A DNA stretch of 64,000 nt from Bacteroidota bacterium (GTDB lineage Bacteria > Bacteroidota > Bacteroidia > Chitinophagales > LD1): positions 5,463 to 69,462 of the forward strand of contig CANJVG010000002.1 in the NCBI GenBank assembly GCA_947478005.1, in the 5' to 3' direction. The position numbers and the translations under genes were made by a program. Within the stretch, counting starts at the first letter, position 1. Each line of letters opens with the position of its first letter. Below the pieces are notes generated by a model. That model made no database searches. It was not told the origin of the DNA and was given only the letters and a program-made list of their open reading frames with translations. This document shows positions 1-64,000 of this stretch, piece by piece.

Positions 1-1724
1 ACAATGTGAAAAACATGTTTTCCTCTCCCGATGAATTTGCGTTGGCGTTAAAATATGCGGGTATTAATGTCCTCATGCACGCCAATATTCACACAGCGAA
101 TATCAGCAAAGCTATGTTGAAGCGTACTCGCGATTTGGTGAATGTTTACGATATGTATCATACCGGAGCATTCACTGATAATATGCAGCGCAATGGCAAT
201 TATCCACTCATTATTAATCAGAAAGGCTTTCGCATTGCTATTATCAACTATACCCGAATTACTAATAGGCCTTCTATTTCGCGGGACTTTGTGGTTAACG
301 AAATTGATAAGAGTGTCATGGAAAGAGATATGCGCATGGCGCAAATTCAGAAACCGGATTTCATTATAGCCTATTTTGATTGGGGTGCTAATAATCAGGA
401 TGCTCCCAACTATATGCAAATGGATATTGTGCAATATGCGTTTCAGCTTGGTGCTAATTTTGTTGTAGGCACCAATCCAAACACGCCAATGCGAATTGAC
501 TATGTAAACTATAGTCGTAACGGGATAATGAAACAGGGAATTGTGGCGTATTCGCTCGGAAATTTAGTTGCTAGTAATGATGAGGTTCAAAATCGCAGGG
601 GTTATGTGATAGATTTAGAGCTCAAGAAGAATAATTACACTAGCGAAACGGATATAAATGATTGGGGGGCTATTCCTGTTTACACCTACTATGATACTAC
701 ATCTACACATGGTTCAACCAAAATTTTTTCGGTGCCTTGCGCCAACGTTGAAAGCGGAGATATCTTCCCTAAAATTCCATATATCGAAAAGCGAAGAGCC
801 GTAAATTGCGCCTACGAGGTTCGCAAACTACTTGGAGCAACTGCGGATGAAATTCAATATAACCTCACCGAATTAGCAGTGAACAATGTGCAGGAAACCA
901 TTGATCTTACAAGCGCTTCGCTCAATAATAAATTTAGTCAAAAGCGGGCAAGCGAAATTGAACCGACAGATGCGCCTGTGCTTCCAATTACCGCGATTGG
1001 ATCTAACAACCCACCTTCATTAGCCGTGTTGTATGATGAGCAGCCTAACGTTGATCCACAAAGCGAAAAAACTATGTCGAAATCTAAAACCAGCGGGCAG
1101 GAAACACTTTTAACTACAGCTCAAAAAGTAGAGCCGACAGATCTCAACAGAGCTCCAAACCATTATCCCCAATCAGACGATAGTGCTTCACGGAATAAAA
1201 GTGTTGCTTGCGAAAACAAAGTCGATGGAATTGGCAATAACAATATAGGTAAAGACATATCAACAAAAGGAAGTAGTTCAACTGAACGGTCAGTTAATAA
1301 AACTTCATCACAGACAAATATTTCCACTAAGAAAGAGGAAGGTAAAAGACCAGAGCAGAAAGAAAGAGAAAGGGAAACAGCAATTGAGATTAACCATAAA
1401 ACAGAAGTAGAGGCAGCTAAATCGAATAAATCCGAAACCGGTTCAGAATTACAAAAAGTAATTGGTGTAAATTCACAAGTAGTATTTGACACCATCTATC
1501 GAATTCAGTTTTATGCACTCAAAAAATTCATCCCGCTGGATACAAATTACTATACACATTTAAAGGGGTATGAAGTAATGGAAGAAGCCGGTCTTTTTAA
1601 ATACCTTTTAGGGAGTTTTAAAACTAAACAGGAGTGTGACCTATATTGGAAAACACAAATTCAGCCAAGATATAAGCAGAGTTTCGTTATAAAATATACG
1701 GGAAATAAACGGCTGCCCGAATGA
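1..1724 (+). CDS. CapA/PGA_cap-like protein with low-complexity linker and C-terminal SPOR-like domain (5' partial)
   Basis: The frame is open to the window edge. The N-terminal ~250 aa carry CapA-type motifs (FDWGANN, QLGANFVVGTNPN, AYSLGNLVA). Residues ~300-480 are an S/T/K/E/N-rich linker. The last ~70 aa (YRIQFYALKKF...LLGSFKTKQECD) resemble a SPOR fold. The TGA stop overlaps the coaX ATG. Confidence 0.55.
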   Translation, partial: NVKNMFSSPDEFALALKYAGINVLMHANIHTANISKAMLKRTRDLVNVYDMYHTGAFTDNMQRNGNYPLIINQKGFRIAIINYTRITNRPSISRDFVVNEIDKSVMERDMRMAQIQKPDFIIAYFDWGANNQDAPNYMQMDIVQYAFQLGANFVVGTNPNTPMRIDYVNYSRNGIMKQGIVAYSLGNLVASNDEVQNRRGYVIDLELKKNNYTSETDINDWGAIPVYTYYDTTSTHGSTKIFSVPCANVESGDIFPKIPYIEKRRAVNCAYEVRKLLGATADEIQYNLTELAVNNVQETIDLTSASLNNKFSQKRASEIEPTDAPVLPITAIGSNNPPSLAVLYDEQPNVDPQSEKTMSKSKTSGQETLLTTAQKVEPTDLNRAPNHYPQSDDSASRNKSVACENKVDGIGNNNIGKDISTKGSSSTERSVNKTSSQTNISTKKEEGKRPEQKERERETAIEINHKTEVEAAKSNKSETGSELQKVIGVNSQVVFDTIYRIQFYALKKFIPLDTNYYTHLKGYEVMEEAGLFKYLLGSFKTKQECDLYWKTQIQPRYKQSFVIKYTGNKRLPE

Positions 1725-2440
1725 ATTTAGCTGTTGACATAGGAAACACACAAGTGAAATTCGGCATTTTTGAAAATGATGAATTAAAAGAGGTGTTTAG
1801 TCAAGAGGAATCAATCGAACAGATTCTTAGCATTTTCAAAATTGAAAACGCCATTATTTCCAAAACAGGTTCAAGTAACATAATAGGACAGAAACTCGAT
1901 CAGAGAAAAGAAGTCAAAACTCTTCTTCTTTCATCGGAACTAAAATTGCCCATACGTATTTTATACGAAACACCTCAAGCACTTGGCGCAGATAGAATTG
2001 CGGGATGTGTTGCCGCAAACTTTCTATTTCCCGGGAAAAACGTTTTGAAAATTGATTTTGGAACCTGCATTACTTACGATTTTGTAAACGATAAAGGGGA
2101 ATATTACGGAGGAGCCATCTCTCCAGGTATGATGATGCGCTTTAAGGCATTGCACAATTACACTGCTAAACTTCCACTTATTGATCCGAAGGAATTCGAG
2201 AAGTTTGAATTAACTGGTGTAGATACGTCCACTTCTATTTTAAGTGGAGTAATGAACGGAATAAAAGAAGAGGTGGACGGTATTATAAAAGAATACAACC
2301 AGCGTTTTGAGAACCTTAATGTAGTGGCTACCGGAGGTGATACAGGTTTATTTGTTGCTCTCCTCAAAAGTGAGATATTTACCCGCCCTTATTTAGTCCT
2401 CGAAGGGTTAAACCGCATTTTGAATTATAATCTTCCATGA
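1721..2440 (+). CDS. coaX: type III pantothenate kinase
   Basis: 239 aa. N-terminus MNLAVDIGNTQVKFGIF, plus GADR and ATGGD motifs typical of CoaX. ATGA overlap with the upstream gene. Confidence 0.9.
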   Translation: MNLAVDIGNTQVKFGIFENDELKEVFSQEESIEQILSIFKIENAIISKTGSSNIIGQKLDQRKEVKTLLLSSELKLPIRILYETPQALGADRIAGCVAANFLFPGKNVLKIDFGTCITYDFVNDKGEYYGGAISPGMMMRFKALHNYTAKLPLIDPKEFEKFELTGVDTSTSILSGVMNGIKEEVDGIIKEYNQRFENLNVVATGGDTGLFVALLKSEIFTRPYLVLEGLNRILNYNLP

Positions 2441-3795
2441 AAAGAACGGCAGTCAGTAGTTACAGGTTACACTTTGTGGATTTGATTTTTGACTTTTCGG
2501 GTTTCCGAACTCTCTCATTTCTTCTCTTAGTTTTAATTGTAAATCATCAATCAATCTTTGCGCAAGCATCTTCACCTTATTCTCGCTACGGATTAGGGTA
2601 TGTTAGATCAACGGTCTTTTCTGCCAACAAAGGGATGGGTGAGTTAGCTGCTCCATATTACAGCGCAACAAATATCAACTATACGAACCCTGCCTCTTAC
2701 GCATCTCTTACCAGAACTACTGTTGAGATAGGAGCCAACTTCGATGGGGTAAGTATTATTAAGGACTCTACTTACAAAGCTTCAACCGGCTCTATTAGCC
2801 ATTTTGCTATAGCGTTTGTTCCTAACCCTAAAAAAAACAATTACGCTATCAGCATTGGGCTTTTGCCTTACACCAACATCAACTATACCTTCATACAGAA
2901 TTTCAATGACTCTTCCATTGGTGCTCATCGCGAAATATTCAGCGGCACTGGTTCTCTTTATCAGGTTTATGCAGGAGGGGCTTATAAGGTTAAGGGCTTT
3001 TCCGTAGGTGCGAACCTTGGATTTCTTTTTGGGAAACTTGACTATCAAAAAACAATTGCCTTTCCTGATTCTATAGGCGCTTACGGCACGCGAAATATCA
3101 CTACTCTGAACGTGAAAAGTTTTATGTATAACGTAGGTGTGCAATATCAGTATCGTATTTTTCATAACGATGATGATCCGGATACGCGTAGCGACATCTT
3201 TGCAACTGTGGGGCTTTATGGCTCTGGCGGAATAAAAATGAATGCGAAACTTTCAAACTCTTGGGAGCGGTACGAATACAATCCGACTTACGGCTTAATC
3301 CCTGTAGACACGGCACAGGCGACTTATAATCAAAAGACAAAAATTAATTTGCCCTTTAATCTTGGTGCAGGGGTTATGTTTGGGAACGAACGTTTTTGGA
3401 TGATTGGAACAGACTTTAAATTTATGAATTGGAAGAGCTTCACTTCTCCCCTTAACAATGCGGGATTGAATGATAGTTGGAGACTTTCGTTCGGATTCCA
3501 GATTACCCCGAAGTATGATGAATTGGATAAGAAAAAGTATCTCAGTCGTGTGCAGTATCGCTTTGGTGGTTATTATGGAAAGAGCGAGGTTAATATAGAT
3601 GGTAAGGCGCTTGAGCAAGCTGGTGGAACTATTGGTTTGGGATTTCCCTTTAAATCATTGGGTAGGTTAAATATCACCGGTGATTTTGGAACACGCGGAG
3701 GAAACATAGCGGGTGGTTTTCGGGAGACTTATTATAAAATCACTTTCGGTTTTGTGCTGAACGATATCTGGTTTATCAAACGAAAATTTGATTAA
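2437..3795 (+). CDS. putative outer-membrane beta-barrel protein
   Basis: 452 aa with ATGA overlap with coaX. Signal-like N-terminus ending IFAQA. Aromatic- and Gly-rich, alternating-strand-like sequence with a C-terminal ...ITFGFVLNDIWFIKRKFD. Sits between coaX and lptC. No specific family recognised. Confidence 0.5.
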   Translation: MKRTAVSSYRLHFVDLIFDFSGFRTLSFLLLVLIVNHQSIFAQASSPYSRYGLGYVRSTVFSANKGMGELAAPYYSATNINYTNPASYASLTRTTVEIGANFDGVSIIKDSTYKASTGSISHFAIAFVPNPKKNNYAISIGLLPYTNINYTFIQNFNDSSIGAHREIFSGTGSLYQVYAGGAYKVKGFSVGANLGFLFGKLDYQKTIAFPDSIGAYGTRNITTLNVKSFMYNVGVQYQYRIFHNDDDPDTRSDIFATVGLYGSGGIKMNAKLSNSWERYEYNPTYGLIPVDTAQATYNQKTKINLPFNLGAGVMFGNERFWMIGTDFKFMNWKSFTSPLNNAGLNDSWRLSFGFQITPKYDELDKKKYLSRVQYRFGGYYGKSEVNIDGKALEQAGGTIGLGFPFKSLGRLNITGDFGTRGGNIAGGFRETYYKITFGFVLNDIWFIKRKFD

Positions 3796-3797
3796 GT

Positions 3798-4424
3798 ATG
3801 AAATACAAAGTGCAAGGCACTAAGTATGACCTACCAAACCATTCGTCCTTTAATTTCCAGGTCAATTTTCCCCCGACTTTTCCCGCACCTATTTACTTAC
3901 TTCTACTCTGCACTTTCAGTCTTTCTTCGTGTAAAAATTCACTCGAAGAAGCAAGGCTCGTTACCTCTCGTGCAAATGTAAATATTGAAAAAGGCAAGGA
4001 TGTTCAGATAAACTATTCCGATGATGGAGTGGTTCGCATTCAGGCAAGTGGGCATACTGTAACTCGTTACAATACCAGCAAGCCCTATCTCGAATTTTCA
4101 GATGGCATGAAGCTTTTGTTTTTTAATACAGAACATAAGGTGGAGAGCACCCTCACAGCAAAATATGCTACGGCCATAGAAAATAGTCATTCCATGACTG
4201 CGCGTGATAGTGTGGTGGTGATAAACAATAAAGGTGAATTGCTAAACACCGATGAATTAATTTGGGATGAAGACAAAAAAATAATCTACTCCAATTCATT
4301 TGTAAAAATTTCAACGGCTGATGAAATTATTTATGGCAACGGAATGACCGCCAACGAAAACTTTACGGATTATACGATTAAGCACATCACCGGAAAAATA
4401 AAGGTCAAGACAAGCGAACTATAA
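3798..4424 (+). CDS. lptC: LptC-like LPS export periplasmic protein (lipoprotein signal)
   Basis: 208 aa with a lipobox-like LLLCTFSLSSC. OstA/LptC-like pattern: INYSDDGVVRIQA...LEFSDGMKLLFFN...LTAKYA...ARDSVVVINNKGELLNTDELIWDE...GNGMTANENFTDYTI. Confidence 0.65.
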   Translation: MKYKVQGTKYDLPNHSSFNFQVNFPPTFPAPIYLLLLCTFSLSSCKNSLEEARLVTSRANVNIEKGKDVQINYSDDGVVRIQASGHTVTRYNTSKPYLEFSDGMKLLFFNTEHKVESTLTAKYATAIENSHSMTARDSVVVINNKGELLNTDELIWDEDKKIIYSNSFVKISTADEIIYGNGMTANENFTDYTIKHITGKIKVKTSEL

Positions 4425-4436
4425 TAAATTCGTGGT

Positions 4437-4667
4437 ATGAAAATCCTTCAATACTTTGAAAAGGCCTGGATAGGTGCAGCGATTGCTTCGCTTATTGTGG
4501 CGGTCTATAACCTCATTACACTTCGGGAAATAAGTAACCGTGTTTACTTCCCTTTTTTCTGTGCCGGCTTCTGCATACTGATTTGGTTCAACATTCGGGG
4601 GCAAAGAAGATTCAGAGAAAAAATGTTTGGCGACCCAACAGACGAAAAGACAAACGACAAGAAATAA
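4437..4667 (+). CDS. small two-TM membrane protein (hypothetical)
   Basis: 76-aa ORF with two hydrophobic segments and a basic C-terminal tail. No family recognised. Confidence 0.35.
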   Translation: MKILQYFEKAWIGAAIASLIVAVYNLITLREISNRVYFPFFCAGFCILIWFNIRGQRRFREKMFGDPTDEKTNDKK

Positions 4668-4816
4668 TGGTTACGGAAGTTTGCGGAACAAAATGGGAGC
4701 GCATTTGCGTGGATGTATTTGACGGGCTGTTTGTTTGTCAGGCGATATGAATTTGCGTGCGTTTTTTATTTTTAGGTTGCTAAAGAAAACCCTAAGAGGA
4801 CTTAAAAACAAACAAC

Positions 4817-5743
4817 ATGAAAAAAAAATATCTACTATTAACTCTGCTACTTGCTCTTAATTTTCAAAAGGCAGCACAAGCCCAAACAGTAACCGATATA
4901 GACGGCAATGTTTATAATACCGTTACTATTGGTCCTCAAGTATGGATGCAGGAAAATTTGAAAACCTCCCGCTACCAAGATGGCTCTGCAATAGGTGAAG
5001 TAGAAGATAGCATTAGCTGGGCAAATATATATAATACAAATTCAACAACGCCTGCATGGTGTTATTATGGAAGTGATGCAGCAAACAATGCTACTTATGG
5101 CAAACTCTACAATTGGTATGCGGCAAATGACCCACGCAATGTATGCCCCGCTGGCTGGCATTTGCCTACCGGTTCAGACATCTGACTATTGTCGCTCTAT
5201 TTAGGAGGTGATGCAGTATCCGGCTCTAAATTGAAAGCTACAGTCCTATGGAGTTCTGCTGATTTAAGTGATAATTCTTCCGGTTTCACGGCATTACCAG
5301 GAGGCTTTCGCGCCACTACTGGACTATTCCTCTATATTGGGGATGGAGGATATTTTTGGGACGATTTTGTGTATAATAATGACGGGCAGGGGTTTCGGTT
5401 GGCTTCTGTTATCCAAGAGATACTGCGCGGCTCTGGTGATGATAAAAGGGCTGGGTGGTCCGTGCGTTGTATAGCGGACCCTGTAAATTCTTTACCGAAT
5501 GAGAATATTTTAGATATGCCTATTCAGATATTTCCTAATCCAACCGCAAATAAATTATTTATTGAAACCAATGGCTTGTCAGTAATTCAAGTAAACATTT
5601 ACAATGCCGTAGGCTATTTAGTAAGCCAAAGCAACGAACTCCAAAGAAAAAATATAGATATAAGTCAACTAGCTATGGGAGTTTATATAGCTGAGATAAA
5701 AACCAAACAAGTTAGCGTGAAAAGAAGATGGGTAAAGATGTAA
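4817..5743 (+). pseudogene. FISUMP-domain (TIGR02145-like) T9SS cargo gene interrupted by an in-frame TGA at 5183-5185
   Basis: ORFs 4817..5185 and 5189..5743 share one frame and are separated only by TGA. Together they read a signal peptide, then DGNVYNTVTIG.QVWM.ENL, YGKLYNWYA, GWHLPTGSDI*LLSLYLGG, GFTALPGG.R, GWSVRC. The C-terminus IFPNPTANKLFIE...GVYIAEIKT is a type A Por sorting domain. Confidence 0.75.
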
Positions 5744-5754
5744 GGCATAAATTA

Positions 5755-5786
5755 AAAGAGGCTAATGTATTTCAATTAGCCTCTTT
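5755..5786 (+). terminator. hairpin after the FISUMP gene
   Basis: aaagaggctaat-gtatttca-attagcctcttt forms a 12-bp perfect stem, 12 nt after the stop. The downstream T-run is weak. Confidence 0.5.
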
Positions 5787-6289
5787 ACTTTACTACAACC
5801 GAATTATCTGATGTTAAAGTTTATCAGATAGTTTCCTTAACAGGAAGATTAATTCCCACATAAGGACAATTGTTAGAATTTTCATTAATTGATTAAGTTT
5901 TAGGTTACAAAATATCACCTACAGTCTTTATCAGCAGCTTTAACATTATCTGATTAACTATCTTTAGCGGTAGCGTCAGTATCAGTACCTTAATCAGCAT
6001 CAACTTTATCAAAATAAAACTGTATGCGTGAAGATAATTTATGGTTTGTTATTTGCAAGTATTAATTGAAATAAAAACAGACAGCTGATGCAGCGTGATT
6101 GATTTTTGCTTCTTGTTTCTACAAACAGATTGCTCCCATGTTTCCTTGTATTTTGTGTTCGGCTGTTGGCTGTTTGCGCGACAGCGCAAAATAAAAAGGA
6201 TGATTGTTTTTAAAAAGAATTGACAAGAATCTTACTTCTCTCCCATACTCCTTTTCCTCATTTTTTCTTCAATCCTGTGTCTTCAAGAA

Positions 6290-6497
6290 GTAATCTCATC
6301 CCTTTGAAAATCATTCTCATTCATTTGAGAAACAATCTCACGGCTGTGAGAAATTCTACACGGGTGCGAGAAAGTATCTCAACCCTTTGAAAATGCTTCT
6401 CGTTCGTGTGAGAATACATCTCGTTTCGGGGAGAATGAATCTCACAGCTGTGAGAAATTGTGCACAGCGATGAGATTGAATCTCAAACCTTTGAGAA
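6290..6497. repeat. array 1: ten head-to-tail ~21-bp units, each with the dyad TCTCA-N5-TGAGA
   Basis: Eight units are 21 bp and two are 20 bp, for example acaATCTCAcggctGTGAGAA, tgaATCTCAcagctGTGAGAA and tgaATCTCAaacctTTGAGAA. The array lies 219 bp 5' of the + strand orphan gene at 6716. Confidence 0.85.
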
Positions 6498-6664
6498 TAG
6501 AAATGGACTGCACAGGATTGCAAAATAAATCGAGCATTTCGAATGAAAAATGGCCATTTAGCCAAAATTCATTCATTTATTAGCCTTTTGAAGCTATGAG
6601 ATTCTTTCTCAACTGTGGAAAAAATGTGGTTTTTCTGTGGAAAATTTCAAAAAACCAAGCCATT

Positions 6665-6672
6665 TAAATTTG
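6665..6672 (+). promoter_or_regulatory. candidate Bacteroidota -7 promoter box (TAnnTTTG)
   Basis: TAAATTTG lies 44 bp upstream of the ATG at 6716. This is a motif match only. Confidence 0.2.
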
Positions 6673-6715
6673 GATTTCTTGATTTTAATTTGCCACTAAA
6701 TCAAAACCAAATAAC

Positions 6716-7420
6716 ATGAAACTATCACAAAAACTTGCCGATTACAACGTAGAAGTAAACGAATTAGTTCCCTACATCAACGTGCCCGCTAATGCTACCC
6801 GTTTAAAACTGGATGCTTCGACACTTACCCAATCAACCAATTTGCTGAACGACTGGAATACGAACTGGGGCCTGTATTCCAATATTGCTACCCATACGCC
6901 TCAAACTGTTATTGACATTAATGCTACTTATCACGATTTTCATCTTTTTACAGGAGGTTTGAAAACTATGCTGAAGGGCAATAAACTGGTTGAGTTAACG
7001 GGGCCGGACATTGCCAATATTCATATTCATGTGAATCAGGCTCACCGAACGCATATTCCGCGTCCGAATTTTGCACCGGCCAATCAGCTTATTAAATCAA
7101 CTCATTTGGTTAACCGGATATTCACGAGCAATCCGCAGCCTTCTTTTGAAAACGATACTAAACTGCCGGAAGATGTGCAGAAGGTGGGAAGAAAAATTGC
7201 GGTGATGTTTCCAAACCCCGGCCCTATTCCGGGTGGTGGCCCTCAGCCCACTCCTAATCCTGAACAATATCTGCACCTTGAAAATATTGGCAGCACTACT
7301 TTTGATTTGGTGTTTGCACCTGAACAAGAAGGGGCGATTGGCTATTTAATCACTTAGTATATTAATCCTCGCGGAGAGGCAGGCCCTCCAAGCGTGCCTT
7401 ATGCTTTCAAGATTATTTAA
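6716..7420 (+). pseudogene. orphan family-A hypothetical protein with an in-frame TAG at 7355-7357 (paralog of 52305..53024)
   Basis: The 213-aa ORF continues in frame after TAG for 20 more codons (YINPRGEAGPPSVPYAFKII*). That tail aligns with the paralog's C-terminus WYNTKHPELAGPWTDIIIVVIA. A hairpin terminator follows the extended end, not the TAG. Confidence 0.6.
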
Positions 7421-7461
7421 GAGAAGAAGACGAGAGACACAAGACGTTAGACGTTAGACAA

Positions 7462-7494
7462 AACAAAAAGCCCCTCACGGGGCTTTTTGTTTTT
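7462..7494. terminator. bidirectional rho-independent terminator
   Basis: aaacaaaaAGCCCCtcacGGGGCTttttgttttt has A- and T-runs on both sides. It sits between convergent genes (6716 family-A gene on +, queA on -). Confidence 0.7.
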
Positions 7495-7527
7495 GAAATA
7501 ACATCCAGGTTCCATACCTACATCACC

Positions 7528-8763
7528 TCACCGCGTTGCGAAAAGCAAACTTCCATCTCCATAGCTGAGAAAACGAAAATCATTTTCTAAAGCATGCTGA
7601 TAAATTTCTTTCCAACCTTCGCCAACAACAGCGGCTACTAACAGAAGCAAGGTTGAATTAGGTTGATGAAAATTAGTCACAAGCGCGGTCGCAATTTTTA
7701 ATCGATAAGAAGGAGCAATCATTATTTGCGTTTTGCAAATCAATCTTTCTGTTTCATTGTTTTTCATCCAAAGGATTAACGCACCCAAAGCATCCTCAGC
7801 CTTTATCTCCTCCCGAATCGACAAAGGTAGCTCGTAAGCATCCCATTGTCTTACTTCCAATTCCTTTAGTTGAGACTTTGGTGATAGCTTTGCTTTCACA
7901 CCCATCCAGTAAAGCGATTCGATGGTTCGGAGTGAGGTAGTGCCTACAGAAACGATACTCCTCTCATTATCAGAAATTGCTTTCGCAAGGCGTTCAATAG
8001 TTTCTATTCGCACATCCATCAATTCTTCGTGCATCTCATGTTCCTCCATTGTTTCACTCTTCACCGGTTTAAAGGTGCCGGCACCCACATGAAGAGTTAC
8101 TTCGTCAACTGAAATATTTTTTGCTTTCAGTTTCTTGAAAATAGTTTCGGTAAAATGTAACCCGGCAGTCGGTGCTGCTACCGAGCCTTTATGTTTGGCA
8201 TAAACAGTTTGATAACGGGTCGAGTCGAGTTCCTCACTTTCTCTTTTTAAATAGGGAGGAATTGGAATCATTCCGGTCTGCTCAAGAATCTGTGCAAACG
8301 AAAATTCTTCGGGCTGCCAGACAAATTCTATTACAAAAGTATCGTTGGCCCGTTCGATAATTTCTGCGGTTAACCGGAAGTCCTTTGTCCGATGTTCAAG
8401 AATTTTCTCTTTCCACTTTTTAGCTCCGCCTACGAGGCAATTCCAACGCACCGATTTCTTACGACTCATCACCGAACTCATTTCAGGATTTTCTTCAGCG
8501 GGCTCCAAACAGAAGATTTCAATTTTCGCTCCAGTCGAGTTTCGAAAGAACAATCTCGCCTGAATTACTTTGGTGTTATTAAAGACTAGCAGCGAGTTAT
8601 GGGGGATGTGCTCGCTTATATTTCTGTAAATATCTTCGGAAATTTTCCCATCTCGATAAATCAACAACTTGCTCAAATCGCGTTCCGCTAACGGATACTT
8701 TGCAATTCTGTCGTCCGGTAAATCGTAAATAAAATCCTTGATTCTAATTTGGCGGGGATGCAT
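7528..8763 (-). CDS. queA: S-adenosylmethionine:tRNA ribosyltransferase-isomerase
   Basis: 411 aa. N-terminus ...IKDFIYDLPDDRIAKYPLAERDLSKLLIY, then VAAPTAGLHFT, GAGTFKPV, VGTTSLRT and FRFLSYGD, all typical of QueA. Confidence 0.9.
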   Translation of the reverse strand: MHPRQIRIKDFIYDLPDDRIAKYPLAERDLSKLLIYRDGKISEDIYRNISEHIPHNSLLVFNNTKVIQARLFFRNSTGAKIEIFCLEPAEENPEMSSVMSRKKSVRWNCLVGGAKKWKEKILEHRTKDFRLTAEIIERANDTFVIEFVWQPEEFSFAQILEQTGMIPIPPYLKRESEELDSTRYQTVYAKHKGSVAAPTAGLHFTETIFKKLKAKNISVDEVTLHVGAGTFKPVKSETMEEHEMHEELMDVRIETIERLAKAISDNERSIVSVGTTSLRTIESLYWMGVKAKLSPKSQLKELEVRQWDAYELPLSIREEIKAEDALGALILWMKNNETERLICKTQIMIAPSYRLKIATALVTNFHQPNSTLLLLVAAVVGEGWKEIYQHALENDFRFLSYGDGSLLFATR

Positions 8764-8797
8764 GGCAAATACAGAGGGCGCAGATTTTCATGAAATA

Positions 8798-8823
8798 AGA
8801 AGCCCCGAAATTTCGGGGCTTCT
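8798..8823 (-). terminator. hairpin terminator after 8829..10178
   Basis: aagccccgaaa/tttcggggctt is an 11-bp perfect palindromic stem. On the minus strand it is followed by cttattt. Confidence 0.5.
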
Positions 8824-8828
8824 TATTT

Positions 8829-10178
8829 TTAAAGGATAATGTCTTTTACTTTTATATCCTGCTTTTGCTTCTTGGCTATAAAAGTATCCTTGTCAAGAAT
8901 ATTTCGTACCGCGCCATAACGCTGAAAACGAATCCTTGTATATTTCTTTAAGTTTACGTCAGTCAATTTTGCGTAGCTCGCGGCAATGTCAAGCACGTTT
9001 TTGGCCACTTGCTCGCGGATAGATTTATAATAGTCTTCTTGCATTTTCTGGTCAGCCGGAGAAGGATAAGCATTACCTGTAACGCTATCTGTAACTAAAC
9101 TTACAAAGGGTGCATTTTTCTTGAGGTCTTCCATGTTGTCTGCCAAATCTCTCAATGGATTCAGAACTTTTTCGTTATCGCTTATCATTTTAGCGGAAGC
9201 GGGGTCACCAATATTATTAAACAACCCTTTTGCCTCATCAAGACGGAATCCTATTAAGGCATCATACGCACGACATTTATCTGCCAGTGCCATATTTCCG
9301 GCTTTGTCGTAAAGTTTAGATGCCAGCAAAAAACTGCCTTTATTCATTGTAGCGGCAGCCAGTTTTTCTAAAGCATCATCATTTCTTTTTTCGTTGTATG
9401 TATCCCCTAAACGAACAATCAGATTATCGGCTTCCTCTGCTCTGTTTTCTGAATAAAGATAATCGGCATACTTCTGAATTCCCTCTTCTACACCTTGGCT
9501 TAGGTAGGCGTCTATGGCCTTTACATACTCCTTGCGGTTGTAATAAATATCACCTGCCTTTTTAGCACCCTCTAAATTTTTCAATTTTAAATAAGTTTCT
9601 GCGGCCTTCACTTCGTTATCACCTCCCTTATCAAAATATTCTTTGGCTATTTGTTCGATCTTAACAGCAGCATCGCCAATGGCATAATATTCAATCGCCT
9701 TATTATAGCTGCCAGCACCTTTTTCATAAAACCGATCGCCAATCAATCTTCCACCTTCTTTAACTGCGTCTGCTTTACCAAATAATGCCATTGCCTTCGT
9801 AAGCATTTTAGTTTGATTTTTATCCTCCTCATTAAATGCCTGATCGACCATGGCTTCCGCTACTTTTTTCAATCCTTCTTTCTTGGCTTCTTTAGTGGAG
9901 GCATTGTATGAGTTAGTGGCATTGACCAAGTCTCCCTTCTCAAGATAGGCATCACCTACTACAGCAGAAATTTCTTGTGGCTTCATTCCACCTTTTTGAA
10001 AACTTTCTTTGGCCTTGTTAATTCCTTCCTGGCGCTTAGCAGCGTCCGCTTGTGTCATTGCCTTTTTGAGCAGTTCGGTTCCTTTGGCAACGTCCTTGCT
10101 TTGAGCAAAAATCTGGGTCGCACAACACAACATCACTATACTTGCAGCGATGAATTGCTTTATATTTTTTGAGTTCAT
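8829..10178 (-). CDS. secreted helical-repeat (TPR-like) protein
   Basis: 449 aa. Signal peptide MNSKNIKQFIAASIVMLCCATQIFAQ. The body is K/E/A-rich with repeated helical motifs of the ...Y..KG....A...Y type. No enzymatic motif seen. Confidence 0.5.
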   Translation of the reverse strand: MNSKNIKQFIAASIVMLCCATQIFAQSKDVAKGTELLKKAMTQADAAKRQEGINKAKESFQKGGMKPQEISAVVGDAYLEKGDLVNATNSYNASTKEAKKEGLKKVAEAMVDQAFNEEDKNQTKMLTKAMALFGKADAVKEGGRLIGDRFYEKGAGSYNKAIEYYAIGDAAVKIEQIAKEYFDKGGDNEVKAAETYLKLKNLEGAKKAGDIYYNRKEYVKAIDAYLSQGVEEGIQKYADYLYSENRAEEADNLIVRLGDTYNEKRNDDALEKLAAATMNKGSFLLASKLYDKAGNMALADKCRAYDALIGFRLDEAKGLFNNIGDPASAKMISDNEKVLNPLRDLADNMEDLKKNAPFVSLVTDSVTGNAYPSPADQKMQEDYYKSIREQVAKNVLDIAASYAKLTDVNLKKYTRIRFQRYGAVRNILDKDTFIAKKQKQDIKVKDIIL

Positions 10179-10272
10179 AATAAATGGTTTAATAAAGAAT
10201 GGAATAAAGATAGTATTTCATGAAATATTACAAGCAAATTGAAAAAAATCTTTCAGCATCACAAATAATTTA

Positions 10273-11049
10273 ATGAAAGAAAATTCGGTCTATCAATTAT
10301 TGGAGCGCAAATACAAAGAGTTTAACTCCTCCTCTTTTGTTGAAAATGACCCCATCTCCATACCTCATCGGTATTCTAAAAAGCAGGATATAGAAATCGC
10401 GGCTTTTTTCTCAGCTACTATTGCGTGGGGTAATCGAAAATCTATTATCACTTCTGCCAATAAATTAATGACCTTGATGGATAATGCACCACATGATTTC
10501 ATATTAAATCACGAGGAAAAAGATTTAAAAAATTTAATGGACTTCAAGCACCGCACATTTAATACAACAGATACTCTTTATTTTGTTGAATTTCTAAAAC
10601 AACATTATTTAAAGCATGAAAGTCTGGAAGATGCGTTTCTGAAATCCGAAATAAAAAATTCGCAAGCAGAGGCGCTATCCGAATTTCACAATTACTTTTT
10701 TTCATTGGAAGATTCTCCTCATCGCACCCGAAAACACGTGGCTACTCCTGTTCGCGGAAGCACCTGTAAACGAATGAATATGTTTTTGCGGTGGATGGTT
10801 CGAAAAGATAAAAGTGGAGTTGATTTTGGTTTATGGAAAAAATTAAAGCCAAGTCAACTTTTGATTCCTTTAGATGTGCATGTGGACAGAACTGCTCGAA
10901 AGCTAGGTTTGATTAAACGCAAACAAACCGATTGGGAAACAGTCGTTGAACTTACAGAAAACTTAAAGCAATTTGACCCCAAGGATCCTGTCAAATATGA
11001 CTTCGCCCTTTTTGGAATTAGCGTTTTGGATAAAATGCAAATACATTAG
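10273..11049 (+). CDS. TIGR02757/DUF2400 family protein
   Basis: 258 aa with ISIPHRY..KQDIEIAAFFSATIAWGNRKSII and LIPLDVHVDRTARKLGL, as recalled for the DUF2400 family. Confidence 0.7.
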   Translation: MKENSVYQLLERKYKEFNSSSFVENDPISIPHRYSKKQDIEIAAFFSATIAWGNRKSIITSANKLMTLMDNAPHDFILNHEEKDLKNLMDFKHRTFNTTDTLYFVEFLKQHYLKHESLEDAFLKSEIKNSQAEALSEFHNYFFSLEDSPHRTRKHVATPVRGSTCKRMNMFLRWMVRKDKSGVDFGLWKKLKPSQLLIPLDVHVDRTARKLGLIKRKQTDWETVVELTENLKQFDPKDPVKYDFALFGISVLDKMQIH

Positions 11050-11055
11050 CAACTC

Positions 11056-11382
11056 ATGGAATTATCAAAAACGCTTTTTGATTCGTTTGAAATTGACGAG
11101 CAACTTCTGCCTGCTGTAAACAATGAAGAAGAAAAGATGCGCGCGTTTCGACATCTGCTTATCCAAAGAATTGAGGAGCTTTTGCTCCATGATTTCGAGA
11201 AGTTGAAATGGATTCTCTATCGCATTGATGTAAGCGAGAAGAAATTGAACGAAGCGTTGCAAAACTCCGAAACTGATGCGCCTACAGTTATGGCTGATTT
11301 GATTATTCAACGGCAAATAGAAAAAGCAGAAAGCAGAAAAAAATTTGGAGGTAACGAAAATGATTGGAATTTTGACGTATGA
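11056..11382 (+). CDS. hypothetical protein
   Basis: 108-aa acidic ORF. Its stop overlaps the fahA start (ATGA), suggesting translational coupling. Confidence 0.45.
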   Translation: MELSKTLFDSFEIDEQLLPAVNNEEEKMRAFRHLLIQRIEELLLHDFEKLKWILYRIDVSEKKLNEALQNSETDAPTVMADLIIQRQIEKAESRKKFGGNENDWNFDV

Positions 11383-12650
11383 GCAAAGCCAACAATCCTG
11401 AATTAAAATCGTGGGTGGAAGTAAAAGCCGATAGCGACTTCCCTATTCAAAATCTTCCTTTCGGAATTTTCAAAACAAATCAAACCCCACCCCGTGCAGG
11501 TATAGCAATTGGTGGTTTCGTTCTTGACCTAAAGATTATTGCAGAAGCTGGGTTTTTTAATTCCATACAGTTTGACAAAACTGTTTTATCGCAGCCCGAA
11601 TTAAACAGTTTTATAGCTTGTGGTAAAGAAGTAACCAATGCCGTGCGTGAAAGAATTTCTGATTTACTGACCGCAGAAAACCCTGAATTACGCGACAACA
11701 CAGCTCTTAAAGCTAAAGCGCTAATTCTTCGAAGCGATACGGAAATGTTGATGCCTGTTAATGTTCCGAACTATACCGATTTTTATTCGAGCAAAGAGCA
11801 TGCAACTAATGTAGGAATCATGTTTCGCGACCCTGCCAATGCATTATTACCAAACTGGAAACATCTGCCAGTTGGATATCATGGTCGCGCATCTTCAATT
11901 GTGGTTAGCGGAACTTCGATTCATCGACCAAAGGGACAAACCAAAGCAGACGATGCCGTTACTCCTTCATTCGGCCCATGCAGACTTTTAGATTTTGAAT
12001 TGGAAGTAGCTTTTATAGCAGGCAAGGCAACGGAATTGGGCACAAGCATTTCTACCTCTCAAGCGGATGATTTCATTTTTGGCTTAGTGCTTTTCAATGA
12101 TTGGAGCGCACGCGATATTCAAAAATGGGAATATGTCCCGCTTGGTCCTTTTTTGGCGAAAAACTTTGGCTCTACTTCTTCTCCGTGGATCGTTACCCTT
12201 GAAGCGCTCGAACCCTTTAGAGTAGACTCACCCATACAAGAACCCGAAGTTCTTCCCTACTTAAAGTTTGAAGGCAAGAAAAACTTCGACATTAATTTGG
12301 AAGTGGAAATAATTCCTGAAGATGGTATGGGCAAGGTCGTTTCGCATAGCAACTTCAAACACATGTACTGGAATATGGCGCAACAACTGGCCCATCATAC
12401 TGTGAATGGTTGTAACATTGAAGTTGGTGATTTGTATGCGAGCGGAACTATCAGCGGACCAACAGCTGATTCTTATGGTTCTATGTTAGAGATTAGTTGG
12501 CAAGGGAAAAATCCAACTCAAATGCCTGACGGAACGGAGCGAAAGTTTATTCTTGATAATGATACCGTGGTGATGAGAGGTTATTGTAAGAAGGACGGAG
12601 TTCGAATTGGATTTGGTGAATGTTCCGGAAAGATTCTGCCGGCACTATGA
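11379..12650 (+). CDS. fahA: fumarylacetoacetase
   Basis: 423 aa. N-terminus SWV......FPIQNLPFGIF, then YTDFYSS.EHATNVG, GYHGRASS, FELE.AF and NDWSARDIQ.WEYVPLGPF, matching EC 3.7.1.2-type enzymes. Confidence 0.9.
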   Translation: MSKANNPELKSWVEVKADSDFPIQNLPFGIFKTNQTPPRAGIAIGGFVLDLKIIAEAGFFNSIQFDKTVLSQPELNSFIACGKEVTNAVRERISDLLTAENPELRDNTALKAKALILRSDTEMLMPVNVPNYTDFYSSKEHATNVGIMFRDPANALLPNWKHLPVGYHGRASSIVVSGTSIHRPKGQTKADDAVTPSFGPCRLLDFELEVAFIAGKATELGTSISTSQADDFIFGLVLFNDWSARDIQKWEYVPLGPFLAKNFGSTSSPWIVTLEALEPFRVDSPIQEPEVLPYLKFEGKKNFDINLEVEIIPEDGMGKVVSHSNFKHMYWNMAQQLAHHTVNGCNIEVGDLYASGTISGPTADSYGSMLEISWQGKNPTQMPDGTERKFILDNDTVVMRGYCKKDGVRIGFGECSGKILPAL

Positions 12651-12922
12651 AATATTATCTTCTAGGACTTTTATTCCTCATTATGGGTGCCGGTGCGCGC
12701 ACTATGTTTGAAATTGCACATCAGGCGCTGGGTCGCGAACACGATTTTGCCCCAGCGGCTGACACAACGCGCTTAATTTTTCTTGCTCTTTGGTTTATTT
12801 TAATGATGATTATGAACGTAGTGCTGTTGCGCCATCAGGAAATTAAGAACAGAAAATTATTGATTGCCTTTCTTTCTTTGGGCGTTGTTGCTCCTTCGAT
12901 TTACATGTTTTTATCACACTGA
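12647..12922 (+). CDS. small membrane protein (hypothetical)
   Basis: Internal ATG (MKYYLLGLLFLIMGAG...) of ORF 12620..12922, overlapping the fahA stop. Three hydrophobic segments. Confidence 0.4.
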   Translation: MKYYLLGLLFLIMGAGARTMFEIAHQALGREHDFAPAADTTRLIFLALWFILMMIMNVVLLRHQEIKNRKLLIAFLSLGVVAPSIYMFLSH

Positions 12923-13001
12923 TTTCTATCAGATTTAGAAATATCCCCACCAGCAATCAGTATTATTGCATCTATAATTAATTACCATTTAAACCATACA
13001 C

Positions 13002-13466
13002 ATGAAAATCAGAATGTGGCTTGTTCCTTTTAGTTTATCGGTTGCCTTGTTACTCATTAATTCTTGCGAAAAGAGAGGCTGTGGCACGACCAATATCAGC
13101 AAAACTAACGGGCATGAAAGCCATAATATGGGAGAGAACTGTATGAATTGCCATAAGAGTGGTGGGGAAGGTAAAGGTTGCTTTCTGGCAGCGGGCACGG
13201 TTTATAATAATGCCGGAATTAGTATATATGCCAACGCTACTATTCGATTGTATTCGCAACCGAATGGTGCGGGCTCGGTTGTAGCAACCATACAGGGTGA
13301 TGCAAAGGGTAATTTCTATACCACCGACAATATTGATTTCGGTAATGGTCTTTACCCATCGGTTACAAATAGCAGCGGACAGACATCTTATATGAGCTCC
13401 ACAATATCTACCGGGGCCTGTAGCAGTTGCCATGGAGTGAGTCAGGCAAAAATCTCAACGCTTTAA
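13002..13466 (+). CDS. secreted protein/lipoprotein with two CXXCH haem-c motifs
   Basis: 154 aa. Signal peptide with LLINSC. Motifs CMNCH and CSSCH flank a beta-rich segment (ATIRLYSQPNGAGSVVATIQGDAKGNFYT). Confidence 0.5.
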   Translation: MKIRMWLVPFSLSVALLLINSCEKRGCGTTNISKTNGHESHNMGENCMNCHKSGGEGKGCFLAAGTVYNNAGISIYANATIRLYSQPNGAGSVVATIQGDAKGNFYTTDNIDFGNGLYPSVTNSSGQTSYMSSTISTGACSSCHGVSQAKISTL

Positions 13467-13499
13467 AGCATCGTTAGAATTGCTGTATTATTGTGAAAT

Positions 13500-14417
13500 A
13501 TGCTTTCCATCAATCCCGCAGAAATCACGATGGCCAAATTGCACGAGTATTTGCTCAGTGCGGTTGCACCCAGACCGATAGCTTTTGTTTCTACCATAGA
13601 TAAAGAAGGCCACGCAAATCTTGCTCCGTTTTCTTTCTTCAATGTATTCGGCTCCAATCCCCCTACGCTGATTTATTCGCCTGCGCGAAGTGGGCGAACC
13701 GGTGCTACCAAAAACACCCATGATAATGTGTTGGAAGTGAAAGAATGCGTGGTGAATATTGCTCACTACGATATGCTTTATCAAATGAATTTGGCAGCAG
13801 GCATGTATCCTAAAGGAACCGATGAATTCAAAAAATCCGGACTCACGCCAATTGCATCTCTCATAGTAAAGCCTCCGCGTGTAGCAGAATGTTATGTGCA
13901 GATGGAGTGCGATGTAAAACAGGTGATTGAAACGGGGCCGAACGGAGGCGCAGGAAATCTGGTGATTTGTGAAGTGAAGATGATTCACATAAACGAAAAG
14001 GTATTGAATGAAGAAGGAAGTATTGACCCCTTTAAGATGGATTATATCGCGCGGATGGGAAAACAGTTCTGGGCGCGCATTGGAGCAGAAAACATTATTT
14101 CTGTTCCAGGTTTTAAAATGGCGAATGAGTTAGGTATTGGTTGGGATTCGTTGCCTGAAGGCATTCGTCTTTCCAACTATCTTTCAGGGAATGACATTGC
14201 AAGAGTAGCTGCGTTATCAGCTTTCCCAACAGCGGAAGAATTGGATGCTTTGCTGAAAGCAGATTTTGTAACAGAAATATTTGCAGAACATAAAAACGAC
14301 TTTGTGGCTTTAGAGAAAGCCATTCACCAGCGGGCTAAAATTGAAATTGAGAGAGGAAGTTTATCACTTGCCTTCCAGTTACTGATGCTGGCCGAAGAAA
14401 ACAGAAATAAAAATTAA
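13500..14417 (+). CDS. flavin reductase-like (FMN-binding split-barrel) family protein
   Basis: 305 aa. PRPIAFVSTIDKEGHANLAPFSFFN...PPTL and VKECVVNI are typical of the flavin reductase-like domain. An extra ~100-aa C-terminal helical extension is present. Confidence 0.7.
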   Translation: MLSINPAEITMAKLHEYLLSAVAPRPIAFVSTIDKEGHANLAPFSFFNVFGSNPPTLIYSPARSGRTGATKNTHDNVLEVKECVVNIAHYDMLYQMNLAAGMYPKGTDEFKKSGLTPIASLIVKPPRVAECYVQMECDVKQVIETGPNGGAGNLVICEVKMIHINEKVLNEEGSIDPFKMDYIARMGKQFWARIGAENIISVPGFKMANELGIGWDSLPEGIRLSNYLSGNDIARVAALSAFPTAEELDALLKADFVTEIFAEHKNDFVALEKAIHQRAKIEIERGSLSLAFQLLMLAEENRNKN

Positions 14418-14429
14418 ACAGAAAATAGC

Positions 14430-15335
14430 ATGCTAGGTATCCGCCTCTTCCTTGTCAAAAAAGTGCTCCGCAGAGTAAAGAATAACGCGAAGTACACAGA
14501 TATTCTTAAAGCCCGTAGGGGATTTGAACATCTCGTAGGCCATCGGAACAAACCGCTCAAAGGTTTTAAATATGAAGCCACTGTCATTGGTGAAATGAAA
14601 GCGGAATGGATAACGCCCGATGGAGCTGATGAGAAAAAAGTATTGTTATACTTTCATGGGGGTGGCTATGCCGTTGGTTCGCCAAATACTCACCGCGGAT
14701 TGATTTCTCAGATTGCTAAAAACGCAGGTATTAAAGCATTGGCTATCGACTATCGTTTAGCTCCTGAAAATAAATATCCTGCTCCTATCGAGGATGCAGT
14801 TGCGGCCTTTCAATTTTTGCTTGGGCATGGATACAGGGCAAAAGACATTTGCTTTGGTGGAGACAGTGCCGGTGGTGGTGTAAACATTGGAACGCTCTGT
14901 TATCTGCGCGATAACAATTTACCTCTTCCTAAATGTGCTATTGCGCTTTCTCCATGGCTTGACCTTACTTTAACCAGTAACGCCTATCGCGATAACCGGC
15001 ACATTGACCCTATGCTAACACACGAAGCGTTTCCTCTTTGGATAAAAAACTATTTGGGCGATGCCGATTCCAAATCGCCTTATGCTTCGCCCATTTTTCA
15101 TTCTTTAAAGGACCTTCCTCCTGTCATGATTCAGGTCGGTGAAGAAGAATTGCTGCTGGATGACTCCACCACTTTTGCTACTAAAGCTAAATCCGAAGGT
15201 GTGGATGTGCGAATAGAAGTTTATCCAAAGAAGTTTCACGTGTTTAATGCTTTTTGGCAGGTACTGCCAAAGGCAAGGGAAGCAAACAAGAAGTTGGGCG
15301 AGTTTCTGAAGTCGCAGCTTTACGCTCAAGCATAG
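14430..15335 (+). CDS. alpha/beta hydrolase, hormone-sensitive-lipase-type esterase
   Basis: 301 aa with the oxyanion motif HGGGY, the nucleophile elbow GDSAGG and DYRLAPE. Confidence 0.85.
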   Translation: MLGIRLFLVKKVLRRVKNNAKYTDILKARRGFEHLVGHRNKPLKGFKYEATVIGEMKAEWITPDGADEKKVLLYFHGGGYAVGSPNTHRGLISQIAKNAGIKALAIDYRLAPENKYPAPIEDAVAAFQFLLGHGYRAKDICFGGDSAGGGVNIGTLCYLRDNNLPLPKCAIALSPWLDLTLTSNAYRDNRHIDPMLTHEAFPLWIKNYLGDADSKSPYASPIFHSLKDLPPVMIQVGEEELLLDDSTTFATKAKSEGVDVRIEVYPKKFHVFNAFWQVLPKAREANKKLGEFLKSQLYAQA

Positions 15336-15341
15336 AAAATA

Positions 15342-15378
15342 AAAAAGCCGCTTCAAAATAAATTTGAGCGGCTTTTTC
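15342..15378. terminator. bidirectional terminator between the esterase gene and recA
   Basis: aaaaAGCCGCTtCAAAataaaTTTGaGCGGCTtttt sits between convergent genes. Confidence 0.7.
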
Positions 15379-15396
15379 ATTTGTGTCAATTAATAA

Positions 15397-16446
15397 TTAC
15401 GCTTCTTCTTCGGCTTCTACTTTTACTACTTCAATACCGGCCATTACTTTGGCCTTAATCTTTCCTTCAATTTCGGCAGAAAGACCCGGGTTGTCGTCCA
15501 GCATTTGTTTTACACCATCGCGGCCCTGGCCCAGTTTTGTTCCTTCATAGCTATACCATGAACCGCTTTTTTGCAACACACCGAGTTCGCTGCCCATGTC
15601 CACAATTTCTCCGTTTTTAGAAACACCCATTCCATACATAATATCGAACTCGCAGGTTCTGAAAGGCGGAGCCATTTTATTCTTCACCACTTTTACCCGG
15701 GTTCTGTTGCCGGTTAAGCTGTCGCCATCTTTCAATTGACCAATTCTGCGAATGTCTAAACGAACCGAAGCATAGAACTTCAAAGCATTACCTCCGGTAG
15801 TTGTTTCGGGGTTGCCGAACATTACGCCTATTTTTTCGCGTAACTGATTGATGAAAATGCAGCAGCATCCTGTTTTTGAAATTGTGCCGGTGAGTTTTCT
15901 CAAGGCCTGACTCATTAAACGGGCGTGTAATCCCATTTTAGATTCTCCCATTTCGCCTTCCAACTCGCTGCGCGGAACCAATGCCGCTACCGAGTCAATA
16001 ACTATAATGTCGATAGCACCCGAGCGAATCAAATGCTCGGTAATGTCCAACGCTTGCTCGCCATCATCGGGCTGAGAGATGAGAAGGTTATTTACATCTA
16101 CGCCTAATTTTATTGCATAGTCTTTATCAAAAGCATGTTCTGCATCTATAAAGGCTGCAATGCCGCCTGCGCGCTGACAGTTGGCTATGGCCTGAATGGC
16201 CAAAGTGGTTTTACCCGAAGATTCCGGTCCGTAAATTTCCACCACTCTTCCTTTAGGTAATCCGCCAATGCCGAGGGCAATATCAAGGCCAAGCGAACCG
16301 GTAGGAATGGCTTCCACACCCATCACTTTCGAATCGCCAAGTTTCATAATCGTTCCTTTGCCATAGGCTTTGTCGAGCTTGTCAACCGTAAGCTGCAGTG
16401 CTTTGAATTTTTCTTTTTTCTCTTCTGCCGATTGTTTGTTGGTCAT
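15397..16446 (-). CDS. recA: recombinase RecA
   Basis: Walker [20 protein letters not shown]-like [12 protein letters not shown] and [28 protein letters not shown]. The ATG at 16446 ([11 protein letters not shown]) is preferred over the TTG at 16470 used by the ORF track. Confidence 0.95.
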
Positions 16447-16519
16447 TGTTTTTGATTTTAATGGTTGCAAATCTAATAGTTGTTTTTAATTAAGCTAATT
16501 ATTTTAGTTTATTGTTTAG

Positions 16520-16577
16520 TTATCAAACTAAAACCTTCGGCAATTGCGCTTATCGCCTTTCGGTTTCAGTTTGATAA
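16520..16577. promoter_or_regulatory. 16-bp-arm inverted repeat upstream of recA
   Basis: TTATCAAACTAAAACC-N26-GGTTTCAGTTTGATAA, with one mismatch. It lies 74-131 nt 5' of the recA ATG. Confidence 0.3.
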
Positions 16578-16680
16578 TGCAATGATAGGGCTGCAGAACG
16601 CAACCTACTTGCGTAGTCAAAAATAATTTTCTAAAAAAAGCTTTAGCCCTTTTTAAACAGCAATCATTGGTTAGGCTGCC

Positions 16681-16917
16681 TTAAATCTCTTGCAGATGCT
16701 CGGTCTTGTAGCTGTGCTCCATAATGATGCGCAGAGAGGTTTCGCTCGGGCTTTTCATTTGGCTGTTTAGCTGACGTTTGGTTTGCACCATTTCCATCAG
16801 TTCTTCCTGCAGGTTTTCGTTTTCGCTTAGTTCAGCGGCCAGTAGTTCTCTTTCTTCCAAAGTGGTTTCGCCATAAGCGTGTAGCAATAATAAATCGAGT
16901 GTAGAGTTTGTTTTCAT
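16681..16917 (-). CDS. hypothetical small acidic protein
   Basis: 78-aa ORF with no recognisable family. Confidence 0.4.
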   Translation of the reverse strand: MKTNSTLDLLLLHAYGETTLEERELLAAELSENENLQEELMEMVQTKRQLNSQMKSPSETSLRIIMEHSYKTEHLQEI

Positions 16918-17065
16918 ATCCTTTGATTTTGTTTTTGTGCTTATAAAACGCAGGGCAGAAATATTATTGTGCAGAGCACGAAAAATCTTTGCGTCTTTTC
17001 ACAAAGGGTAACTTGTGCCTTATCTTCCGCAGGGTCCCGAGAGGGAGAACCTGCGCGGACTCGGT

Positions 17066-17524
17066 TTATTTTAAAAGATGCTCCCGTGATACCAGGAAGA
17101 TTTTGTTTCCATGTTCGGTTTTGTGGGTCCAGATTTTCAAATTATTGAACTTCACATGTGCTAAATGTAAATAGCTTGAAACTGAATCGTTCTTATTGCA
17201 TTCATTTGACAACTGCCGTAAAATAATTTTTACCCTTTCATCTTTAATGCTGTCATATTGGTTCAATGCGAACCGCTGTACTTCACCCTCTTTAAACCAA
17301 TCTAAATCTTCGATTGACTGACCTGAGATATTGGATGCAAGTTTTACCGGAATTGTATACCTCTTTTCAAAAAAACGACCAGTTGCAAACGACATCAACA
17401 AAAACAATGTCATTGTAGATATAATCCTTCTCTTATTTTCTGCAAAACGGATACTCCTACTTAGCAGAAAGAATACAGCTGCATTTATTATTAAAATTAG
17501 AATGAAGTAAAACACCATTTGCAT
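17066..17524 (-). CDS. hypothetical membrane-anchored protein
   Basis: 152 aa with two N-terminal hydrophobic segments. It starts 1 nt after the stop of 17526..17882, giving a two-gene operon. Confidence 0.5.
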   Translation of the reverse strand: MQMVFYFILILIINAAVFFLLSRSIRFAENKRRIISTMTLFLLMSFATGRFFEKRYTIPVKLASNISGQSIEDLDWFKEGEVQRFALNQYDSIKDERVKIILRQLSNECNKNDSVSSYLHLAHVKFNNLKIWTHKTEHGNKIFLVSREHLLK

Positions 17525-17525
17525 A

Positions 17526-17882
17526 TTAACGGGCTAAAATTATCTCTATTGAATTGTTGTTGTCATATGCCCATAAAGTTATATCGCCCATTACATTTTT
17601 ATAGGTGAACTTAATTATTTGATGCTTTACATTGCAAGTGTCAATAAAAGAACCGTAGGCATTTTTAAATTCCGCATCTAATTTTCCCATTGGCATTTTC
17701 TCAATTACATCAGGTTCTTTCCCAAAATGATGTATAACGGCTGAATACTCCATACCGATAAAATCTTTCCCGAACTCAACTGGCTTTTCGAATGTATTTA
17801 GCCAAAAAGCGAAAGTGATACTACTAGCTGCAAAGCAGATAGCCAGTAAGAAGAAAGATATAATCGCTTTAATAATTCTCAT
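17526..17882 (-). CDS. hypothetical secreted/membrane-anchored protein
   Basis: 118 aa with a signal/anchor MRIIKAIISFFLLAICFAASS. It is the first gene downstream of array 2 on the minus strand. Confidence 0.5.
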   Translation of the reverse strand: MRIIKAIISFFLLAICFAASSITFAFWLNTFEKPVEFGKDFIGMEYSAVIHHFGKEPDVIEKMPMGKLDAEFKNAYGSFIDTCNVKHQIIKFTYKNVMGDITLWAYDNNNSIEIILAR

Positions 17883-17997
17883 TGTATCTTGTTATCTAAA
17901 TCACGGCTAACTTATAAATATGGCACCCCAAATCTATCAAACATGCGCATACTCTATTCCCCCGCATCCCCCAACAACCTCTCCAAATTCCAAAAAT

Positions 17998-18291
17998 GGC
18001 AAAAACCCCTTTTTTAAGGTTAAAATTATCATTTACCCCACCCCAGAGGTGGGTACCCCCTACCTTTGAGGTGGGTGGGTTGAGCAAAAAGGTGGGTCAG
18101 TTCAGCTAAAAACTAAGAGCTCGGAGGTAAAAGCAAAGCGCCCGGAGCCTAAAGGACAGCCCCGCCACCCTTCGGCTCAGGTGCCCGAGCAAAAAGCCGC
18201 GTGACCGATGCAAAAAGCAAAGCCCGCTCACTTTTTCAGTAAACGGGCTGTGGTTTTAGCTAAACGGGCTCTCCCTTTTCTTAAGGATTAA
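17998..18291. repeat. array 2: about 11-14 phase-locked 21-bp units with a phased A/T tract and GC-rich flanks
   Basis: In 21-bp register from 18040: accccagaggtgggtaccccc / tacctttgaggtgggtgggtt / gagcaaaaaggtgggtcagtt / cagctaaaaactaagagctcg / gaggtaaaagcaaagcgcccg / gagcctaaaggacagccccgc / cacccttcggctcaggtgccc / gagcaaaaagccgcgtgaccg / atgcaaaaagcaaagcccgct / cactttttcagtaaacgggct / gtggttttagctaaacgggct. The outer units are degenerate. Confidence 0.7.
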
Positions 18292-18772
18292 CCGGGGTTG
18301 AATTATCCGTTTTACCCCCCTGTAGCGCAAAGCGTTCGCGCAAACGATTGTAGAGCGCATCGGCTCCCGGCACACCATCTTGTGCAGCGCTTTGCAGCAA
18401 ACGATAAGCAGTCAGGGCCGCAATATAGGCCTCTGAGCCTGCCAACATTTGCGTGTCCCTCAGTTTTTCATGTACCCGCTCTGACACCAGCACAATCTCA
18501 TTTAATTGATTGTAAAGCGCAAAGTCTTTTTGCATTTCTGCCGGCACAAAATAGTTCGGAAAAAAATCAGGATTGTTTACAATCACGTCAATAGCATCTG
18601 CTACAAAGTCGCGGTTCACCGCATTAATTTTTGGAAGAGATGATCGCTCATCCACATTTAAACCGGTTAGCCAAGGCAGGTCGGCCTCTACTTTGTTCAG
18701 GTCATCAATAACGGCTGTTTTTTCTGCTGCAGAAATACTCTGCGAAATTCGATTGCTTAGTAAATTTCCCAT
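18281..18772 (-). CDS. orphan family-B hypothetical protein
   Basis: 163 aa of normal composition: ...DLPWLTGLNVDERSSLPKINAVNRDFVADAIDVI..NPDFFPNYF...GSEAYIAALTAYRLLQSAAQDGVPGA... I recall this as a recurrent uncharacterised family, not verified here. Confidence 0.6.
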   Translation of the reverse strand: MGNLLSNRISQSISAAEKTAVIDDLNKVEADLPWLTGLNVDERSSLPKINAVNRDFVADAIDVIVNNPDFFPNYFVPAEMQKDFALYNQLNEIVLVSERVHEKLRDTQMLAGSEAYIAALTAYRLLQSAAQDGVPGADALYNRLRERFALQGGKTDNSTPVNP

Positions 18773-19159
18773 GTGTAAAAATTTGGTTTTTGATTAAAAA
18801 AATTGATGCCCAAAGGTATATTCGAACAGGCCGAAATTTTATTTTTTTCGCGATAAATATTTATTACCTATGTGTGCAAAAAAGCAGTGTCTTCCGCTCC
18901 AACAAACAAGAGAGCTTAATCAGTTTTTTTCATCCGGTTCAGGTATCTTCAATCTGAAAATTTTGTCGGGGTTCTTTTGCTTTTAAGGAGAAGGTGTGGC
19001 ATAGCTTTGAAAGGTTTTTCTTTTACAACTAATTCAGCCCCATAAATGGTCATGCGTATTTTTTGAAAATACATGCCAAAGAATTTAACTTGCATCGCGA
19101 AGGACATACACCAGGGACTTTATCAAGCGCCCAGCACATAGATTTAAAGAGAAGTTGAA

Positions 19160-22100
19160 ATGAAAAAAACAAGCATCAGTGCTTTTATAAGCCATCTGCT
19201 TTTATCGATTATCCTCACTGCGGCCTTTTCGGCCAAGGCACAATTGCATGTGCCGCCCTTTGTATCTTTTCCCCCGGGAACAGGCTGCGGCATTATTAAC
19301 CCTACGGTTTCGGTGGTGAGCGTGAGCCCCGCCTGCTACCGCAGTTCCGACACTATTGAGTTAAAATCCGACATTCTGGTAGATTCTATTTATGTAAAGT
19401 TTGGCGATGGCAAAGACACCATGCTCGTGAATCCGCCATTGCTTGTTTTCAATGTGGTGCATGCCTATGTTTTTTCGCCTTCCGACAGTTGCCCTACTCC
19501 TTTTCTTCAAGGTCAGCCGGCAATCGTGTGCCCTATCGAGGCCCACTTTTTTAAGAAGTGTCCCGGCAGTTATAGTTACACGCCATCGAGCACCGCTATT
19601 TCTTTTCGGTTTAAACCACGCGTTCGGTTTCTGCCTATTTACACAACCAATTATATCCAGGGACAAAAGATTCTTATCCTGTGCAATACAGTTTGTGCAA
19701 GTCTGGATTTGAGCAACTGCTGCACCAATACCTATTGGAACACTGACTCAACCGATTATACCTGGAGCTTTGGCGATGGCACCCCCGACACCACTATTTC
19801 GAACACCCCCGATGCTGTTTTTTTTGACCCTATTCATTGTTATGCCCATCCTTCATCCGGCCCTGCCTACTATACCCTGAAGCTACATGCCGAAAATACC
19901 TGCGGCATAAGCGAGGATTGGGCAAAAGTATACATAGAAGAACTGGACACATTTCAACTTCCTGCAGGACCCTACTGCACGGGCACTGCAGTCCAATTGC
20001 ACCTTACTGCTGCGGGCGGAAACGGACACGTTACGCTAAACACTACCGTTTCGCCCGGTGGTTCCGCTACTATTGTGGGTGACACCACAGCCTCTCCTTC
20101 CATTACATTTACTGCCCCCGGAAACTATACCATCACCACCATCTATGACCAATGTCCTCAAACCAAAACCATCAATATTGACGAGGGAGTAAATATTGTG
20201 CAGGGTTTTGTGCCCGATGGTTGCTTCACCGGCAACAACCAAATTATTCTCTCCGATTATTTCTCGAGTTCGGCCACCACACAAACCAATCATTTTGCAC
20301 TAAGAGACAGTGCGGGCATTCTTTTTTCAAACACTTCCGGCACCATACCGAGCAACATCATAGCCCTGCCCCATGCAGGCACCTATTATATTGCCGACAC
20401 GTCTATTACCATTTGCAACACCCTCGTTTATCGCGACACCTTTGTGCTGAACACACCTATTGTAGTGACCCTTCGACCCGACACCACGCAATGTGTGCAG
20501 ACCAATTGTATTCTGCCCTCGTTTGGCGGCATTGTTCCAACGTTGAACGGAGTGCCTGTAACGAGTGATACATTCCCGGTTACCACGGTCGGAGTGTTTC
20601 CCTTTGTTTACACACCTTCGTGTGGCAACAGTGTTACCTTCACCCTTACGGCTCAAGGCACACCGGCTTATTGTATCGATCAAAATTTTTGCGCCTATCC
20701 CGGCTTAGTAAATCTTACAGGTGATACTCCGGGAATGATTTTTTCGGTAAACGGAATTGTATCTTCTGCCATCAACGGAGATACTGCTACCAATTTCGAC
20801 AATCCATTTACAAGTGTTTATACTGACGGGCTCAACTGCACCTTCCGCGACACCGGGCATATTTATATCAGCACTTCCATTAACGCCACTGAAAACATCC
20901 CTGATACAATTTGTCAGAACTCTTCTTTTTCGGTTACGGGAACAAACGGAGCCTTGACGCCTACTATCAATTGGGGCGATGGCACCACGGATAATAATTT
21001 GTCGCACACCTATGCCGGCACGGGCATTTTCAATCTCTCCTTAAAGTTTTCGAACGGAGCATGCGACACTACAATTTTAGATACGGTTATGGTTATTCCT
21101 GCTCCCAATGCTACTTTCTCTTTTGGCGCGGATACCATTTGCAATGGAGAAACAGCTACTATTTTGTTTACACCCGATGTTCGCTACGCCTATCAATGGA
21201 CTTACCAAACGAATGTGACCGATACCATGCCGGTGATTGTTGCACAAAACATTGGCGGCACGGTGGTCTGCGAATCGCTTACCTTATCGGTGTCGTATCC
21301 CGGATGTGCCGCCATAAATGATTCCAAGCCTATTTGTTTTTTTCCGGGGGCCCAGGCGCTTATGGATTTGAACTATGATTCGGTATGCAGTCCATTGCCC
21401 ATCACCCTAATCAACAATTCAATATCTGCTGTGGGGGCCAGCTTCGAATGGTTTAGAAACGATACTTTGTTTTCAACCAGCAACACATTGGAACAATTTG
21501 ACACCCTCTACGCCTATGCCTCGGATGTAACTTATACTTTCAAATTGCGGGTTTTCTCCTGCGGTCGATACGATAGCATTGTCAAGCAGGTCATTGTACA
21601 TTCGGCTGATTTTTCACCGGCCATTTATACCGATGCGTTCCAAAAATGTGTGTATGAAGATTTTCATTTTTCTTCTTCTACCGTTCCCGGCTGCTCGGTC
21701 ACTTACGATTTTGGTGATGGCGGCATTACACAGGCTATGCCCAGCGATTCACCGGTTATCCATGCCTATCAGGCTCCCGGTGATTATACCGTTGGCTTAA
21801 CGATGTATTGTGCCTGCCAGGTAAGGTCCGACAATTTACTGGTTCATGTAAATCCGGGTCCGGTTATTTCTGCCTCGGCACCTTCTGTTGCCTGCACCGA
21901 TAGTGTTGTTACTATTCATACTCAAAACACGGGAATTATTCCGGCAAGTTCTTATCAAACCTATTTTGGTGATGGCACCTTTGATTCTTTGTCTTCTACC
22001 CCAAATCATGCCTATCACACTACCGGCACATTCAACGGATGGGTGATTGCGTTGGGCATAAACGGATGTTATTCAGACACCGCTAAATTTCATGCTACCG

Positions 22101-22906
22101 TTTATCAGACGCCCTCGGCAGACCTTACCGGTGCAGATACGTTTGCGTGTTCTTCTATTCTCACCTTGTTTTCGGTAGATACGGTTACACCGAATACCAC
22201 CTATCAATGGAATATAGTTTATGGTAACCATTCCACTTTTGTAACTACGTATGATGGCACTCTTCCGCTTTTTGCCAATGAGACAGGACTGCATTCGATA
22301 ATCCTTTCTGCTTACAACAACAACGATAGTGCCTGCAAGGCGGTTGGTGATACTTTCCATATTACTGTTTATCCATCGCCTACCGCATTCTTCACCGTTG
22401 ACCAGCCTTTTGTAAACAGTCCCGAATATGTTTTCCCGATACAAAATAAGAGTACACCTACCGGCAATACTTACTTCTGGGATTTTGGGGATAGTAAATA
22501 CAGCAATGAAATTAATCCGGGCTCACACGGCTATACTAAAACGGGTACGTATATAATTACCCTCACTGCCAGAAACGGACCTTGCGAAGACACCACCAAT
22601 CGCGAAGTGCATGTTGACCCGTTTCTTCAGGTATTCGTTCCCAATATTTTTACGCCTAACAACGATGGGAATAATGACTTCTTCCAAATGTTTGGCAACA
22701 TACAGGATATAGATTTTATGCACGTAATGATTTTCGACCGCGTTGGCGAAAAGGTATTTGACAGCTACGACCTGAACTTTAAATGGGATGGAATCTACAA
22801 AGGGAAACCGCTACAACCGGCAGTGTTTGTTTACATCATTGAAATATCGCCCATTGCTGATGAGGATATGAGGCGAATGAAAGGAAGTATTACGCTTCTC
22901 CGGTAA
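19160..22906 (+). CDS. large secreted PKD/Ig-like repeat protein with T9SS type B (gliding motility-associated) C-terminal domain
   Basis: 1248 aa with a signal peptide. Multiple ...FGDG...H.Y...G.Y.V.L PKD-like repeats. C-terminus FVPNIFTPNNDGNNDFF...KWDGIYKGKPLQPAVFVYIIE...GSITLLR. Confidence 0.85.
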   Translation: MKKTSISAFISHLLLSIILTAAFSAKAQLHVPPFVSFPPGTGCGIINPTVSVVSVSPACYRSSDTIELKSDILVDSIYVKFGDGKDTMLVNPPLLVFNVVHAYVFSPSDSCPTPFLQGQPAIVCPIEAHFFKKCPGSYSYTPSSTAISFRFKPRVRFLPIYTTNYIQGQKILILCNTVCASLDLSNCCTNTYWNTDSTDYTWSFGDGTPDTTISNTPDAVFFDPIHCYAHPSSGPAYYTLKLHAENTCGISEDWAKVYIEELDTFQLPAGPYCTGTAVQLHLTAAGGNGHVTLNTTVSPGGSATIVGDTTASPSITFTAPGNYTITTIYDQCPQTKTINIDEGVNIVQGFVPDGCFTGNNQIILSDYFSSSATTQTNHFALRDSAGILFSNTSGTIPSNIIALPHAGTYYIADTSITICNTLVYRDTFVLNTPIVVTLRPDTTQCVQTNCILPSFGGIVPTLNGVPVTSDTFPVTTVGVFPFVYTPSCGNSVTFTLTAQGTPAYCIDQNFCAYPGLVNLTGDTPGMIFSVNGIVSSAINGDTATNFDNPFTSVYTDGLNCTFRDTGHIYISTSINATENIPDTICQNSSFSVTGTNGALTPTINWGDGTTDNNLSHTYAGTGIFNLSLKFSNGACDTTILDTVMVIPAPNATFSFGADTICNGETATILFTPDVRYAYQWTYQTNVTDTMPVIVAQNIGGTVVCESLTLSVSYPGCAAINDSKPICFFPGAQALMDLNYDSVCSPLPITLINNSISAVGASFEWFRNDTLFSTSNTLEQFDTLYAYASDVTYTFKLRVFSCGRYDSIVKQVIVHSADFSPAIYTDAFQKCVYEDFHFSSSTVPGCSVTYDFGDGGITQAMPSDSPVIHAYQAPGDYTVGLTMYCACQVRSDNLLVHVNPGPVISASAPSVACTDSVVTIHTQNTGIIPASSYQTYFGDGTFDSLSSTPNHAYHTTGTFNGWVIALGINGCYSDTAKFHATVYQTPSADLTGADTFACSSILTLFSVDTVTPNTTYQWNIVYGNHSTFVTTYDGTLPLFANETGLHSIILSAYNNNDSACKAVGDTFHITVYPSPTAFFTVDQPFVNSPEYVFPIQNKSTPTGNTYFWDFGDSKYSNEINPGSHGYTKTGTYIITLTARNGPCEDTTNREVHVDPFLQVFVPNIFTPNNDGNNDFFQMFGNIQDIDFMHVMIFDRVGEKVFDSYDLNFKWDGIYKGKPLQPAVFVYIIEISPIADEDMRRMKGSITLLR

Positions 22907-22926
22907 AACAGAACAAAGAAAGAAGC

Positions 22927-24447
22927 TTAGTGCTTAAAATGTCTAACTCCGGTTGTTACCATAGCCTGCCCGTTTTTGTTGGCGGCATCTATCGAGTCCT
23001 GGTCTTTAATACTACCTCCGGGCTGAGCAATGGCAGTAATGCCGGCCTCGGCAGAAATACCTACACAATCTGGAAATGGAAAAAAAGCATCACTGGCCAT
23101 CACAGCACCGTTCAAATCAAAACCGAACTCGCCAGCTTTGCGGATAGCGTTTTGCAAAGCATCCACTCGTGAAGTTTGTCCGCAGTTGCTGCCAACCAGC
23201 TGTTTGTTTTTAACCAAAGCAATGCCGTTGCTCTTTAAATGCTTAACGGCAATAACCGCAAACTCTAAATCGGAAATTTCTTTTTCTGTTGGCGTCTTGG
23301 TGGTAACCAATTTGAATTCGTTTTTGCCCTCTGCTTTAGTATCAGCATCCTGTTCCAAAACTCCATTGAGTAAGTTCTTGAAAATTTTTGCGGTAGAAAT
23401 CCTTGCCTTTTGCTTTAGCAGGATGCGGTTCTTTTTTGATTTCAAAACAGCCAAAGCATCATCATCGTAACCCGGTGCAGTGAGTACTTCGAAGAAAAGT
23501 GAATTCATTTCATTAGCCGTTGCCAAATCAATTGGGCGGTTAACAGCAATTACTCCACCGAAGGCTGACGTGGTGTCGCAGGCAAAAGCCGCTTTATAAG
23601 CTTCGCAAACATTCTCGCGACTGGCCAATCCACAACTATTAGTATGCTTAATGATAGCCACCGTTGGTTCTGTAAATTCTGACACCAGATTGATGGATGC
23701 ATCTACATCTACCAGGTTGTTATAGGAAAGTTCTTTGCCATTGAGGATTTCAAACAACTCATCCAAATTGCCATAAAAAACACCGCGCTGATGTGGGTTT
23801 TCGCCATAGCGCAGAACCTTTGCGTTGAGTTCACTCTTTTTGAAAACCTCAAATTTGAATTCGTTATTGAAGTAATTGAAGATAAGAGTATCATAGTGCG
23901 AGGAAGTCATAAACGCTTTAGCCGCAAACTTCTTTCTATCCTCTAAATCGGTTTCGCCATTCTTGGCTTGCAGTATTTCCAGCAGCGATTCATAATCGTT
24001 GCGCGAGGAAACAATAACGGTGTCGTTAAAGTTCTTTGCAGCCGCGCGAATCAAACTAATGCCGCCAATGTCAATTTTTTCAATTACATCATCTTCGCCT
24101 TTCCCGGCCTTCACTGTTTCTTCAAAGGGGTAGAGGTCAACAATTACCAAATCAATTTCTGGTATTTCATACTGTGCCATTTCTTTTTGGTCTGTGGCAT
24201 TATCTCTTCTTCCAAGAATTCCTCCAAATACTTTTGGGTGAAGTGTTTTTACTCGTCCGCCAAGTATAGAAGGATACGAAGTAAGGTCTTCTACTGCCGT
24301 AACCTTTATGCCTAAGCCTTCGATAAAACTTTGCGTGCCTCCGGTGCTGTATATTTTTACACCGAGTTTGTCGAGTTCTTTTACGAGTAAATCCAGCTTG
24401 TCTTTGTAATAAACCGAAATTAGGGCTGACTTAATTTTTTTGCGCAT
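22927..24447 (-). CDS. purH: bifunctional AICAR transformylase / IMP cyclohydrolase
   Basis: 506 aa with ALISVYYKDKL, STGGT, GGRVKTLHP, IDLVIVDLYPF and a C-terminal ...GVRHFKH. Confidence 0.95.
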   Translation of the reverse strand: MRKKIKSALISVYYKDKLDLLVKELDKLGVKIYSTGGTQSFIEGLGIKVTAVEDLTSYPSILGGRVKTLHPKVFGGILGRRDNATDQKEMAQYEIPEIDLVIVDLYPFEETVKAGKGEDDVIEKIDIGGISLIRAAAKNFNDTVIVSSRNDYESLLEILQAKNGETDLEDRKKFAAKAFMTSSHYDTLIFNYFNNEFKFEVFKKSELNAKVLRYGENPHQRGVFYGNLDELFEILNGKELSYNNLVDVDASINLVSEFTEPTVAIIKHTNSCGLASRENVCEAYKAAFACDTTSAFGGVIAVNRPIDLATANEMNSLFFEVLTAPGYDDDALAVLKSKKNRILLKQKARISTAKIFKNLLNGVLEQDADTKAEGKNEFKLVTTKTPTEKEISDLEFAVIAVKHLKSNGIALVKNKQLVGSNCGQTSRVDALQNAIRKAGEFGFDLNGAVMASDAFFPFPDCVGISAEAGITAIAQPGGSIKDQDSIDAANKNGQAMVTTGVRHFKH

Positions 24448-24531
24448 GATGTGTGTTTGGAATTGCGCGCAAAAGTAAAATTTGGAGAAAGTGAAACTTG
24501 GGGAGTTATACCAAAGTTTTCAACGAAGAGA

Positions 24532-25095
24532 TCAGCGAAGTAAGTCTTCAATAGCCTTTACATACCATTCATGCTCTAATTGCTGAACTTTAGCTGAAAG
24601 CAATTCCGCAGTATCATTTGGGTCGACTACGACTTTCTTTTGCAAAAGAATTTCCCCGTCATCATAAACTTCATTCACGTAATGAATGGTGATTCCTGTT
24701 TCCGTATCTTTATTGGCAAGCACGGCCTGATGTACTTTGAGTCCATACATTCCTTTGCCTCCATGTTTTGGTAAAAGAGCAGGGTGTATGTTGATGATCT
24801 TCTTTGGAAAATTTTGCAACAGAAAAGCGGGAATTAGTTGTAGAAATCCGGCCAGAACAATCATATCAATTTTCTGTGCGTTCAAAACCTTCATCATTAC
24901 CTCCTCCTTATTCAAAGAATTCTTGTTGACAATAGCAGAAATGATTTTGTGTTCATGTGCTATCTTCAGAACCCCGGCAGACGGATTATTTGTAAGCACC
25001 AAAGCCACCCGTATTTCGGGATGGTTGGCAAAATGTTCAATTATAGCCTTGGCATTTGTTCCATTGCCGCTGGCAAAAATGGCGATGTGTTTCAT
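24532..25095 (-). CDS. purN: phosphoribosylglycinamide formyltransferase
   Basis: 187 aa with IAIFASGNGTNA, INIHPALLP and GITIHYV.E.YD.G. Confidence 0.9.
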   Translation of the reverse strand: MKHIAIFASGNGTNAKAIIEHFANHPEIRVALVLTNNPSAGVLKIAHEHKIISAIVNKNSLNKEEVMMKVLNAQKIDMIVLAGFLQLIPAFLLQNFPKKIINIHPALLPKHGGKGMYGLKVHQAVLANKDTETGITIHYVNEVYDDGEILLQKKVVVDPNDTAELLSAKVQQLEHEWYVKAIEDLLR

Positions 25096-25116
25096 CGTTT
25101 GAATCAGTAGCTGAAT

Positions 25117-28100
25117 TTATTTTTGCAGAATGAATTTTCGAACCGTCTTTTCTTCATTATACGTAACCCGAATAAAATACTCGGCAGCCAGCATAAGTCC
25201 TGTTGGAATTTCAAAATCGCTTCGACCTACAGGAAAATCAAGTTCTGTTTCGGGCATGACATAGTGCCCAAGTGCATCAACAATAGCAATGGATACTTTT
25301 CCGGCTTTAGGCAAAACGATTCCAAGTGTAGATTGGTTGAACGCAGGATTCGGAGATGGTCCAACCAATTGCATTGTTCCAGTAAGTGATTCACATTGAC
25401 GATTATTATCTGTCCTCAATTCGGTTTCTCCATGATTCACTTCCACAACCTCCACACACACATATGAATTTGCATTAGAAGCTGCCACCACAAAGCGGGC
25501 GTGAAAAGTATCTTCCATAATCTGTCCCGATTGCAGCAATCCTGTCCAGTCCTCGGCTATCACCCCCCCGGTTCCTAAGGTAGCATAGGCGAGAATATGA
25601 GTAATAGTCCTTGTTCCTACGTTGCTCATTAATGCCTTAACATTTATCAGAACCGAACCATCGTTCTGTACTTGAGAAACAGATTCAACGGCATCTACTG
25701 AAAGATCTAAATCAGTATGTGAAACGTAGAAGGTTTGAGAACTTGTATTTGAGCATCCAAAATCAGAAGTGGCCGTGAGGACAATATGAAAAGTATCGTT
25801 CTGCGAATAAGTATGTGTTGTGTTTTCAGCAGATGAAACGGCACTTCCATCTCCGAAATTCCAGATATACGAAGTCGCGTTAGTGCTATGGTTGTTGAAT
25901 GTAACATTAACCGGTGCTTCGCCATACAAAGGAGCCATGGCAAATAGAGAAACAGGATTTGGATGCACCTGAACTATCTTTGAAACGGAGTCTCTGCAAC
26001 CGCTATTTGTAGTTACTAATAGCTTCACTGTATAATTTCCGGTATCGGCAAAGTAAGATTGCGGATAATGATTGTTATTAAACAATGTGCCTCCTATATT
26101 CCAATCCCAACGGTGGATGGGTTCGCTTGGAGAACTGCTGCTGTCTTTTGGCGTATAGCTTAAATCTATACAATGCGAAAGATTTGTGAAGTCAGCAATT
26201 GGCTGTTCCACAACCAACAGGTTTTTACTTATCGTATCAACGCAACCAATTGCATTTTCTACCGCAAGGCTTACATTGTATGCTCCAGGAACTAAATATC
26301 GGTGAATTGGGTTTTGTAAGGACGCAAAAAAGCTTCCATCACCATAATTCCATTGCCAGCGAACTATGGAAAGAGAAGGCGTAATGTCGACAAATTTTGT
26401 TGAGTCACCCAAACAAGTCTGGCTGAAATTAAAATTAGCATCTAGGGATGGAAATACTTCAATGAAACTTGTAATGGCATCGCTACAACCGTTGGTTGTA
26501 GTTACTCGGAATATCACAGGAATATTTCCCTGTGTTGGGAATGAGTAGGCCACACTTTTTGAGTTGAACGAATCTGTTTGATTAAACCACCACTTCCATT
26601 GTATAATTGTGTCCGTTGGCAATACAATGCTATTATCGAAAAACTGCGAAGAATTCCCTGCACAAATTATCCCAGGATAACTATACTTCGCCTCGGGCTT
26701 CGCAAAAACTTTAATAGGGGCGCTATATGATCCGGTGCATCCCGAATCAGTTTTTATGTAAAGAGTAGCTACAAAGTCACCGGTAATAGGGTAGGAATGT
26801 GAAGGATTTTTTAAAACAGAACCTTCGTTATCTCCAAAACTCCAATTCCAGAAACTAACAACATCTGGTTGAATCGTTACCGAGGAGTCTAGAAAGTGAA
26901 CCGAATCACCAAAGCATGCACGGCTTGCGGTAAAATAAGCCGTTGGCGCTATTCCTTTAATAGTAACAGCAACAGAGTCCCTCACGTTACAACTGTTAAT
27001 GTCAGTAACATCAACAGAAAATATTCCATTTGTACTAATAGTGATTTGGACTGTAGTATCACCAGTAGACCAAAGTTGGTTGCGCGGGTGGTAAATACCT
27101 GTCTCTATAGCCAAATTGTTACCAGAGCACATGCCGGTATCAACTGGTAAAAGGGAAATTAAAGGAAAACTGTCAATCGTTATTCGAACTGTATCGGAAA
27201 CAAGTATACATCCAGCACTATCTGCTATACTACAAAAATAATTTCCGAAAGAATCGGTAGGATAAAATGGATTTACCGAAATGCTATCATTCCACAAAAA
27301 GGTATAAAGAGAACCTTCAGGAAGGATTGGGACAATGTTTATAGAGCTACCAATACATACTGCAGTATCAGGAGTATTCATCCCGGCATAAGGCAGAGTA
27401 ATTTGAATGGTGTCACTGCTCACCCTATCAAATACATCTGTTGCTCTTACCCAGTACGTTCCGCCTTTTGACACACTAATACTATGCGTAGTATCTCCGG
27501 TTGACCAAAGGAATTCCTTAAACCTTATTCCTGCTTCAATAGGCACCGGACATAAACTATATGCTTGGTTTTTATCAGGTCCTAAGTCTACAGGTGGGGA
27601 ATACTTATTGTAAAGGTAATTTTCTACCTGCTGCCGTTCAGTATTATTCAAATTATTTTTGTAGAGGATTACTTCGGCAATTTCTCCATTGAAAAATGTG
27701 GAAAATGGGGCTTTACCCAGAACATAGTTAGTATCCGGAACCGCAGCACCAGCCGCAGCCGACAGAACACCATTTATTGGCACACTGTTTCTGTAAATAC
27801 TATCAAATGCACCAAGCTTCTTTTTTGCCGTTATGAGGGAATATTCAGAAGTTATAGTCGGACCATAAGCTGTTTGACTGTTATTTCTAAACTCATATCG
27901 TCCTGCAGAATGCCATAGGAATAAACCATTCGCTGCCCCAACTGAGAAAATAGAGCGATTGCCTGTGGTTACATTTGGCTTAACTATCACAAACAAACTT
28001 ACAGATGAACTTCCTATGCCAGGAATTAACGCCCCACCAAGCACATCGTCAACTCCTCCAAACCTCAAAGCAGGTTTAACCAATTCGATTGGATTCACAA

Positions 28101-31100
28101 GTCTGGGTTGCTTGGTGGTATCGGGTTGTGTGGCACTAAAGTTGTTTGGGGTTAAATCATTCCAAACACTTACTAAGCCTCCGTTTTGTGTAACTCCAAC
28201 ATCTGCCGCTAGCCATAAAGTAAGATTAGATAAATCTGTAGGTGTGAATAAGGTAAATATTCTAATGGATGATTCCGAATAGACTCCGCATATATTATAG
28301 GCTCTTACCTTCCAGTAAAAGGTCTGCCCTCCACTAACGGTAGTGGTGTGTTGAGTGGCGACTATATTGTCTATTGTGAGTGGAGAGCTAAAATTTGAGT
28401 TGGTAGAAATCAAAAGCGAGTAATCGCTTGCATTTTGTGTAGCAGCCCAACTGAAGGTAACCGTTGGAGATATAACCTGAAAATTATTTGCCGGACTTTG
28501 AAGATAAATAGCTTGAGGGTTGGGAGCATTCTGAACCACCAATAGAGTATCTATAATGGTATCGGAACAGCCGTTTGAAGCGGTAGCAATAAATAAGATT
28601 GGGTAAGTGTTGCTACTGATATATTGGTGTGGTGGGTTTTTAATCAAGGAATGTGCCGAATCATCACCAAAATTCCAGTCCCATTGATTAATGCTATCTC
28701 CTTGTGGCGCTGTACTTATGTCAATAAACTGGAAAGGGGCACTAGTACATCCTGTTCCGGCTTGGAATGCAGCTAAAGGAACGGGCTTTACTAAAACCGT
28801 GTGAATCGCATAGTTTAAACAACCCACATTTGTTGCTACACTGAGAGTAACCGTATAATTGCCAACATTTAAATAGGGATAGCTTGGGTATGCATCAGTT
28901 GCGATGCCTCCTTCTCCGAACTCCCAGGTATAGCCCGAGATATGAGATGTATCAGCGGAAACACTATTGTTTTGCGGGACATAGTTTTGACCCAAACAAA
29001 TGGTATCTCCTGTAAAAAATACGTTAGGAGTGCTTCCTATCTTTGTTATATAAATAGCGTCACTTCCTTTGCAGCCGATATTGTTTGTAACAGTAACTGA
29101 AATATTGCCCGAATCAGGAACTATCGCGTAAGCATTCGTCTCCCCCGTTGACCACTGAAACTGAAACCCTGCCCAGCCAATTGCAGGGGTCTTAATGCCA
29201 ATTAAATTACCAGCGCACATACTTGTGTCAGAACCCAAAGAAACGGTATTTTGGAATGTATCAATAACAACGGTAAGCGTATCGGAAAAAGAAGAGCAGC
29301 CGTTTCCAGAAACCTGTACGTAATAATTTCCGCTTGTATTAGCTTGAATGGAGGTTGAACTGTCTCCTGTATTCCAGTGGAAAGAGTAACCGTTGATTGA
29401 AGTTAATTGAGTTTGTATATGCACCGTATCTCCAAAGCAAATAGTTGTATCTGATACTGTTAAGTTGATATTTGGAAATTTCACAACCACTGTATCTCTA
29501 CTTATCCTACCAAAGATATCAGTCACCTCTACAAAATAAACACCGCTATGATTTACATTAACTGTGGGAGTGGTTTCATTCGTTGACCACGAATAAGTTT
29601 TATAGCAGTTAGTAGCATTTAGCTGCACTGGACAAAAGCCATAATTCACCGTAATATCAGGACCCAAATTTACAGGTGCGCTATACTTATTGAACAAGTA
29701 GTTCTCTACCTGTTGGCGGGAGGAAGTGCTTAGCGTCCCTTTGTACAAAATCACTTCCGCTATTTCTCCTTGTAAATATGAAAAAGCTGCTTGGAGCTTA
29801 CCCAAGCTATAATCACCGTTTACAAAAGGAGCAGTAAGGGCAGGCAGTGCACCCGTACTAGTCAAAAGACCATTTTTATAAAGCTTTGCATTGGTGTTTA
29901 AGGATTTCACCGCATCCAGTAAGTAATAGCTATTGGCAACTATTGGCGTAGTAATCTGGCTGGCGTTATTTCTAAATTCAAATGTTGGCCCACCATGCCA
30001 CATCCACATTCCTGTGGTGCTGGTTCCAATTGAAAAGAATGTTCTGTTTCCACTGGTGGTATAAGTTTTCCCTACCAAAAATAAACTCAAAGAGCCCGTA
30101 TCAATGTTTGGGATGGTTGTGCCATTCAATATATCGTCAATGCCATCAAATTTAAGGGCTGGTTTTCCGCACAGTTCAGCAGGATAAACTCTTTTCGGTT
30201 GATTGTTGATATTACTTTGGGTAGCGTGATAACCATTACCGCTTTGATCACTCCATTGACTCACTGTGTCGCCATGCTGTGTAATTCCAGCATCCGCTTC
30301 CAACCATAACGCAAGGTTTCCCAAATTGGAAGGATTAAACATCGTGAACAAACGTCTTACAGATTCAGAAGAATCATTGCAAATATTATAGGCTCTGACC
30401 TTCCAGTAATAAACCGGATTGCTTGGGACAAAAGCTGCGTATTGTGTAGCACTAATATTATTAGAAGCAATTGCGGTGGTAAATGAAGAATCTCCGGAAA
30501 CGAGAAGGGCGTATCGAACTGCATTTTGAGAAGGCGACCAAACGAAATTAATGTTCTGACTTCCTAACTGATAGTTGTCGGTCGGTTGTTGAAGTACAGG
30601 ACTGTCGGGCAAAGTATAGGTGGCAACTACCGGCAATATATTTTGAAGCGTGTCGGTACATCCGTTGGTAGCAGAAACAATTAAAGTAACCGGATGGTTG
30701 TTGGGGTACAGGTAAAAATGAGATGGGTTCTGTACAAATGAATGAATGGTAGTATCACCGAAATTCCAATCCCTGAAATTGATGCTGGTTCCAACAGGCG
30801 AAGTGCTTAAGTCGCTGAACTGATAGCTATTATTTATACAAGCCACTGTCGTTTGAAAAGAGGCCATAGGGTTGGGCTTTATCAAAACAGAACGGCTCGA
30901 AGTACTTGAGCATCCTGCATTTGTTGTAGCTGTTAGAGAAACCATGTATTTTCCTGTGTCAGGATATATATAGTTAGGATTAGGTGCTGTACTTTGGCTA
31001 CTATTTCCGAAATCCCAGTTATATGCAATTGGGGTGTCAATTGGAGCTGTTGTATTTGAAGGAAAATAAGTTTCGCCCAAGCATATTGTGTCTCCAACAA

Positions 31101-32499
31101 ACTGAATAGTTGGAGCACTTCCGGTAATGGCCACGGCAGTAGTATCATATCCACTACATCCTCGCGTATTAGTTACAGTCACTCGATATTGTCCGGCACC
31201 GGAAATAGCTATCAAACTATCCGTACTTCCAGTGGACCAATGAAATTGTAAAGCATTCCACCCATTAATCGGAGCTTTTATTCCAATGAAATTTCCCGCA
31301 CACATACTTGTGTCCGGGCCAAGCGAAACAGTATTTCTAAATGAATCGCCAGTAATAGTTATGGTATCTGAATAAGCAAGACAATTGCCATCATTAACAG
31401 TGACATAGTAATCTCCTGAGGTGCTAACAGCAATAGAAGGTGACGTTTCACCAGTACTCCAAGTGAAGGTATAGTTAGAAAAAGACGAAAGCTGTGGTGC
31501 AATCGCAATTGTATCGCCTAAACAAATGATGGTATCCGATTTATTGATGTTTACATTAGGAAAAGTGACTTTAATCGTATCGTAAAGTTGTCTGCCGAAA
31601 ATATCAGTAGTGCGTACCCAATAGCTACCAGTTCGATTTACATTAATACTTGGGGTTGTTGCCCCGGTTGACCAGGTATAACTCGAATAACAAATGCCTC
31701 CAGTCTTCAATGTTACAGGACAAAACCCAAAGACAATGGTAGTATCGTTGCCTAAAGAAGGTGGTGGTGCGTATTTATCGGAAAGATATTTTTCAACCTT
31801 TCCTCTATCAGTTGGGGAAAGCGCGCTTTTGTATAAGACTATCTCTGCAATTTCTCCGCCAAAAAAACTTGAAAATGATGCCTTGCCAAGATTATAGGTT
31901 GCAGTATCTACAAACGCTGTAGCCGTTGAAGGTGGGATCCCGGGAACTCCGTTTCTAAAAAGAGTATCAGCGACTAAGAAATTCTTCTTTGCAGTGAATA
32001 GGTAGTATTGCGCGCTGGAATTACCATTATAAGCTATTGCTCCGTTGTTTCTAAGTTGTACAACAGCGGCTGTATGCCAAAGAAAAAAGCCGTTCGTCCC
32101 GATATTGCCTATCGAAAAAATGGAGCGATTGCCAGTAACCGGATTAGGCTTAGCTATAATAAATAAGGTAATGGAAGTGTTTCCTATACCGGAAATTGTA
32201 GGGCCGGTTAATACATCTGTTGTGCTATTAAAGCGGATAGCAGGTTTGCCACACAATTCAGCGGGCATAACAGAATCAGGTTGACTACCCGTTGTATTTT
32301 GTACCGCATCATAGCCATGACCGCTCACATCCTTCCATATACTTACACCTCCAGTACCCTGTGTTATACCACTATCTGCCTTTAACCACAATGTCAAGTT
32401 AGGCAAATCAGAAGGAGCAAAACTTTGAGAAAACAAATTGTTTCCTAAAAACAATGCATGTAAAAGAAAAAGTAAGCGGAATAAATTTTTCAACCTCAT
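25117..32499 (-). CDS. giant T9SS cargo protein: three tandem ~695-aa modules (LamG-like plus Ig/PKD-like), further PKD repeats, type A C-terminal sorting domain
   Basis: 2460 aa with a signal peptide. The motif F.P(S/T)(D/N)L.NL.LWL.AD recurs with its Trp codon at 32386, 30304 and 28213. There are many WNFGD/WDFG...NP.H.Y PKD-like units. C-terminus GPSPNPAFNQSTLGI...KVSIAIVDALGHYV...YFIRVTY. Confidence 0.85.
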   Translation of the reverse strand: MRLKNLFRLLFLLHALFLGNNLFSQSFAPSDLPNLTLWLKADSGITQGTGGVSIWKDVSGHGYDAVQNTTGSQPDSVMPAELCGKPAIRFNSTTDVLTGPTISGIGNTSITLFIIAKPNPVTGNRSIFSIGNIGTNGFFLWHTAAVVQLRNNGAIAYNGNSSAQYYLFTAKKNFLVADTLFRNGVPGIPPSTATAFVDTATYNLGKASFSSFFGGEIAEIVLYKSALSPTDRGKVEKYLSDKYAPPPSLGNDTTIVFGFCPVTLKTGGICYSSYTWSTGATTPSINVNRTGSYWVRTTDIFGRQLYDTIKVTFPNVNINKSDTIICLGDTIAIAPQLSSFSNYTFTWSTGETSPSIAVSTSGDYYVTVNDGNCLAYSDTITITGDSFRNTVSLGPDTSMCAGNFIGIKAPINGWNALQFHWSTGSTDSLIAISGAGQYRVTVTNTRGCSGYDTTAVAITGSAPTIQFVGDTICLGETYFPSNTTAPIDTPIAYNWDFGNSSQSTAPNPNYIYPDTGKYMVSLTATTNAGCSSTSSRSVLIKPNPMASFQTTVACINNSYQFSDLSTSPVGTSINFRDWNFGDTTIHSFVQNPSHFYLYPNNHPVTLIVSATNGCTDTLQNILPVVATYTLPDSPVLQQPTDNYQLGSQNINFVWSPSQNAVRYALLVSGDSSFTTAIASNNISATQYAAFVPSNPVYYWKVRAYNICNDSSESVRRLFTMFNPSNLGNLALWLEADAGITQHGDTVSQWSDQSGNGYHATQSNINNQPKRVYPAELCGKPALKFDGIDDILNGTTIPNIDTGSLSLFLVGKTYTTSGNRTFFSIGTSTTGMWMWHGGPTFEFRNNASQITTPIVANSYYLLDAVKSLNTNAKLYKNGLLTSTGALPALTAPFVNGDYSLGKLQAAFSYLQGEIAEVILYKGTLSTSSRQQVENYLFNKYSAPVNLGPDITVNYGFCPVQLNATNCYKTYSWSTNETTPTVNVNHSGVYFVEVTDIFGRISRDTVVVKFPNINLTVSDTTICFGDTVHIQTQLTSINGYSFHWNTGDSSTSIQANTSGNYYVQVSGNGCSSFSDTLTVVIDTFQNTVSLGSDTSMCAGNLIGIKTPAIGWAGFQFQWSTGETNAYAIVPDSGNISVTVTNNIGCKGSDAIYITKIGSTPNVFFTGDTICLGQNYVPQNNSVSADTSHISGYTWEFGEGGIATDAYPSYPYLNVGNYTVTLSVATNVGCLNYAIHTVLVKPVPLAAFQAGTGCTSAPFQFIDISTAPQGDSINQWDWNFGDDSAHSLIKNPPHQYISSNTYPILFIATASNGCSDTIIDTLLVVQNAPNPQAIYLQSPANNFQVISPTVTFSWAATQNASDYSLLISTNSNFSSPLTIDNIVATQHTTTVSGGQTFYWKVRAYNICGVYSESSIRIFTLFTPTDLSNLTLWLAADVGVTQNGGLVSVWNDLTPNNFSATQPDTTKQPRLVNPIELVKPALRFGGVDDVLGGALIPGIGSSSVSLFVIVKPNVTTGNRSIFSVGAANGLFLWHSAGRYEFRNNSQTAYGPTITSEYSLITAKKKLGAFDSIYRNSVPINGVLSAAAGAAVPDTNYVLGKAPFSTFFNGEIAEVILYKNNLNNTERQQVENYLYNKYSPPVDLGPDKNQAYSLCPVPIEAGIRFKEFLWSTGDTTHSISVSKGGTYWVRATDVFDRVSSDTIQITLPYAGMNTPDTAVCIGSSINIVPILPEGSLYTFLWNDSISVNPFYPTDSFGNYFCSIADSAGCILVSDTVRITIDSFPLISLLPVDTGMCSGNNLAIETGIYHPRNQLWSTGDTTVQITISTNGIFSVDVTDINSCNVRDSVAVTIKGIAPTAYFTASRACFGDSVHFLDSSVTIQPDVVSFWNWSFGDNEGSVLKNPSHSYPITGDFVATLYIKTDSGCTGSYSAPIKVFAKPEAKYSYPGIICAGNSSQFFDNSIVLPTDTIIQWKWWFNQTDSFNSKSVAYSFPTQGNIPVIFRVTTTNGCSDAITSFIEVFPSLDANFNFSQTCLGDSTKFVDITPSLSIVRWQWNYGDGSFFASLQNPIHRYLVPGAYNVSLAVENAIGCVDTISKNLLVVEQPIADFTNLSHCIDLSYTPKDSSSSPSEPIHRWDWNIGGTLFNNNHYPQSYFADTGNYTVKLLVTTNSGCRDSVSKIVQVHPNPVSLFAMAPLYGEAPVNVTFNNHSTNATSYIWNFGDGSAVSSAENTTHTYSQNDTFHIVLTATSDFGCSNTSSQTFYVSHTDLDLSVDAVESVSQVQNDGSVLINVKALMSNVGTRTITHILAYATLGTGGVIAEDWTGLLQSGQIMEDTFHARFVVAASNANSYVCVEVVEVNHGETELRTDNNRQCESLTGTMQLVGPSPNPAFNQSTLGIVLPKAGKVSIAIVDALGHYVMPETELDFPVGRSDFEIPTGLMLAAEYFIRVTYNEEKTVRKFILQK

Positions 32500-32532
32500 G
32501 GGGCTCTATGTTCTTATTCCCGAAAGTAGGCA

Positions 32533-33783
32533 TTATTCCCTCAACTCATTCCCTTTTATCAACGCCTCATAGACCTGTGCATACTTTTGAACACCTTTCG
32601 TAAGCGAATAAATTTCACCCGCAGCGGCAATAATCTTTTCTTTATTGAAAACCCTCTTGTCTGAAATCATTTTGTCAATGGCTTTTTGATACGCACTTAC
32701 AGAAAATTCATGTACCAAAATTCCGGATTCCAATCTTTCTGTTATTTCATCCACATCACCAACATGGGCATTGCAAACATGAGGAATACCCATTCCCATT
32801 ATTTCTCCCTGTTTGGTGGGTGATGAGGCTTGCTTTGAGAAAACAGGAAGAATGAAAAACAGATTCCAGTTTGACAGAGAAAGAAAGGTTGGTACCTCAT
32901 AATGCTTTGCAGGAGTAATCAAAAAAGCACTTTCGGGTATATTCTTCTCGATTGCTTTGTGCAAAATATTTTGAGGTAACTCGTTTGTAATAAACAGGAA
33001 CTTAGCATCCGGATGTTTTTCTAACAAACATTTAAAAAAGTCCAGCATTTCGCTAAGCATATACCATGTTCCTATGCTTCCAAGATAACTCAAAACAAAC
33101 TCATTTCCAGTAAGCTGAAATTTTGTTCGCAGTTCCCGTTTTAGTTTTTCGTCCACACTTTTTTGAGAAAACATTTCTAAATCGGCACAACAAGGAATAA
33201 CCTGAATAGGAATTGGTTGGTTAGGTATTTCATTTCGCGCATGAAGGATTTTCTTACCAGCATTGGTTAAGCTTACAGTATAATCCGCTTCTGTCAAAAA
33301 TTCCTTTTCCTTCTGTTTAAAGAATTTATATATGGAGTTATAGACAGGGGTTTTTCTATTCCAAATTTTCCCATCGACCCGTTCATCGGGATAAAATCCG
33401 CGCATATCGAACAGAAATTTTGTTCCGAACTTTCGCTTCATCCCCAGTCCAGCAAAGGCGGATATATAGCTGCGGCAATGAACAATGCTGAAATTCGTTT
33501 TGGCATTAAAAGCAAAAGATTTTTTCTGCATCCTTGCCAAGTCGTAAATGGTAGAAAGAACCGGTGGCTTCTTGGTATAAGAAAGTGGCTCCCAATGAAT
33601 ATTACTTCGCTTTAACCTTTCCGAAATTTCTTTCGAAAACTTTTCAAACCGCTCAGGTTTCTCAAAACTTATCAGCGTAAACTCATAGCCAAGCTTTGAA
33701 AGTCCTTCTAAATAGGGAATAACCTGGCTCTGCCCTAACGGATCTGTCATTCCATCGTAACTAAGGTAAAGAATCTTATACAT
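32533..33783 (-). CDS. GT-B fold glycosyltransferase (GT4-like)
   Basis: 416 aa. N-terminus MYKILYLSYDGMTDPLGQSQVIPY and C-terminal sugar-nucleotide-binding-like region PTKQGEIMGMGIPHV. Its start overlaps the asnB-like stop by 8 nt. Confidence 0.65.
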   Translation of the reverse strand: MYKILYLSYDGMTDPLGQSQVIPYLEGLSKLGYEFTLISFEKPERFEKFSKEISERLKRSNIHWEPLSYTKKPPVLSTIYDLARMQKKSFAFNAKTNFSIVHCRSYISAFAGLGMKRKFGTKFLFDMRGFYPDERVDGKIWNRKTPVYNSIYKFFKQKEKEFLTEADYTVSLTNAGKKILHARNEIPNQPIPIQVIPCCADLEMFSQKSVDEKLKRELRTKFQLTGNEFVLSYLGSIGTWYMLSEMLDFFKCLLEKHPDAKFLFITNELPQNILHKAIEKNIPESAFLITPAKHYEVPTFLSLSNWNLFFILPVFSKQASSPTKQGEIMGMGIPHVCNAHVGDVDEITERLESGILVHEFSVSAYQKAIDKMISDKRVFNKEKIIAAAGEIYSLTKGVQKYAQVYEALIKGNELRE

Positions 33784-35641
33784 GGACGATTGATGATTGA
33801 TGATTGAACAGCCACCGATGTAGAAGAATCAATACCCAAATTCTATTGAACAGATAAACTTCACCTTTTTCAAAACGCGCAACAAGTGTTTTCACTTTTT
33901 CGAATTTTACGGCTCCGCATTGCTTTACTACTTCTTCGCTCAAATATTTTTCAATCAAATAGTGTAAATCGGTTTTGAGCCATTTTGCTAAGGGAATAGA
34001 GAAGCCCCATTTTGGTCTTTCGAAAAGTTCTCTCGGCACAAAATCGTAGAGCACTTCTTTCAATAAATACTTTGCCACACCATTTTTCATTTTCAAATCT
34101 TCCGAAAGATTCAAGGCAAACTCTACAACCCGGTAATCTAAAAACGGGGTTCGGGCTTCGAGCGAAAACTGCATGCTTGCTATATCTACCTTGGTTAGTA
34201 AATCATCTTTCAGATAATACTTTATATCAAACAATGCCTGCTCTTCGGCCGCAGATAGCTTTCGTTTTGTTTCAAATTCCTCCTTAAACAAAACTTCGTG
34301 TTTGAAATCATTTTTCAACAAACCATCTAATTCCTTTTCGCTAAAAAAGTATTGCTCCTGCGAAAAGATATGGCTCTTCTTGTGCGCCTCGGTCCTGTAA
34401 TTGAAGACCTCGGCTCCGCGTTTATAACGGCTTCCCATTTGCGCAAGCGTCAACGAAATAGTTTTACGCAAATTCTTCACAAATGGATTGTCTAATCGTT
34501 TCGCCCAGGTATATGCTCCATAACCCATAAACAATTCATCGCCCCCATCACCGCTCAAAGTCATGGTTACATGTTGCCGAGCCAGTTTTGAAACCAGCAT
34601 GGTTGGAATGCCCGATGAATCAGCATAGGGCTCATCGTAGACTGTCATCATTTTATCTATGAGGCCGAGCGCATCGTTTTCGGTGACAATAAACTCATGG
34701 TGTTCTGTGCCGAGGTGTTTCGAAACCTTTCGGGCATATTCGCTTTCGTCAAACTTCGCTTCCTTAAAGCCAATCGAAAAAGTTTTCACCGGTTGAGCTG
34801 AAAGACTTTGCGCTATCGCTGTGACTGCACTTGAATCAATTCCTCCACTCAAAAAAGTGCCGAACGGCACATCGCTTATCATTCGATAGCGCACCGAAGA
34901 AGTGAGCAGTTCTTTCAATTCTTTTTTAGCAGAATCAAAATCTGTAACAACCGTTGTTGTAATCTTATCTTCGGGCTTCCAATAGTGAACTACTTCAAAG
35001 CCGTGCTTGTCAACCAAAGCAAAACTGCCTGCAGGTAATTTGTAAATAGATTGATAAATGGTTTCCCGCTCGGGGATGTAGCCGGCATATAAAAACGTGG
35101 GAACGACCCGCTTGTTAAGCGCGCTATTTTGCGCCACAAAATCAATAGCGAGCAATGCTTTTATCTCGGAACCGAAAGCAAAAGTGTTTTCGGCATAGAA
35201 ATAATAAAGCGGTTTTACGCCCAGCCGGTCGCGGAAAAGATACAATTGCTCTTTCTGCTTATCATAAATGGCAATGGCAAACATACCGTTGAGCAAATTC
35301 ACGAACTCAGCACCTTTCTTCTCAAATGCCTCCAGAATAATCTCTGTGTCGCTTGTGGTGCGCGCGGAAATATTCAACTGCTTGGCTATCTCTTGAAAAT
35401 TATAAACCTCTCCGTTAAATACCATGACGTATCGCTCGCTATGCGAAACCATCGGTTGGTTGGCGGCTGTGCTTAGGTCAATGATGCTCAGTCTGCGATG
35501 GCCAAGTCCGCAGGTTTTTTCTTCGTTTAAATAAAATCCCGCAGCATCGGGCCCGCGATGGCTTATCACATTCGTCATCGAATGCAAATCGCCCTCACTG
35601 AACCGCTTAGTGGGAGAAAAAAAACCGGAGATGCCACACAT
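33776..35641 (-). CDS. asnB: asparagine synthase (glutamine-hydrolysing) family protein
   Basis: 621 aa. N-terminal MCGISGFF (Ntn Cys2), HRGPD, and the PP-loop SGGIDSS. Confidence 0.85.
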   Translation of the reverse strand: MCGISGFFSPTKRFSEGDLHSMTNVISHRGPDAAGFYLNEEKTCGLGHRRLSIIDLSTAANQPMVSHSERYVMVFNGEVYNFQEIAKQLNISARTTSDTEIILEAFEKKGAEFVNLLNGMFAIAIYDKQKEQLYLFRDRLGVKPLYYFYAENTFAFGSEIKALLAIDFVAQNSALNKRVVPTFLYAGYIPERETIYQSIYKLPAGSFALVDKHGFEVVHYWKPEDKITTTVVTDFDSAKKELKELLTSSVRYRMISDVPFGTFLSGGIDSSAVTAIAQSLSAQPVKTFSIGFKEAKFDESEYARKVSKHLGTEHHEFIVTENDALGLIDKMMTVYDEPYADSSGIPTMLVSKLARQHVTMTLSGDGGDELFMGYGAYTWAKRLDNPFVKNLRKTISLTLAQMGSRYKRGAEVFNYRTEAHKKSHIFSQEQYFFSEKELDGLLKNDFKHEVLFKEEFETKRKLSAAEEQALFDIKYYLKDDLLTKVDIASMQFSLEARTPFLDYRVVEFALNLSEDLKMKNGVAKYLLKEVLYDFVPRELFERPKWGFSIPLAKWLKTDLHYLIEKYLSEEVVKQCGAVKFEKVKTLVARFEKGEVYLFNRIWVLILLHRWLFNHQSSIVHV

Positions 35642-35686
35642 AGTTTAATGCAGAAGTTTGAATATAGAATTTGGCATTAATACTTA

Positions 35687-36655
35687 TTACACTTTTGAAA
35701 AGGGATGGTTGCTCAGCGGAAACTTGCAAAGCGGATGAAACTCGCCTACCAGACCAACCGGCTGAGCATCGCGAATTTCGTTAGCTATACGAATACTCGG
35801 CAGTGCATCACTGACCCCAAATCCATTTCCTTTTAATATTTCTTCATAGCTGCGCGTGTGCAAATCTGTAAACCCATCGCTGAACTCAATTTCCTCACCT
35901 TCCAATGTCATACTTCTATAGGTGCGCATATTTTTTTGTTTGGCACTTTCGGGAAGTGTGTCTGCGTTAATACTTAAGAACCACCGAACCCTGGCCTTTG
36001 CAAACTCCAGATATCCCGCAGCGCGGTCATGGGTGTGCAGATGCACCATGTTCTGTTTTACCTCACCAAACAAAAAGCTGAGCATATCAAAAAAATGGAT
36101 GCCGATATTCGTAGCAATTCCTCCGCTCTTGCTCACATCACCTTTCCAGCTGGTGTAATACCAATTGCCGCGCGAAGTGATATAGGTCAAATCAAAATCG
36201 TAAATTTTGTCCTTTTCGCCTTTTTCAATTTTCTCTTTCAGTTTTAAAATATTCGGGTGCAGCCGTAATTGAAGAATGGTATTTATCTTTTTCCCCGTTT
36301 CTTTCTCAAGTGCAATAAGCGATTCTGCATTTGAGGTCTTAAGGACCAGGGGCTTTTCACAAATTACATTCGCACCAATACGTAAACCAAAACGAATGTG
36401 GGAATCATGAAGATAATTTGGAGAGCAAATAGAGACATAGTCAAGTGGCGTCCCTTTTCGCATCAATTTATCGATATGACGATCAAAACGCTCGAACTCC
36501 ACAAAAAATGCAGCATCCGGGAAATAGGAATCCATAATTCCAACGCTGTCAAAAGGGTCATAGGCGGCCAGCAACGAATTGCCGGTATCCTTAATAGCTT
36601 TTAAATGCCGCGGTGCGATGTAGCCCGAAGCACCTATCAACGCAAAATTCTTCAT
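35687..36655 (-). CDS. Gfo/Idh/MocA family sugar-nucleotide oxidoreductase
   Basis: 322 aa with Rossmann N-terminus MKNFALIGASGYIAPRHLKAI and EKPL. It lies in a polysaccharide-type cluster with the asnB-like and glycosyltransferase genes. Confidence 0.75.
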   Translation of the reverse strand: MKNFALIGASGYIAPRHLKAIKDTGNSLLAAYDPFDSVGIMDSYFPDAAFFVEFERFDRHIDKLMRKGTPLDYVSICSPNYLHDSHIRFGLRIGANVICEKPLVLKTSNAESLIALEKETGKKINTILQLRLHPNILKLKEKIEKGEKDKIYDFDLTYITSRGNWYYTSWKGDVSKSGGIATNIGIHFFDMLSFLFGEVKQNMVHLHTHDRAAGYLEFAKARVRWFLSINADTLPESAKQKNMRTYRSMTLEGEEIEFSDGFTDLHTRSYEEILKGNGFGVSDALPSIRIANEIRDAQPVGLVGEFHPLCKFPLSNHPFSKV

Positions 36656-36791
36656 GTAGCAATAATAGGAAAAAGAGAGAGGATAACACGCCCGACAATA
36701 TTTCTACAGGGGAATTATGTTAAGCTAAAAACACAAAATGCTCCTTTAAAAAATTCTAAGTTTGCGGCACTAAAAACTTCAATACAAAAAC

Positions 36792-37844
36792 ATGATTAAC
36801 GTTTCTCTGCTTAAAGAAATATGCGAATTGCCGGGTGTTCCGGGTCACGAACAAAAGGTGCGTGAGCTCATTAAACGCGAACTCAAAAACATTGCCGATG
36901 ATATTTCTATTGACAATATGGGTAACCTTATTGCGGTGAAAAAAGGAAAGAGCAGTGCTAAAAAAGTGATGGCTGCGGCTCACATGGATGAAATAGGTTT
37001 TATTGTTCATCATATTGACGAAAATGGTTTTCTGCGGTTTCACCCGCTCGGAGGTTTTGATCCTAAAACCCTGACTGCTCAACGTGTGGTAGTGCATGGA
37101 AAGAAGGATGTGATTGGCGTAATGGGCACTAAACCCATTCACTTGATGTCAGCCGAAGAACGTGTAAAGCCGCTACATCTCACCGATTTTTTCATTGACC
37201 TGGGTATGAGCAAAAAGGAAGTGGTAAAGATTGTGTCTATTGGAGACACGGTTACCCGCGAACGCGAACTGATTGAAATGGGCGATTGTGTAAACTGCAA
37301 AAGTATTGACAACCGTGTTGCTGTTTTTATTCTGATTGAAACACTTCGTGAACTGAAAGATAAAAAAATTCCTTTTGATTTCTATGGCATTTTTACGGTG
37401 CAGGAAGAGGTGGGTATTCGCGGAGCACAGGTGGCGGCTCATCATATTGGAGCTGAATTCAGTTTTTGTATTGATACTACTATTGCCTTTGATACTCCGG
37501 GCGCCAAACCCGAAGAGCGGGTGACTTCGCTGGGTGATGGTGTAGCCATAAAAATTATGGACTCTTCCGCCATTTGCGATTACCGCATGGTGAAGTACAT
37601 GAAGGAACTGGCCGACAAAAACAAAATTAAATGGCAACCGGAATTGTTACCTGCTGGCGGAACCGACACGGCCGGTATGCAGCGTATGGCTCCAAACGGA
37701 ACTATAGCCGGAGCGGTTTCTATTCCTACCCGTCATATACATTCGGTAATTGAAATGGCGCACAAGGCCGATATTCGAGGCAATATTGATTTGCTGAAAC
37801 TTTGCCTTAGCAATTTGGATAAGTATGATTGGAGTTTTAAGTAA
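36792..37844 (+). CDS. M42 family aminopeptidase
   Basis: 350 aa with LKEICELPGVPGHE, AHMDEIGF, DNRVA, QEEVGIRGA and GGTD. Confidence 0.8.
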   Translation: MINVSLLKEICELPGVPGHEQKVRELIKRELKNIADDISIDNMGNLIAVKKGKSSAKKVMAAAHMDEIGFIVHHIDENGFLRFHPLGGFDPKTLTAQRVVVHGKKDVIGVMGTKPIHLMSAEERVKPLHLTDFFIDLGMSKKEVVKIVSIGDTVTRERELIEMGDCVNCKSIDNRVAVFILIETLRELKDKKIPFDFYGIFTVQEEVGIRGAQVAAHHIGAEFSFCIDTTIAFDTPGAKPEERVTSLGDGVAIKIMDSSAICDYRMVKYMKELADKNKIKWQPELLPAGGTDTAGMQRMAPNGTIAGAVSIPTRHIHSVIEMAHKADIRGNIDLLKLCLSNLDKYDWSFK

Positions 37845-37874
37845 ATCCCTAAAAGGAACTTAAATACAAGAACC

Positions 37875-38123
37875 ATGTGGACCGAAGAAATTTTACCTGA
37901 CAAGTCAGGCAACGCGCTCAAAAAGACTTTCCTCTTCAAAGATTTCTCGGAAGCCTTTGCTTTTATGACACGCGTTGCTTTGCTGGCAGAAAAGCAGGAC
38001 CATCATCCTTACTGGGTAAACGTTTGGAACCGCGTGGAGATTACGCTAAACACCCACAGTGCAGGCAATATCGTTACCGAAAAAGACAGAAAGCTGGCAG
38101 AGGCAATTGACAAACTTGTCTGA
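37875..38123 (+). CDS. 4a-hydroxytetrahydrobiopterin dehydratase
   Basis: 82 aa with F.F.DF..AF.FM..VAL.AEK.DHHP....VWNRV.I.L.TH, typical of PCD/DCoH. Confidence 0.8.
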
Positions 38124-38211
38124 AAACAAAAGCACTTTCATTTTTTGTGTGAATCATTCGCCTTTCACATCAAATTATGCGTATTACCTTTGAAGAAGGG
38201 ATACTGCTTTT

Positions 38212-39993
38212 ATGAGAATACTTAAAGTTGGCTTTTTGTTGGTGCTTATTGTTTTAATGAACACTTCGTTTCATAAAACAAGCCAACGAATGGTAGCCGC
38301 TTCTTCCACAAAGCCACAAGTCGATACGGTTCTCCGTGCCAAAACTTATCCTCAAAACTATTTCTCTTCTCCACTCGACATTTCTCCTTTAACCATAGTC
38401 GGTAATTTTGGTGAGCCGCGCAGACTGCACTTTCATACGGGGCTCGATTTGCGAACCAATCAGGAAGAGGGCCATGCCGTGTTTGCTGCGGCTGACGGCT
38501 ATGTTTCGCGTATCAATGTATCTGGCGCAGGTTATGGAAACGCACTTTACATTACTCACCCGAATGGCTATGTAACGGCTTATGGTCACCTCCAAAAGTT
38601 TAACTCGAAATTGATGGCGCGCCTGCGCAAAGAGCAGTATGCCAAAGAAAATTTTGCAGTTGATTTTAATTTATTGCTCGATGAAATGGTGGTGAAGAAA
38701 GGCGACACCATTGCCCTGAGCGGCAACACTGGCGGCAGTGGCGGGCCACATCTTCATTTTGAAATCCGCGATTCGCTCGAGAAAATTTATAACCCTTTAT
38801 TGTTTGGTTATAAACTGAAAGACGACCTAAAACCCATTGTCAGTTATCTGAAAATTTATCCTTTGGGCGATTTGAAATACACTTCGGATGGTTACCGCAC
38901 GGCCGTTGCGAACAAGAAAGGAATTTATGAAGTGGCCGGTGGACTGGTGAAGGTGAATGAAGCGCGGGTGGGCATTTCGATAAACACCTTTGATGTCATT
39001 AATCTCTCGGATGCGCATGTAGGCATCTACAACATTACGGTTTTTGATGGCGACAAAATGATTTACGAATATCAAATGGACGGCATCGCTTTTTCCGATA
39101 AACGCGATGTGCTGAGCCATACCGACTATCCTATTTTCATCAACGAAGCGCACCGCACTTTTCATAAATGTTTTGTAGAGCCCGGCAACCACTGCCCGGT
39201 CTATTGCAGTTTAGACAACAGCGGCATCATCAATTTGAGCGATGAAAAGCCGCACGATATTCATGTGGAGGTAAGTGACTTTGCGGGCAATGTGGCGCTC
39301 GTAAAATTCAAATTGCAGCAGGATAAACTCTGCACTTTGTTTAAAGTGAAAGAACTGAAATACACCGCGCGTTTTGCTTACGACACGGTCAACGAATTCT
39401 CGAACCCCGATATAAAAATGACGCTGCCCGTGGGTTGTTTGTTCGACAATGTGTTCTTCAATTTTTCTTCGGCCCTTTCTACCGAGCCTACTGTTTTCTC
39501 CAAAATATTTCAGCTCGACAACAGCAACACACAGGTGTTCGACTGGTTCGACCTGCGCCTGAAAACCGAGAATCTGAACCCCGCGCTGGCCGACAAAGCA
39601 GTAGTAGTATATAAAGACGGCACAGGCGCCACCACCTCGCGCGGAGGCAGTTTTGAAGTGGGCTTTATAACCACCAGGGCGCGCGAGTTCGGCACTTATT
39701 ATATAAAGCTCGACACCACCGCTCCGCAAATAAAAATGATGAACCTGGTAGCCGGCCACAACATGCGCAGTGCCAAAAAGATACTTACCAAAATAACCGA
39801 CAACCTCTCGGGCATTGTTGATTTTGATACTTATATAGATGGCCAATGGGTCGTTACCGATTACGATGCCAAGTCCGCCACCCTTACCCACACGCTCGAC
39901 CAAAACCTCGCGTCCGGCCAGCATATATATAAAATAGTGGTGACCGATGAACGAAATAACCGCGCTGAGCTGGCGGTGAAGTTTGGGATGTGA
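38212..39993 (+). CDS. M23 family metallopeptidase with large C-terminal extension
   Basis: 593 aa with LHFHTGLDL, ...GYGNALYITHPNGYVTAYGHL and GGPHLHFEI. The ~380-aa C-terminal region has no recognised domain. Confidence 0.8.
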   Translation: MRILKVGFLLVLIVLMNTSFHKTSQRMVAASSTKPQVDTVLRAKTYPQNYFSSPLDISPLTIVGNFGEPRRLHFHTGLDLRTNQEEGHAVFAAADGYVSRINVSGAGYGNALYITHPNGYVTAYGHLQKFNSKLMARLRKEQYAKENFAVDFNLLLDEMVVKKGDTIALSGNTGGSGGPHLHFEIRDSLEKIYNPLLFGYKLKDDLKPIVSYLKIYPLGDLKYTSDGYRTAVANKKGIYEVAGGLVKVNEARVGISINTFDVINLSDAHVGIYNITVFDGDKMIYEYQMDGIAFSDKRDVLSHTDYPIFINEAHRTFHKCFVEPGNHCPVYCSLDNSGIINLSDEKPHDIHVEVSDFAGNVALVKFKLQQDKLCTLFKVKELKYTARFAYDTVNEFSNPDIKMTLPVGCLFDNVFFNFSSALSTEPTVFSKIFQLDNSNTQVFDWFDLRLKTENLNPALADKAVVVYKDGTGATTSRGGSFEVGFITTRAREFGTYYIKLDTTAPQIKMMNLVAGHNMRSAKKILTKITDNLSGIVDFDTYIDGQWVVTDYDAKSATLTHTLDQNLASGQHIYKIVVTDERNNRAELAVKFGM

Positions 39994-40145
39994 GAAATTG
40001 CCTCTGGCACAAAAACAAAATCAAGATTCATGGGGTTCCCGCGAGGCGCGGTCGCGCTATCCGTTACAAATGCGCCTCGCATTCACGAATTCCTTTAAAA
40101 TCAATTATAGCATGAGTAAGTCCTCGCCCCAAAGCGGGCTCCGGG

Positions 40146-40174
40146 CTTTCCACTACTATCGCTAACCCAACAGC
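40146..40174 (+). repeat. direct repeat copy 1 (CTTTCCACTACTATCGCTAACCCAACAGC)
   Basis: Matches 40704..40732 at about 26 of 29 positions. The copies are 558 bp apart and bracket GC-rich palindromic noncoding DNA. Confidence 0.7.
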
Positions 40175-40703
40175 CGCCCTCCACGCAATAGTTTGTCATT
40201 CTGAACGAGGCTCCGCGAGTGAAGAACCTTGTATTTTGCATTCGGCTGTTTGATTTTCCCCTCTCGAGAGGGGTGGCAAAATTCCGCTCCGGGAATTTTG
40301 ACGGGGTGTGTTGCATTACCTAACATTGTCCCCAGTCTCTGCCTCACCACTCTGCGCTTGGTTAGCGCTTCACTCGCGCAGGGTTCGAGGCGAAACACTG
40401 CGGGGACTGATATGTATAAAACAAAAAGGAGAGCCGCCTCGCGATTCTCCTTTTCAAAGATCCGTCCTTGTGGAGGGGACGAGCCAGTATCAAAACATTT
40501 TGACAAAAAATCACATTAGTTATCCTAACTTATGGAACTTGTTATCCGCAACTTTTGGAAGGTTGCAAACTATTTAGTCAAACTTTTAATTGTTTTCAAA
40601 CACGAATATATGCTCTCCAATCTAAAAGACAGCATTGATTTTCCACATTTATGTGTTAGATACAAACGGATTATCAGTCGTTTGCGTTTGAAGGACTTGG
40701 CAA

Positions 40704-40732
40704 CTTTTCGCTACTATCTCTAACCCAACAGC
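40704..40732 (+). repeat. direct repeat copy 2 (CTTTTCGCTACTATCTCTAACCCAACAGC)
   Basis: See copy 1. Confidence 0.7.
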
Positions 40733-40758
40733 TAATTCTGACGTTCAAGAATTCGATA

Positions 40759-41559
40759 CTATTTTTCCAACCCTTGTAAAATACAACCACCTTCTGGAAT
40801 TGTTATAGTTCCTCGCCAAGTCAATTGTTGCCCTACTTCTGACATAGCCATAAAACTATATGTCCCCGGTTTATAGGAAAGACTCAATGTTCCATCTTGA
40901 CCACATAAAGGAGCATCCTTCGGAAAATATCCTTCAAACGTTCCTAAGTATATTTCATTGAAATAAACTTTCAAGTTTCCTGGGTTTTTATAGTTCGTCC
41001 AAAAACTGACTTTCCCAGGGGTTTTGGGAGAAGAAGTGCTTACCGCAGGATTAAGAATGTCTTCTATAAAATAAACATCCAGAAAATCACTTTCTTCATT
41101 ACCGTCACTAATTACTTTAATTAAAGTTTTACCATTGGTTATTGAACCAGCGAATGTTACTTTTCTCTCAATCCAGTCATCTTTAAAATATTTGGTTATT
41201 TGATTGTTTGACACAAAAACCTTTCTGTCTTCGCAATAATCATAATTGTCCATAACAACGACATTGTGCCAACCATCACCTAACCTTTCAGGATACTTTG
41301 ATACAGAGCTATAGTAGGATTTTATCTGTTGCATTTTTGCTTTGGTTCTTTGTTTTTCATTTTCTCTTTCGCGCTCAGCCTGAACTCGTTCTTGTTCCCA
41401 TTGGGCTTGTTTAATTTCAAGTGCTTTCATATTGGCATCATAGTATCTGTTAATCCCACTAACATCAAGCCTTGGAGGTGGCGTTAAATTTGTAAAGCCG
41501 CCTTGTGAAAACCCATTTATCATTGTTACGCAAAGAAATATTGTAAGTAGTAGTCTCAT
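40759..41559 (-). CDS. hypothetical secreted protein
   Basis: 266 aa with a signal peptide MRLLLTIFLCVTMINGFSQ. A charged coiled-coil-like stretch (QAQWEQERVQAERERENEKQRTKAK) is followed by a beta-rich domain. Confidence 0.55.
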   Translation of the reverse strand: MRLLLTIFLCVTMINGFSQGGFTNLTPPPRLDVSGINRYYDANMKALEIKQAQWEQERVQAERERENEKQRTKAKMQQIKSYYSSVSKYPERLGDGWHNVVVMDNYDYCEDRKVFVSNNQITKYFKDDWIERKVTFAGSITNGKTLIKVISDGNEESDFLDVYFIEDILNPAVSTSSPKTPGKVSFWTNYKNPGNLKVYFNEIYLGTFEGYFPKDAPLCGQDGTLSLSYKPGTYSFMAMSEVGQQLTWRGTITIPEGGCILQGLEK

Positions 41560-41673
41560 GTTTCAAAATTAATAATCAGAAACAAATGAAGTCGGCTTGA
41601 TAACGAATGCAAGGATTCCCTTCTATAAAAAATAGACCAGCAACATCCTTTATCTATGCTTTCATTTCAATGA

Positions 41674-42039
41674 TTACCTTTCAAAGGTATTGCCCATATT
41701 GCTAGGGCACCTAAAGATTTTTTCACCAACCGAATGGCTTGAACCAGTGAATTCTATTTCCCCTAGGTTTGCAGTAATAATACTAGTTGGCTCTTTTGAG
41801 GCTTGAATAACAGCTAAACCAGTTGCGATGGCAAATACAATGATGGCTGTGAATATATATGCCACCAATTTAATGGCAGAATTTCTTAGGAGAAGCTGTG
41901 ATTTTGAAACTTTCTTTTGATATGGTAAAGAAGCATTTGCAAAAAGGGCATTACCAGTAAGATAAACCGGGTCGTTTTTTACCCAACCAGTATACGACTC
42001 ATTCCCACGGCTTACCTTAAATTGGATGTATTTTTTCAT
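41674..42039 (-). CDS. hypothetical single-TM protein
   Basis: 121 aa with one central hydrophobic helix (LVAYIFTAIIVFAIATGLAVI). ATGA overlap with the upstream ORF. Confidence 0.45.
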   Translation of the reverse strand: MKKYIQFKVSRGNESYTGWVKNDPVYLTGNALFANASLPYQKKVSKSQLLLRNSAIKLVAYIFTAIIVFAIATGLAVIQASKEPTSIITANLGEIEFTGSSHSVGEKIFRCPSNMGNTFER

Positions 42040-42263
42040 ACGGTGGTTTCTGCTTCGTCTTGCAATACCTCATCAAAAATAATCATCAAATCTAACCTTC
42101 CCCCCGTATTTCCCCCGGCCTTGTGAATTTTGGCGTTAAAAAAAATGTTCTGCTTACCGTTAAGAACTGCGCACTGTTTGAGCGCAACACAAACCTCACA
42201 CCTACGACAAATCATAACGCGCGAGTTTGCGCAGTTTAGGTAATCAGAACATTTTTTAGCCAA
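42036..42263 (-). CDS. hypothetical Cys-rich small protein (uncertain; TTG start)
   Basis: 75 codons. The ORF-track start is TTG, and an internal ATG exists (MICRRCEVC...). Seven Cys in the first 40 aa. The stop overlaps the next gene's start. Confidence 0.3.
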   Translation of the reverse strand: MAKKCSDYLNCANSRVMICRRCEVCVALKQCAVLNGKQNIFFNAKIHKAGGNTGGRLDLMIIFDEVLQDEAETTV

Positions 42264-42267
42264 AAGT

Positions 42268-42432
42268 CACACAGCCTTGAACTTTTGGTTCTTTTGGTTC
42301 AAGCCAAAAGAACGTTTACTATATAGAAAAACTGCCATTGCCAGTGTTTTAGCATAGCTTACCAAAACCTCACAGCCTTGATTTTTTGGTCCTTTTGCAT
42401 CAAGGCAAAAGGACAGAAACCAAATAGAAAAA
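42268..42432. other. two copies (103 bp apart) of a ~65-nt element with two interlocking stems and compensatory substitutions
   Basis: Minus-strand copy A: TTTTTCTAT..GTTCTTTTGG-CTTGAA-CCAAAAGAAC-CAAAAG-TTCAAGGCTGTG. Copy B: TTTTTCTAT..GTCCTTTTGC-CTTGAT-GCAAAAGGAC-CAAAAAA-ATCAAGGCTGTG. Confidence 0.6.
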
Positions 42433-42526
42433 CACACCCCACCTCTACACCAAACCCTTTTCAAAAAGCGAATTTTGCTGTCAAAAGAACAACCAATTTA
42501 ACAACCCCTCCAAAACACCCCCACTC

Positions 42527-42736
42527 GCGGTCATCCATCATTAGAGCGCGGTCATCGGTCATAATGGCGCAGTCACTCATCATTAAGCCGCGGTCATCGG
42601 TCATAATTTCGCGGTTATTCATCATTTAAGCGCGGTTTCCCATCATTTTCCCTCGGTCACCCATCATTTTAACAACTCCCTCCATCACTCCCCAGCGTCA
42701 CTTCATCATAATCCTACGGTCAACCATCATTAACCT
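42527..42736. repeat. array 3: exactly ten contiguous 21-bp units (210 bp), + strand consensus GCGGTCAnCCATCATTAAnnn
   Basis: gcggtcatccatcattagagc / gcggtcatcggtcataatggc / gcagtcactcatcattaagcc / gcggtcatcggtcataatttc / gcggttattcatcatttaagc / gcggtttcccatcattttccc / tcggtcacccatcattttaac / aactccctccatcactcccca / gcgtcacttcatcataatcct / acggtcaaccatcattaacct. No phase slip. Confidence 0.9.
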
Positions 42737-42743
42737 CCGGTAT

Positions 42744-42786
42744 AAAACAAAAATGCCGTTGCGTTCTTTCAAACCACAACGGCATT
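42744..42786 (-). terminator. rho-independent terminator of 42830..43564
   Basis: The minus strand reads AATGCCGTTG-tggtttgaaagaacg-CAACGGCATT followed by TTTTGTTTT. Confidence 0.75.
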
Positions 42787-42829
42787 CCGTCTTTTGTATT
42801 CAAGTCCCCTTTAGGGGATTTAGGGGTTT

Positions 42830-43564
42830 CTACTTTTTCTTCTTAGTAGGCTTTCTAAACTTAATCTTCGTCACCAACTTAGCCCTTGCCGAGCTAAACC
42901 CAGCCGCCCCCTGCACATAATCCTTACAAGCCGCAGCCCTCACCAACAATCCATCATTCTCATTATAAAGCACCCGATCCCGCTCAATTCTCGACACCTC
43001 CACAGGCGCTATTATAGTTCCAATATTATCATTCGCTGCCTTCATCGCCACCCACAACGTAGTCAACGTAGCCGTCTGCAACGGCACCTCATTCGGAGCA
43101 TAAAAACTATCCGATTTATACAACTCCACCAACTGCCCAAACGCATCCGCCTTCTGCACATAACTCTGATGGCTCGTGCTCACACTATTCGGGTCAGGCG
43201 TCCCGTCCGGCAACTTCTTCACCTTCACCCCAAACCCTCTAATCCTATCCGCCAACCCCTTTGCATCCTTCTTTACTTGTTTGCTGGCTTTTGTGCTATT
43301 AAAAATATTCAACGTCCTTGTCACCAGCTTATTCACCGGCTTATTCAAAATCTCCCGGTCATTAATCGGGTTCTTCGACTTCTGCAACGCCACCGTCAAA
43401 GTAGTATGAGCCGTGTCGCCCGCAGTCCATGCGGTCGTCATGTTCACAATCGTTAGGTCCGTGTTGCTCGGGTCATAATCTGCACCAAAAGCCGTGCAGG
43501 TATCAATCAGCAATTTAAAGTTTGAAATGTTTACAGCGTGTCCTGTTTCTGAAGTGCTAGCCAT
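42830..43564 (-). CDS. orphan family-C hypothetical protein
   Basis: 244 aa starting MASTSETGHAVNISNFKLLIDTC..., with a basic tail KFRKPTKKKK. It is monocistronic with its own terminator. The coding strand is strongly G-rich and C-poor (the + strand line at 43201-43260 has 30 C and 4 G). Confidence 0.65.
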   Translation of the reverse strand: MASTSETGHAVNISNFKLLIDTCTAFGADYDPSNTDLTIVNMTTAWTAGDTAHTTLTVALQKSKNPINDREILNKPVNKLVTRTLNIFNSTKASKQVKKDAKGLADRIRGFGVKVKKLPDGTPDPNSVSTSHQSYVQKADAFGQLVELYKSDSFYAPNEVPLQTATLTTLWVAMKAANDNIGTIIAPVEVSRIERDRVLYNENDGLLVRAAACKDYVQGAAGFSSARAKLVTKIKFRKPTKKKK

Positions 43565-43722
43565 TGTCTTAGTTTTTAGTTTAAAAAAATGATTCGTAAA
43601 AAAGTTAAGGTCTGTTCTTGTTTCTGTTTTGTGTTAGCGTGAACGAATGTTCAGTTTCTTATTTCAAAAAAATAAAAAATCCCTGAAATCACCAAACCCA
43701 AAATAATTCGTGTCATTCATGC

Positions 43723-43756
43723 CAAAAAAAATGCCCGATGAAATTCATCAGGCATT
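43723..43756 (-). terminator. rho-independent terminator of the amidase gene
   Basis: The minus strand reads AATGCCTGATGAAtttCATCGGGCATT followed by TTTTTTTT. Confidence 0.75.
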
Positions 43757-43783
43757 TTGTGTTCGCATTTACTGTTGTCTCTC

Positions 43784-45202
43784 TCATCCCCCATAAACAA
43801 ACCCCCACGGCCTGGCCGTTTCCAGTTCATAAGCCAGTTCAAGCAGGCGTTGGTCTAAACCAAAAGGTGCCGAAAACTGCACGGCTATCGGCATCCCGTT
43901 TTCGGTTTTGCCCATAGGCAGCGAAATAGCAGGCGAGCCGGTAATATTTTGCAGTCCGCAATAAGCCGCAAACTCTACCGCCCGCTTCGATACTTCGGCA
44001 TAAGAAAGCGTAGGCGAAAAGTGACCGATTGGAGGCGTAGTATGCGCCAGCACCGGGGTCATGATAATATCGTATTGGTCAAAAAGTTTTTCGGTATCGA
44101 CACCCACCTTCCGCAGCGTTTTAATACTGCGCGGCAGTTTCAATTTATTGTCCTTAAAATTTTGGCTCAGCCCCAGCGTAAATGGCTCGAGCACGGCATG
44201 GTTCACCTTAGCGCCTATCACCAACCGGCCGTGGTGGCTTAGCATATAAGCCAGAAAACCGTAGTAAAGCAGATAGTGTTCGGTCATGGTTTCTACATCA
44301 ATAGGCAGCGGCAACTGCACCACCGTGTGTCCAAGCGATTGCAGCAAAGCCACCGTTTCTAACTGCACGCGGTTCGTTTCGGCATCCTGATGTGCACCTT
44401 TGCCTGAAGGGGGATTTTCAAAAAACACAATGCGCAGTTTTTTCTTTCCGGCTTGTTTCACATGCCCTAACTCTGGCAGCTTCGCATTTTTGTAAAACTT
44501 TTCTGCCGAAGCAAAAAAGGCTGCGGTGTCTCGCACACTTCTTGTAAGCACCCCTTCATACACAATTTGCAGGGGCATCAGTTCCGAACCCTCCATGGCC
44601 ACCAAGCGTCCGCGCGTAGGTTTCAAACCAACAAGCCCGCAACACGCAGCGGGAATTCGGATAGAGCCCGCACCATCATTGGCAGAAGCTATCGGCACCA
44701 CACCACTCGCCACCAAGGCACCTGAACCGGAAGAAGAACCACCAGTGGTGTAATCCGTATTCCACGGATTGCGGGTAATGCCCCAGCGTTCGTTCTCGGT
44801 GCTGCATATCAAACCGAACTCGGGCAAAGTGCTTTTACCCAAATTGTTGGTTCCGGTAGAATGAAACTGGCTAACAAATCGGCTGCTCTTCTTAGCAATT
44901 TTTGACGTGAATGAACCCGTGCCCAACTGTGTAGGATAGCCCTCTATGTTTTCGTTGTCTTTTATAAAAGATGGCACACCATACAGCAGACCATCTTTGG
45001 CAAGCGAAGAATGTTTACGAGCATCATCGTAGGTTTTCAATACAATGGCATTCAACTCACCGTTTACTTTTTCAGCGCGGGCAATAGCCGCTTCGGTAGC
45101 TTCTTCCACCGATATTTTCTTTTTGGCAATGGCCTCCGCCACACCCACTGCATCCAAGTTTCCTAAAGCATCATCAGAAAATGCACTGATACGTTTGCTC
45201 AT
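43784..45202 (-). CDS. amidase-signature family amidase
   Basis: 472 aa with the amidase-signature sequence GGSSSGSGALVASG...ASANDGAGSIRIPAACCGLVGLKPTRG. Confidence 0.85.
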   Translation of the reverse strand: MSKRISAFSDDALGNLDAVGVAEAIAKKKISVEEATEAAIARAEKVNGELNAIVLKTYDDARKHSSLAKDGLLYGVPSFIKDNENIEGYPTQLGTGSFTSKIAKKSSRFVSQFHSTGTNNLGKSTLPEFGLICSTENERWGITRNPWNTDYTTGGSSSGSGALVASGVVPIASANDGAGSIRIPAACCGLVGLKPTRGRLVAMEGSELMPLQIVYEGVLTRSVRDTAAFFASAEKFYKNAKLPELGHVKQAGKKKLRIVFFENPPSGKGAHQDAETNRVQLETVALLQSLGHTVVQLPLPIDVETMTEHYLLYYGFLAYMLSHHGRLVIGAKVNHAVLEPFTLGLSQNFKDNKLKLPRSIKTLRKVGVDTEKLFDQYDIIMTPVLAHTTPPIGHFSPTLSYAEVSKRAVEFAAYCGLQNITGSPAISLPMGKTENGMPIAVQFSAPFGLDQRLLELAYELETARPWGFVYGG

Positions 45203-45283
45203 AATTTCTGTTTGTAAAAAGTCAACGGTTAAACGGCTTCAAAATTTTAAATCGCTCTGCAAAAAAACTTCTTCTTTGCAGAT

Positions 45284-46507
45284 ATGAATGAGAACCGCCC
45301 ATATTTATTTTTACTCCTCAGCTTTCTATCGTCTCTATCTTCTTTTGCGGTTGAAAAAACAGCTTCCGCTTCCATAACCGCCACGGTGGTTCAAACCGTT
45401 CCCAACTCCTTTCTTCAACTGCGGCTTAGCAACGATTCGGTTTCGAAGAATGATATACTGAATGAAGAAATAGTGGACATGGTAAAAGTAGATGAGCGCG
45501 ATAAGAAAGTTCCTACGCGCTATACCACGCATCAGGGAGGTTTCATTGGCGGATGGTTTATCCGCATGATTGGATTTTACTGGCACGCGGTGGACCGGCA
45601 GCGCCATAAATTTGTAGGCACCAACCGAAACGGCCTTTCTATGCCGGGCGAAAAAGATGAACTGACCGAACACGATATCAACTTCAATCTGATTCCGCAT
45701 TTGCCCAATTACCTAAACATGGTGTACGATACCCGTATAGCACAAACCAAACGCAGACAGTTTAGAAGAGCCGAAAACCAGGACAAAACTAAACCACCAT
45801 TTATTGCACCTACTTTAGAAACGGCTGAGGAATATGATTTGCACTGCGAACTAACCCCACCCAAAAGAATGCGCGACTCAGTGAACACATTGTTCTACCC
45901 CTGCATGCACGGCTACAATCTCGACAAACACCAGAATTTTTGCGACATGAAACCAACGGTGGGTATGTATGGTGTGCTGGTCTTGGACTGCAATCACTCC
46001 TGCCATCCCGAAATTCATCCTTACGAATGGTTGTGGTGGCTTCGCCTCACCGAAAGCGAAAAAGCAAAGAACAACTTCAACAAAGATTGGATGATTGGAT
46101 TCTTTAAAGAAAGCAGCAATCGTTTTGTGTTGTGGAGTTTGCCTCCGCGCGTGGGCACTATCACTGTTCCTTTCATTTTTAAAACTTCCGAAACCAAAAG
46201 CTATTTGCAGTTAAATCAACTCGTCACCGGCAGATTTCGCCCGAAAGGAATCAAGCGCATGAAAGAATTACCTGCAACCACTTCGGAATTTAATTTCAGC
46301 AACACAACACTCAATCTCAATTTAGGCAATGGCAAAACCTTTCCATTGCAACTGCGCACCAATGGAGTCACCAAAACTTCGGCACTTCGCTGGTGGGTAA
46401 GCGATGTTCACACCGATGCCGCCAACCAATGGGTATGGGGCTATTTCAATATGGTGGTTAGTGTAAGAGATGGCTACACAGCCAGGTTGGAAACCGTGGC
46501 GGAATAA
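45284..46507 (+). CDS. hypothetical secreted protein
   Basis: 407 aa with a signal peptide. Cys/His-rich central segment (CMHGYNLDKHQNFCD...LDCNHSCHPEIHPYEWLWW). No family recognised. Confidence 0.55.
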   Translation: MNENRPYLFLLLSFLSSLSSFAVEKTASASITATVVQTVPNSFLQLRLSNDSVSKNDILNEEIVDMVKVDERDKKVPTRYTTHQGGFIGGWFIRMIGFYWHAVDRQRHKFVGTNRNGLSMPGEKDELTEHDINFNLIPHLPNYLNMVYDTRIAQTKRRQFRRAENQDKTKPPFIAPTLETAEEYDLHCELTPPKRMRDSVNTLFYPCMHGYNLDKHQNFCDMKPTVGMYGVLVLDCNHSCHPEIHPYEWLWWLRLTESEKAKNNFNKDWMIGFFKESSNRFVLWSLPPRVGTITVPFIFKTSETKSYLQLNQLVTGRFRPKGIKRMKELPATTSEFNFSNTTLNLNLGNGKTFPLQLRTNGVTKTSALRWWVSDVHTDAANQWVWGYFNMVVSVRDGYTARLETVAE

Positions 46508-46558
46508 TTCCCTTTTTGCTAAGCACATTTATACATTTACTCAAAATGTATTCAAGCT

Positions 46559-48250
46559 ATGGAAACCAAAGAACTCCTCCATCAGTTAGCCGAAATTCAA
46601 TTTCGTTTTGATAAAAACACAGCCGAAAAAAAAATTGCAGCTATAGAAGAACTGCAAGAAAAGCGGTTCACACACAGCGATGAAATCACCGCCTTCCACG
46701 ATCGCCTGCTTTGCATCCTCGCCTTCCCCGAAAACAAAAAAGTATTTGATGCCGCAGAAAAGGCACTGCATCTGTTAGGTGAAAAAACACAGGCATTTCT
46801 CCTGACCGCGAACGAAGTGGAGCTATGGAAAATAACCGAATCCGCCATCGCCCACTCCACCATTTGCGCTTCGTTTAGTTACGAATTAATAAAGTGGCTG
46901 AACGAATATTATAAGGAAGACCTATCTTTTTCAAGCTGCGAGGCATCGAAAGAAATAATAAGCCATGTGTTTAAGCAGATACTTCCACCGGCCGTTGCCG
47001 AATCGCTTTTCGACAATCATGAACACACGTTGGAATCGTTGGCAAAAAAAGCCTGCGGCCAGTCAGAACTGACCGATGTGTTTCAATGGACACTAACACA
47101 GTTCCTTGCCTCTTCCGTAAGCGACAAATCGAAAGAACAGATCTTCGAGCAACTCTATATTTATATCAATTGGAAAACCAACGAATCATCCCCCACGCGC
47201 AGTTTTGCCCGCTCCAATACCCCGCAGAAATATTTTTTCCAATCATCGCAACTAATTCGCCATGCAGACATAAAGAAAGTTTTCACCGACAAAAAACTAC
47301 AACCCGTCTCGCTCAACAACGCGCAGAAAAAGAACCTTTGTGACCTTGCCAAAGGTGTTCTCTGTTCCACCTATCGCGAAATTGACCCAATCACCTATGC
47401 CGAAAACAACGACACTGAATTATACGATATGGGAAGGGGAATTACAATGGCACTTTATTTTATGCGCCCTCCTTTTCGCTTGTCCTGCGAAAGCTATGTT
47501 TCGTATATGGCATTTCGAAATGGGGTGCCTGTTTCCTACGGAGGTGGCTGGATGTTTTTTGACCGTGCAAAATTAGCAGGGAATATATTTCCTCCGTTTA
47601 GAGGGGGAGAATCCGCTTTATTGTTTGCTCAACTCTATCGCCTCTATCATCTGCGCTTCGGGGTCAATTGTTTTCAGGTGGACCCGTATCAAATTGGGGA
47701 AAAGAACCACGATGCTATTGCTTCGGGTGCATTTTGGTTTTACCATCGTTTCGGTTTCCGACCAACGAGCAAAGCGCTTCAGCAATTAGCCGAAGAAGAG
47801 TTTGTGAAAAGAACAGCTGATAAAAACTATCGCACTCCTGCTGGCGTGCTGCGTAAATTTGCAACCACCGAAATGCTTTTGAATTTATCGCCTGCCACCC
47901 ATGCGGCTCATCTGGAGGTCTTGAAACAAATGCAAACCCTGGTAGCGGAAGAATACCACGGAAACTTCAATGCCTATTTTCTTGCTTGTTTTTTCGAGTT
48001 GCAAAGATGCTGCAGACAAAGGAAGGTGACCTTACCCAAACACTTACAAGGTAATCCCATGGCTATGGAGCTTTGCGGCATAGTGGCTGTTTTCAGCAGC
48101 TTCACCGAATTCAATCAAAGAGAATTAAAGAAACTTGTTGCTGCACTGGAAGAAAAATCGTTTGGGAGTGAGCGAAAGTTTTTAGAACTGTTCGATAGTA
48201 TCAAAAAGCTAAAGAGACACGTTTACGGTTTCTGGGTATCTGAGAAATAA
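46559..48250 (+). CDS. hypothetical protein with possible GNAT-like C-terminal half
   Basis: 563 aa with a helical N-terminal half. The C-terminal GGGWMFFDRAKLAGNIFPPFRGGESALLFAQLYRLY...ASGAFWFYHRFGFRP resembles an acyltransferase-type beta-bulge/FY..GF motif. This is weak. Confidence 0.5.
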   Translation: METKELLHQLAEIQFRFDKNTAEKKIAAIEELQEKRFTHSDEITAFHDRLLCILAFPENKKVFDAAEKALHLLGEKTQAFLLTANEVELWKITESAIAHSTICASFSYELIKWLNEYYKEDLSFSSCEASKEIISHVFKQILPPAVAESLFDNHEHTLESLAKKACGQSELTDVFQWTLTQFLASSVSDKSKEQIFEQLYIYINWKTNESSPTRSFARSNTPQKYFFQSSQLIRHADIKKVFTDKKLQPVSLNNAQKKNLCDLAKGVLCSTYREIDPITYAENNDTELYDMGRGITMALYFMRPPFRLSCESYVSYMAFRNGVPVSYGGGWMFFDRAKLAGNIFPPFRGGESALLFAQLYRLYHLRFGVNCFQVDPYQIGEKNHDAIASGAFWFYHRFGFRPTSKALQQLAEEEFVKRTADKNYRTPAGVLRKFATTEMLLNLSPATHAAHLEVLKQMQTLVAEEYHGNFNAYFLACFFELQRCCRQRKVTLPKHLQGNPMAMELCGIVAVFSSFTEFNQRELKKLVAALEEKSFGSERKFLELFDSIKKLKRHVYGFWVSEK

Positions 48251-48285
48251 AAAATCCTCTTCTGAATTTCAGAAGAGGATTTCCT
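48251..48285. terminator. bidirectional terminator
   Basis: aaaAATCCTCTTCTGAattTCAGAAGAGGATTtcc forms a 13-bp perfect stem between convergent genes. Confidence 0.75.
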
Positions 48286-48303
48286 TTAGAACAATCAATC
48301 CAT

Positions 48304-51300
48304 TTATCGAATCAAGGTAGCTGCACCTTTTTCATCTGCCACTATCCCGTTGATATAAACGACATGATACAAAAAGATGTAGGTGCCTATCGGCTGCTCT
48401 TTGCCCCGAATAGTTCCATCCCATCCATCGCCAGTTTGCATATTCAGGTTTTCATACACCATCTCTCCCCAACGATTAAACACTCTGAATTCCAGTTTCT
48501 GCACATTGCGTGTAATGGCTACTAAACGGTCATTCACATTATCGCCATTCGGAGAAAATGCCGTTGGCACTAACACTACAAACTTATCAGGAGCACAAGA
48601 AGTAGGGTCAACTGAAGGGTCTGACAAAGTGGACTGCGCATTTGCCACACAGCCATTGACATCTGTAACTGTTACGCTGTAAGAACCTTTGCGTCTTTGT
48701 TCAATAAACGATGCCGTATCCAGTGAAGAAGTGTTCCACAGATAAACGTATGGGCTTGCTCCGCCTTCGGTAGAAGCAACTACTGCGCCCGTTGAATCGC
48801 CAATGCAAGATGGGTCAATGCCAACTAATTTCACCACAAATGGTAGCGGTTTGTTTACGCTAACGGAACCTGTTGTTGTGCATCCATTCGAATCGGAAAC
48901 AAGCACCGTGTAATTACCAGCGCCTGCTTTCGGATTTTGAAGTGCAGAACTAAAGTTATTGCTTCCGGTCCAACTGTAGGTGAACGGTGACACGCCACCC
49001 GAAAGAACAGTTACTGCGACAGAACCGTTTGAAGAATCTACACAAAGCGGCTCAACTGCTAAAAGTGTTACTACAAACGGCACCGGCAAATTAACGCCAA
49101 CCGTTTCAGAGGCCGTGCAATTATTGGTATCCCTAACCAAAACCGTATAGGTTCCTGCGCCTGCTTGTGGGTTTTGCTGAGTAGAAGTAAAATTGTTGGT
49201 TCCTGTCCAGCTATAAGAATAGCCCGGTGTTCCTCCAGTAACTACAGTAGTAATAGCACCATTGGCCGAATCGGCACATAATGGCGAAGAACCTGTGAGA
49301 GCAATCTGAATAGCTGCTGGTGAAGTAATGGTTCCCGCAACGGTTGTATCGCAACCATTGGCATCCTTAATTCTTACAGAGAACGTGCCTTCACCTAATC
49401 CAGCAACATTTGTAGAGGAAGTAGAATCACTCCAGAAATAATTGTATGGTGCAGTCGCTCCGCTTACAGCAATGGAAGCTGTACTGTTGCTGGCACCATT
49501 GCAAAGTAAATTAGTAGTAGTAAGTGCAATGGAATAAGCAGTAGGTTGACTAAGTGTAGTATCGGACGAAACACTGCAACCGTTTGCATCAGTAATCGTA
49601 ACGGTATGCGTTCCTGCAGCTACATTATTTAGATTTTGAGAAGTGGCATTGGTTGGTGCACTCCATTGATAAGAATACGGCTGCACTCCTCCGTTCACAT
49701 TCACATCCACAATTCCATCTGTTCCACCAGGGCAGCGAGGATTGAAAGTGAAAGAAACATTTGAAGTCAATAATGTTGGCTCTGTAACGGTGTAGGTATT
49801 TCCTGCAGTGCATCCTATATTATCCGTCACCGTTATTGAATAAGTGCCGGGGCCTATATTTGGATTATCCTGAGTGGCCACTGAATTTGACCAGGCAAAA
49901 GTAAGTGGGCTTTGTCCTCCTGTGGAAGAAAGGTATACTCCTCCATTAGCGGCACCAAAGCATTGCACATTCTTCAAACTATCAAGTGTAATAATAACCG
50001 TAGTGGTATTTGGAACGTTTGCTGTAGCTGATGAGGTGCAACCACTGAAATCGGTAACAGTTACATTAAAGTTTCCGGCACAAAGCAATACTGCATTTTG
50101 CAATTGTTGTGGTGGAATTGAGTTCCATGCGTAGGAATAAGGAGTAGTTCCTCCGGCTGCATTAGCCGTTGCTGAACCATCACAGGCGCCTCCACAGGTA
50201 ACCGGATTGCCGGTTGCCAAAACAGAAATTTGCGCAGGAACGTTAATGGTGACAGAGGCCGAAGCATTACATCCATGAGCATCCGTTACAGTAACATTAT
50301 AATTGCCTCCGGTTAATCCCGAAATTGATGTAACGTTTCCGGCATTGTTGCTCCAGGCATAAGTAAATGGCGCAACGCCTCCCTGAATAGTCGAGTTAAT
50401 TTGTCCATCACTGCCACTAAAGCAGGCAACATCCTGTTTCGTAAGATTTACACCGAAAACAGACCCAGGATTATCAGACACCGAAATAGTGAAGGTGCCA
50501 TAGTCGGTTGCTGTTTTTCCATCTACAACTATATAATAGTCGCCTGCCTGGCAGATAGAATAGGAAAGAACAGACTGCGTTCCACAACCATTATCATCGG
50601 AAGTATCGGGAACGGCCTGATTGCAGGCGCTGAATAAATAAAGGTAGCTGTCAAACTGAGCACCGCTCACCCCACAAACAGAAGCTGTAATACCAATAGT
50701 ACCATTTACATGAAATTTATACCACACATCGTTGCCCGGAGAAAGGGTGCTGCTGTTGCCATAACACTCGTTGCTGTTGAAATGAGTAAGCGGAAGTCCG
50801 CCATTGGTAAGCGTTCCTAAATCAATGGCGTTGTTACAGGCATCGCCCTTGGTATAGCGCCAGTAGCTTTCAATTTTTGGATAGTAATAATCCCGGGCTC
50901 CGTTATTGGCTTTAATGTATCCACCGGTGCTTTGGCCATGTGTATACCACTGGCAGGGTGGCCCCAAACGATAATTGAGATTGTTTTTGTAAGGAGAAAC
51001 AGCATTCTGATAATCATCCTCCTCACTAAAAAGGCAGCCGATAAACGGAATATTGGCGCAGCAGGAAGAAGCCTGAAATGTGCAACGGCTACCATTGGTT
51101 CCGCAGGAAGTAATACCGCTGATAACTGCAAAGTCAGTCGGAATATCGTCTTCCCAACAATCCTCTTTTATTTCAAAAAACTGGGGAACAGTAGGTGTTG
51201 GATACGTGTAGTTGAACAACACCGTATTAAAGTCGGCTGAATATTCAGGACCGCCACCCGTCATAGGCAAATCGGCCTGTAAACAGGCACCACCCTGCCA

Positions 51301-51573
51301 GCCAAGTCCACTGATATTTCCCTGGTCTTCTGCCCAATAGTGAAAAGTAAACTCATCACCCGCCAGCGAGCCCGGCAAGTTGAAATTACCTACTTGAAGA
51401 GATACTCCATCAAGGTAGCTGGCACTTGGGTATTGCACTTTTACATCGCGCAACCGAACCTGTAATTGAATAGGCCCATCAGACAAGGTTTGTGCCGAAA
51501 TGATTTGAGCGGCTGAAATGAAAAGGACGGCAGCCACTAATTTTTTGTAAATATTCATCATAGAAAAGTTCAT
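48304..51573 (-). CDS. T9SS type B cargo with eight SprB-type repeats
   Basis: The start is taken at MNFSMMNIYKKLVAAVLFISAAQIISAQ. A ~400-aa N-terminal region is followed by eight ~75-aa repeats of the form C.G..(D/N)G......GG..P(Y/F).(Y/F).W. C-terminus VPTAFSPNGDNVNDRL...FNRWGEMVYE...WDGT..G...P.GTY. Confidence 0.85.
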   Translation of the reverse strand: MNFSMMNIYKKLVAAVLFISAAQIISAQTLSDGPIQLQVRLRDVKVQYPSASYLDGVSLQVGNFNLPGSLAGDEFTFHYWAEDQGNISGLGWQGGACLQADLPMTGGGPEYSADFNTVLFNYTYPTPTVPQFFEIKEDCWEDDIPTDFAVISGITSCGTNGSRCTFQASSCCANIPFIGCLFSEEDDYQNAVSPYKNNLNYRLGPPCQWYTHGQSTGGYIKANNGARDYYYPKIESYWRYTKGDACNNAIDLGTLTNGGLPLTHFNSNECYGNSSTLSPGNDVWYKFHVNGTIGITASVCGVSGAQFDSYLYLFSACNQAVPDTSDDNGCGTQSVLSYSICQAGDYYIVVDGKTATDYGTFTISVSDNPGSVFGVNLTKQDVACFSGSDGQINSTIQGGVAPFTYAWSNNAGNVTSISGLTGGNYNVTVTDAHGCNASASVTINVPAQISVLATGNPVTCGGACDGSATANAAGGTTPYSYAWNSIPPQQLQNAVLLCAGNFNVTVTDFSGCTSSATANVPNTTTVIITLDSLKNVQCFGAANGGVYLSSTGGQSPLTFAWSNSVATQDNPNIGPGTYSITVTDNIGCTAGNTYTVTEPTLLTSNVSFTFNPRCPGGTDGIVDVNVNGGVQPYSYQWSAPTNATSQNLNNVAAGTHTVTITDANGCSVSSDTTLSQPTAYSIALTTTNLLCNGASNSTASIAVSGATAPYNYFWSDSTSSTNVAGLGEGTFSVRIKDANGCDTTVAGTITSPAAIQIALTGSSPLCADSANGAITTVVTGGTPGYSYSWTGTNNFTSTQQNPQAGAGTYTVLVRDTNNCTASETVGVNLPVPFVVTLLAVEPLCVDSSNGSVAVTVLSGGVSPFTYSWTGSNNFSSALQNPKAGAGNYTVLVSDSNGCTTTGSVSVNKPLPFVVKLVGIDPSCIGDSTGAVVASTEGGASPYVYLWNTSSLDTASFIEQRRKGSYSVTVTDVNGCVANAQSTLSDPSVDPTSCAPDKFVVLVPTAFSPNGDNVNDRLVAITRNVQKLEFRVFNRWGEMVYENLNMQTGDGWDGTIRGKEQPIGTYIFLYHVVYINGIVADEKGAATLIR

Positions 51574-51633
51574 TTTTAGGTGGGTAAAAGTAGTTTTTTT
51601 CGCAAGCCAAGGAAGGTGAGTTTGTATAGGCAT

Positions 51634-51668
51634 AAAAAAAGCGCGGAGGGTGGCCTTCGCGCTTTTTT
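51634..51668 (-). terminator. terminator after 51711..52148
   Basis: aaaaaaaGCGCGGAGGgtggCCTTCGCGCtttttt has A- and T-runs on both sides. Confidence 0.65.
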
Positions 51669-51710
51669 GGTTTATAGTTGGTCAGGCGACCAACAACGGC
51701 TTAGCAATGA

Positions 51711-52148
51711 TTATGGAAACGAAAATGTCAGTGAACCACATTTAGACAAAGTCCCAGAACCAGTATATTCAGAAGGATAAAGAACATAGCCACTTACTTG
51801 TGTAGTTTTGATAGAACAATAGCCGGGTGACATGCTGACCGTTAAAGTTCCGTTGCCAGAAACACGACCTTTATAAATACTATTAACATAACAGTTGTAT
51901 GGGTTGCTGCTATAACTGTCGAACACAATATTGCCGGTGTTGTTTATTTCACAAGCGGCCCGATTGTCGTTCTGACAGTTAATGCCAGAAAATCCTGACG
52001 GACAATTGCAAGAGCCGTTAATACAAGAGCTACCATTTAGGCAGACCTTACTTTCACAGGCATCTTTTTTACAACCACTAAAACTTATTGTGAAAGTTGT
52101 AATTGTTAGGATTACCAATAGGTTCGTAAATACTATTCTCATTTTCAT
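51711..52148 (-). CDS. small lipoprotein with EGF-like Cys-rich module
   Basis: 145 aa with the lipobox ISFSGC. CESKVCLNGSSCINGSCNCPSGFSGINCQ matches the six-Cys EGF-like spacing. Confidence 0.55.
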   Translation of the reverse strand: MKMRIVFTNLLVILTITTFTISFSGCKKDACESKVCLNGSSCINGSCNCPSGFSGINCQNDNRAACEINNTGNIVFDSYSSNPYNCYVNSIYKGRVSGNGTLTVSMSPGYCSIKTTQVSGYVLYPSEYTGSGTLSKCGSLTFSFP

Positions 52149-52242
52149 TGTCTGTTTTTTTATTTTTCGCCTACTCTTTGTTCCCCTTTTCGGCTTACGA
52201 GGTTTTTGTTTTTTATACTTCTTAAAATAATTCCCTACCGAT

Positions 52243-52277
52243 AAAAAAATCCTCGCCCAACTACTGAGCGAGGATTT
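52243..52277 (-). terminator. rho-independent terminator of 52305..53024
   Basis: The minus strand reads AAATCCTCGC-tcagtagttgg-GCGAGGATTT followed by TTTTTAT. Confidence 0.75.
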
Positions 52278-52304
52278 TGAAGACCATAAAAAAGACGGCT
52301 GCTG

Positions 52305-53024
52305 TTACGCTATCACCACTATAATAATATCTGTCCAAGGCCCTGCCAGTTCAGGATGTTTGGTGTTATACCAGCGCCCAAATGCTATCAATCGTTTGCC
52401 CACATTTTGCGGCCCGCAGTGGAACACAAATAGCGCTTTTGTAAAAATCTCCTTCGTCATGCCTGTGTCGTTAGGGTTAGGCATGGGCATTCCCGGCCCC
52501 GGCATGGGCATATTGCCCCCGTCCACAATAGCAAAGGCCAGTTGCAAACTATCGGCTCCATCGGCTTTGCTGGCGCGGTGGTCATCGTGGCTGGTGCGGC
52601 AGCTAAAATCTAAATCGCCCCCGCCCAAGGGCGTAGTTTTTATAGCTACTCCATCCTTAATGCTGGCAGTAGGCGTGGTGGGCGCATGGCGCTCCAACAC
52701 AAAATTAAAGGCATGAGCATCGGCATCGGTAGCTGCCGGGCTTACCGCCATAATATTGAGCAGCGGCTGCCCAAAGGTTTTAAAGCTCGCAATGAATTTA
52801 TGGGTTTCGTCCTTCACCGCAGGGGTGCATTGGTTCGGGTCCTGGTATTTTGGATACAGTGTATCGCGCCAATACACGCGCTTCGTTTTCCAGTCGTCCA
52901 TGTTTTGCCCGCTTAAACCCAGCCGCGTGCCGTTGTCAGGAGGTCCTCCGGCTATTATATAGTTAGCCGTGGTGTTAATGTAACCATTAAAAAGATGAAT
53001 TGTTTCTGGGATTCTACTTGCCAT
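52305..53024 (-). CDS. orphan family-A hypothetical protein (intact paralog of 6716..7420)
   Basis: 239 aa. It shares N(G/A)TRL.L, W...Y...TP..V, F..F and the C-terminal Y....E.AGP with the 6716 gene. It has a Pro/Gly/Met-rich insert, MPMPGPGMPMPNPN. Monocistronic with its own terminator. Confidence 0.65.
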   Translation of the reverse strand: MASRIPETIHLFNGYINTTANYIIAGGPPDNGTRLGLSGQNMDDWKTKRVYWRDTLYPKYQDPNQCTPAVKDETHKFIASFKTFGQPLLNIMAVSPAATDADAHAFNFVLERHAPTTPTASIKDGVAIKTTPLGGGDLDFSCRTSHDDHRASKADGADSLQLAFAIVDGGNMPMPGPGMPMPNPNDTGMTKEIFTKALFVFHCGPQNVGKRLIAFGRWYNTKHPELAGPWTDIIIVVIA

Positions 53025-53077
53025 AGTTCTAGTATTTTAGAGTAAATAATTGGTTTTGTTGTTAAAAGAGTTGATTC

Positions 53078-53287
53078 TGTATTTTTTGTCGAAGAATGAA
53101 TGCGTTATGTCGTGCGACAGAGGGGTTACTTCTTTAGACAGATAGGTCATGTCGTGTGACATGAGACTTACTTCGTTAGACGGAGGGGCTATGTCGTAAG
53201 AAGCAGGGTTCCTGTCGGGAGACGGAAGATTAACTTCGTTTGACAGAAGGTTTCCTTCGCACGAAGCAAACCTACCTTCGCGCGACA
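53078..53287. repeat. array 4: exactly ten contiguous 21-bp units (210 bp) with core (T/C)(G/T)TC-N4-GA(C/A)(A/G) dyads
   Basis: Dyad cores such as tgtcgtgcgaca, cttcgcacgaag and tgtcgtgtgaca recur exactly every 21 bp. The GACA/GAAG/GACG end of the core falls at 53119, 53140, 53161, 53182, 53203, 53224, 53245, 53266 and 53287. The array ends 54 bp 5' of the ATG at 53024. Confidence 0.9.
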
Positions 53288-53347
53288 TAAAAGAATTAGT
53301 AAGAGAAGTAGTTGGAAATTTAAGCGAGAGTATTATCTGCGCGCATG

Positions 53348-53389
<42 letters not shown>

Positions 53390-53544
53390 AGGTGCAAATA
53401 GTAGAAGGACTTTGCAGTGAGAAGAGAAGAAGTGGTGGTCGAAAAGTTCATTAAAAATGAGCTGTATTTCTGTTAGCGTTGAACAAGGATAGAAAGAAAT
53501 TCTGAATACAAAAAAAATATTTTCAGCCAAAGATTTAGCGGCTT

Positions 53545-54804
53545 TTAGCGCATAGTATCATACCGCTGAGTGTCGAGGCGGATGAAGATGAAAAGCAAAA
53601 CTGTGAACGAAAGCAGCGAGGAGCCGCCATAGCTAATGAAGGGCAAAGGAATACCGATGACCGGAGCCACACCAATGGCCATGCCTATATTAATGAGGAA
53701 ATGGAAGAACAGAATGCTCGCCACACAATAGCCATATACCCGGCTGAACTGCGATTTTTGCCGCTCGGCCACATAGAGCAGGCGATAGAAAAAACCGAGA
53801 AAAGCAATAATGACACCAAAGCTGCCTACAAAACCAAACTCTTCGCCAATAGAGCTGAAGATAAAATCGGTGCTTTGCTCGGGCACAAACTTCAGTTTGG
53901 TTTGGGTGCCCTGCAAGTAGCCCTTGCCCATAAACCCTCCCGAGCCAATGGCAATAATAGATTGGCGAATGTTCCAGTCCTTGCCGTTTTCTACTTCTTT
54001 GCCCAGCAACACATTTATGCGGTCGCGTTGGTGTGGTTTCATTTTGTTGAACGCATAATCTACCGAGAAGACAAAGCCCGAAGCAATCACCCACAGGCCC
54101 AATACGATGCCCGCCATTTTTCGGTTCTTTCTAAAAGAGTAAATGATAAGCAGCGCGAGCACCAACAGCGAACCGACCAGGATATATTTATTGATAAGCA
54201 AGGCCATTACCCCGAGCACAGTGACAGAAGCGCCTACAATCAAAAAATAAGATTCCAGCCCCTCACGAAAAAGAACCAGCGCCAGCGCCACAAATACAAT
54301 AGCCGAACCTGCATCGCCCTGAATTAAAACCAACAACATCGGAAAACCGATAATGGCAAACACGCGCCATTTATCTTTCCATTTGCGAATGTCCACGTTC
54401 AGACCCGAAAGGAATTTGGCCACCGCGAGGCTCACGGCAAACTTGGCCATTTCGCTCGGCTGCATTTGAAATCCGCCTATCCGAATCCAGTTTCGTTGTC
54501 CTTTTACCTCCACGCCCACAAACATTACCAACACCACAAACAACATGAGCATGACATAAAAAACATAGGAGAAGGTGGTGTAGAATCGGGAATCGACAAT
54601 GAGAATAAGGGCCGCAAGAATGACCGATGCTACTATCCATTGAAATTGCTTGCCGCTGTTTACGGTAGAGTCGAAAACACTTTTGCCATCGCCCGAGTAG
54701 GAAGAAGAATAGATAACCGCCCAGCCAAAAAGCACCAACACCGCGTAGAGAACTACGGTTAGCCAGTCTATTTTTCCGGTAAGTGATTCTTGTTTACGGG
54801 CCAC
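53545..54804 (-). CDS. rodA: rod shape-determining protein RodA (SEDS family)
   Basis: 419 aa and polytopic, with GSGGFMGKG, FVPEQSTDFIF and PLPFISYGGSS. It is the last gene of the mre/mrd operon. Confidence 0.9.
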   Translation of the reverse strand: MARKQESLTGKIDWLTVVLYAVLVLFGWAVIYSSSYSGDGKSVFDSTVNSGKQFQWIVASVILAALILIVDSRFYTTFSYVFYVMLMLFVVLVMFVGVEVKGQRNWIRIGGFQMQPSEMAKFAVSLAVAKFLSGLNVDIRKWKDKWRVFAIIGFPMLLVLIQGDAGSAIVFVALALVLFREGLESYFLIVGASVTVLGVMALLINKYILVGSLLVLALLIIYSFRKNRKMAGIVLGLWVIASGFVFSVDYAFNKMKPHQRDRINVLLGKEVENGKDWNIRQSIIAIGSGGFMGKGYLQGTQTKLKFVPEQSTDFIFSSIGEEFGFVGSFGVIIAFLGFFYRLLYVAERQKSQFSRVYGYCVASILFFHFLINIGMAIGVAPVIGIPLPFISYGGSSLLSFTVLLFIFIRLDTQRYDTMR

Positions 54805-54898
54805 GTGCTATTTTGGATTTTGGATTTTCGAGGTATGATTGAAATACAAAATTCTCCTGGTTATTATTTGCTTTGTTAAATTCAAAATCCTAAATTTT

Positions 54899-56794
54899 TC
54901 ACTCTTCGCCTTCGCCTTTCATGCCTGCGCTCTTGTTGGTTTTCACTCCATATTTGTGCAGCAGGTTGGCTTCTATCATTCTCTTTTCTATATCCAATCG
55001 CTTGGTGGCTATGGTGTCGTTCAAATATTTTTCAACTAATAAACTGGCTATGGGTGCTGCAAATGCCGAACCGTAGCCTCCGTTCTCAACCACCACGGCA
55101 ATGGCAATTTTAGGTTCATCCTTTGGGGCAAAACCGGCAAACATAGAGTGATTGTCGCCATGTGGATTTTGAGCTGTGCCCGTTTTGCCACAAAGCGTTA
55201 TCCCCTCTACACGGGCCGCTTTCGCAGTTCCAGACTCCACCACTTCAAACAAACCTTCAATCACCGGAATGAAATGTTCCTTGCCAATCAAGGCCTCATG
55301 CACTTCATATTCATGGGTCACATCCTTGTTGGTAACGGGGTCCGTTATTTTCTTTACGATGTGCGGTGTAATCCAATGACCATGATTAGAAATACAGGCA
55401 AAAATATTGGCCATCTGCAAAGGAGTAGTCAGCACTTCTCCCTGACCGATTCCTAAAGAAATAATAGTGGCAAACTTCCATCGGTTCGCGCCATAAATTT
55501 TATCAAAATAATGTACGGTAGGAATATTTCCCCGCACTTCACTCGGCAAATCAATGCCAGTTTTCACACCCAAGCCAAAACTGTTGCAGATTTTCACCCA
55601 CTTGTCATACGACTGCGAAACACTCATCCCCGGATTTTTCTCCAATGAATTTCGAAACGTTTGGCAAAAATAAGGATTGCATGACTGCGCGAGCGCATAT
55701 TGAATATTGGTTGGAGAAGGGTGTTTGTGCGAGCAGTGGACAATCACACCACCGGCATTATACGCCTCATTGCATGGATAGGCATAATTAATTCCCTGTA
55801 CCCCTTCATCCAAAGCAATAAGAGCAACTACCGGTTTAAACGAAGAGCCCGGAGGATAAGTAGCAAGAGTGGGGCGTGAATACAAAGGCAACAATGAATC
55901 GGTAAGAAGCGCATTAAAGTTTTTTCCACGCACCGCTCCACAAAGTAAGTTAGGGTCATAACCCGGGCTACTCACCAATGCAATAATTTCTCCGGTGTTG
56001 GGTTCAATGGCCACCACACTTCCTTTTTTGTTTTGCATCAATTGCTCTGCATACTCCTGCAATTTTATATCGAGCGTAGTAATCACATTATCTCCCGATA
56101 TGGCCAGCGTATCAAACTCGCCCTTGCTCAAAGACCCCATTTCGCGATTGTGCACGTCCACAAAAACAAATTTCTTTCCGCGCTTGCCGCCTAATTCCTT
56201 TTCATACACTTTCTCAATTCCGCTCTTCCCTACATAGTCGCCAGGCTTATAATATCCTTCCGAAGATTCAATTTGCCTTTCACTTACCTCACCAATATCT
56301 CCAAGAATAGTAGCCCCCACCCTATGAGGATATTTTCGAATCGTTCTTACCTGACCAAAAAACCCGGGAAAGAGATAAAGTGATTCCTGCAATCGCGAAT
56401 AATCGCGTAGTGAAAGCTGTTTCATAAAGACATTCGGCTTGTAGGAAGAGAATCCTTTCACCTTCATCAACTCCTTGAACTGATGCAGGCATTCTTCTTT
56501 AGCAATACCCAACATCCCCGCCAACTTGGCCGTGTCGATTCCCTTTGCTTGCCGGGGAGTTATCATCAAATCATAAATGGCTTCGTTGTAAACTATTAGT
56601 TCGCCTTTGCGGTCATAGACCATTCCTCGAGTCGGATAAACATCCACTTCCTTAATGGCGTTGTTTCTGGCAAGCGAAATGTATTTGGTGTCAATAACCT
56701 GTAAGTAAAACAGCCGCAACACAAACACCACTGCGAAAGCAACGATGATGATTAGAATAACCTGATGGCGGTTTTTAAATAGGTCTTTGCTCAC
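54899..56794 (-). CDS. mrdA: penicillin-binding protein 2
   Basis: 631 aa with an N-terminal anchor, then SSFKP (SxxK), CSH(K) and KTGTA motifs. Confidence 0.9.
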   Translation of the reverse strand: MSKDLFKNRHQVILIIIVAFAVVFVLRLFYLQVIDTKYISLARNNAIKEVDVYPTRGMVYDRKGELIVYNEAIYDLMITPRQAKGIDTAKLAGMLGIAKEECLHQFKELMKVKGFSSYKPNVFMKQLSLRDYSRLQESLYLFPGFFGQVRTIRKYPHRVGATILGDIGEVSERQIESSEGYYKPGDYVGKSGIEKVYEKELGGKRGKKFVFVDVHNREMGSLSKGEFDTLAISGDNVITTLDIKLQEYAEQLMQNKKGSVVAIEPNTGEIIALVSSPGYDPNLLCGAVRGKNFNALLTDSLLPLYSRPTLATYPPGSSFKPVVALIALDEGVQGINYAYPCNEAYNAGGVIVHCSHKHPSPTNIQYALAQSCNPYFCQTFRNSLEKNPGMSVSQSYDKWVKICNSFGLGVKTGIDLPSEVRGNIPTVHYFDKIYGANRWKFATIISLGIGQGEVLTTPLQMANIFACISNHGHWITPHIVKKITDPVTNKDVTHEYEVHEALIGKEHFIPVIEGLFEVVESGTAKAARVEGITLCGKTGTAQNPHGDNHSMFAGFAPKDEPKIAIAVVVENGGYGSAFAAPIASLLVEKYLNDTIATKRLDIEKRMIEANLLHKYGVKTNKSAGMKGEGEE

Positions 56795-56809
56795 AGAAAG
56801 AATGGAGGA

Positions 56810-57331
56810 TTAAGCAAAACGTTTTTTCTTCTTGCTCGAAAACAGGAAAAGAAAAATCAGCATAAAAAAAACAGAACACAACACACTCAGAAAGATTTTG
56901 AGCAGCATGAAAAAGAAATTGAGAAAAGTGGCTGCTTCCACAAAGAAATAAAGGGTGAGATAAATGAACATGGTGATACCCAAATAGACAATAAACCAAG
57001 TAGTGCCTTGCGCAAAGATATTCGGGCTGATTTCAAATTCAGTCCCTTTGGGAGTAATGATATTAATAAGAAAAGGACGAAGATACCCGATCAGTAAACA
57101 GGCGGCAGCGTGCATGCCGATGGAGCCCAGAAAATAATCGAGCAAAAGTCCTGATGAGAAACCAACAAGCATCAATAGCCAACGCGGAGTTTCAAAAGGC
57201 AGCAACAAAATAAAAAGAGGAAAAACGTACGGATTGATAAACGAACTGTAATTCACGTTGCTGAAAATGAGAATCTGCGCGAGGAGCAACAAAACAAGCC
57301 GGAAGAGATTGATAGGAATTTGACTAATCAT
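56810..57331 (-). CDS. mreD: rod shape-determining protein MreD
   Basis: 173 aa and polytopic. It lies between mreC and mrdA. Confidence 0.75.
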   Translation of the reverse strand: MISQIPINLFRLVLLLLAQILIFSNVNYSSFINPYVFPLFILLLPFETPRWLLMLVGFSSGLLLDYFLGSIGMHAAACLLIGYLRPFLINIITPKGTEFEISPNIFAQGTTWFIVYLGITMFIYLTLYFFVEAATFLNFFFMLLKIFLSVLCSVFFMLIFLFLFSSKKKKRFA

Positions 57332-57334
57332 TCT

Positions 57335-58165
57335 TTATTTCACTAAACTGTCGAGTGATTGAATTTCTACCTTCTTCATATCATTCACTACATAGACATA
57401 GCCCAAACTTCCAAAATTGGTGGAAAGGTTAACTGTGATTTCTAAAAAATTTTTGTCGGCTTCCATCTTTAAACTTTTCACCGTGCCTATCATTATGTTG
57501 CGCGGAAACAATTGAGAGAAGCCGCTGGTTACCAGAGTGTCTCCAATCTTTACGGGCACGTGTTTCGGAATATCTTCAAGGCTGGCAGTAGTAGAATTAA
57601 TTCCATCCCAATGTAGGTTTCCAAAGAAATCATTCTTCTTGAACCGGGCACTCACTTTAAATTCTTTACTAAGCACACTCATCGCTGCCGAATAATTATC
57701 GGTTACACTTACAACCTGCCCAACAATGCCATTAGCGTTGATTACCCCCATTTGCTTTTGCACTCCTTGCAATCTACCGCGGTCAAGAAAAATGAGATTC
57801 GATGCTTCGTTTACTGAATTGCGAATAACGCGGGCGGTGATGTAAGTATACCGCTGAACATTTTTTGCAGTCGAGTCGCTGATATGGCCCGAATCAATTT
57901 TGCAGATATACTTCGAATCAAGCAATTGAGCACGCAAATAAGCATTCTCTTTCACGAGGCTATCGTTGTAATTGCGCAAATAGAAATAATCACTCACTCC
58001 CTGATACAAAGAATACACTTTTCCGCTCGCTTCATTGGCCATATTCATATACGCGACCTGATTGTAATGCTTGTTTTGATAAATCAGGTAAACGCAAAAA
58101 GTTTCGAGCGAAAGAAAAAGCAGAAGCAGATAATAGCGAAGGAAGAACTGATAGAGATTATACAT
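57335..58165 (-). CDS. mreC: rod shape-determining protein MreC
   Basis: 276 aa with an N-terminal anchor and a coiled region (ENAYLRAQL). GIVGQV and GDTLVTSG are typical of MreC. Confidence 0.85.
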   Translation of the reverse strand: MYNLYQFFLRYYLLLLFLSLETFCVYLIYQNKHYNQVAYMNMANEASGKVYSLYQGVSDYFYLRNYNDSLVKENAYLRAQLLDSKYICKIDSGHISDSTAKNVQRYTYITARVIRNSVNEASNLIFLDRGRLQGVQKQMGVINANGIVGQVVSVTDNYSAAMSVLSKEFKVSARFKKNDFFGNLHWDGINSTTASLEDIPKHVPVKIGDTLVTSGFSQLFPRNIMIGTVKSLKMEADKNFLEITVNLSTNFGSLGYVYVVNDMKKVEIQSLDSLVK

Positions 58166-58181
58166 AAACGCACAATTAGCG

Positions 58182-58248
58182 AATTAGCGGATGTGAGAAT
58201 TAAACTTGCACCAAGAAGTTCCGGACCTCATTCTCACATTCGCTAATT
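58182..58248 (-). other. 19-bp-arm hairpin in the mreB-mreC intercistronic spacer
   Basis: aattagcggatgtgagaat-N29-attctcacattcgctaatt, with one mismatch. It begins 5 nt after the mreB stop. No long U-run follows. Confidence 0.55.
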
Positions 58249-58252
58249 AGAT

Positions 58253-59281
58253 TTAGTCATCCATCAAAAAAGTAAACGTATCCATTTTCTTTAGTGCAAT
58301 ACCGGTGCCGCGTACTACAGCACGCAACGGATCTTCGGCTACGTGAACGGGCAGTTTTGTTTTCTGGCTGATACGTTTATCAAGACCGCGTAACAAGGCG
58401 CCACCTCCAGTAAGATATAAACCGGTTCTAAAAATATCAGCTGCCAACTCAGGGGGAGTGGTTTCTAAAGCTTTTAAAATCGCCTCTTCAATTTTCGAAA
58501 TGGATTTATCAATAGCGTGTGCAATTTCTGAATAAGAAACAATAATCTGCTTTGGAATACCGGTCATCAAATCTCTTCCATTCACCGGATAATCATCTGG
58601 CGGAACGTCAATATCGGTTAACGCAGAGCCTACATGTATTTTTATCATCTCGGCTGTTCTTTCGCCTATGAGCATGTTATGCTGTCTGCGCATGTAATCC
58701 ACAATGTCGAGTGTAAACTCATCCCCTGCTACGCGAATACTCTGGTCACATACAATCCCAGAAAGCGCAATCACGGCAATCTCGGTAGTTCCACCACCAA
58801 TATCAATAATCATATTCCCGTTCGGTTCTTCTACATCAATTCCGATTCCAATTGCAGCGGCCATTGGTTCGTGAATCATTTTTACATCCTGCCCGCCTGC
58901 TTGTTCTGCCGAATCTTTTACTGCACGTTTTTCTACTTCGGTAATGCCCGATGGAATACAAATAACCATTCGATAGCGTGGAGGGAAAAATGGTTTTTTA
59001 TCTCCGTAAATCATAGCTATCATTTCGCGAATCATACTTTCTGCTGCCCGGAAATCTGCTATTACACCATCCTTTAGCGGGCGTACGGTTTTAATATTTG
59101 CGTGTGTTTTTTCGTGCATCTGCATCGCCTTGGTACCTACAGCTATCACCTTATCTGTTCTGCGGTCAATCGCTACAATGGATGGTTGATCAACGACTAC
59201 TTTATCGTTATGAATTATCAAGGTATTGGCAGTGCCAAGGTCAATGGCTATTTCCTGCGTTAAAAAATTGAACAAAGCCAT
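58253..59281 (-). CDS. mreB: rod shape-determining protein MreB
   Basis: The start is taken at MALFNFLTQEIAIDLGTANTLI. Actin-fold motifs DIGGGTTE and LTGGGALL are present. Confidence 0.95.
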   Translation of the reverse strand: MALFNFLTQEIAIDLGTANTLIIHNDKVVVDQPSIVAIDRRTDKVIAVGTKAMQMHEKTHANIKTVRPLKDGVIADFRAAESMIREMIAMIYGDKKPFFPPRYRMVICIPSGITEVEKRAVKDSAEQAGGQDVKMIHEPMAAAIGIGIDVEEPNGNMIIDIGGGTTEIAVIALSGIVCDQSIRVAGDEFTLDIVDYMRRQHNMLIGERTAEMIKIHVGSALTDIDVPPDDYPVNGRDLMTGIPKQIIVSYSEIAHAIDKSISKIEEAILKALETTPPELAADIFRTGLYLTGGGALLRGLDKRISQKTKLPVHVAEDPLRAVVRGTGIALKKMDTFTFLMDD

Positions 59282-59408
59282 GCTTTGATATAGGGGTTTT
59301 GAAGAGATTTTGAATTGCGGACAAAGAAGTGAAAAACTTATTACACTTAACAAAAAGCGGGGAACAAAAATTCACAAAAGTGTAAACCAATTTTTGATGC
59401 CCAAATTC

Positions 59409-60044
59409 TCAATCTCCATTCAGGTGTTTGGCAATCGCTATTTCTGCGTTTTTCAAGTTAGCCTCTGTCACAAAAACGGCCTCTCCCACATGAACTATAA
59501 TTTCTGAAAACAAAGCAGGAATAATTTTCCTATCCCAACCGCCCAGGCGCCAGGTTCGGCTGCACGAAAAATGCAGGGACGTAACGGGCACTTGCGCATC
59601 GCGGCTCATCAAAAGCGCTCCGGGCTTTAACTCATGTACAGGACCGGCCGGACCATCGCTGGCTATTGTGGTAGAGTAACCTTGCTTTAAAAACCCAATC
59701 ACTTTTTCGAGCGCGGCCTTGCCGCTGTTTCCACTGCTGCCAAGGCAGATGTGCTCTACCCCCGTAATGCGCAGCAGCACATGCACTGGTTTCATATACC
59801 AGGCAGGGTGGTTCATCCAAACCTGCTTGGTTACCCGATTAAAAACGACAAAATGAAGCACCAGACTTTCATGCCAGATGCAATATACCACTGGAGCGTT
59901 TTGCGGTAGAGGCGCACCGGCAAATTTTATTTTGCAGCTCGCTCTCATCAGTTTCGAATAGACATAAAACAAACCTCCGAGGCTATAACCGAAAATCAGA
60001 AAGAAAGGTTTGAGGTACCAGGGAATATTATCTACGCGAAGCAT
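59409..60044 (-). CDS. DUF374-like (lysophospholipid acyltransferase-related) protein
   Basis: 211 aa. IWHESL..., GSSGNSGKAALEKVIGFLKQGYSTTIASDGPAGPVHELKPGALLMS matches the DUF374 pattern GSS..G..AL...L..G....i..DGP.GP. Confidence 0.5.
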   Translation of the reverse strand: MLRVDNIPWYLKPFFLIFGYSLGGLFYVYSKLMRASCKIKFAGAPLPQNAPVVYCIWHESLVLHFVVFNRVTKQVWMNHPAWYMKPVHVLLRITGVEHICLGSSGNSGKAALEKVIGFLKQGYSTTIASDGPAGPVHELKPGALLMSRDAQVPVTSLHFSCSRTWRLGGWDRKIIPALFSEIIVHVGEAVFVTEANLKNAEIAIAKHLNGD

Positions 60045-60098
60045 AGAATGAAAATAGGAAAGAAGCGAAGGACTTTTAGACCGGAAAGGGAGCTGTCA

Positions 60099-60554
60099 TT
60101 ATTCATCCTCGTCTCCCTCGCCTTGCACCTTTTTCAACAACTCGCCCTTGTCTGAAAAAGTAGCTTCATAGTTTTTGTTGCCCTTAAACGCGGTTATCGA
60201 ATAGGTTATTCCTTCGGGCGATTCCACTTCATAGGTTTCCTGCACCTTGTAGCCTTCAAATTCTTTTTCATAGGTGCTCTGTACTTTTTGCGGCAGGGCA
60301 CCAAAATTCAGTTGGGTTTCGGTTTCTAACCATTTGCCGCTTCTGTCAAACAGGGCGCTTTGGGGTTTCTTGCCGTTATAAAAATCTACATCAAAAGCAT
60401 TGCCTTCTTTACTCCAGCTGGGCTGCGAGCCATTGGGAAATTTTTGTTTGAAAGCATTGGCCGCTGCGGCAGGCACTTTGTCCATAGTCAGTGTCTGAGC
60501 AGGGCAATAGCTTACCGCTGCGGCAATAAACAATAGTAGAAGAAGATGTTTCAT
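60099..60554 (-). CDS. PepSY-like (DUF2874-type) periplasmic protein
   Basis: 151 aa with a signal peptide. Repeated beta-hairpin modules (VPAAAANAFKQKFPNGSQPSWSKEGNAFDVDF...; LPQKVQSTYEKEFEGYKVQETYEVESPEG). Confidence 0.55.
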   Translation of the reverse strand: MKHLLLLLFIAAAVSYCPAQTLTMDKVPAAAANAFKQKFPNGSQPSWSKEGNAFDVDFYNGKKPQSALFDRSGKWLETETQLNFGALPQKVQSTYEKEFEGYKVQETYEVESPEGITYSITAFKGNKNYEATFSDKGELLKKVQGEGDEDE

Positions 60555-60587
60555 GCCGATAAAATTAAAAACAAAAAGAAGAATAGC

Positions 60588-62135
60588 TTACTTAAAAAGT
60601 GATTGCAGCTTCATAGCCACACTCATATCGCCTTTCACTTTTATTTTGCCGCTCATAAAAGCCGTCATAGGGTTTACGCTGCCGGTCATCATGCCCAGCA
60701 AATCCTCCTGTGACACACCAATAACGCAGTCTGCTTCTTTATCTTCGGTAGAAACCAAATTGCCGGCTCCGGTGCCGTCTAAATAAATTTTGTGGTCGCC
60801 AAAATCGAATTTCAATGTTTTGCCCAATGCGGGAGCTTTAGAGGCGCTTGCTGTCAAATTTTCAAGAAGAGTTTCGAATGCCATTTTGGTTGAATTTTGA
60901 GGTTTATTAATTGTTTGTTTTGGTTGACTTGGTTGAGTATCGCTTTTAGCGTAGTTGATTGTGAGGCCTTTGTTTTCGTATTGTTTATCCTCAATAATCA
61001 TTTTGGCAATAATCTCGCGCATAATTTCTGACGAACCTCCGCCAATAGTAAGAATTCTACTGTCGCGGAACATGCGGGCCATTTTGTATTCTTCCATATA
61101 ACCGTAGCCGCCAAAACTTTGCAAACACTGATACGCTACTTTATCGCTTAGCTCGGTAGCCAACAGTTTTGCCATGCTGCTTTCTTTCACCACATACTCG
61201 CTATCGTTATGCAGGCGACAGCAGTGGTAAACAAATTGCTTGGTGCATTCAATTTCGGCAGCCAACTGTGCCATGCGGTGGCGCAATACCTGAAACTTGT
61301 TGATAGAACGGCCAAATGCCTGGCGTTCGCTCATATATTGCAGCGTATAGTCCATCGCATTTTCGCAACCGGCAATGGCGGAGATAGCACCGGTGAGACG
61401 CTCTAACTGCAAACCGCCCATTAGATAAATAAAGCCCTGGCCTTCTTCACCAATCAAATTTTCAGCAGGCACCTTTACGTTGTCGAAAAATAATTCGGCA
61501 GTATCAGAAGCATGCCAGCCGAGCTTCTTCAATTTCTTGGCACTTACTCCCGCGGCATTTCGGTCAATAATTAAAAGACTAACGCCTTCAAAGCTTTTAC
61601 TGGTAGAAGCATCTGTCTTAACAACAGCAACGATATAGTCGCCATAGACTGCGTTGGTGATAAATGTTTTTGAACCGTTTACAACATAGTGGTCGCCTTC
61701 GCGCACTGCCCTTGTTTTAATATTTTGCACATCGCTTCCGGCACCCGGCTCGGTAATGCCTATACACGAAACCAATTCTCCCTTAATTGTAGGCACCAGA
61801 TATTTTTGCTTTATCAATTCGGAAGCATGCTTGTATAAATAAGGCGTGCTCATGTATTGAATAACCAATGGCGTAACGGCAAAACCACCGCTCCATACCT
61901 TAGCTACTTCTTCGCAAAAAATTACAGAATACCAGAAATCAGCAGCTTCGCCACCATACTCAGTGCTGTAGTTGAGGCCGAGATAACCCATCTCGCCAAA
62001 CTTTTTCCAAATCTCTTTGGGTATGCGTTGTTGCTCTTCCCATTGGTCAATGTTGGGCACTACTTCGCGTTGCAAAAAATCTTTTAGCCCTTGGCGGAAG
62101 AGGTCGTGCTCTTCGGTAAAATAGTAGCTTTTCAT
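60588..62135 (-). CDS. acyl-CoA dehydrogenase fused to a C-terminal SCP2 sterol-carrier-like domain
   Basis: 515 aa. The acyl-CoA dehydrogenase core has GITEPGAGSD and QSFGGYGY..EY...R..RD.R...IGGGSSEIM. A Q/P/N-rich linker leads to ...KFDFGDHKIYLDG......VIGVSQEDLLGMMTGSVNPMTAFMSGKIKVKGDMSVAMKL. Confidence 0.8.
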   Translation of the reverse strand: MKSYYFTEEHDLFRQGLKDFLQREVVPNIDQWEEQQRIPKEIWKKFGEMGYLGLNYSTEYGGEAADFWYSVIFCEEVAKVWSGGFAVTPLVIQYMSTPYLYKHASELIKQKYLVPTIKGELVSCIGITEPGAGSDVQNIKTRAVREGDHYVVNGSKTFITNAVYGDYIVAVVKTDASTSKSFEGVSLLIIDRNAAGVSAKKLKKLGWHASDTAELFFDNVKVPAENLIGEEGQGFIYLMGGLQLERLTGAISAIAGCENAMDYTLQYMSERQAFGRSINKFQVLRHRMAQLAAEIECTKQFVYHCCRLHNDSEYVVKESSMAKLLATELSDKVAYQCLQSFGGYGYMEEYKMARMFRDSRILTIGGGSSEIMREIIAKMIIEDKQYENKGLTINYAKSDTQPSQPKQTINKPQNSTKMAFETLLENLTASASKAPALGKTLKFDFGDHKIYLDGTGAGNLVSTEDKEADCVIGVSQEDLLGMMTGSVNPMTAFMSGKIKVKGDMSVAMKLQSLFK

Positions 62136-62182
62136 TTCATGGTTGAATTAAGGGCGGCAAATATAGCGGAGGAAAGTATTCT

Positions 62183-63469
62183 TCAAACCGAATGGGCAAA
62201 GCTTATGTTCTCATTGGCCGTTACACTCAATTCAGTTTTATAGAACCAGGCGGCTGCAATGCCGGTGGTGGCAAAATAAACAGCCACTAATAAAGAGCCG
62301 AACGGAAGAAAAGTATTTAATCCAAACCAATCATCTTGGGATATGCAGAAAGCTACAATACCAATAGAAACCAGTGCCAGGCTGGCAATGCCGTATTGTT
62401 TTTTATCGAGCAAAGAAGTGAAGCCGAAAATAGCGAGTAACAAAAATATCCCGTTGATAAGCGCTTCGGTCTTTGTGATTTCGCCAAAGCGGAAAAACAA
62501 AAAGCACAGCAACAAAAAGATGACGCTTAAATAAACTATACTAAAAGCACGAAAAGCATTGCTGTAAACGGGATTGTATTTTTTCAACTCATCCATTTTG
62601 TGGATGGTAAACAGCGGATATTTTTCTAGCACATCAGCTGGCCGCCAGCCGGTAGGCATAAACCAGATGCGGAATTTATCGCCCAAATTCTGCGTATGCC
62701 AGGCATCCACAGCCAGTGTATACCAGTGCTTGAAGTTAATGATATATGGATTCCAAGTATGGGCCGGTCTGCGCATGCCATAAACGCAGGGTTCGCTAGT
62801 GAGCTCTGTCTGATAGGTGCCAAACATTCTATCCCAGACAATAAAAATTTGGCTATAGTTTTTATCCATGTAAATATCGTTCATAGCATGATGCACTCGG
62901 TGAGCAGAAGGAGTAACAATTATGTATTCGAGAAAACCGAGCCGACCGATATAGCGGGTGTGATACCAGAACTGACTGAATAAATGAATGGGTCCGACCA
63001 AGACAAGTACCTCACCAGGTATGCCAATCAGAGCCATAGGCACCAACATAATGGTATAGATGTTGGTCATTACTGCAATTTGTTGGCGAAGGGCGCAAGG
63101 AAGATTAAACTCTTCGCTGCTATGATGCACCAGATGATGGCTCCAAAAAAAATTGACGCGGTGCTGTAAACGATGCGCCCAGTACCCGGTGAAATCGAAA
63201 AATACAAACACGATAATATAAGGCCAGATACTTCCCTTGCTCCATTCCATCAAATGCAGGTGCTCTTGCATAAAGCCGTACGAAACAATAACGATGGTTA
63301 AGCCCAAAGTTGATTTCAGAATATTGGTCATGCCGGAGGTTAAACTCGATATGGTATCAATAATCGGTTGCTGCTCGTTGTACTTTATTCTTCCCCAAAT
63401 CATTTCCAGAATGATGAGCAGCAAAAAAACCGGCATGGCAATCAGGAGTATGTTTCCGTAAGCGTTCAT
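62183..63469 (-). CDS. fatty acid hydroxylase / sterol desaturase superfamily membrane protein
   Basis: 428 aa. His boxes HRLQH, HHLVHH and HRVHH, plus an extra C-terminal multi-TM region. Confidence 0.75.
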   Translation of the reverse strand: MNAYGNILLIAMPVFLLLIILEMIWGRIKYNEQQPIIDTISSLTSGMTNILKSTLGLTIVIVSYGFMQEHLHLMEWSKGSIWPYIIVFVFFDFTGYWAHRLQHRVNFFWSHHLVHHSSEEFNLPCALRQQIAVMTNIYTIMLVPMALIGIPGEVLVLVGPIHLFSQFWYHTRYIGRLGFLEYIIVTPSAHRVHHAMNDIYMDKNYSQIFIVWDRMFGTYQTELTSEPCVYGMRRPAHTWNPYIINFKHWYTLAVDAWHTQNLGDKFRIWFMPTGWRPADVLEKYPLFTIHKMDELKKYNPVYSNAFRAFSIVYLSVIFLLLCFLFFRFGEITKTEALINGIFLLLAIFGFTSLLDKKQYGIASLALVSIGIVAFCISQDDWFGLNTFLPFGSLLVAVYFATTGIAAAWFYKTELSVTANENISFAHSV

Positions 63470-63550
63470 GGCTTTATAGTTTGTACTGTAATTATCGGAA
63501 ATTTTCTGTGACTAAGGGCAGCGGTTGTTTCTGTAAAGATAAGATCGTCT

Positions 63551-64000
63551 TTATTGCACTACCAGTTTTTTGTGCGTGTTATTGCCCGCTTTATCGTTTA
63601 GTTCTACTCGGTAAAAACCAGCCATCAGATTATGGATGTCAATGGTTTCGGAATCTTCTATAAGTGTCTTTTGCAAAACAAGCCGACCGTTCATATCAAA
63701 AATTGAGAGGTTAAATTCGCCTTGCTCTTTCATGATTTTTAACTGTGATGAGGCTGGGTTGGGAAACATGCGAAACGTAATAGCTTCAGTCTTTTCTATG
63801 CCGGTTGAACAAGCTGAGCGTTTACCAAGCAGATATAAAGCAGCCGATGTAATTGCCGGCTCTACACAACCACCATGAGTTAAAGCACCGAAGTTCTGTA
63901 TCTGTATGTTCGGAGCACCATTAGCTCTCCATGCCGAGTCGGCACGAACGGCATTGAGGTAATTTACCTGCTCATCGTTGGTGCAGTAATGAATCTTTAC
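63551..64000 (-). CDS. T9SS type A cargo protein (5' partial, runs off the window)
   Basis: By manual codon walk, the frame stays open from 63769 to nt 64000. C-terminus FPNPASSQLKI....FNLSIFDMNGRLV.....IDI..L.AGFYRVEL. Confidence 0.7.
   Translation of the reverse strand, partial: VKIHYCTNDEQVNYLNAVRADSAWRANGAPNIQIQNFGALTHGGCVEPAITSAALYLLGKRSACSTGIEKTEAITFRMFPNPASSQLKIMKEQGEFNLSIFDMNGRLVLQKTLIEDSETIDIHNLMAGFYRVELNDKAGNNTHKKLVVQ

Follow-up and report, generated by a model that had tools for sequence, protein, structure and literature searches.

The DNA analyzed here, referred to as the window, is a stretch of 64 kb from a Bacteroidota bacterium. It contains four small, stand-alone genes, each with its own adjoining tandem array that has a period of 21 bp (Table 1). 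The genes fall into three families, A (genes A1 and A2), B and C, with no detectable relationship among one another. The genes around these cassettes (QueA, RodA/FtsW, an amidase and T9SS cargo genes) are ordinary housekeeping genes, and the setting is chromosomal. A first-pass annotation of the sequence had listed four such genes. The open reading frames of B, C and A2 lie exactly where it placed them, but it was wrong about the 3' end of A1, which is preceded by an in-frame TAG codon. Strong hairpins followed by U-runs were found 3' of all four genes (RNAfold dG −24.6 to −29.9); these had been noted for the genes of families A and C, and gene B possesses one as well.

Table 1. Genes, terminator-like hairpins and tandem arrays in the 64-kb window.
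Feature	Position	Strand	Description
A1 array	6261..6510	+	upstream of A1; ~11 units of form TGAGAAnnnATCTCAnnnnnn; TRF rows 6292-6498
Gene A1	6716..7420	+	called ORF 6716-7357 (213 aa); ancestral frame to 7420; TAG at 7355-7357
A1 terminator-like hairpin and U-run	7460..7493	+	RNAfold dG −24.6; after the ancestral A1 stop codon
Gene B array	18021..18232	-	downstream of B; ~9 degenerate units; TRF 18069-18147, autocorrelation
Gene B intrinsic-terminator-like hairpin	18210..18260	-	between gene B and array; RNAfold dG −29.9
Gene B	18281..18772	-	163 aa; acidic, pI 4.7
Gene C array	42530..42740	-	downstream of C; 10 units AATGATGnnTGACCGCGnnnn, gene-sense strand; TRF 42526-42668
Gene C intrinsic-terminator-like hairpin	42746..42791	-	between gene C and array; RNAfold dG −29.1
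Gene C	42830..43564	-	244 aa; all-helical model; basic, pI 9.6; Lys-rich tail
Gene A2 intrinsic-terminator-like hairpin	52246..52278	-	3' of gene A2; RNAfold dG −25.9
Gene A2	52305..53024	-	239 aa; predicted N-terminal three-helix domain and C-terminal FN3-like beta-sandwich
A2 array	53085..53300	-	upstream of A2; ~10 units; TRF 53104-53223

When periodicity was measured over the 64 kb, only lags of 21 and 42 exceeded 0.5 self-match, and autocorrelation at lag 21 identified exactly four regions (6261-6466, 18021-18232, 42479-42778 and 53015-53340). These arrays are the sole periodic DNA in the window and stand beside all four genes, in agreement with the first-pass annotation, which had placed 21-bp arrays in the same islands as the genes. 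With random placement, the probability that all four arrays would fall no more than 210 bp from the four genes is about 5e-5. The four arrays are built from four different units, with motifs that hardly occur elsewhere in the window. In the A1 array, TGAGA and TCTCA arms alternate. The units of the B array have T-rich centers (for example GCTTTTTGC and CCTTTAGG), and those of the A2 array contain a KTC-N4-GAM dyad (for example CTTCGTGCGAAG and TGTCGCACGACA). The A2 array stops about 60 bp before the A2 ATG. For both A1 and A2, no terminator-like site is present on the sense strand between array and gene, and the B and C arrays are located beyond strong intrinsic terminators, in the order gene, terminator, array. 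Inspection by eye revealed TAAATTTG, a box resembling TAnnTTTG, in the interval from the A1 array to the A1 ATG, and stop codons that break the open frames in the C array of the window.

Homology and profile searches place none of the four proteins in a well-characterized family. Pfam, NCBIfam, PHROGs and PADLOC returned no match for A1, A2, B or C (the best hits, with E-values of 0.014-0.37, fell far below the cut-offs), and profile searches of the PDB were empty. Pfam and NCBIfam detected no recognizable DNA-binding domain in A, B or C and, together with PADLOC, no nuclease or RNA-binding domain. Homologs are nevertheless plentiful, with 183 representatives for C, 41 for A2, 155 for B and 112 for A1, all of them unnamed or "hypothetical"; for every homolog listed in the C, A2 and B searches the precomputed Pfam annotation is "-". 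The suggestion in the first-pass annotation that these are uncharacterized proteins recurring in Bacteroidota was correct, and the N-terminal and ER..LPK-type motifs that it named are present in the homolog alignments (the C consensus MASNSETGHAVNISNFKLLID and the invariant residues of B). In IMG/VR, A, B and C have zero occurrences among 2.9 million viral contigs. The 72,556 plasmids of PLSDB, searched with B and C only, gave one weak B-like match.

The proposal that A1 and A2 are paralogs is true, although the relationship is remote. It is invisible to BLASTP and is revealed by profile comparison (hhalign, alignment A4 against A2: probability 99%, E 8.3e-18, over 216 columns). The two proteins are only about 18% identical, and A1 belongs to a deep subfamily of family A. 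The C-terminal motifs align, with W-Y-x-N...G-P-x-S on the A1 side matching R-W-Y-N-T-K...G-P-W-S on the A2 side; the motif of gene A2 itself is RWYNTKHPELAGPW, and the conserved C-terminus of the A1 relatives is WYxNxxGExGPxSxP. Judged by its reading frame, A1 is a truncated copy, because the in-frame TAG stands where relatives carry a conserved Trp. The full-length relatives are 222-235 aa long and mostly have Trp at the corresponding codon, and the A1 terminator comes after 7420 rather than after 7357. Signal peptides are absent from A1 and A2, as read by eye from their N-termini. The AF2 model of A2 (pLDDT 92) predicts three N-terminal helices followed by an FN3-like C-terminal half, a predicted seven-strand beta-sandwich that resembles FN3 domains with a Foldseek E of 1.7e-4 and a probability of 1.0. 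This domain differs from FN3 in that its sequence is not matched by Pfam fn3, that it is joined to a unique N-terminal domain of three helices and that it carries its own invariant R-W...P...G-W C-terminal motif.

The alignment of family B (A3) has 22 invariant columns, among them E42, P47, K48, I49, N53, F56, D59 and P72, with R43 and N67 conserved at 90% or more. The protein seemed mostly helical when its sequence was inspected by eye. The family is acidic (pI 4.4-5.3), and B is therefore unlikely to be a DNA binder. The 183 homologs of C are 55-75% identical, with a median pI of 9.2, and the AF2 model is a helical bundle (pLDDT 88).

A strong excess of G over C on the coding strand of gene C had been reported in the first-pass annotation and is real: the GC skew of this strand is 0.33 and that of third codon positions is 0.67, an outlier with respect to 44 ORFs that range from −0.39 to 0.25. 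Across C genes, the third-position skew spans −0.78 to +0.88 and follows the skew of the adjoining array (r 0.85). Regardless of the direction of the gene, it is the strand reading GGATGCGA that is G+T-rich over both the array and the C gene. The skew is limited to these two elements, about 1.2 kb in all, and bears a C-to-T and A-to-G signature, with GC3 and TA3 skews correlated at r 0.71. B genes show no such coupling to their arrays (r −0.05, n 58). The distribution of C is patchy and its conservation high. Some genomes carry multiple copies, as in one Flavobacteriales MAG with 5 that share 80-91% nucleotide identity; depending on the pair, homology begins either some 100 bp before the ATG or at or near the start codon, and in several pairs it reaches into the arrays. 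The assembly of a Limnovirga soli isolate includes two 340-bp contigs with nothing but a C fragment, suggestive of a repeat that was collapsed. Tyrosine recombinase genes adjoin the arrays at two loci (L010 and L031). The C array does not differ among three assemblies of this organism, and the C terminator hairpin is identical in two other assemblies of that organism.

The pairing of gene and array recurs in dozens of genomes of Bacteroidota and Ignavibacteria. The window and over 60 related loci share a period of 21 or 22 bp or a multiple of it. Of 36 C loci drawn from different MAGs, 33 have an array downstream of the gene, with almost no signal at control lags. Behind B come first a terminator and then an array, the period of which is 21 in 16 loci and 22/44, 42 or 63 in others. 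An array precedes A in six of seven loci (twice in the window and in L004, L127, L128 and L130), and units of the TGAGA/TCTCA type are also found upstream of the A relatives in L128 and L130, so that this type is common to A proteins with an identity of only about 18%. Conservation does not extend to the genes on the other side of the arrays, which implies that the linkage belongs to the A, B and C genes. The first-pass annotation had asked whether the families co-occur with arrays and with each other. The former holds for A, B and C loci alike. As for the latter, families have been shown to share a genome only in this window and in assembly JBBRND01 (A and C), and in the other genomes examined they are not adjacent.

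The arrays diverge rapidly in sequence and vary in copy number between genomes, and their period is kept across both groups while the proteins diverge to 31-60% identity. Many units contain dyads with spacers of 0-2 nt (GGTTCGAACC, CCTCnGAGG, CAACTcaAGTTG, TTCCGGAA and CTTCGtgCGAAG). The dyads of orthologous B loci are completely different, and from one locus to another the B and A arrays have palindromes of different sequence that remain self-complementary. The C arrays retain a core, GGATGCGAwwnTGA, within the asymmetric consensus aGGAtGcgAaa.TGAt that is common to 28 loci (similarity to the mean 8.07, as against 6.67 for the shuffled null), and the array of the window registers with this consensus. 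Between two loci with proteins less than 80% identical (L018 and L009), the C unit retains 20 of its 21 positions while inverted relative to the gene. The arrays have no match in Rfam, and we found no published description of such a pairing. Its recurrence points to a genetic module of two parts, gene and array, that is as yet undescribed.

It is of interest to compare this arrangement with known systems. Iterons and centromere-like arrays (R6K/pSC101, F sopC, R1 parC, TP228 parH) are composed of direct repeats of about 17-22 bp, or of longer units with inverted repeats, with sites about 21-23 bp apart on one face of the helix and the array directly up- or downstream of the acting gene. The direct repeats described here are likewise two helical turns apart and beside a gene, but no Rep, ParA, ParB or RHH gene is nearby (Pfam, NCBIfam), and four different arrays are present within 64 kb. 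None of A1, A2, B or C matches a Rep initiator, ParB/KorB, RHH or ParA/ParM family, and location on a plasmid or phage replicon is not supported by the housekeeping neighbors, the absence of IMG/VR relatives and the single weak PLSDB match (B and C searched). Type III toxin-antitoxin loci (ToxIN, CptIN, TenpIN) also combine a protein gene, adjoining tandem direct repeats and a terminator hairpin. However, their units are about 34-45 nt long in 2-6 copies rather than 21-22 nt in 8-30 copies, and they stand directly upstream of the toxin gene, from which a rho-independent terminator separates them. Repeats are upstream only in family A, where no terminator separates array and gene, and the order is reversed in B and C. 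A ToxN/AbiQ/CptN fold seems not to apply, with no match in Pfam or PADLOC, a predicted helical bundle for C and, for A2, a model that combines three helices with an FN3-like domain. In CRISPR arrays, unique spacers lie between repeats of 23-55 bp, and cas genes are usually present; here the units are contiguous without spacers, and Pfam and PADLOC matches to cas are absent. REP/BIME elements and cyanobacterial STRR heptamers resemble these arrays as extragenic palindromic or short tandem repeats that follow the 3' ends of transcription units. But REP is one dispersed sequence family per genome, whereas each array in the window has its own unit, with motifs essentially missing from the rest of the 64 kb, and neither a fixed period of 21-22 bp nor linkage to specific protein families is a property of REP or STRR.

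The reading that we favor, to which we assign a probability of roughly one in three, sees the arrays as cis-acting platforms of helically phased DNA that are coupled to the adjoining genes. Each gene would supply the protein of a conserved module, the other half of which would be an array of about 8-30 units, in which the period is 21-22 bp or appears as super-periods of 42, 44, 63 or 84. The layout would be array, gene and terminator for A, and gene, intrinsic terminator and array for B and C. We infer that the arrays function as duplex DNA, presenting rows of short, often dyad-symmetric sites two helical turns apart; with this spacing, protein would load cooperatively on a single face of the helix, and the adjoining gene would be regulated or insulated as a result. 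In family C the gene product itself may be the best candidate binder, because it is basic, its tail is rich in Lys and a core persists in the C arrays. In families B and A, a host factor is more likely to be the binder than the product of the gene. This reading is favored by the linkage seen in the window and in other genomes, by the location of the B and C arrays beyond terminators, by the box ahead of the A1 ATG and by the high pI of family C. The period and its multiples are as expected for two turns of B-DNA, the dyads with spacers of 0-2 nt suit dimeric DNA binders and would make poor RNA hairpins, and persistence of the C unit after inversion is expected for a duplex-DNA element. On the other hand, A, B and C lack a recognizable DNA-binding domain, the models of C and A2 are a helical bundle and a helical plus FN3-like protein, B is acidic, and one array type accompanies A proteins that share about 18% identity. 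The complete difference in dyads between orthologous B loci looks awkward for one sequence-specific factor. Also, the C arrays are asymmetric and strand-biased, and the skew of synonymous sites follows that of the array. A passive duplex platform does not predict this coupling, which suggests that the DNA is transcribed or single-stranded in a fixed sense.

An RNA-level partner is nearly as likely as the DNA platform. By analogy with type III toxin-antitoxin systems or sponge RNAs, a transcript of the array, made in a fixed sense, might bind, be processed by or titrate the neighboring protein or a host RNA-binding factor, each unit of 21-22 nt serving as one binding site. The asymmetric C core and the G+T-rich strand across array and gene are what constant-sense transcription would leave, the palindromes of B and A vary as structure-constrained RNA does, and the order of array and gene in family A recalls ToxI-ToxN. 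But the B and C arrays follow strong terminators, the A arrays are not separated from their genes by one, loops of 0-2 nt do not allow the dyads to form hairpins, Rfam is silent and the proteins show no nuclease or RNA-binding domain; nor would RNA explain a unit common to three unrelated protein families. It is improbable, though less so than the final alternative below, that gene and array are a mobile or selfish cassette. The two would move or amplify together, possibly through a single-stranded intermediate, with the array as the cis-acting target of a trans-supplied recombinase or HUH-type enzyme and the skew of C as the scar of repeated single-strand exposure. The multiple copies of C, its patchy distribution and high conservation, the C-only contigs of Limnovirga soli, the recombinase genes beside two arrays and a skew confined to gene and array with a C-to-T and A-to-G signature all fit this idea. 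Against it are the viral searches (A, B and C) and plasmid searches (B and C), the housekeeping flanks, the identity of the C array in three assemblies of one organism and the lack of skew coupling in B; terminal repeats, target duplications and an associated transposase were not identified. Finally, the arrays may have no function, as slippage-prone intergenic DNA that persists by shared descent or as real or decayed coding sequence for heptad repeats. Their rapid divergence and variable copy number, and the open frames through some arrays in which gene callers annotate ORFs, might be so explained. This is very unlikely, since the period is maintained as the proteins diverge and is identical in three unrelated families, a period of 22 or 44 cannot be coding and thus excludes a heptad repeat, stops (read by eye) break the frames in the C array of the window, the C core is conserved above the shuffled null, and 20 of 21 unit positions are kept between diverged loci.

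As a whole, these results raise the tentative possibility of an unrecognized class of gene-plus-array modules in the FCB group, in which at least three unrelated small proteins would each act jointly with a helically phased array of 21-22-bp repeats and the C array would impose a persistent strand-specific state on the gene beside it. If this is true, that state, whether an R-loop, single-stranded DNA or unidirectional transcription, would rewrite the synonymous sites of the C gene, and the orientation of the array would set the GC3 skew of the gene, up to 0.88 in magnitude.

Autocorrelation over the whole window revealed only two lags, 21 and 42, at which self-match exceeded 50% over 126 bp, and the regions concerned form four tandem arrays, one beside each of the genes A1 and A2 (family A), B and C. 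No other lag-21/42 region is present in the window, and under random placement the chance of four arrays lying beside four genes is about 5e-5. The array motifs do not recur in dispersed form in the rest of the 64 kb, and an Rfam search of the window returned no family. Two other assemblies of this organism carry an identical C array, and the three show no copy-number polymorphism of it.

Positions of the genes, arrays and neighboring features (window coordinates unless a locus is named)
Feature	Position	Strand	Remarks
Gene A1, open frame	6716..7357	+	213 aa, ended by in-frame TAG at 7355-7357
Gene B, ORF	18281..18772	-	163 aa
Gene C, ORF	42830..43564	-	244 aa
Gene A2, ORF	52305..53024	-	239 aa
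Lag-21 region beside A1	6261-6466		upstream of gene; autocorrelation, TRF agrees
Lag-21 region beside B	18021-18232		downstream, beyond terminator; autocorrelation, TRF agrees
Lag-21 region beside C	42479-42778		downstream, beyond terminator; autocorrelation, TRF agrees
Lag-21 region beside A2	53015-53340		upstream of gene; autocorrelation, TRF agrees
Open frames crossing arrays	6220-6565, 18106-18231, 42461-42625, 53037-53384; L001 6911-7426; L004 5589-5960
80-140-bp repeats by C paralogs	L012 7863-8700; L013 4723-4930, 6332-6414; L019 4605-4802
T9SS cargo neighbors	5189-5743, 19160-22906, 48304-51633; L004; P0154 locus

Several smaller features surround the arrays. Between the C stop codon and the terminator (42792-42829) there is a small hairpin, cccctaaagggg, and comparison of this stretch with positions 1036-1060 of L132 shows a 21-bp indel, the assemblies being otherwise 98% identical and the array identical. 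Downstream of the C array (42267-42430) are two copies of about 30 nt, ccaaaa..tcaaggctgtg.g.ttttgg, each hairpin-capable, and a perfect (AC)18 microsatellite (53351-53386) separates the A2 array from the end of a RodA/FtsW gene. Open frames cross the arrays of the window and those of two homologous loci from elsewhere, L001 and L004. Some of these frames are annotated by public gene callers as proteins of 40-170 aa and are probably artefacts; the analysis serves to flag spurious ORFs of this kind over arrays.

Of the ORFs proposed in the first-pass annotation, those of B, C and A2 are exact, but A1, drawn over 6716..7420, is not intact. Beyond the TAG its frame reads YINPRGEAGPPSVPYAFKII, up to 7420. 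When 1.84 billion representative proteins were scanned in full, 112 A1 relatives were found; the full-length ones comprise 222-235 aa, running on for about 21 residues beyond the stop of A1, and at the codon of the TAG they mostly carry Trp, inside a conserved ITWYxNxxGExGPxSxP. Because these relatives are longer and mostly have Trp at this codon, A1 reads as a TGG-to-TAG nonsense copy, which, judged from the sequence, would be a pseudogene, a strain variant or a sequencing error. The hairpin terminators noted earlier behind the family-A and family-C genes are present, and B has one too: a strong hairpin with a U-run lies 3' of all four genes (dG -24.6 to -29.9 kcal/mol), that of A1 being placed after the ancestral stop at 7420.

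None of the four proteins matched the Pfam, NCBIfam, PHROGs or PADLOC profile libraries. Their relatives are numerous, each unnamed or ‘hypothetical’: 183 homologs for C, 41 for A2 and 155 for B, one of the latter from a cultured Flavobacterium; locus L125, from Flavobacterium sp. TBRC 19031, carries B. The best 120 of the 183 C homologs, at 55-75% identity, come from MAGs of Flavobacteriales, Bacteroidia, Chitinophagales and Ignavibacteria. A1 and A2 show no similarity by BLASTP. Profile-profile comparison of their subfamilies gives a full-length match with 99% probability (E 8e-18), and the earlier term ‘paralogs’ is therefore right, though identity is only about 18%; the motifs given in the same annotation are genuine family signatures in the homolog alignments. 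By hhalign the A, B and C profiles show no mutual relation. A helix-loop-‘GLT’-helix N-terminal domain common to the families is a by-eye impression. The C protein is predicted to be all-helical, with two bundles (pLDDT 88), and Foldseek searches of this model against PDB and BFVD (viral predicted structures) gave only generic helical matches (E > 0.1). The A2 model (pLDDT 92) has a predicted N-terminal three-helix domain and a C-terminal FN3-like sandwich, for which a structure search returned nothing beyond generic FN3 and C2 sandwiches. PDB sequences, searched with profiles, yielded no meaningful match. C is basic (pI 9.6; family median 9.2), B is acidic (family range 4.4-5.3) and A is near neutral. 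Essentially no such proteins were found in viral contigs, searched with all three families, or in plasmids, searched with C and B.

The link to repeat arrays suggested by the first-pass annotation extends far beyond this genome. Among 38 C loci from GTDB species representatives, 36 were usable, and in 33 of these a lag-21 array begins within about 400 bp 3' of the gene; in the other three the array is upstream or further off. Six control lags at the C loci were almost empty. For B, a lag-21 array lies 3' of the gene in 16 metagenomic loci, in many of the remaining loci the period is 22/44, 42 or 63, or a 21-bp array is present but weaker, and a terminator hairpin precedes the array in each array-bearing B locus read in sequence. 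For A, the array is 5' of the gene in L004, L127 and L128, and weakly in L130; L126 has none before the gene. Beyond the arrays, on the side away from the gene, no conserved partner was found except a 120-aa HTH-like protein at seven B loci; T9SS cargo or integrase genes are scattered there. Since these far-side genes are not conserved, it is with A, B and C that the arrays go. Elsewhere the families were not seen within 4-5 kb of each other, and their presence in the same genome was shown only here and, for A and C, in assembly JBBRND01.

Inspection of these neighborhoods gave further observations. The 120-aa protein lies about 90 bp past a 22/44-bp array in L057, L059, L071, L077, L078, L082 and L083 (in the last at 4090-4452); its appearance is that of an HTH-like protein tailed by a coiled coil, it has no Pfam match, and it could be the binder of the 22/44-bp B arrays. 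Tyrosine-recombinase-like genes adjoin 21-bp arrays in L010 (8343-9698) and L031 (6490-8121), the L010 array overlapping the called recombinase ORF at its 5' end. In L001 (6708-6820), as in L015, a 7-bp array (CAGTAGG, about 16 copies) overlaps the C homolog's stop codon, and in L001 it precedes the hairpin as well as the main 21-bp array. Two 340-bp contigs of the isolate Limnovirga soli KCS-6 (L042, L043) consist solely of an internal C-gene fragment, which suggests that several near-identical C copies broke the assembly. REP-/MITE-like dispersed repeats of 80-140 bp flank C paralogs in the Flavobacteriales MAG Vibo_18-Q3-R45-57_BATAC.153, and L004 (4400-4686) carries 49-bp (3 copies) and 45-bp (1.9 copies) repeats about 1 kb upstream of its A-homolog array. 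T9SS cargo genes, with Por_Secre_tail or CHU_C C-terminal domains, often neighbor the modules, which may reflect only their abundance in these genomes.

Array units usually contain a short dyad: TGAGA-N5-TCTCA in the arrays of A1, L128 and L130, CTTCG-tg-CGAAG in that of A2, TTCCGGAA in L127, and at B loci GGTTCGAACC, TATTGGTG-cttaa-CGCCAATA, CCTC-n-GAGG or CAACT-ca-AGTTG. Across orthologous loci the dyad sequence varies and the period is constant. The C arrays differ in being asymmetric, with a core, aGGAtGcgAaa.TGAt, common to 28 loci; their similarity to the mean profile is 8.07, compared with 6.67 for column-shuffled controls (95th percentile 7.31). A mini-ORF reading of this core (ATG-N6-TGA) fits no more than about half of the arrays in a hand tally of consensus units.

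The G-over-C skew ascribed earlier to the C gene is confirmed and lies mainly at third codon positions (0.67); the corresponding values for the window's 43 other ORFs run from -0.39 to 0.25, and among C orthologs from -0.78 to +0.88. The GC skew of the neighboring array and the third-position skew of C are correlated (r 0.85, p 4e-8, n=26), also over 18 clusters at 80% protein identity (r 0.86, p 5.5e-6), and the latter shows no correlation with the skew of the flanks (r 0.11); the asymmetry is restricted to gene and array. GC3 and TA3 skews of the C gene co-vary (r 0.71), each C gene being G3/T3-rich or else C3/A3-rich. The four array-adjacent loci whose skew is most negative have arrays that match the family consensus best when reverse-complemented, orientation calls for L014, L037 and L038 being ones that composition alone could help. 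The L018 unit equals the L009 unit at 20/21 positions only when reverse-complemented. Family B, which serves as an internal control, shows no coupling between gene and array skew (r -0.05, n=58).

As a whole, A, B and C with their arrays are gene-plus-array modules. Iteron/centromere arrays and type III toxin-antitoxin loci are the closest analogies, but in each comparison the modules lacked defining features that were tested, and no description of such arrays was found in the literature searched. The pairing is therefore rated as a kind not yet described, a rating outside which the roles of the proteins lie. We favor the reading that the arrays act at the DNA level, with a probability of about one in three, because a period of 21-22 bp and its multiples in three unrelated families is what helical phasing predicts, and because the spacers of many dyads are 0-2 nt long, the arrays are placed outside the terminators and a unit is nearly unchanged through inversion. 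Against it, no DNA-binding domain is recognizable, B is acidic and the dyads are diverse, but the chief difficulty is the C skew. An array transcribed, or exposed, always in the same sense would account better for this skew, so that a model in which the array acts via RNA, with array transcripts expected in the GGAUGCGA sense, follows closely as a tentative second.

It is rather doubtful that gene and array form a mobile cassette; multi-copy C genes at 80-91% nucleotide identity, a patchy distribution and a deamination-like signature would fit one, but it would have neither ends nor transposase and is absent from the phage or plasmid collections searched. Coding heptad repeats, suggested by 21 bp being 7 codons and by some frames being open, were rejected in view of the arrays of period 22/44 and of broken frames, and arrays that are coding or have no function are very unlikely.

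If real, these modules would represent a conserved pairing of protein family and phased array that is not CRISPR, type III toxin-antitoxin, iteron/centromere or REP, and would place several hundred ‘hypothetical’ proteins from environmental Bacteroidota and Ignavibacteria in a common context. The lag-21/22 periodicity would then be a simple genomic signature for further modules. Family C would be a natural case in which the synonymous-site composition of a gene can be predicted from the skew of the non-coding array beside it, so that strand-specific mutation or selection could be tested directly at one locus.

Follow-up and report, generated by a model that had tools for sequence, protein, structure and literature searches.

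Two similar stem-loop elements stand in tandem upstream of a small gene in the 64-kb stretch of DNA analysed here (the window). The locus raises the question of whether the pair is a cis-acting 5' leader, that is, an attenuator or riboswitch that switches between a hairpin and a pairing of its loop with a downstream strand, as the initial annotation suggested, or whether it belongs to another kind of element. Both copies, A and B, are read on the minus strand and lie in the intergenic region 42040-42829. From 5' to 3' on that strand, the region holds first the terminator of a 244-aa gene and an array of about ten 21-nt units (42517-42741). A G/T-rich stretch separates these from copy B, which is followed by copy A and by a long, strongly paired region.

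Results

Two modules with interlocking pairings

The two modules comprise the following features.

42270-42319, minus strand: P1-pseudoknot module of copy A, from the sequence and model R2 (60.0 bits, E 2.6e-14)
42288-42313, minus strand: P1 of copy A, with arms 42304-42313 and 42288-42297 and loop CTTGAA (42298-42303)
42276-42287, minus strand: A-rich linker of copy A (42282-42287) and pseudoknot strand TTCAAG (42276-42281), then GCTGTG
42371-42420, minus strand: copy B, an orphan or truncated P1-pseudoknot module (model R2, 69.5 bits, E 6.8e-17)
42389-42414, minus strand: P1 of copy B, with arms 42405-42414 and 42389-42398 and loop CTTGAT (42399-42404)
42377-42382, minus strand: pseudoknot strand ATCAAG of copy B
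42323-42332 (second copy 42424-42433), minus strand: GTTTTTCTAT, the 5' flank common to A and B; the upstream flanks of other members are not conserved

Written on the minus strand, copy A reads GTTCTTTTGG-CTTGAA-CCAAAAGAAC-CAAAAG-TTCAAG-GCTGTG and copy B reads GTCCTTTTGC-CTTGAT-GCAAAAGGAC-CAAAAA-ATCAAG-GCTGTG. Each has a perfect 10-bp stem, and the 6-nt loop of that stem pairs with a strand 6 nt downstream. The 70-nt units (family D3) are 77% identical without gaps and 101 nt apart. Two stem pairs (T:A to C:G and G:C to C:G) and one loop-to-downstream pair (A:T to T:A) change on both sides between them, and all pairs are kept. The minus-strand sequence thus bears out the earlier description of two elements with perfect 10-mer stems and three compensatory changes. 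Folding as RNA yields the 10-bp hairpin in both 70-mers, with energies of -16.4 and -18.6 kcal/mol and z scores near -2.6. When both strands of the window were scanned for perfect stems of 8 bp or longer with a 5-8-nt loop exactly complementary to a segment within the next 25 nt, copies A and B were the only two sites. Model R2, built on the module from 20 seed sequences with the window excluded, likewise recovered copy B (E 7e-17) and copy A (E 3e-14) and matched nothing else in the 64 kb.

The flanks had also been called conserved, and both are common to A and B. The 3' flank, CAAGGCTGTG, turns out to be part of the pseudoknot strand and the start of the next helix, while the 5' flank, GTTTTTCTAT, is only local: it belongs to a duplication of ~100 nt and represents no family-wide motif. 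A scan of genome contigs with the flanking 10-mers GTTTTTCTAT..CAAGGCTGTG returned 40 matches, all by chance, which also places the GTTTTTCTAT flank in the duplication of the window. Some of these chance matches cluster in Flavobacteria at a spacing of 70 nt, within a gene resembling a dGTPase.

The full-length element behind copy A

The modules are real, but the view of a free-standing element of ~65 nt does not hold for copy A, which continues for another ~190 nt as the front of a complete element of about 240 nt. This was delimited with model R1 (full element; 24 seed sequences, window excluded).

42080-42319, minus strand: complete family member, made up of copy A and a long rod-like core (model R1, 142.7 bits, E 6.5e-27, 204/204 model positions)
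42239-42257, minus strand: 5' strand of P3, pairing with 42140-42158 over 19 bp (inverted repeat I1, 95% complementary; family alignment)
42140-42158, minus strand: 3' strand of P3, preceded by the conserved bulge motif TTCTTAACG (42158-42166), then TTTAACGCC (through 42132)
42222-42233, minus strand: 5' strand of P4, TGCGCA (42228-42233), and invariant AACTCG (42222-42227)
42168-42182, minus strand: invariant CTCAAACAG (42174-42182) and 3' strand of P4, TGCGCA (42168-42173)
42183-42221, minus strand: variable apical insert of 39 nt between AACTCG and CTCAAACAG

With DNA parameters, the segment 42080-42319 folds at -51.5 kcal/mol (z -7.4). The anatomy of the family was derived from 24 compact members (alignment A1). 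It begins with P1, a helix of 10-16 bp whose 5' arm is rich in pyrimidines and whose 3' arm is rich in purines, followed by the A-rich linker. Next come the strand that pairs with the entire P1 loop (an H-type pseudoknot), GGCU and a long-range helix, P2. An asymmetric internal loop, GGC-UA-AA / UU-CUUAAC-GCC, occurs twice and flanks P3, and P4 (7-9 bp) leads to an apical junction, AACUCG / CUCAAACAG, around a variable hairpin. The apical segment is CUNCG, 5 nt, in most relatives (43/95 sequences) as against 39 nt in the window. The invariant unpaired motifs of the rod are GCUAAA, AACUCG, CUCAAACAG and UUCUUAACG. By hand inspection, it is ambiguous whether the linker and the purine arm relate as a mirror or a direct repeat (triplex versus alternative pairing). 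The T8 run at 42138-42145 was considered as an intrinsic terminator ending a small RNA, and was rejected: the family alignment puts part of it in P3 and in the conserved UUUAAC bulge, and thus there is no obvious terminator tail.

Downstream of copy B there is only a short remnant (TTTTGG..GCTAAAAC) without the core rod, and model R1 finds no full-length element at this place on the minus strand. Lacking a core behind it, copy B is therefore a truncated tandem duplicate. Such orphan modules are rare elsewhere (L058 9452 and L142 1581 among 64 module matches). The stem and the loop pairing of copy B have stayed perfect despite ~23% divergence, and for this reason the module itself seems to be constrained on its own.

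Distribution of the family

A pattern taken from the 3' half of the module matched one viral contig, L055. The likeness extends well past the module, through GGCTAAAAA, TAAAC-N6-AACTCG and CTCAAACAG-N6'-TTCTTAACG; in both L055 and the window the two N6 segments are complementary to each other, with letters that differ entirely between the two sequences. With the pattern CTCAAACAG-N7-TTCTTAACG, four more viral places and at least 120 metagenome loci were found, and AACTCG lies just upstream in 104 of the 131 matches listed. The metagenome copies sit in diverse contexts, and several of the contigs carry extra copies. At least five full copies and one orphan lie on a prophage contig that carries terminase genes, a human-faecal phage contig is 98% identical to the module, and the cultured Cytophagales species Chondrinema litorale carries one copy on a plasmid (99.6 bits). 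One metagenome subtype lacks P1 and is closed by CGTAAAAAGTC/GACTTTTTACG; the pseudoknot module is therefore accessory, and the core is the conserved part.

Matches to the core also turned up, unexpectedly, on Ralstonia megaplasmids. A 206-nt Ralstonia copy was found at 453 places in 135 records of a plasmid collection (134 Ralstonia and 1 Variovorax), with 2-10 places per Ralstonia megaplasmid record among the matches listed. The Ralstonia version keeps a P1 hairpin with TCTTGC as its loop, a partner strand (CAAGA or CGAGA) and an enclosing helix; its apical part reads AAACTCG-CTTCG-CTCA(A/G)ACAG, and the CUUAAC bulges are absent. A model built from Bacteroidota finds the Ralstonia copies at E ~2e-6. 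These likenesses in sequence and fold indicate that the family spans phyla, with members in Bacteroidota, their phages and Betaproteobacteria. No copy was found in E. coli genomes.

The comparison with Rfam suggested in the initial annotation matched no family, so the objection that the elements belong to a known one does not apply. Rfam 15 gave no gathering-level match in the window and, at E<=10 around the site, noise only; at the element itself, nothing matched in 17 member loci (E<=0.1), and a Ralstonia locus gave only hairpin-shaped miRNA noise. A literature search of incomplete coverage found no named repeat of Bacteroidota or Ralstonia that fits. Judged by these comparisons, the family is apparently uncatalogued as well as cross-phylum.

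Covariation supports the pseudoknot

The covariance models found further homologues of the two modules, and these covary. We used two alignments, the raw MAFFT alignment of 24 sequences (A1) and the 95 model matches from 76 sources (A2). In A1, 83.2% of the cells are paired, compared with 61.4% after shuffling and 34-50% when the 3' partner is slid, and the covariation score is 0.50 (0.16 shuffled). The corresponding values in A2 are 88.3%, 59.6% and 35-51%, with a score of 0.544 (0.129 shuffled). Double changes occur in 43 of the 46 pairs of A2. P4 is 95% paired in this alignment and all its pairs (9/9) covary; between the window and L055 it is fully compensatory (tgcgca/tgcgca vs catccg/cggatg). 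P1 and P4 were independently recovered by RNAalifold.

The pairing of the loop with the downstream strand was proposed as either a pseudoknot or one of two exclusive structures, and the first proposal is upheld. Seven distinct loop/partner sequence pairs are kept across dozens of sequence-divergent homologues: CTTGAA/TTCAAG, CTTGAT/ATCAAG, CTTGAC/GTCAAG, CCTGCC/GGCA(C)GG, CTCGCC/GGCGA, AGAT/ATCT and GTGG/CCAC. The pseudoknot helix is 86-88% formed in the 95 sequences of A2, and its apex pair is AU in 28, UA in 25 and CG in 16. As the pseudoknot columns were left unpaired in the model, this pairing was not fitted to it. A loop that pairs with a downstream strand, with covariation in support, is an H-type pseudoknot. 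Linker length and stem length correlate weakly (rho 0.21, p 0.14); the linker measures 6 nt with nearly all 10-bp stems and 7-16 nt with longer ones. The compensatory changes show that the fold is under selection as an intramolecular structure.

Genomic context and the leader proposal

The leader proposal draws on two facts, that the pairing of the loop with the downstream strand is real and that the window element is co-oriented with the 121-aa gene, whose ATG (42039) lies 41 nt past it. However, the loop pairing does not compete with the P1 stem, and thus both can coexist as a pseudoknot. Neither P1 hairpin is followed by a U-tract (CAAAAG or CAAAAA stands there instead), hence there is no terminator/antiterminator pair. 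The operon to which the leader had been assigned starts with an ORF at 42036-42263 (TTG start; 75 aa) that overlies the element core, copy A being the front of the 240-nt element, and this ORF is most likely spurious. The same most likely applies to a 65-aa ORF (42267-42464) that covers both modules.

Within the lineage of the window, four homologues of the upstream 244-aa gene keep the downstream 21-nt array and lack the element, which is therefore an insertion between the 244-aa/array cassette and the next gene. Seven distant homologues of the 266-aa downstream protein (36-46% identity) have no element upstream. The downstream proteins match nothing in Pfam or NCBIfam, and the 121-aa product has a predicted hydrophobic or membrane segment. 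Weak snoRNA-like Rfam noise and the words UGAUGA/CUGA in the 21-nt array had brought TIGR-Tas or C/D-box systems to mind. This idea is not supported. The 244-aa protein matches no Nop domain, PDB sequence or fold, and the units of TIGR arrays typically measure 36 nt (bioRxiv 10.64898/2026.09.09.750476), as against 21 nt here.

Across the family, 61 copies have callable genes on both sides. Of these, 22 lie between convergent and 6 between divergent genes, and where the neighbours are co-directional the element is sense in 13 cases and antisense in 20. Orientation to the flanking genes is unbiased and convergent gene pairs are enriched. Copies lie antisense to genes, between convergent genes and in intergenic regions of prophages, next to unrelated neighbours; no protein family recurs beside the element among the copies examined. 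The features of a riboswitch or attenuator, namely a fixed co-oriented position beside recurrent genes, or exclusive terminator and antiterminator helices with a U-tract, are both missing. The context statistics thus largely refute the leader proposal, mutually exclusive structures included, and we give it almost no credence. The element does not regulate the downstream 121-aa and 266-aa genes as a leader.

The copies lie preferentially at the 3' ends of genes, many of them starting only 0-12 nt past a stop codon or the U-run of a terminator, and few of the 95 matches overlap a called ORF of >=100 aa by >60 nt. Several diverged copies per replicon, all intergenic, are what is seen in a dispersed intergenic repeat. 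Copies often form convergent pairs, from a few to a few hundred nt apart (L074, L065, L113, L128, L135 and L151, and also in Ralstonia). Convergent pairs could equally be long terminal inverted repeats.

Presence/absence polymorphism was seen at both of the orthologous Ralstonia loci compared. At an ABC-transporter locus, the element is present in Ralstonia sp. RRA.1 and absent from the orthologous locus of the R. solanacearum-complex strains listed. At the chlD-cbiE locus, RUN2279 and T117 have a symmetric block of ~600 nt in which two convergent copies stand between a G/T-rich tract and a C/A-rich tract. There is a single copy in PSI07 and none in Po82, whose intergenic region is 60 nt long and gives no match to R1. 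The filled and empty Ralstonia sites are too diverged to place the ends of the element, and neither terminal inverted repeats nor a target-site duplication could be defined. No transposase recurs beside the copies.

Discussion

Taken together, we consider it probable that copies A and B are the 5' cap modules of a modular, structured intergenic repeat that occurs in several copies per genome, B being a truncated tandem duplicate. The element would then be a dispersed and probably mobile or selfish one, of the REP/ERIC/BOX/MITE kind. We hypothesize that a factor present in very different bacteria recognises the folded single strand of the element by means of the invariant loops, as unpaired motifs that are invariant between phyla imply recognition by something that such bacteria share. 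This strand could be DNA exposed in replication or transposition, or RNA when the element is co-transcribed, and the pseudoknot may cap or position the 5' end of the fold. Against the repeat reading, the copy number is low (1-10 per replicon), and invariant unpaired motifs common to Bacteroidota and Betaproteobacteria would be out of the ordinary for lineage-specific repeats such as REP, ERIC and BOX and are just as compatible with a functional RNA. Near the copies examined we found neither a transposase nor an HUH endonuclease nor any other partner protein.

It is tempting to go further and propose an uncatalogued class of structured elements of Bacteroidota, their phages and Betaproteobacteria, with a new type of pseudoknot, whose loops recruit a universal machine and which spreads as a small non-autonomous mobile unit. 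The two CUUAAC bulges and the AACUCG/CUCAAACAG junction would in that case recruit transcription-elongation, priming or recombination factors. We hold this proposal to be possible, though somewhat unlikely.

Freely covarying helices combined with unpaired motifs that are invariant across phyla are a classic signature of functional RNA. The element could accordingly be an independent family of structured ncRNA genes, several per genome, each giving an RNA of ~200-240 nt whose loops would bind a universal RNA-binding factor and whose 5' pseudoknot would protect or position the molecule. The A-rich linker and the H-type topology resemble those of known RNA pseudoknots, and the loops UUCUUAACG and GCUCAAACAG loosely resemble the boxA motif of NusB/NusE. 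Over the whole fold, G-U is in slight excess over A-C (133 vs 94), and on the modelled strand pyrimidine-pyrimidine mismatches far outnumber purine-purine ones (262 vs 46). However, in the best-defined helices wobble pairs do not exceed A-C (P1 1 vs 11, P2 3 vs 17, P4 7 vs 7, pseudoknot 8 vs 8), whereas the reverse is true of P3, whose alignment is poor; G-U makes up ~1% of the cells in P1 and P4, no commoner than A-C and unlike typical RNA families. Nor do the copies look like transcription units of their own: no promoter-like motif is conserved upstream, where many follow directly on a stop codon or a terminator U-run, no terminator is conserved downstream, and orientation is random relative to the flanking transcription. 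No Rfam family matches. An ncRNA gene family thus appears unlikely to us. The FopS/GibS multicopy sRNAs of Bacteroides were considered and rejected as the identity of the element; they are 65-70 nt long, with a single-stranded 5' seed and a terminator (PMC11697453).

Strict Watson-Crick pairing, without tolerance of wobble, and the presence of copies in phage and plasmid DNA would suit a single-stranded DNA site. P1 would present a nick-site-like loop to an HUH (rolling-circle) endonuclease or another ssDNA enzyme, the unit being origin-like or end-like or a non-autonomous derivative of such a site, and a GCGNAGC mini-hairpin, like those at the origins of ssDNA phages, would form from the apical loop on the reverse strand. 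Taken with their closing pair, the most frequent P1 loops are TCTTGATAC or TCTTGAAAC, which resemble the CTTG|ATA nick site of Rep proteins of the pC194/pUB110 and phiX174 family. On the other strand, the apical CUNCG of 43/95 sequences is GC-GNA-GC, a very stable DNA mini-hairpin motif; both resemblances serve as leads. Nevertheless, the pseudoknot pairing is kept by loops of entirely different sequence (CCTGCC, CTCGCC, AGAT, GTGG), a point in favour of base pairing over protein readout of CTTGA. One subtype of the family has no P1 altogether, and no Rep, HUH or TnpA gene was seen near the copies examined. We therefore find this explanation highly doubtful.

The structured repeat thus remains our preferred reading, and the window site holds one member of this cross-phylum, apparently uncatalogued family with a truncated duplicate beside it. 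If it is truly uncatalogued, it would be a widespread structured element with motifs constant across phyla and a fold, pseudoknot included, supported by covariation far beyond many accepted RNA families. It also has practical consequences. The element gives rise to spurious ORF calls, the 75-aa and 65-aa ORFs of the window among them, and can be mistaken for a leader or riboswitch. It may also play a part in short-read assembly breaks; the starts of five short contigs from the same organism fall near 42123-42135, within the 3' part of the element. Ralstonia solanacearum is a tractable pathogen with public transcriptomes, many complete genomes and 2-10 copies per megaplasmid record among the matches listed, and direct testing is thus feasible.

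Several known systems share features with the element. Tandem pseudoknot-forming units upstream of a gene, as in the window, recall the ToxI-like units of type III toxin-antitoxin systems. However, the relatives normally have one unit and a 190-nt rod, their downstream genes are mutually unrelated, and the 121-aa product, with its predicted membrane segment, is unlike a ToxN-type nuclease and does not correspond to ToxN, CptN or TenpN.

The rarity of wobble pairs and the conserved unpaired or extrahelical bases beside freely covarying stems are shared with sites that work as folded single strands, such as attC, the end hairpins of IS200/IS605, plasmid single-strand origins and G4/phiX-type origins, and function in the folded strand would apply here too. 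The attC sites have complementary R'' (RYYYAAC) and R' (GTTRRRY) boxes, whereas by inspection GCTAAAC and TCTTAAC are both R''-like and in direct orientation here. Cassette arrays of attC keep a fixed orientation, while the present copies vary in orientation and form no such arrays, and no integrase, TnpA or Rep gene lies near those examined.

The pseudoknot itself is comparable to H-type RNA pseudoknots (luteovirus-type frameshift signals, and the triple-helix knots of telomerase, preQ1-II and SAM-II). They share with it a hairpin loop paired to a strand further downstream and an A-rich connector across a U-A-rich stem, with connectors that tend, here weakly, to be longer with longer stems. 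The present one differs in that the whole 6-nt loop is paired and the other two connecting loops have zero length. Its stem 1 has 10-16 bp, it has no coding or riboswitch context, and the folded molecule may be RNA or DNA.

The closest likeness in genomic behaviour is to the ERIC/IRU, BOX, Correia and REP/BIME repeats. These are also extragenic, with several copies per replicon in either orientation and often in inverted (convergent) pairs. They too are long imperfect palindromes whose pairing is kept by compensatory changes, and they are modular, with orphan or truncated modules and presence/absence among strains. REP/BIME elements are palindromes of 20-40 nt with a GTAG-type head, hundreds of copies and an associated RAYT, and the present element, with 200-240 nt, 1-10 copies per replicon and neither GTAG head nor RAYT, is not one of them. 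Low copy number and a covariation-supported pseudoknot set it apart from ERIC, BOX and REP in general. Those families are lineage-specific in sequence, whereas the one described here keeps invariant unpaired motifs of 6-9 nt from Bacteroidota to Betaproteobacteria.

The 21-nt array and its neighbouring gene

A 21-nt array adjoins the element, the dispersed structured repeat of ~240 nt, and a gene encoding 244 amino acids lies on its other side.

42517-42741: 21-nt array with a 42-nt super-period, adjoining the element
42830-43564: 244-aa gene, upstream of the array

Comparison of sequences indicates that this array belongs with the upstream 244-aa gene and not with the element, since a related 21-nt array was found 100-250 nt downstream of the 244-aa homologue in all four loci examined (L183-L186). 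These four homologues are 54-73% identical and lie in unrelated genomic contexts; their arrays comprise 3 to 24 units, with the unit pattern [C/A]TGA[C/T][C/G]GAT... The 244-aa protein is confidently predicted to adopt an all-helical fold (pLDDT 88.8), and it found no match in Pfam, in NCBIfam or among PDB sequences and folds.

The array at 42517-42741 lends itself to a reading as heptad codons, [I/L]-[L/M]-[T/M]-D-[D/N]-x-[A/G], but stop codons are present in its upstream units, and it may be either coding or non-coding. Interpretation of the 21-nt array as C/D-box or TIGR-like was without support. An ORF covers the array end:

42461-42625, minus strand: 54-aa ORF that takes in both the G/T-rich tract and the final units of the array, product MMNNREIMTDDRGLMMSDCAIMTDDRALMMDDREWGCFGGVVKLVVLLTAKFAF

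Whether this ORF is real is doubtful, because its hydrophobic tail is a mere translation of G/T-rich DNA.

Three further intergenic arrays with a period of 21 nt, differing in unit sequence from that at 42517-42741, are present in the window:

6292-6498: units with TCTCA-N5-TGAGA mini-palindromes
18069-18147: 21-nt-period array
53104-53223: units with TGTCG-NN-CGACA-type palindromes

Judging by their sequence, these three look like phased arrays of putative binding sites, with a spacing of two helical turns. A perfect (AC)18 dinucleotide run (53351-53386) lies directly upstream of the array at 53104-53223.

Repeats and an assembly break around the element

Five Logan/ENA short-read contigs of the same organism (L042-L046) begin within about 12 nt of one another inside the element:

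~42123-42135: start zone of the five contigs, in the 3' part of the element, immediately past the T8 run on its 3' side

This assembly break could stem from a repeat, a hairpin or variation between strains. A distant homologue of the 266-aa gene (which in the window lies downstream of the element) is preceded by an unrelated duplicated element containing the palindrome GAGCTTGCGAGCTC:

L050, 1078-1118 and 1208-1245: duplicated ~40-nt element

In both phyla, a G/T-rich tract runs ahead of the element (window 42434-42520; Ralstonia loci L192, 630-900, and L190, 620-680). The tract of Ralstonia T117 consists of some 25 tandem repeat units, (GGGTTGGTGTT)n, directly after the chlD stop codon; the chlD-side tract of other Ralstonia strains is far shorter and degenerate. 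The stretch gggtgttttggaggggttgtt...ggtttggtgtagaggtggggtgtg stands ahead of copy B (the truncated duplicate) in the window, and prophage copies of the element carry GGGGTTAGGGGTGTGTT ahead of P1, the 5' hairpin.

In two Ralstonia strains (CP025986.1 and CP144383.1), an annotated transposase, assigned to the IS5 family in one of them, shares the chlD-cbiE intergenic region with the element pair. The repeat block at this locus may be an insertion hot spot.

Prophage copies of the element are flanked on both sides by a second small repeat, made of a CCCCTCTTGAGAGGGG hairpin and TTAGGGGTGTG, often with GTTACGAG:

L055 (viral contig), 3215-3244 and 3467-3501: second small repeat, also on the L059 and L175 flanks

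An analogous GC hairpin, GTCCCCTGCCGGGGCCGAC, precedes the Ralstonia copies. The intergenic repeats seem to have a mosaic build, assembled from modules.
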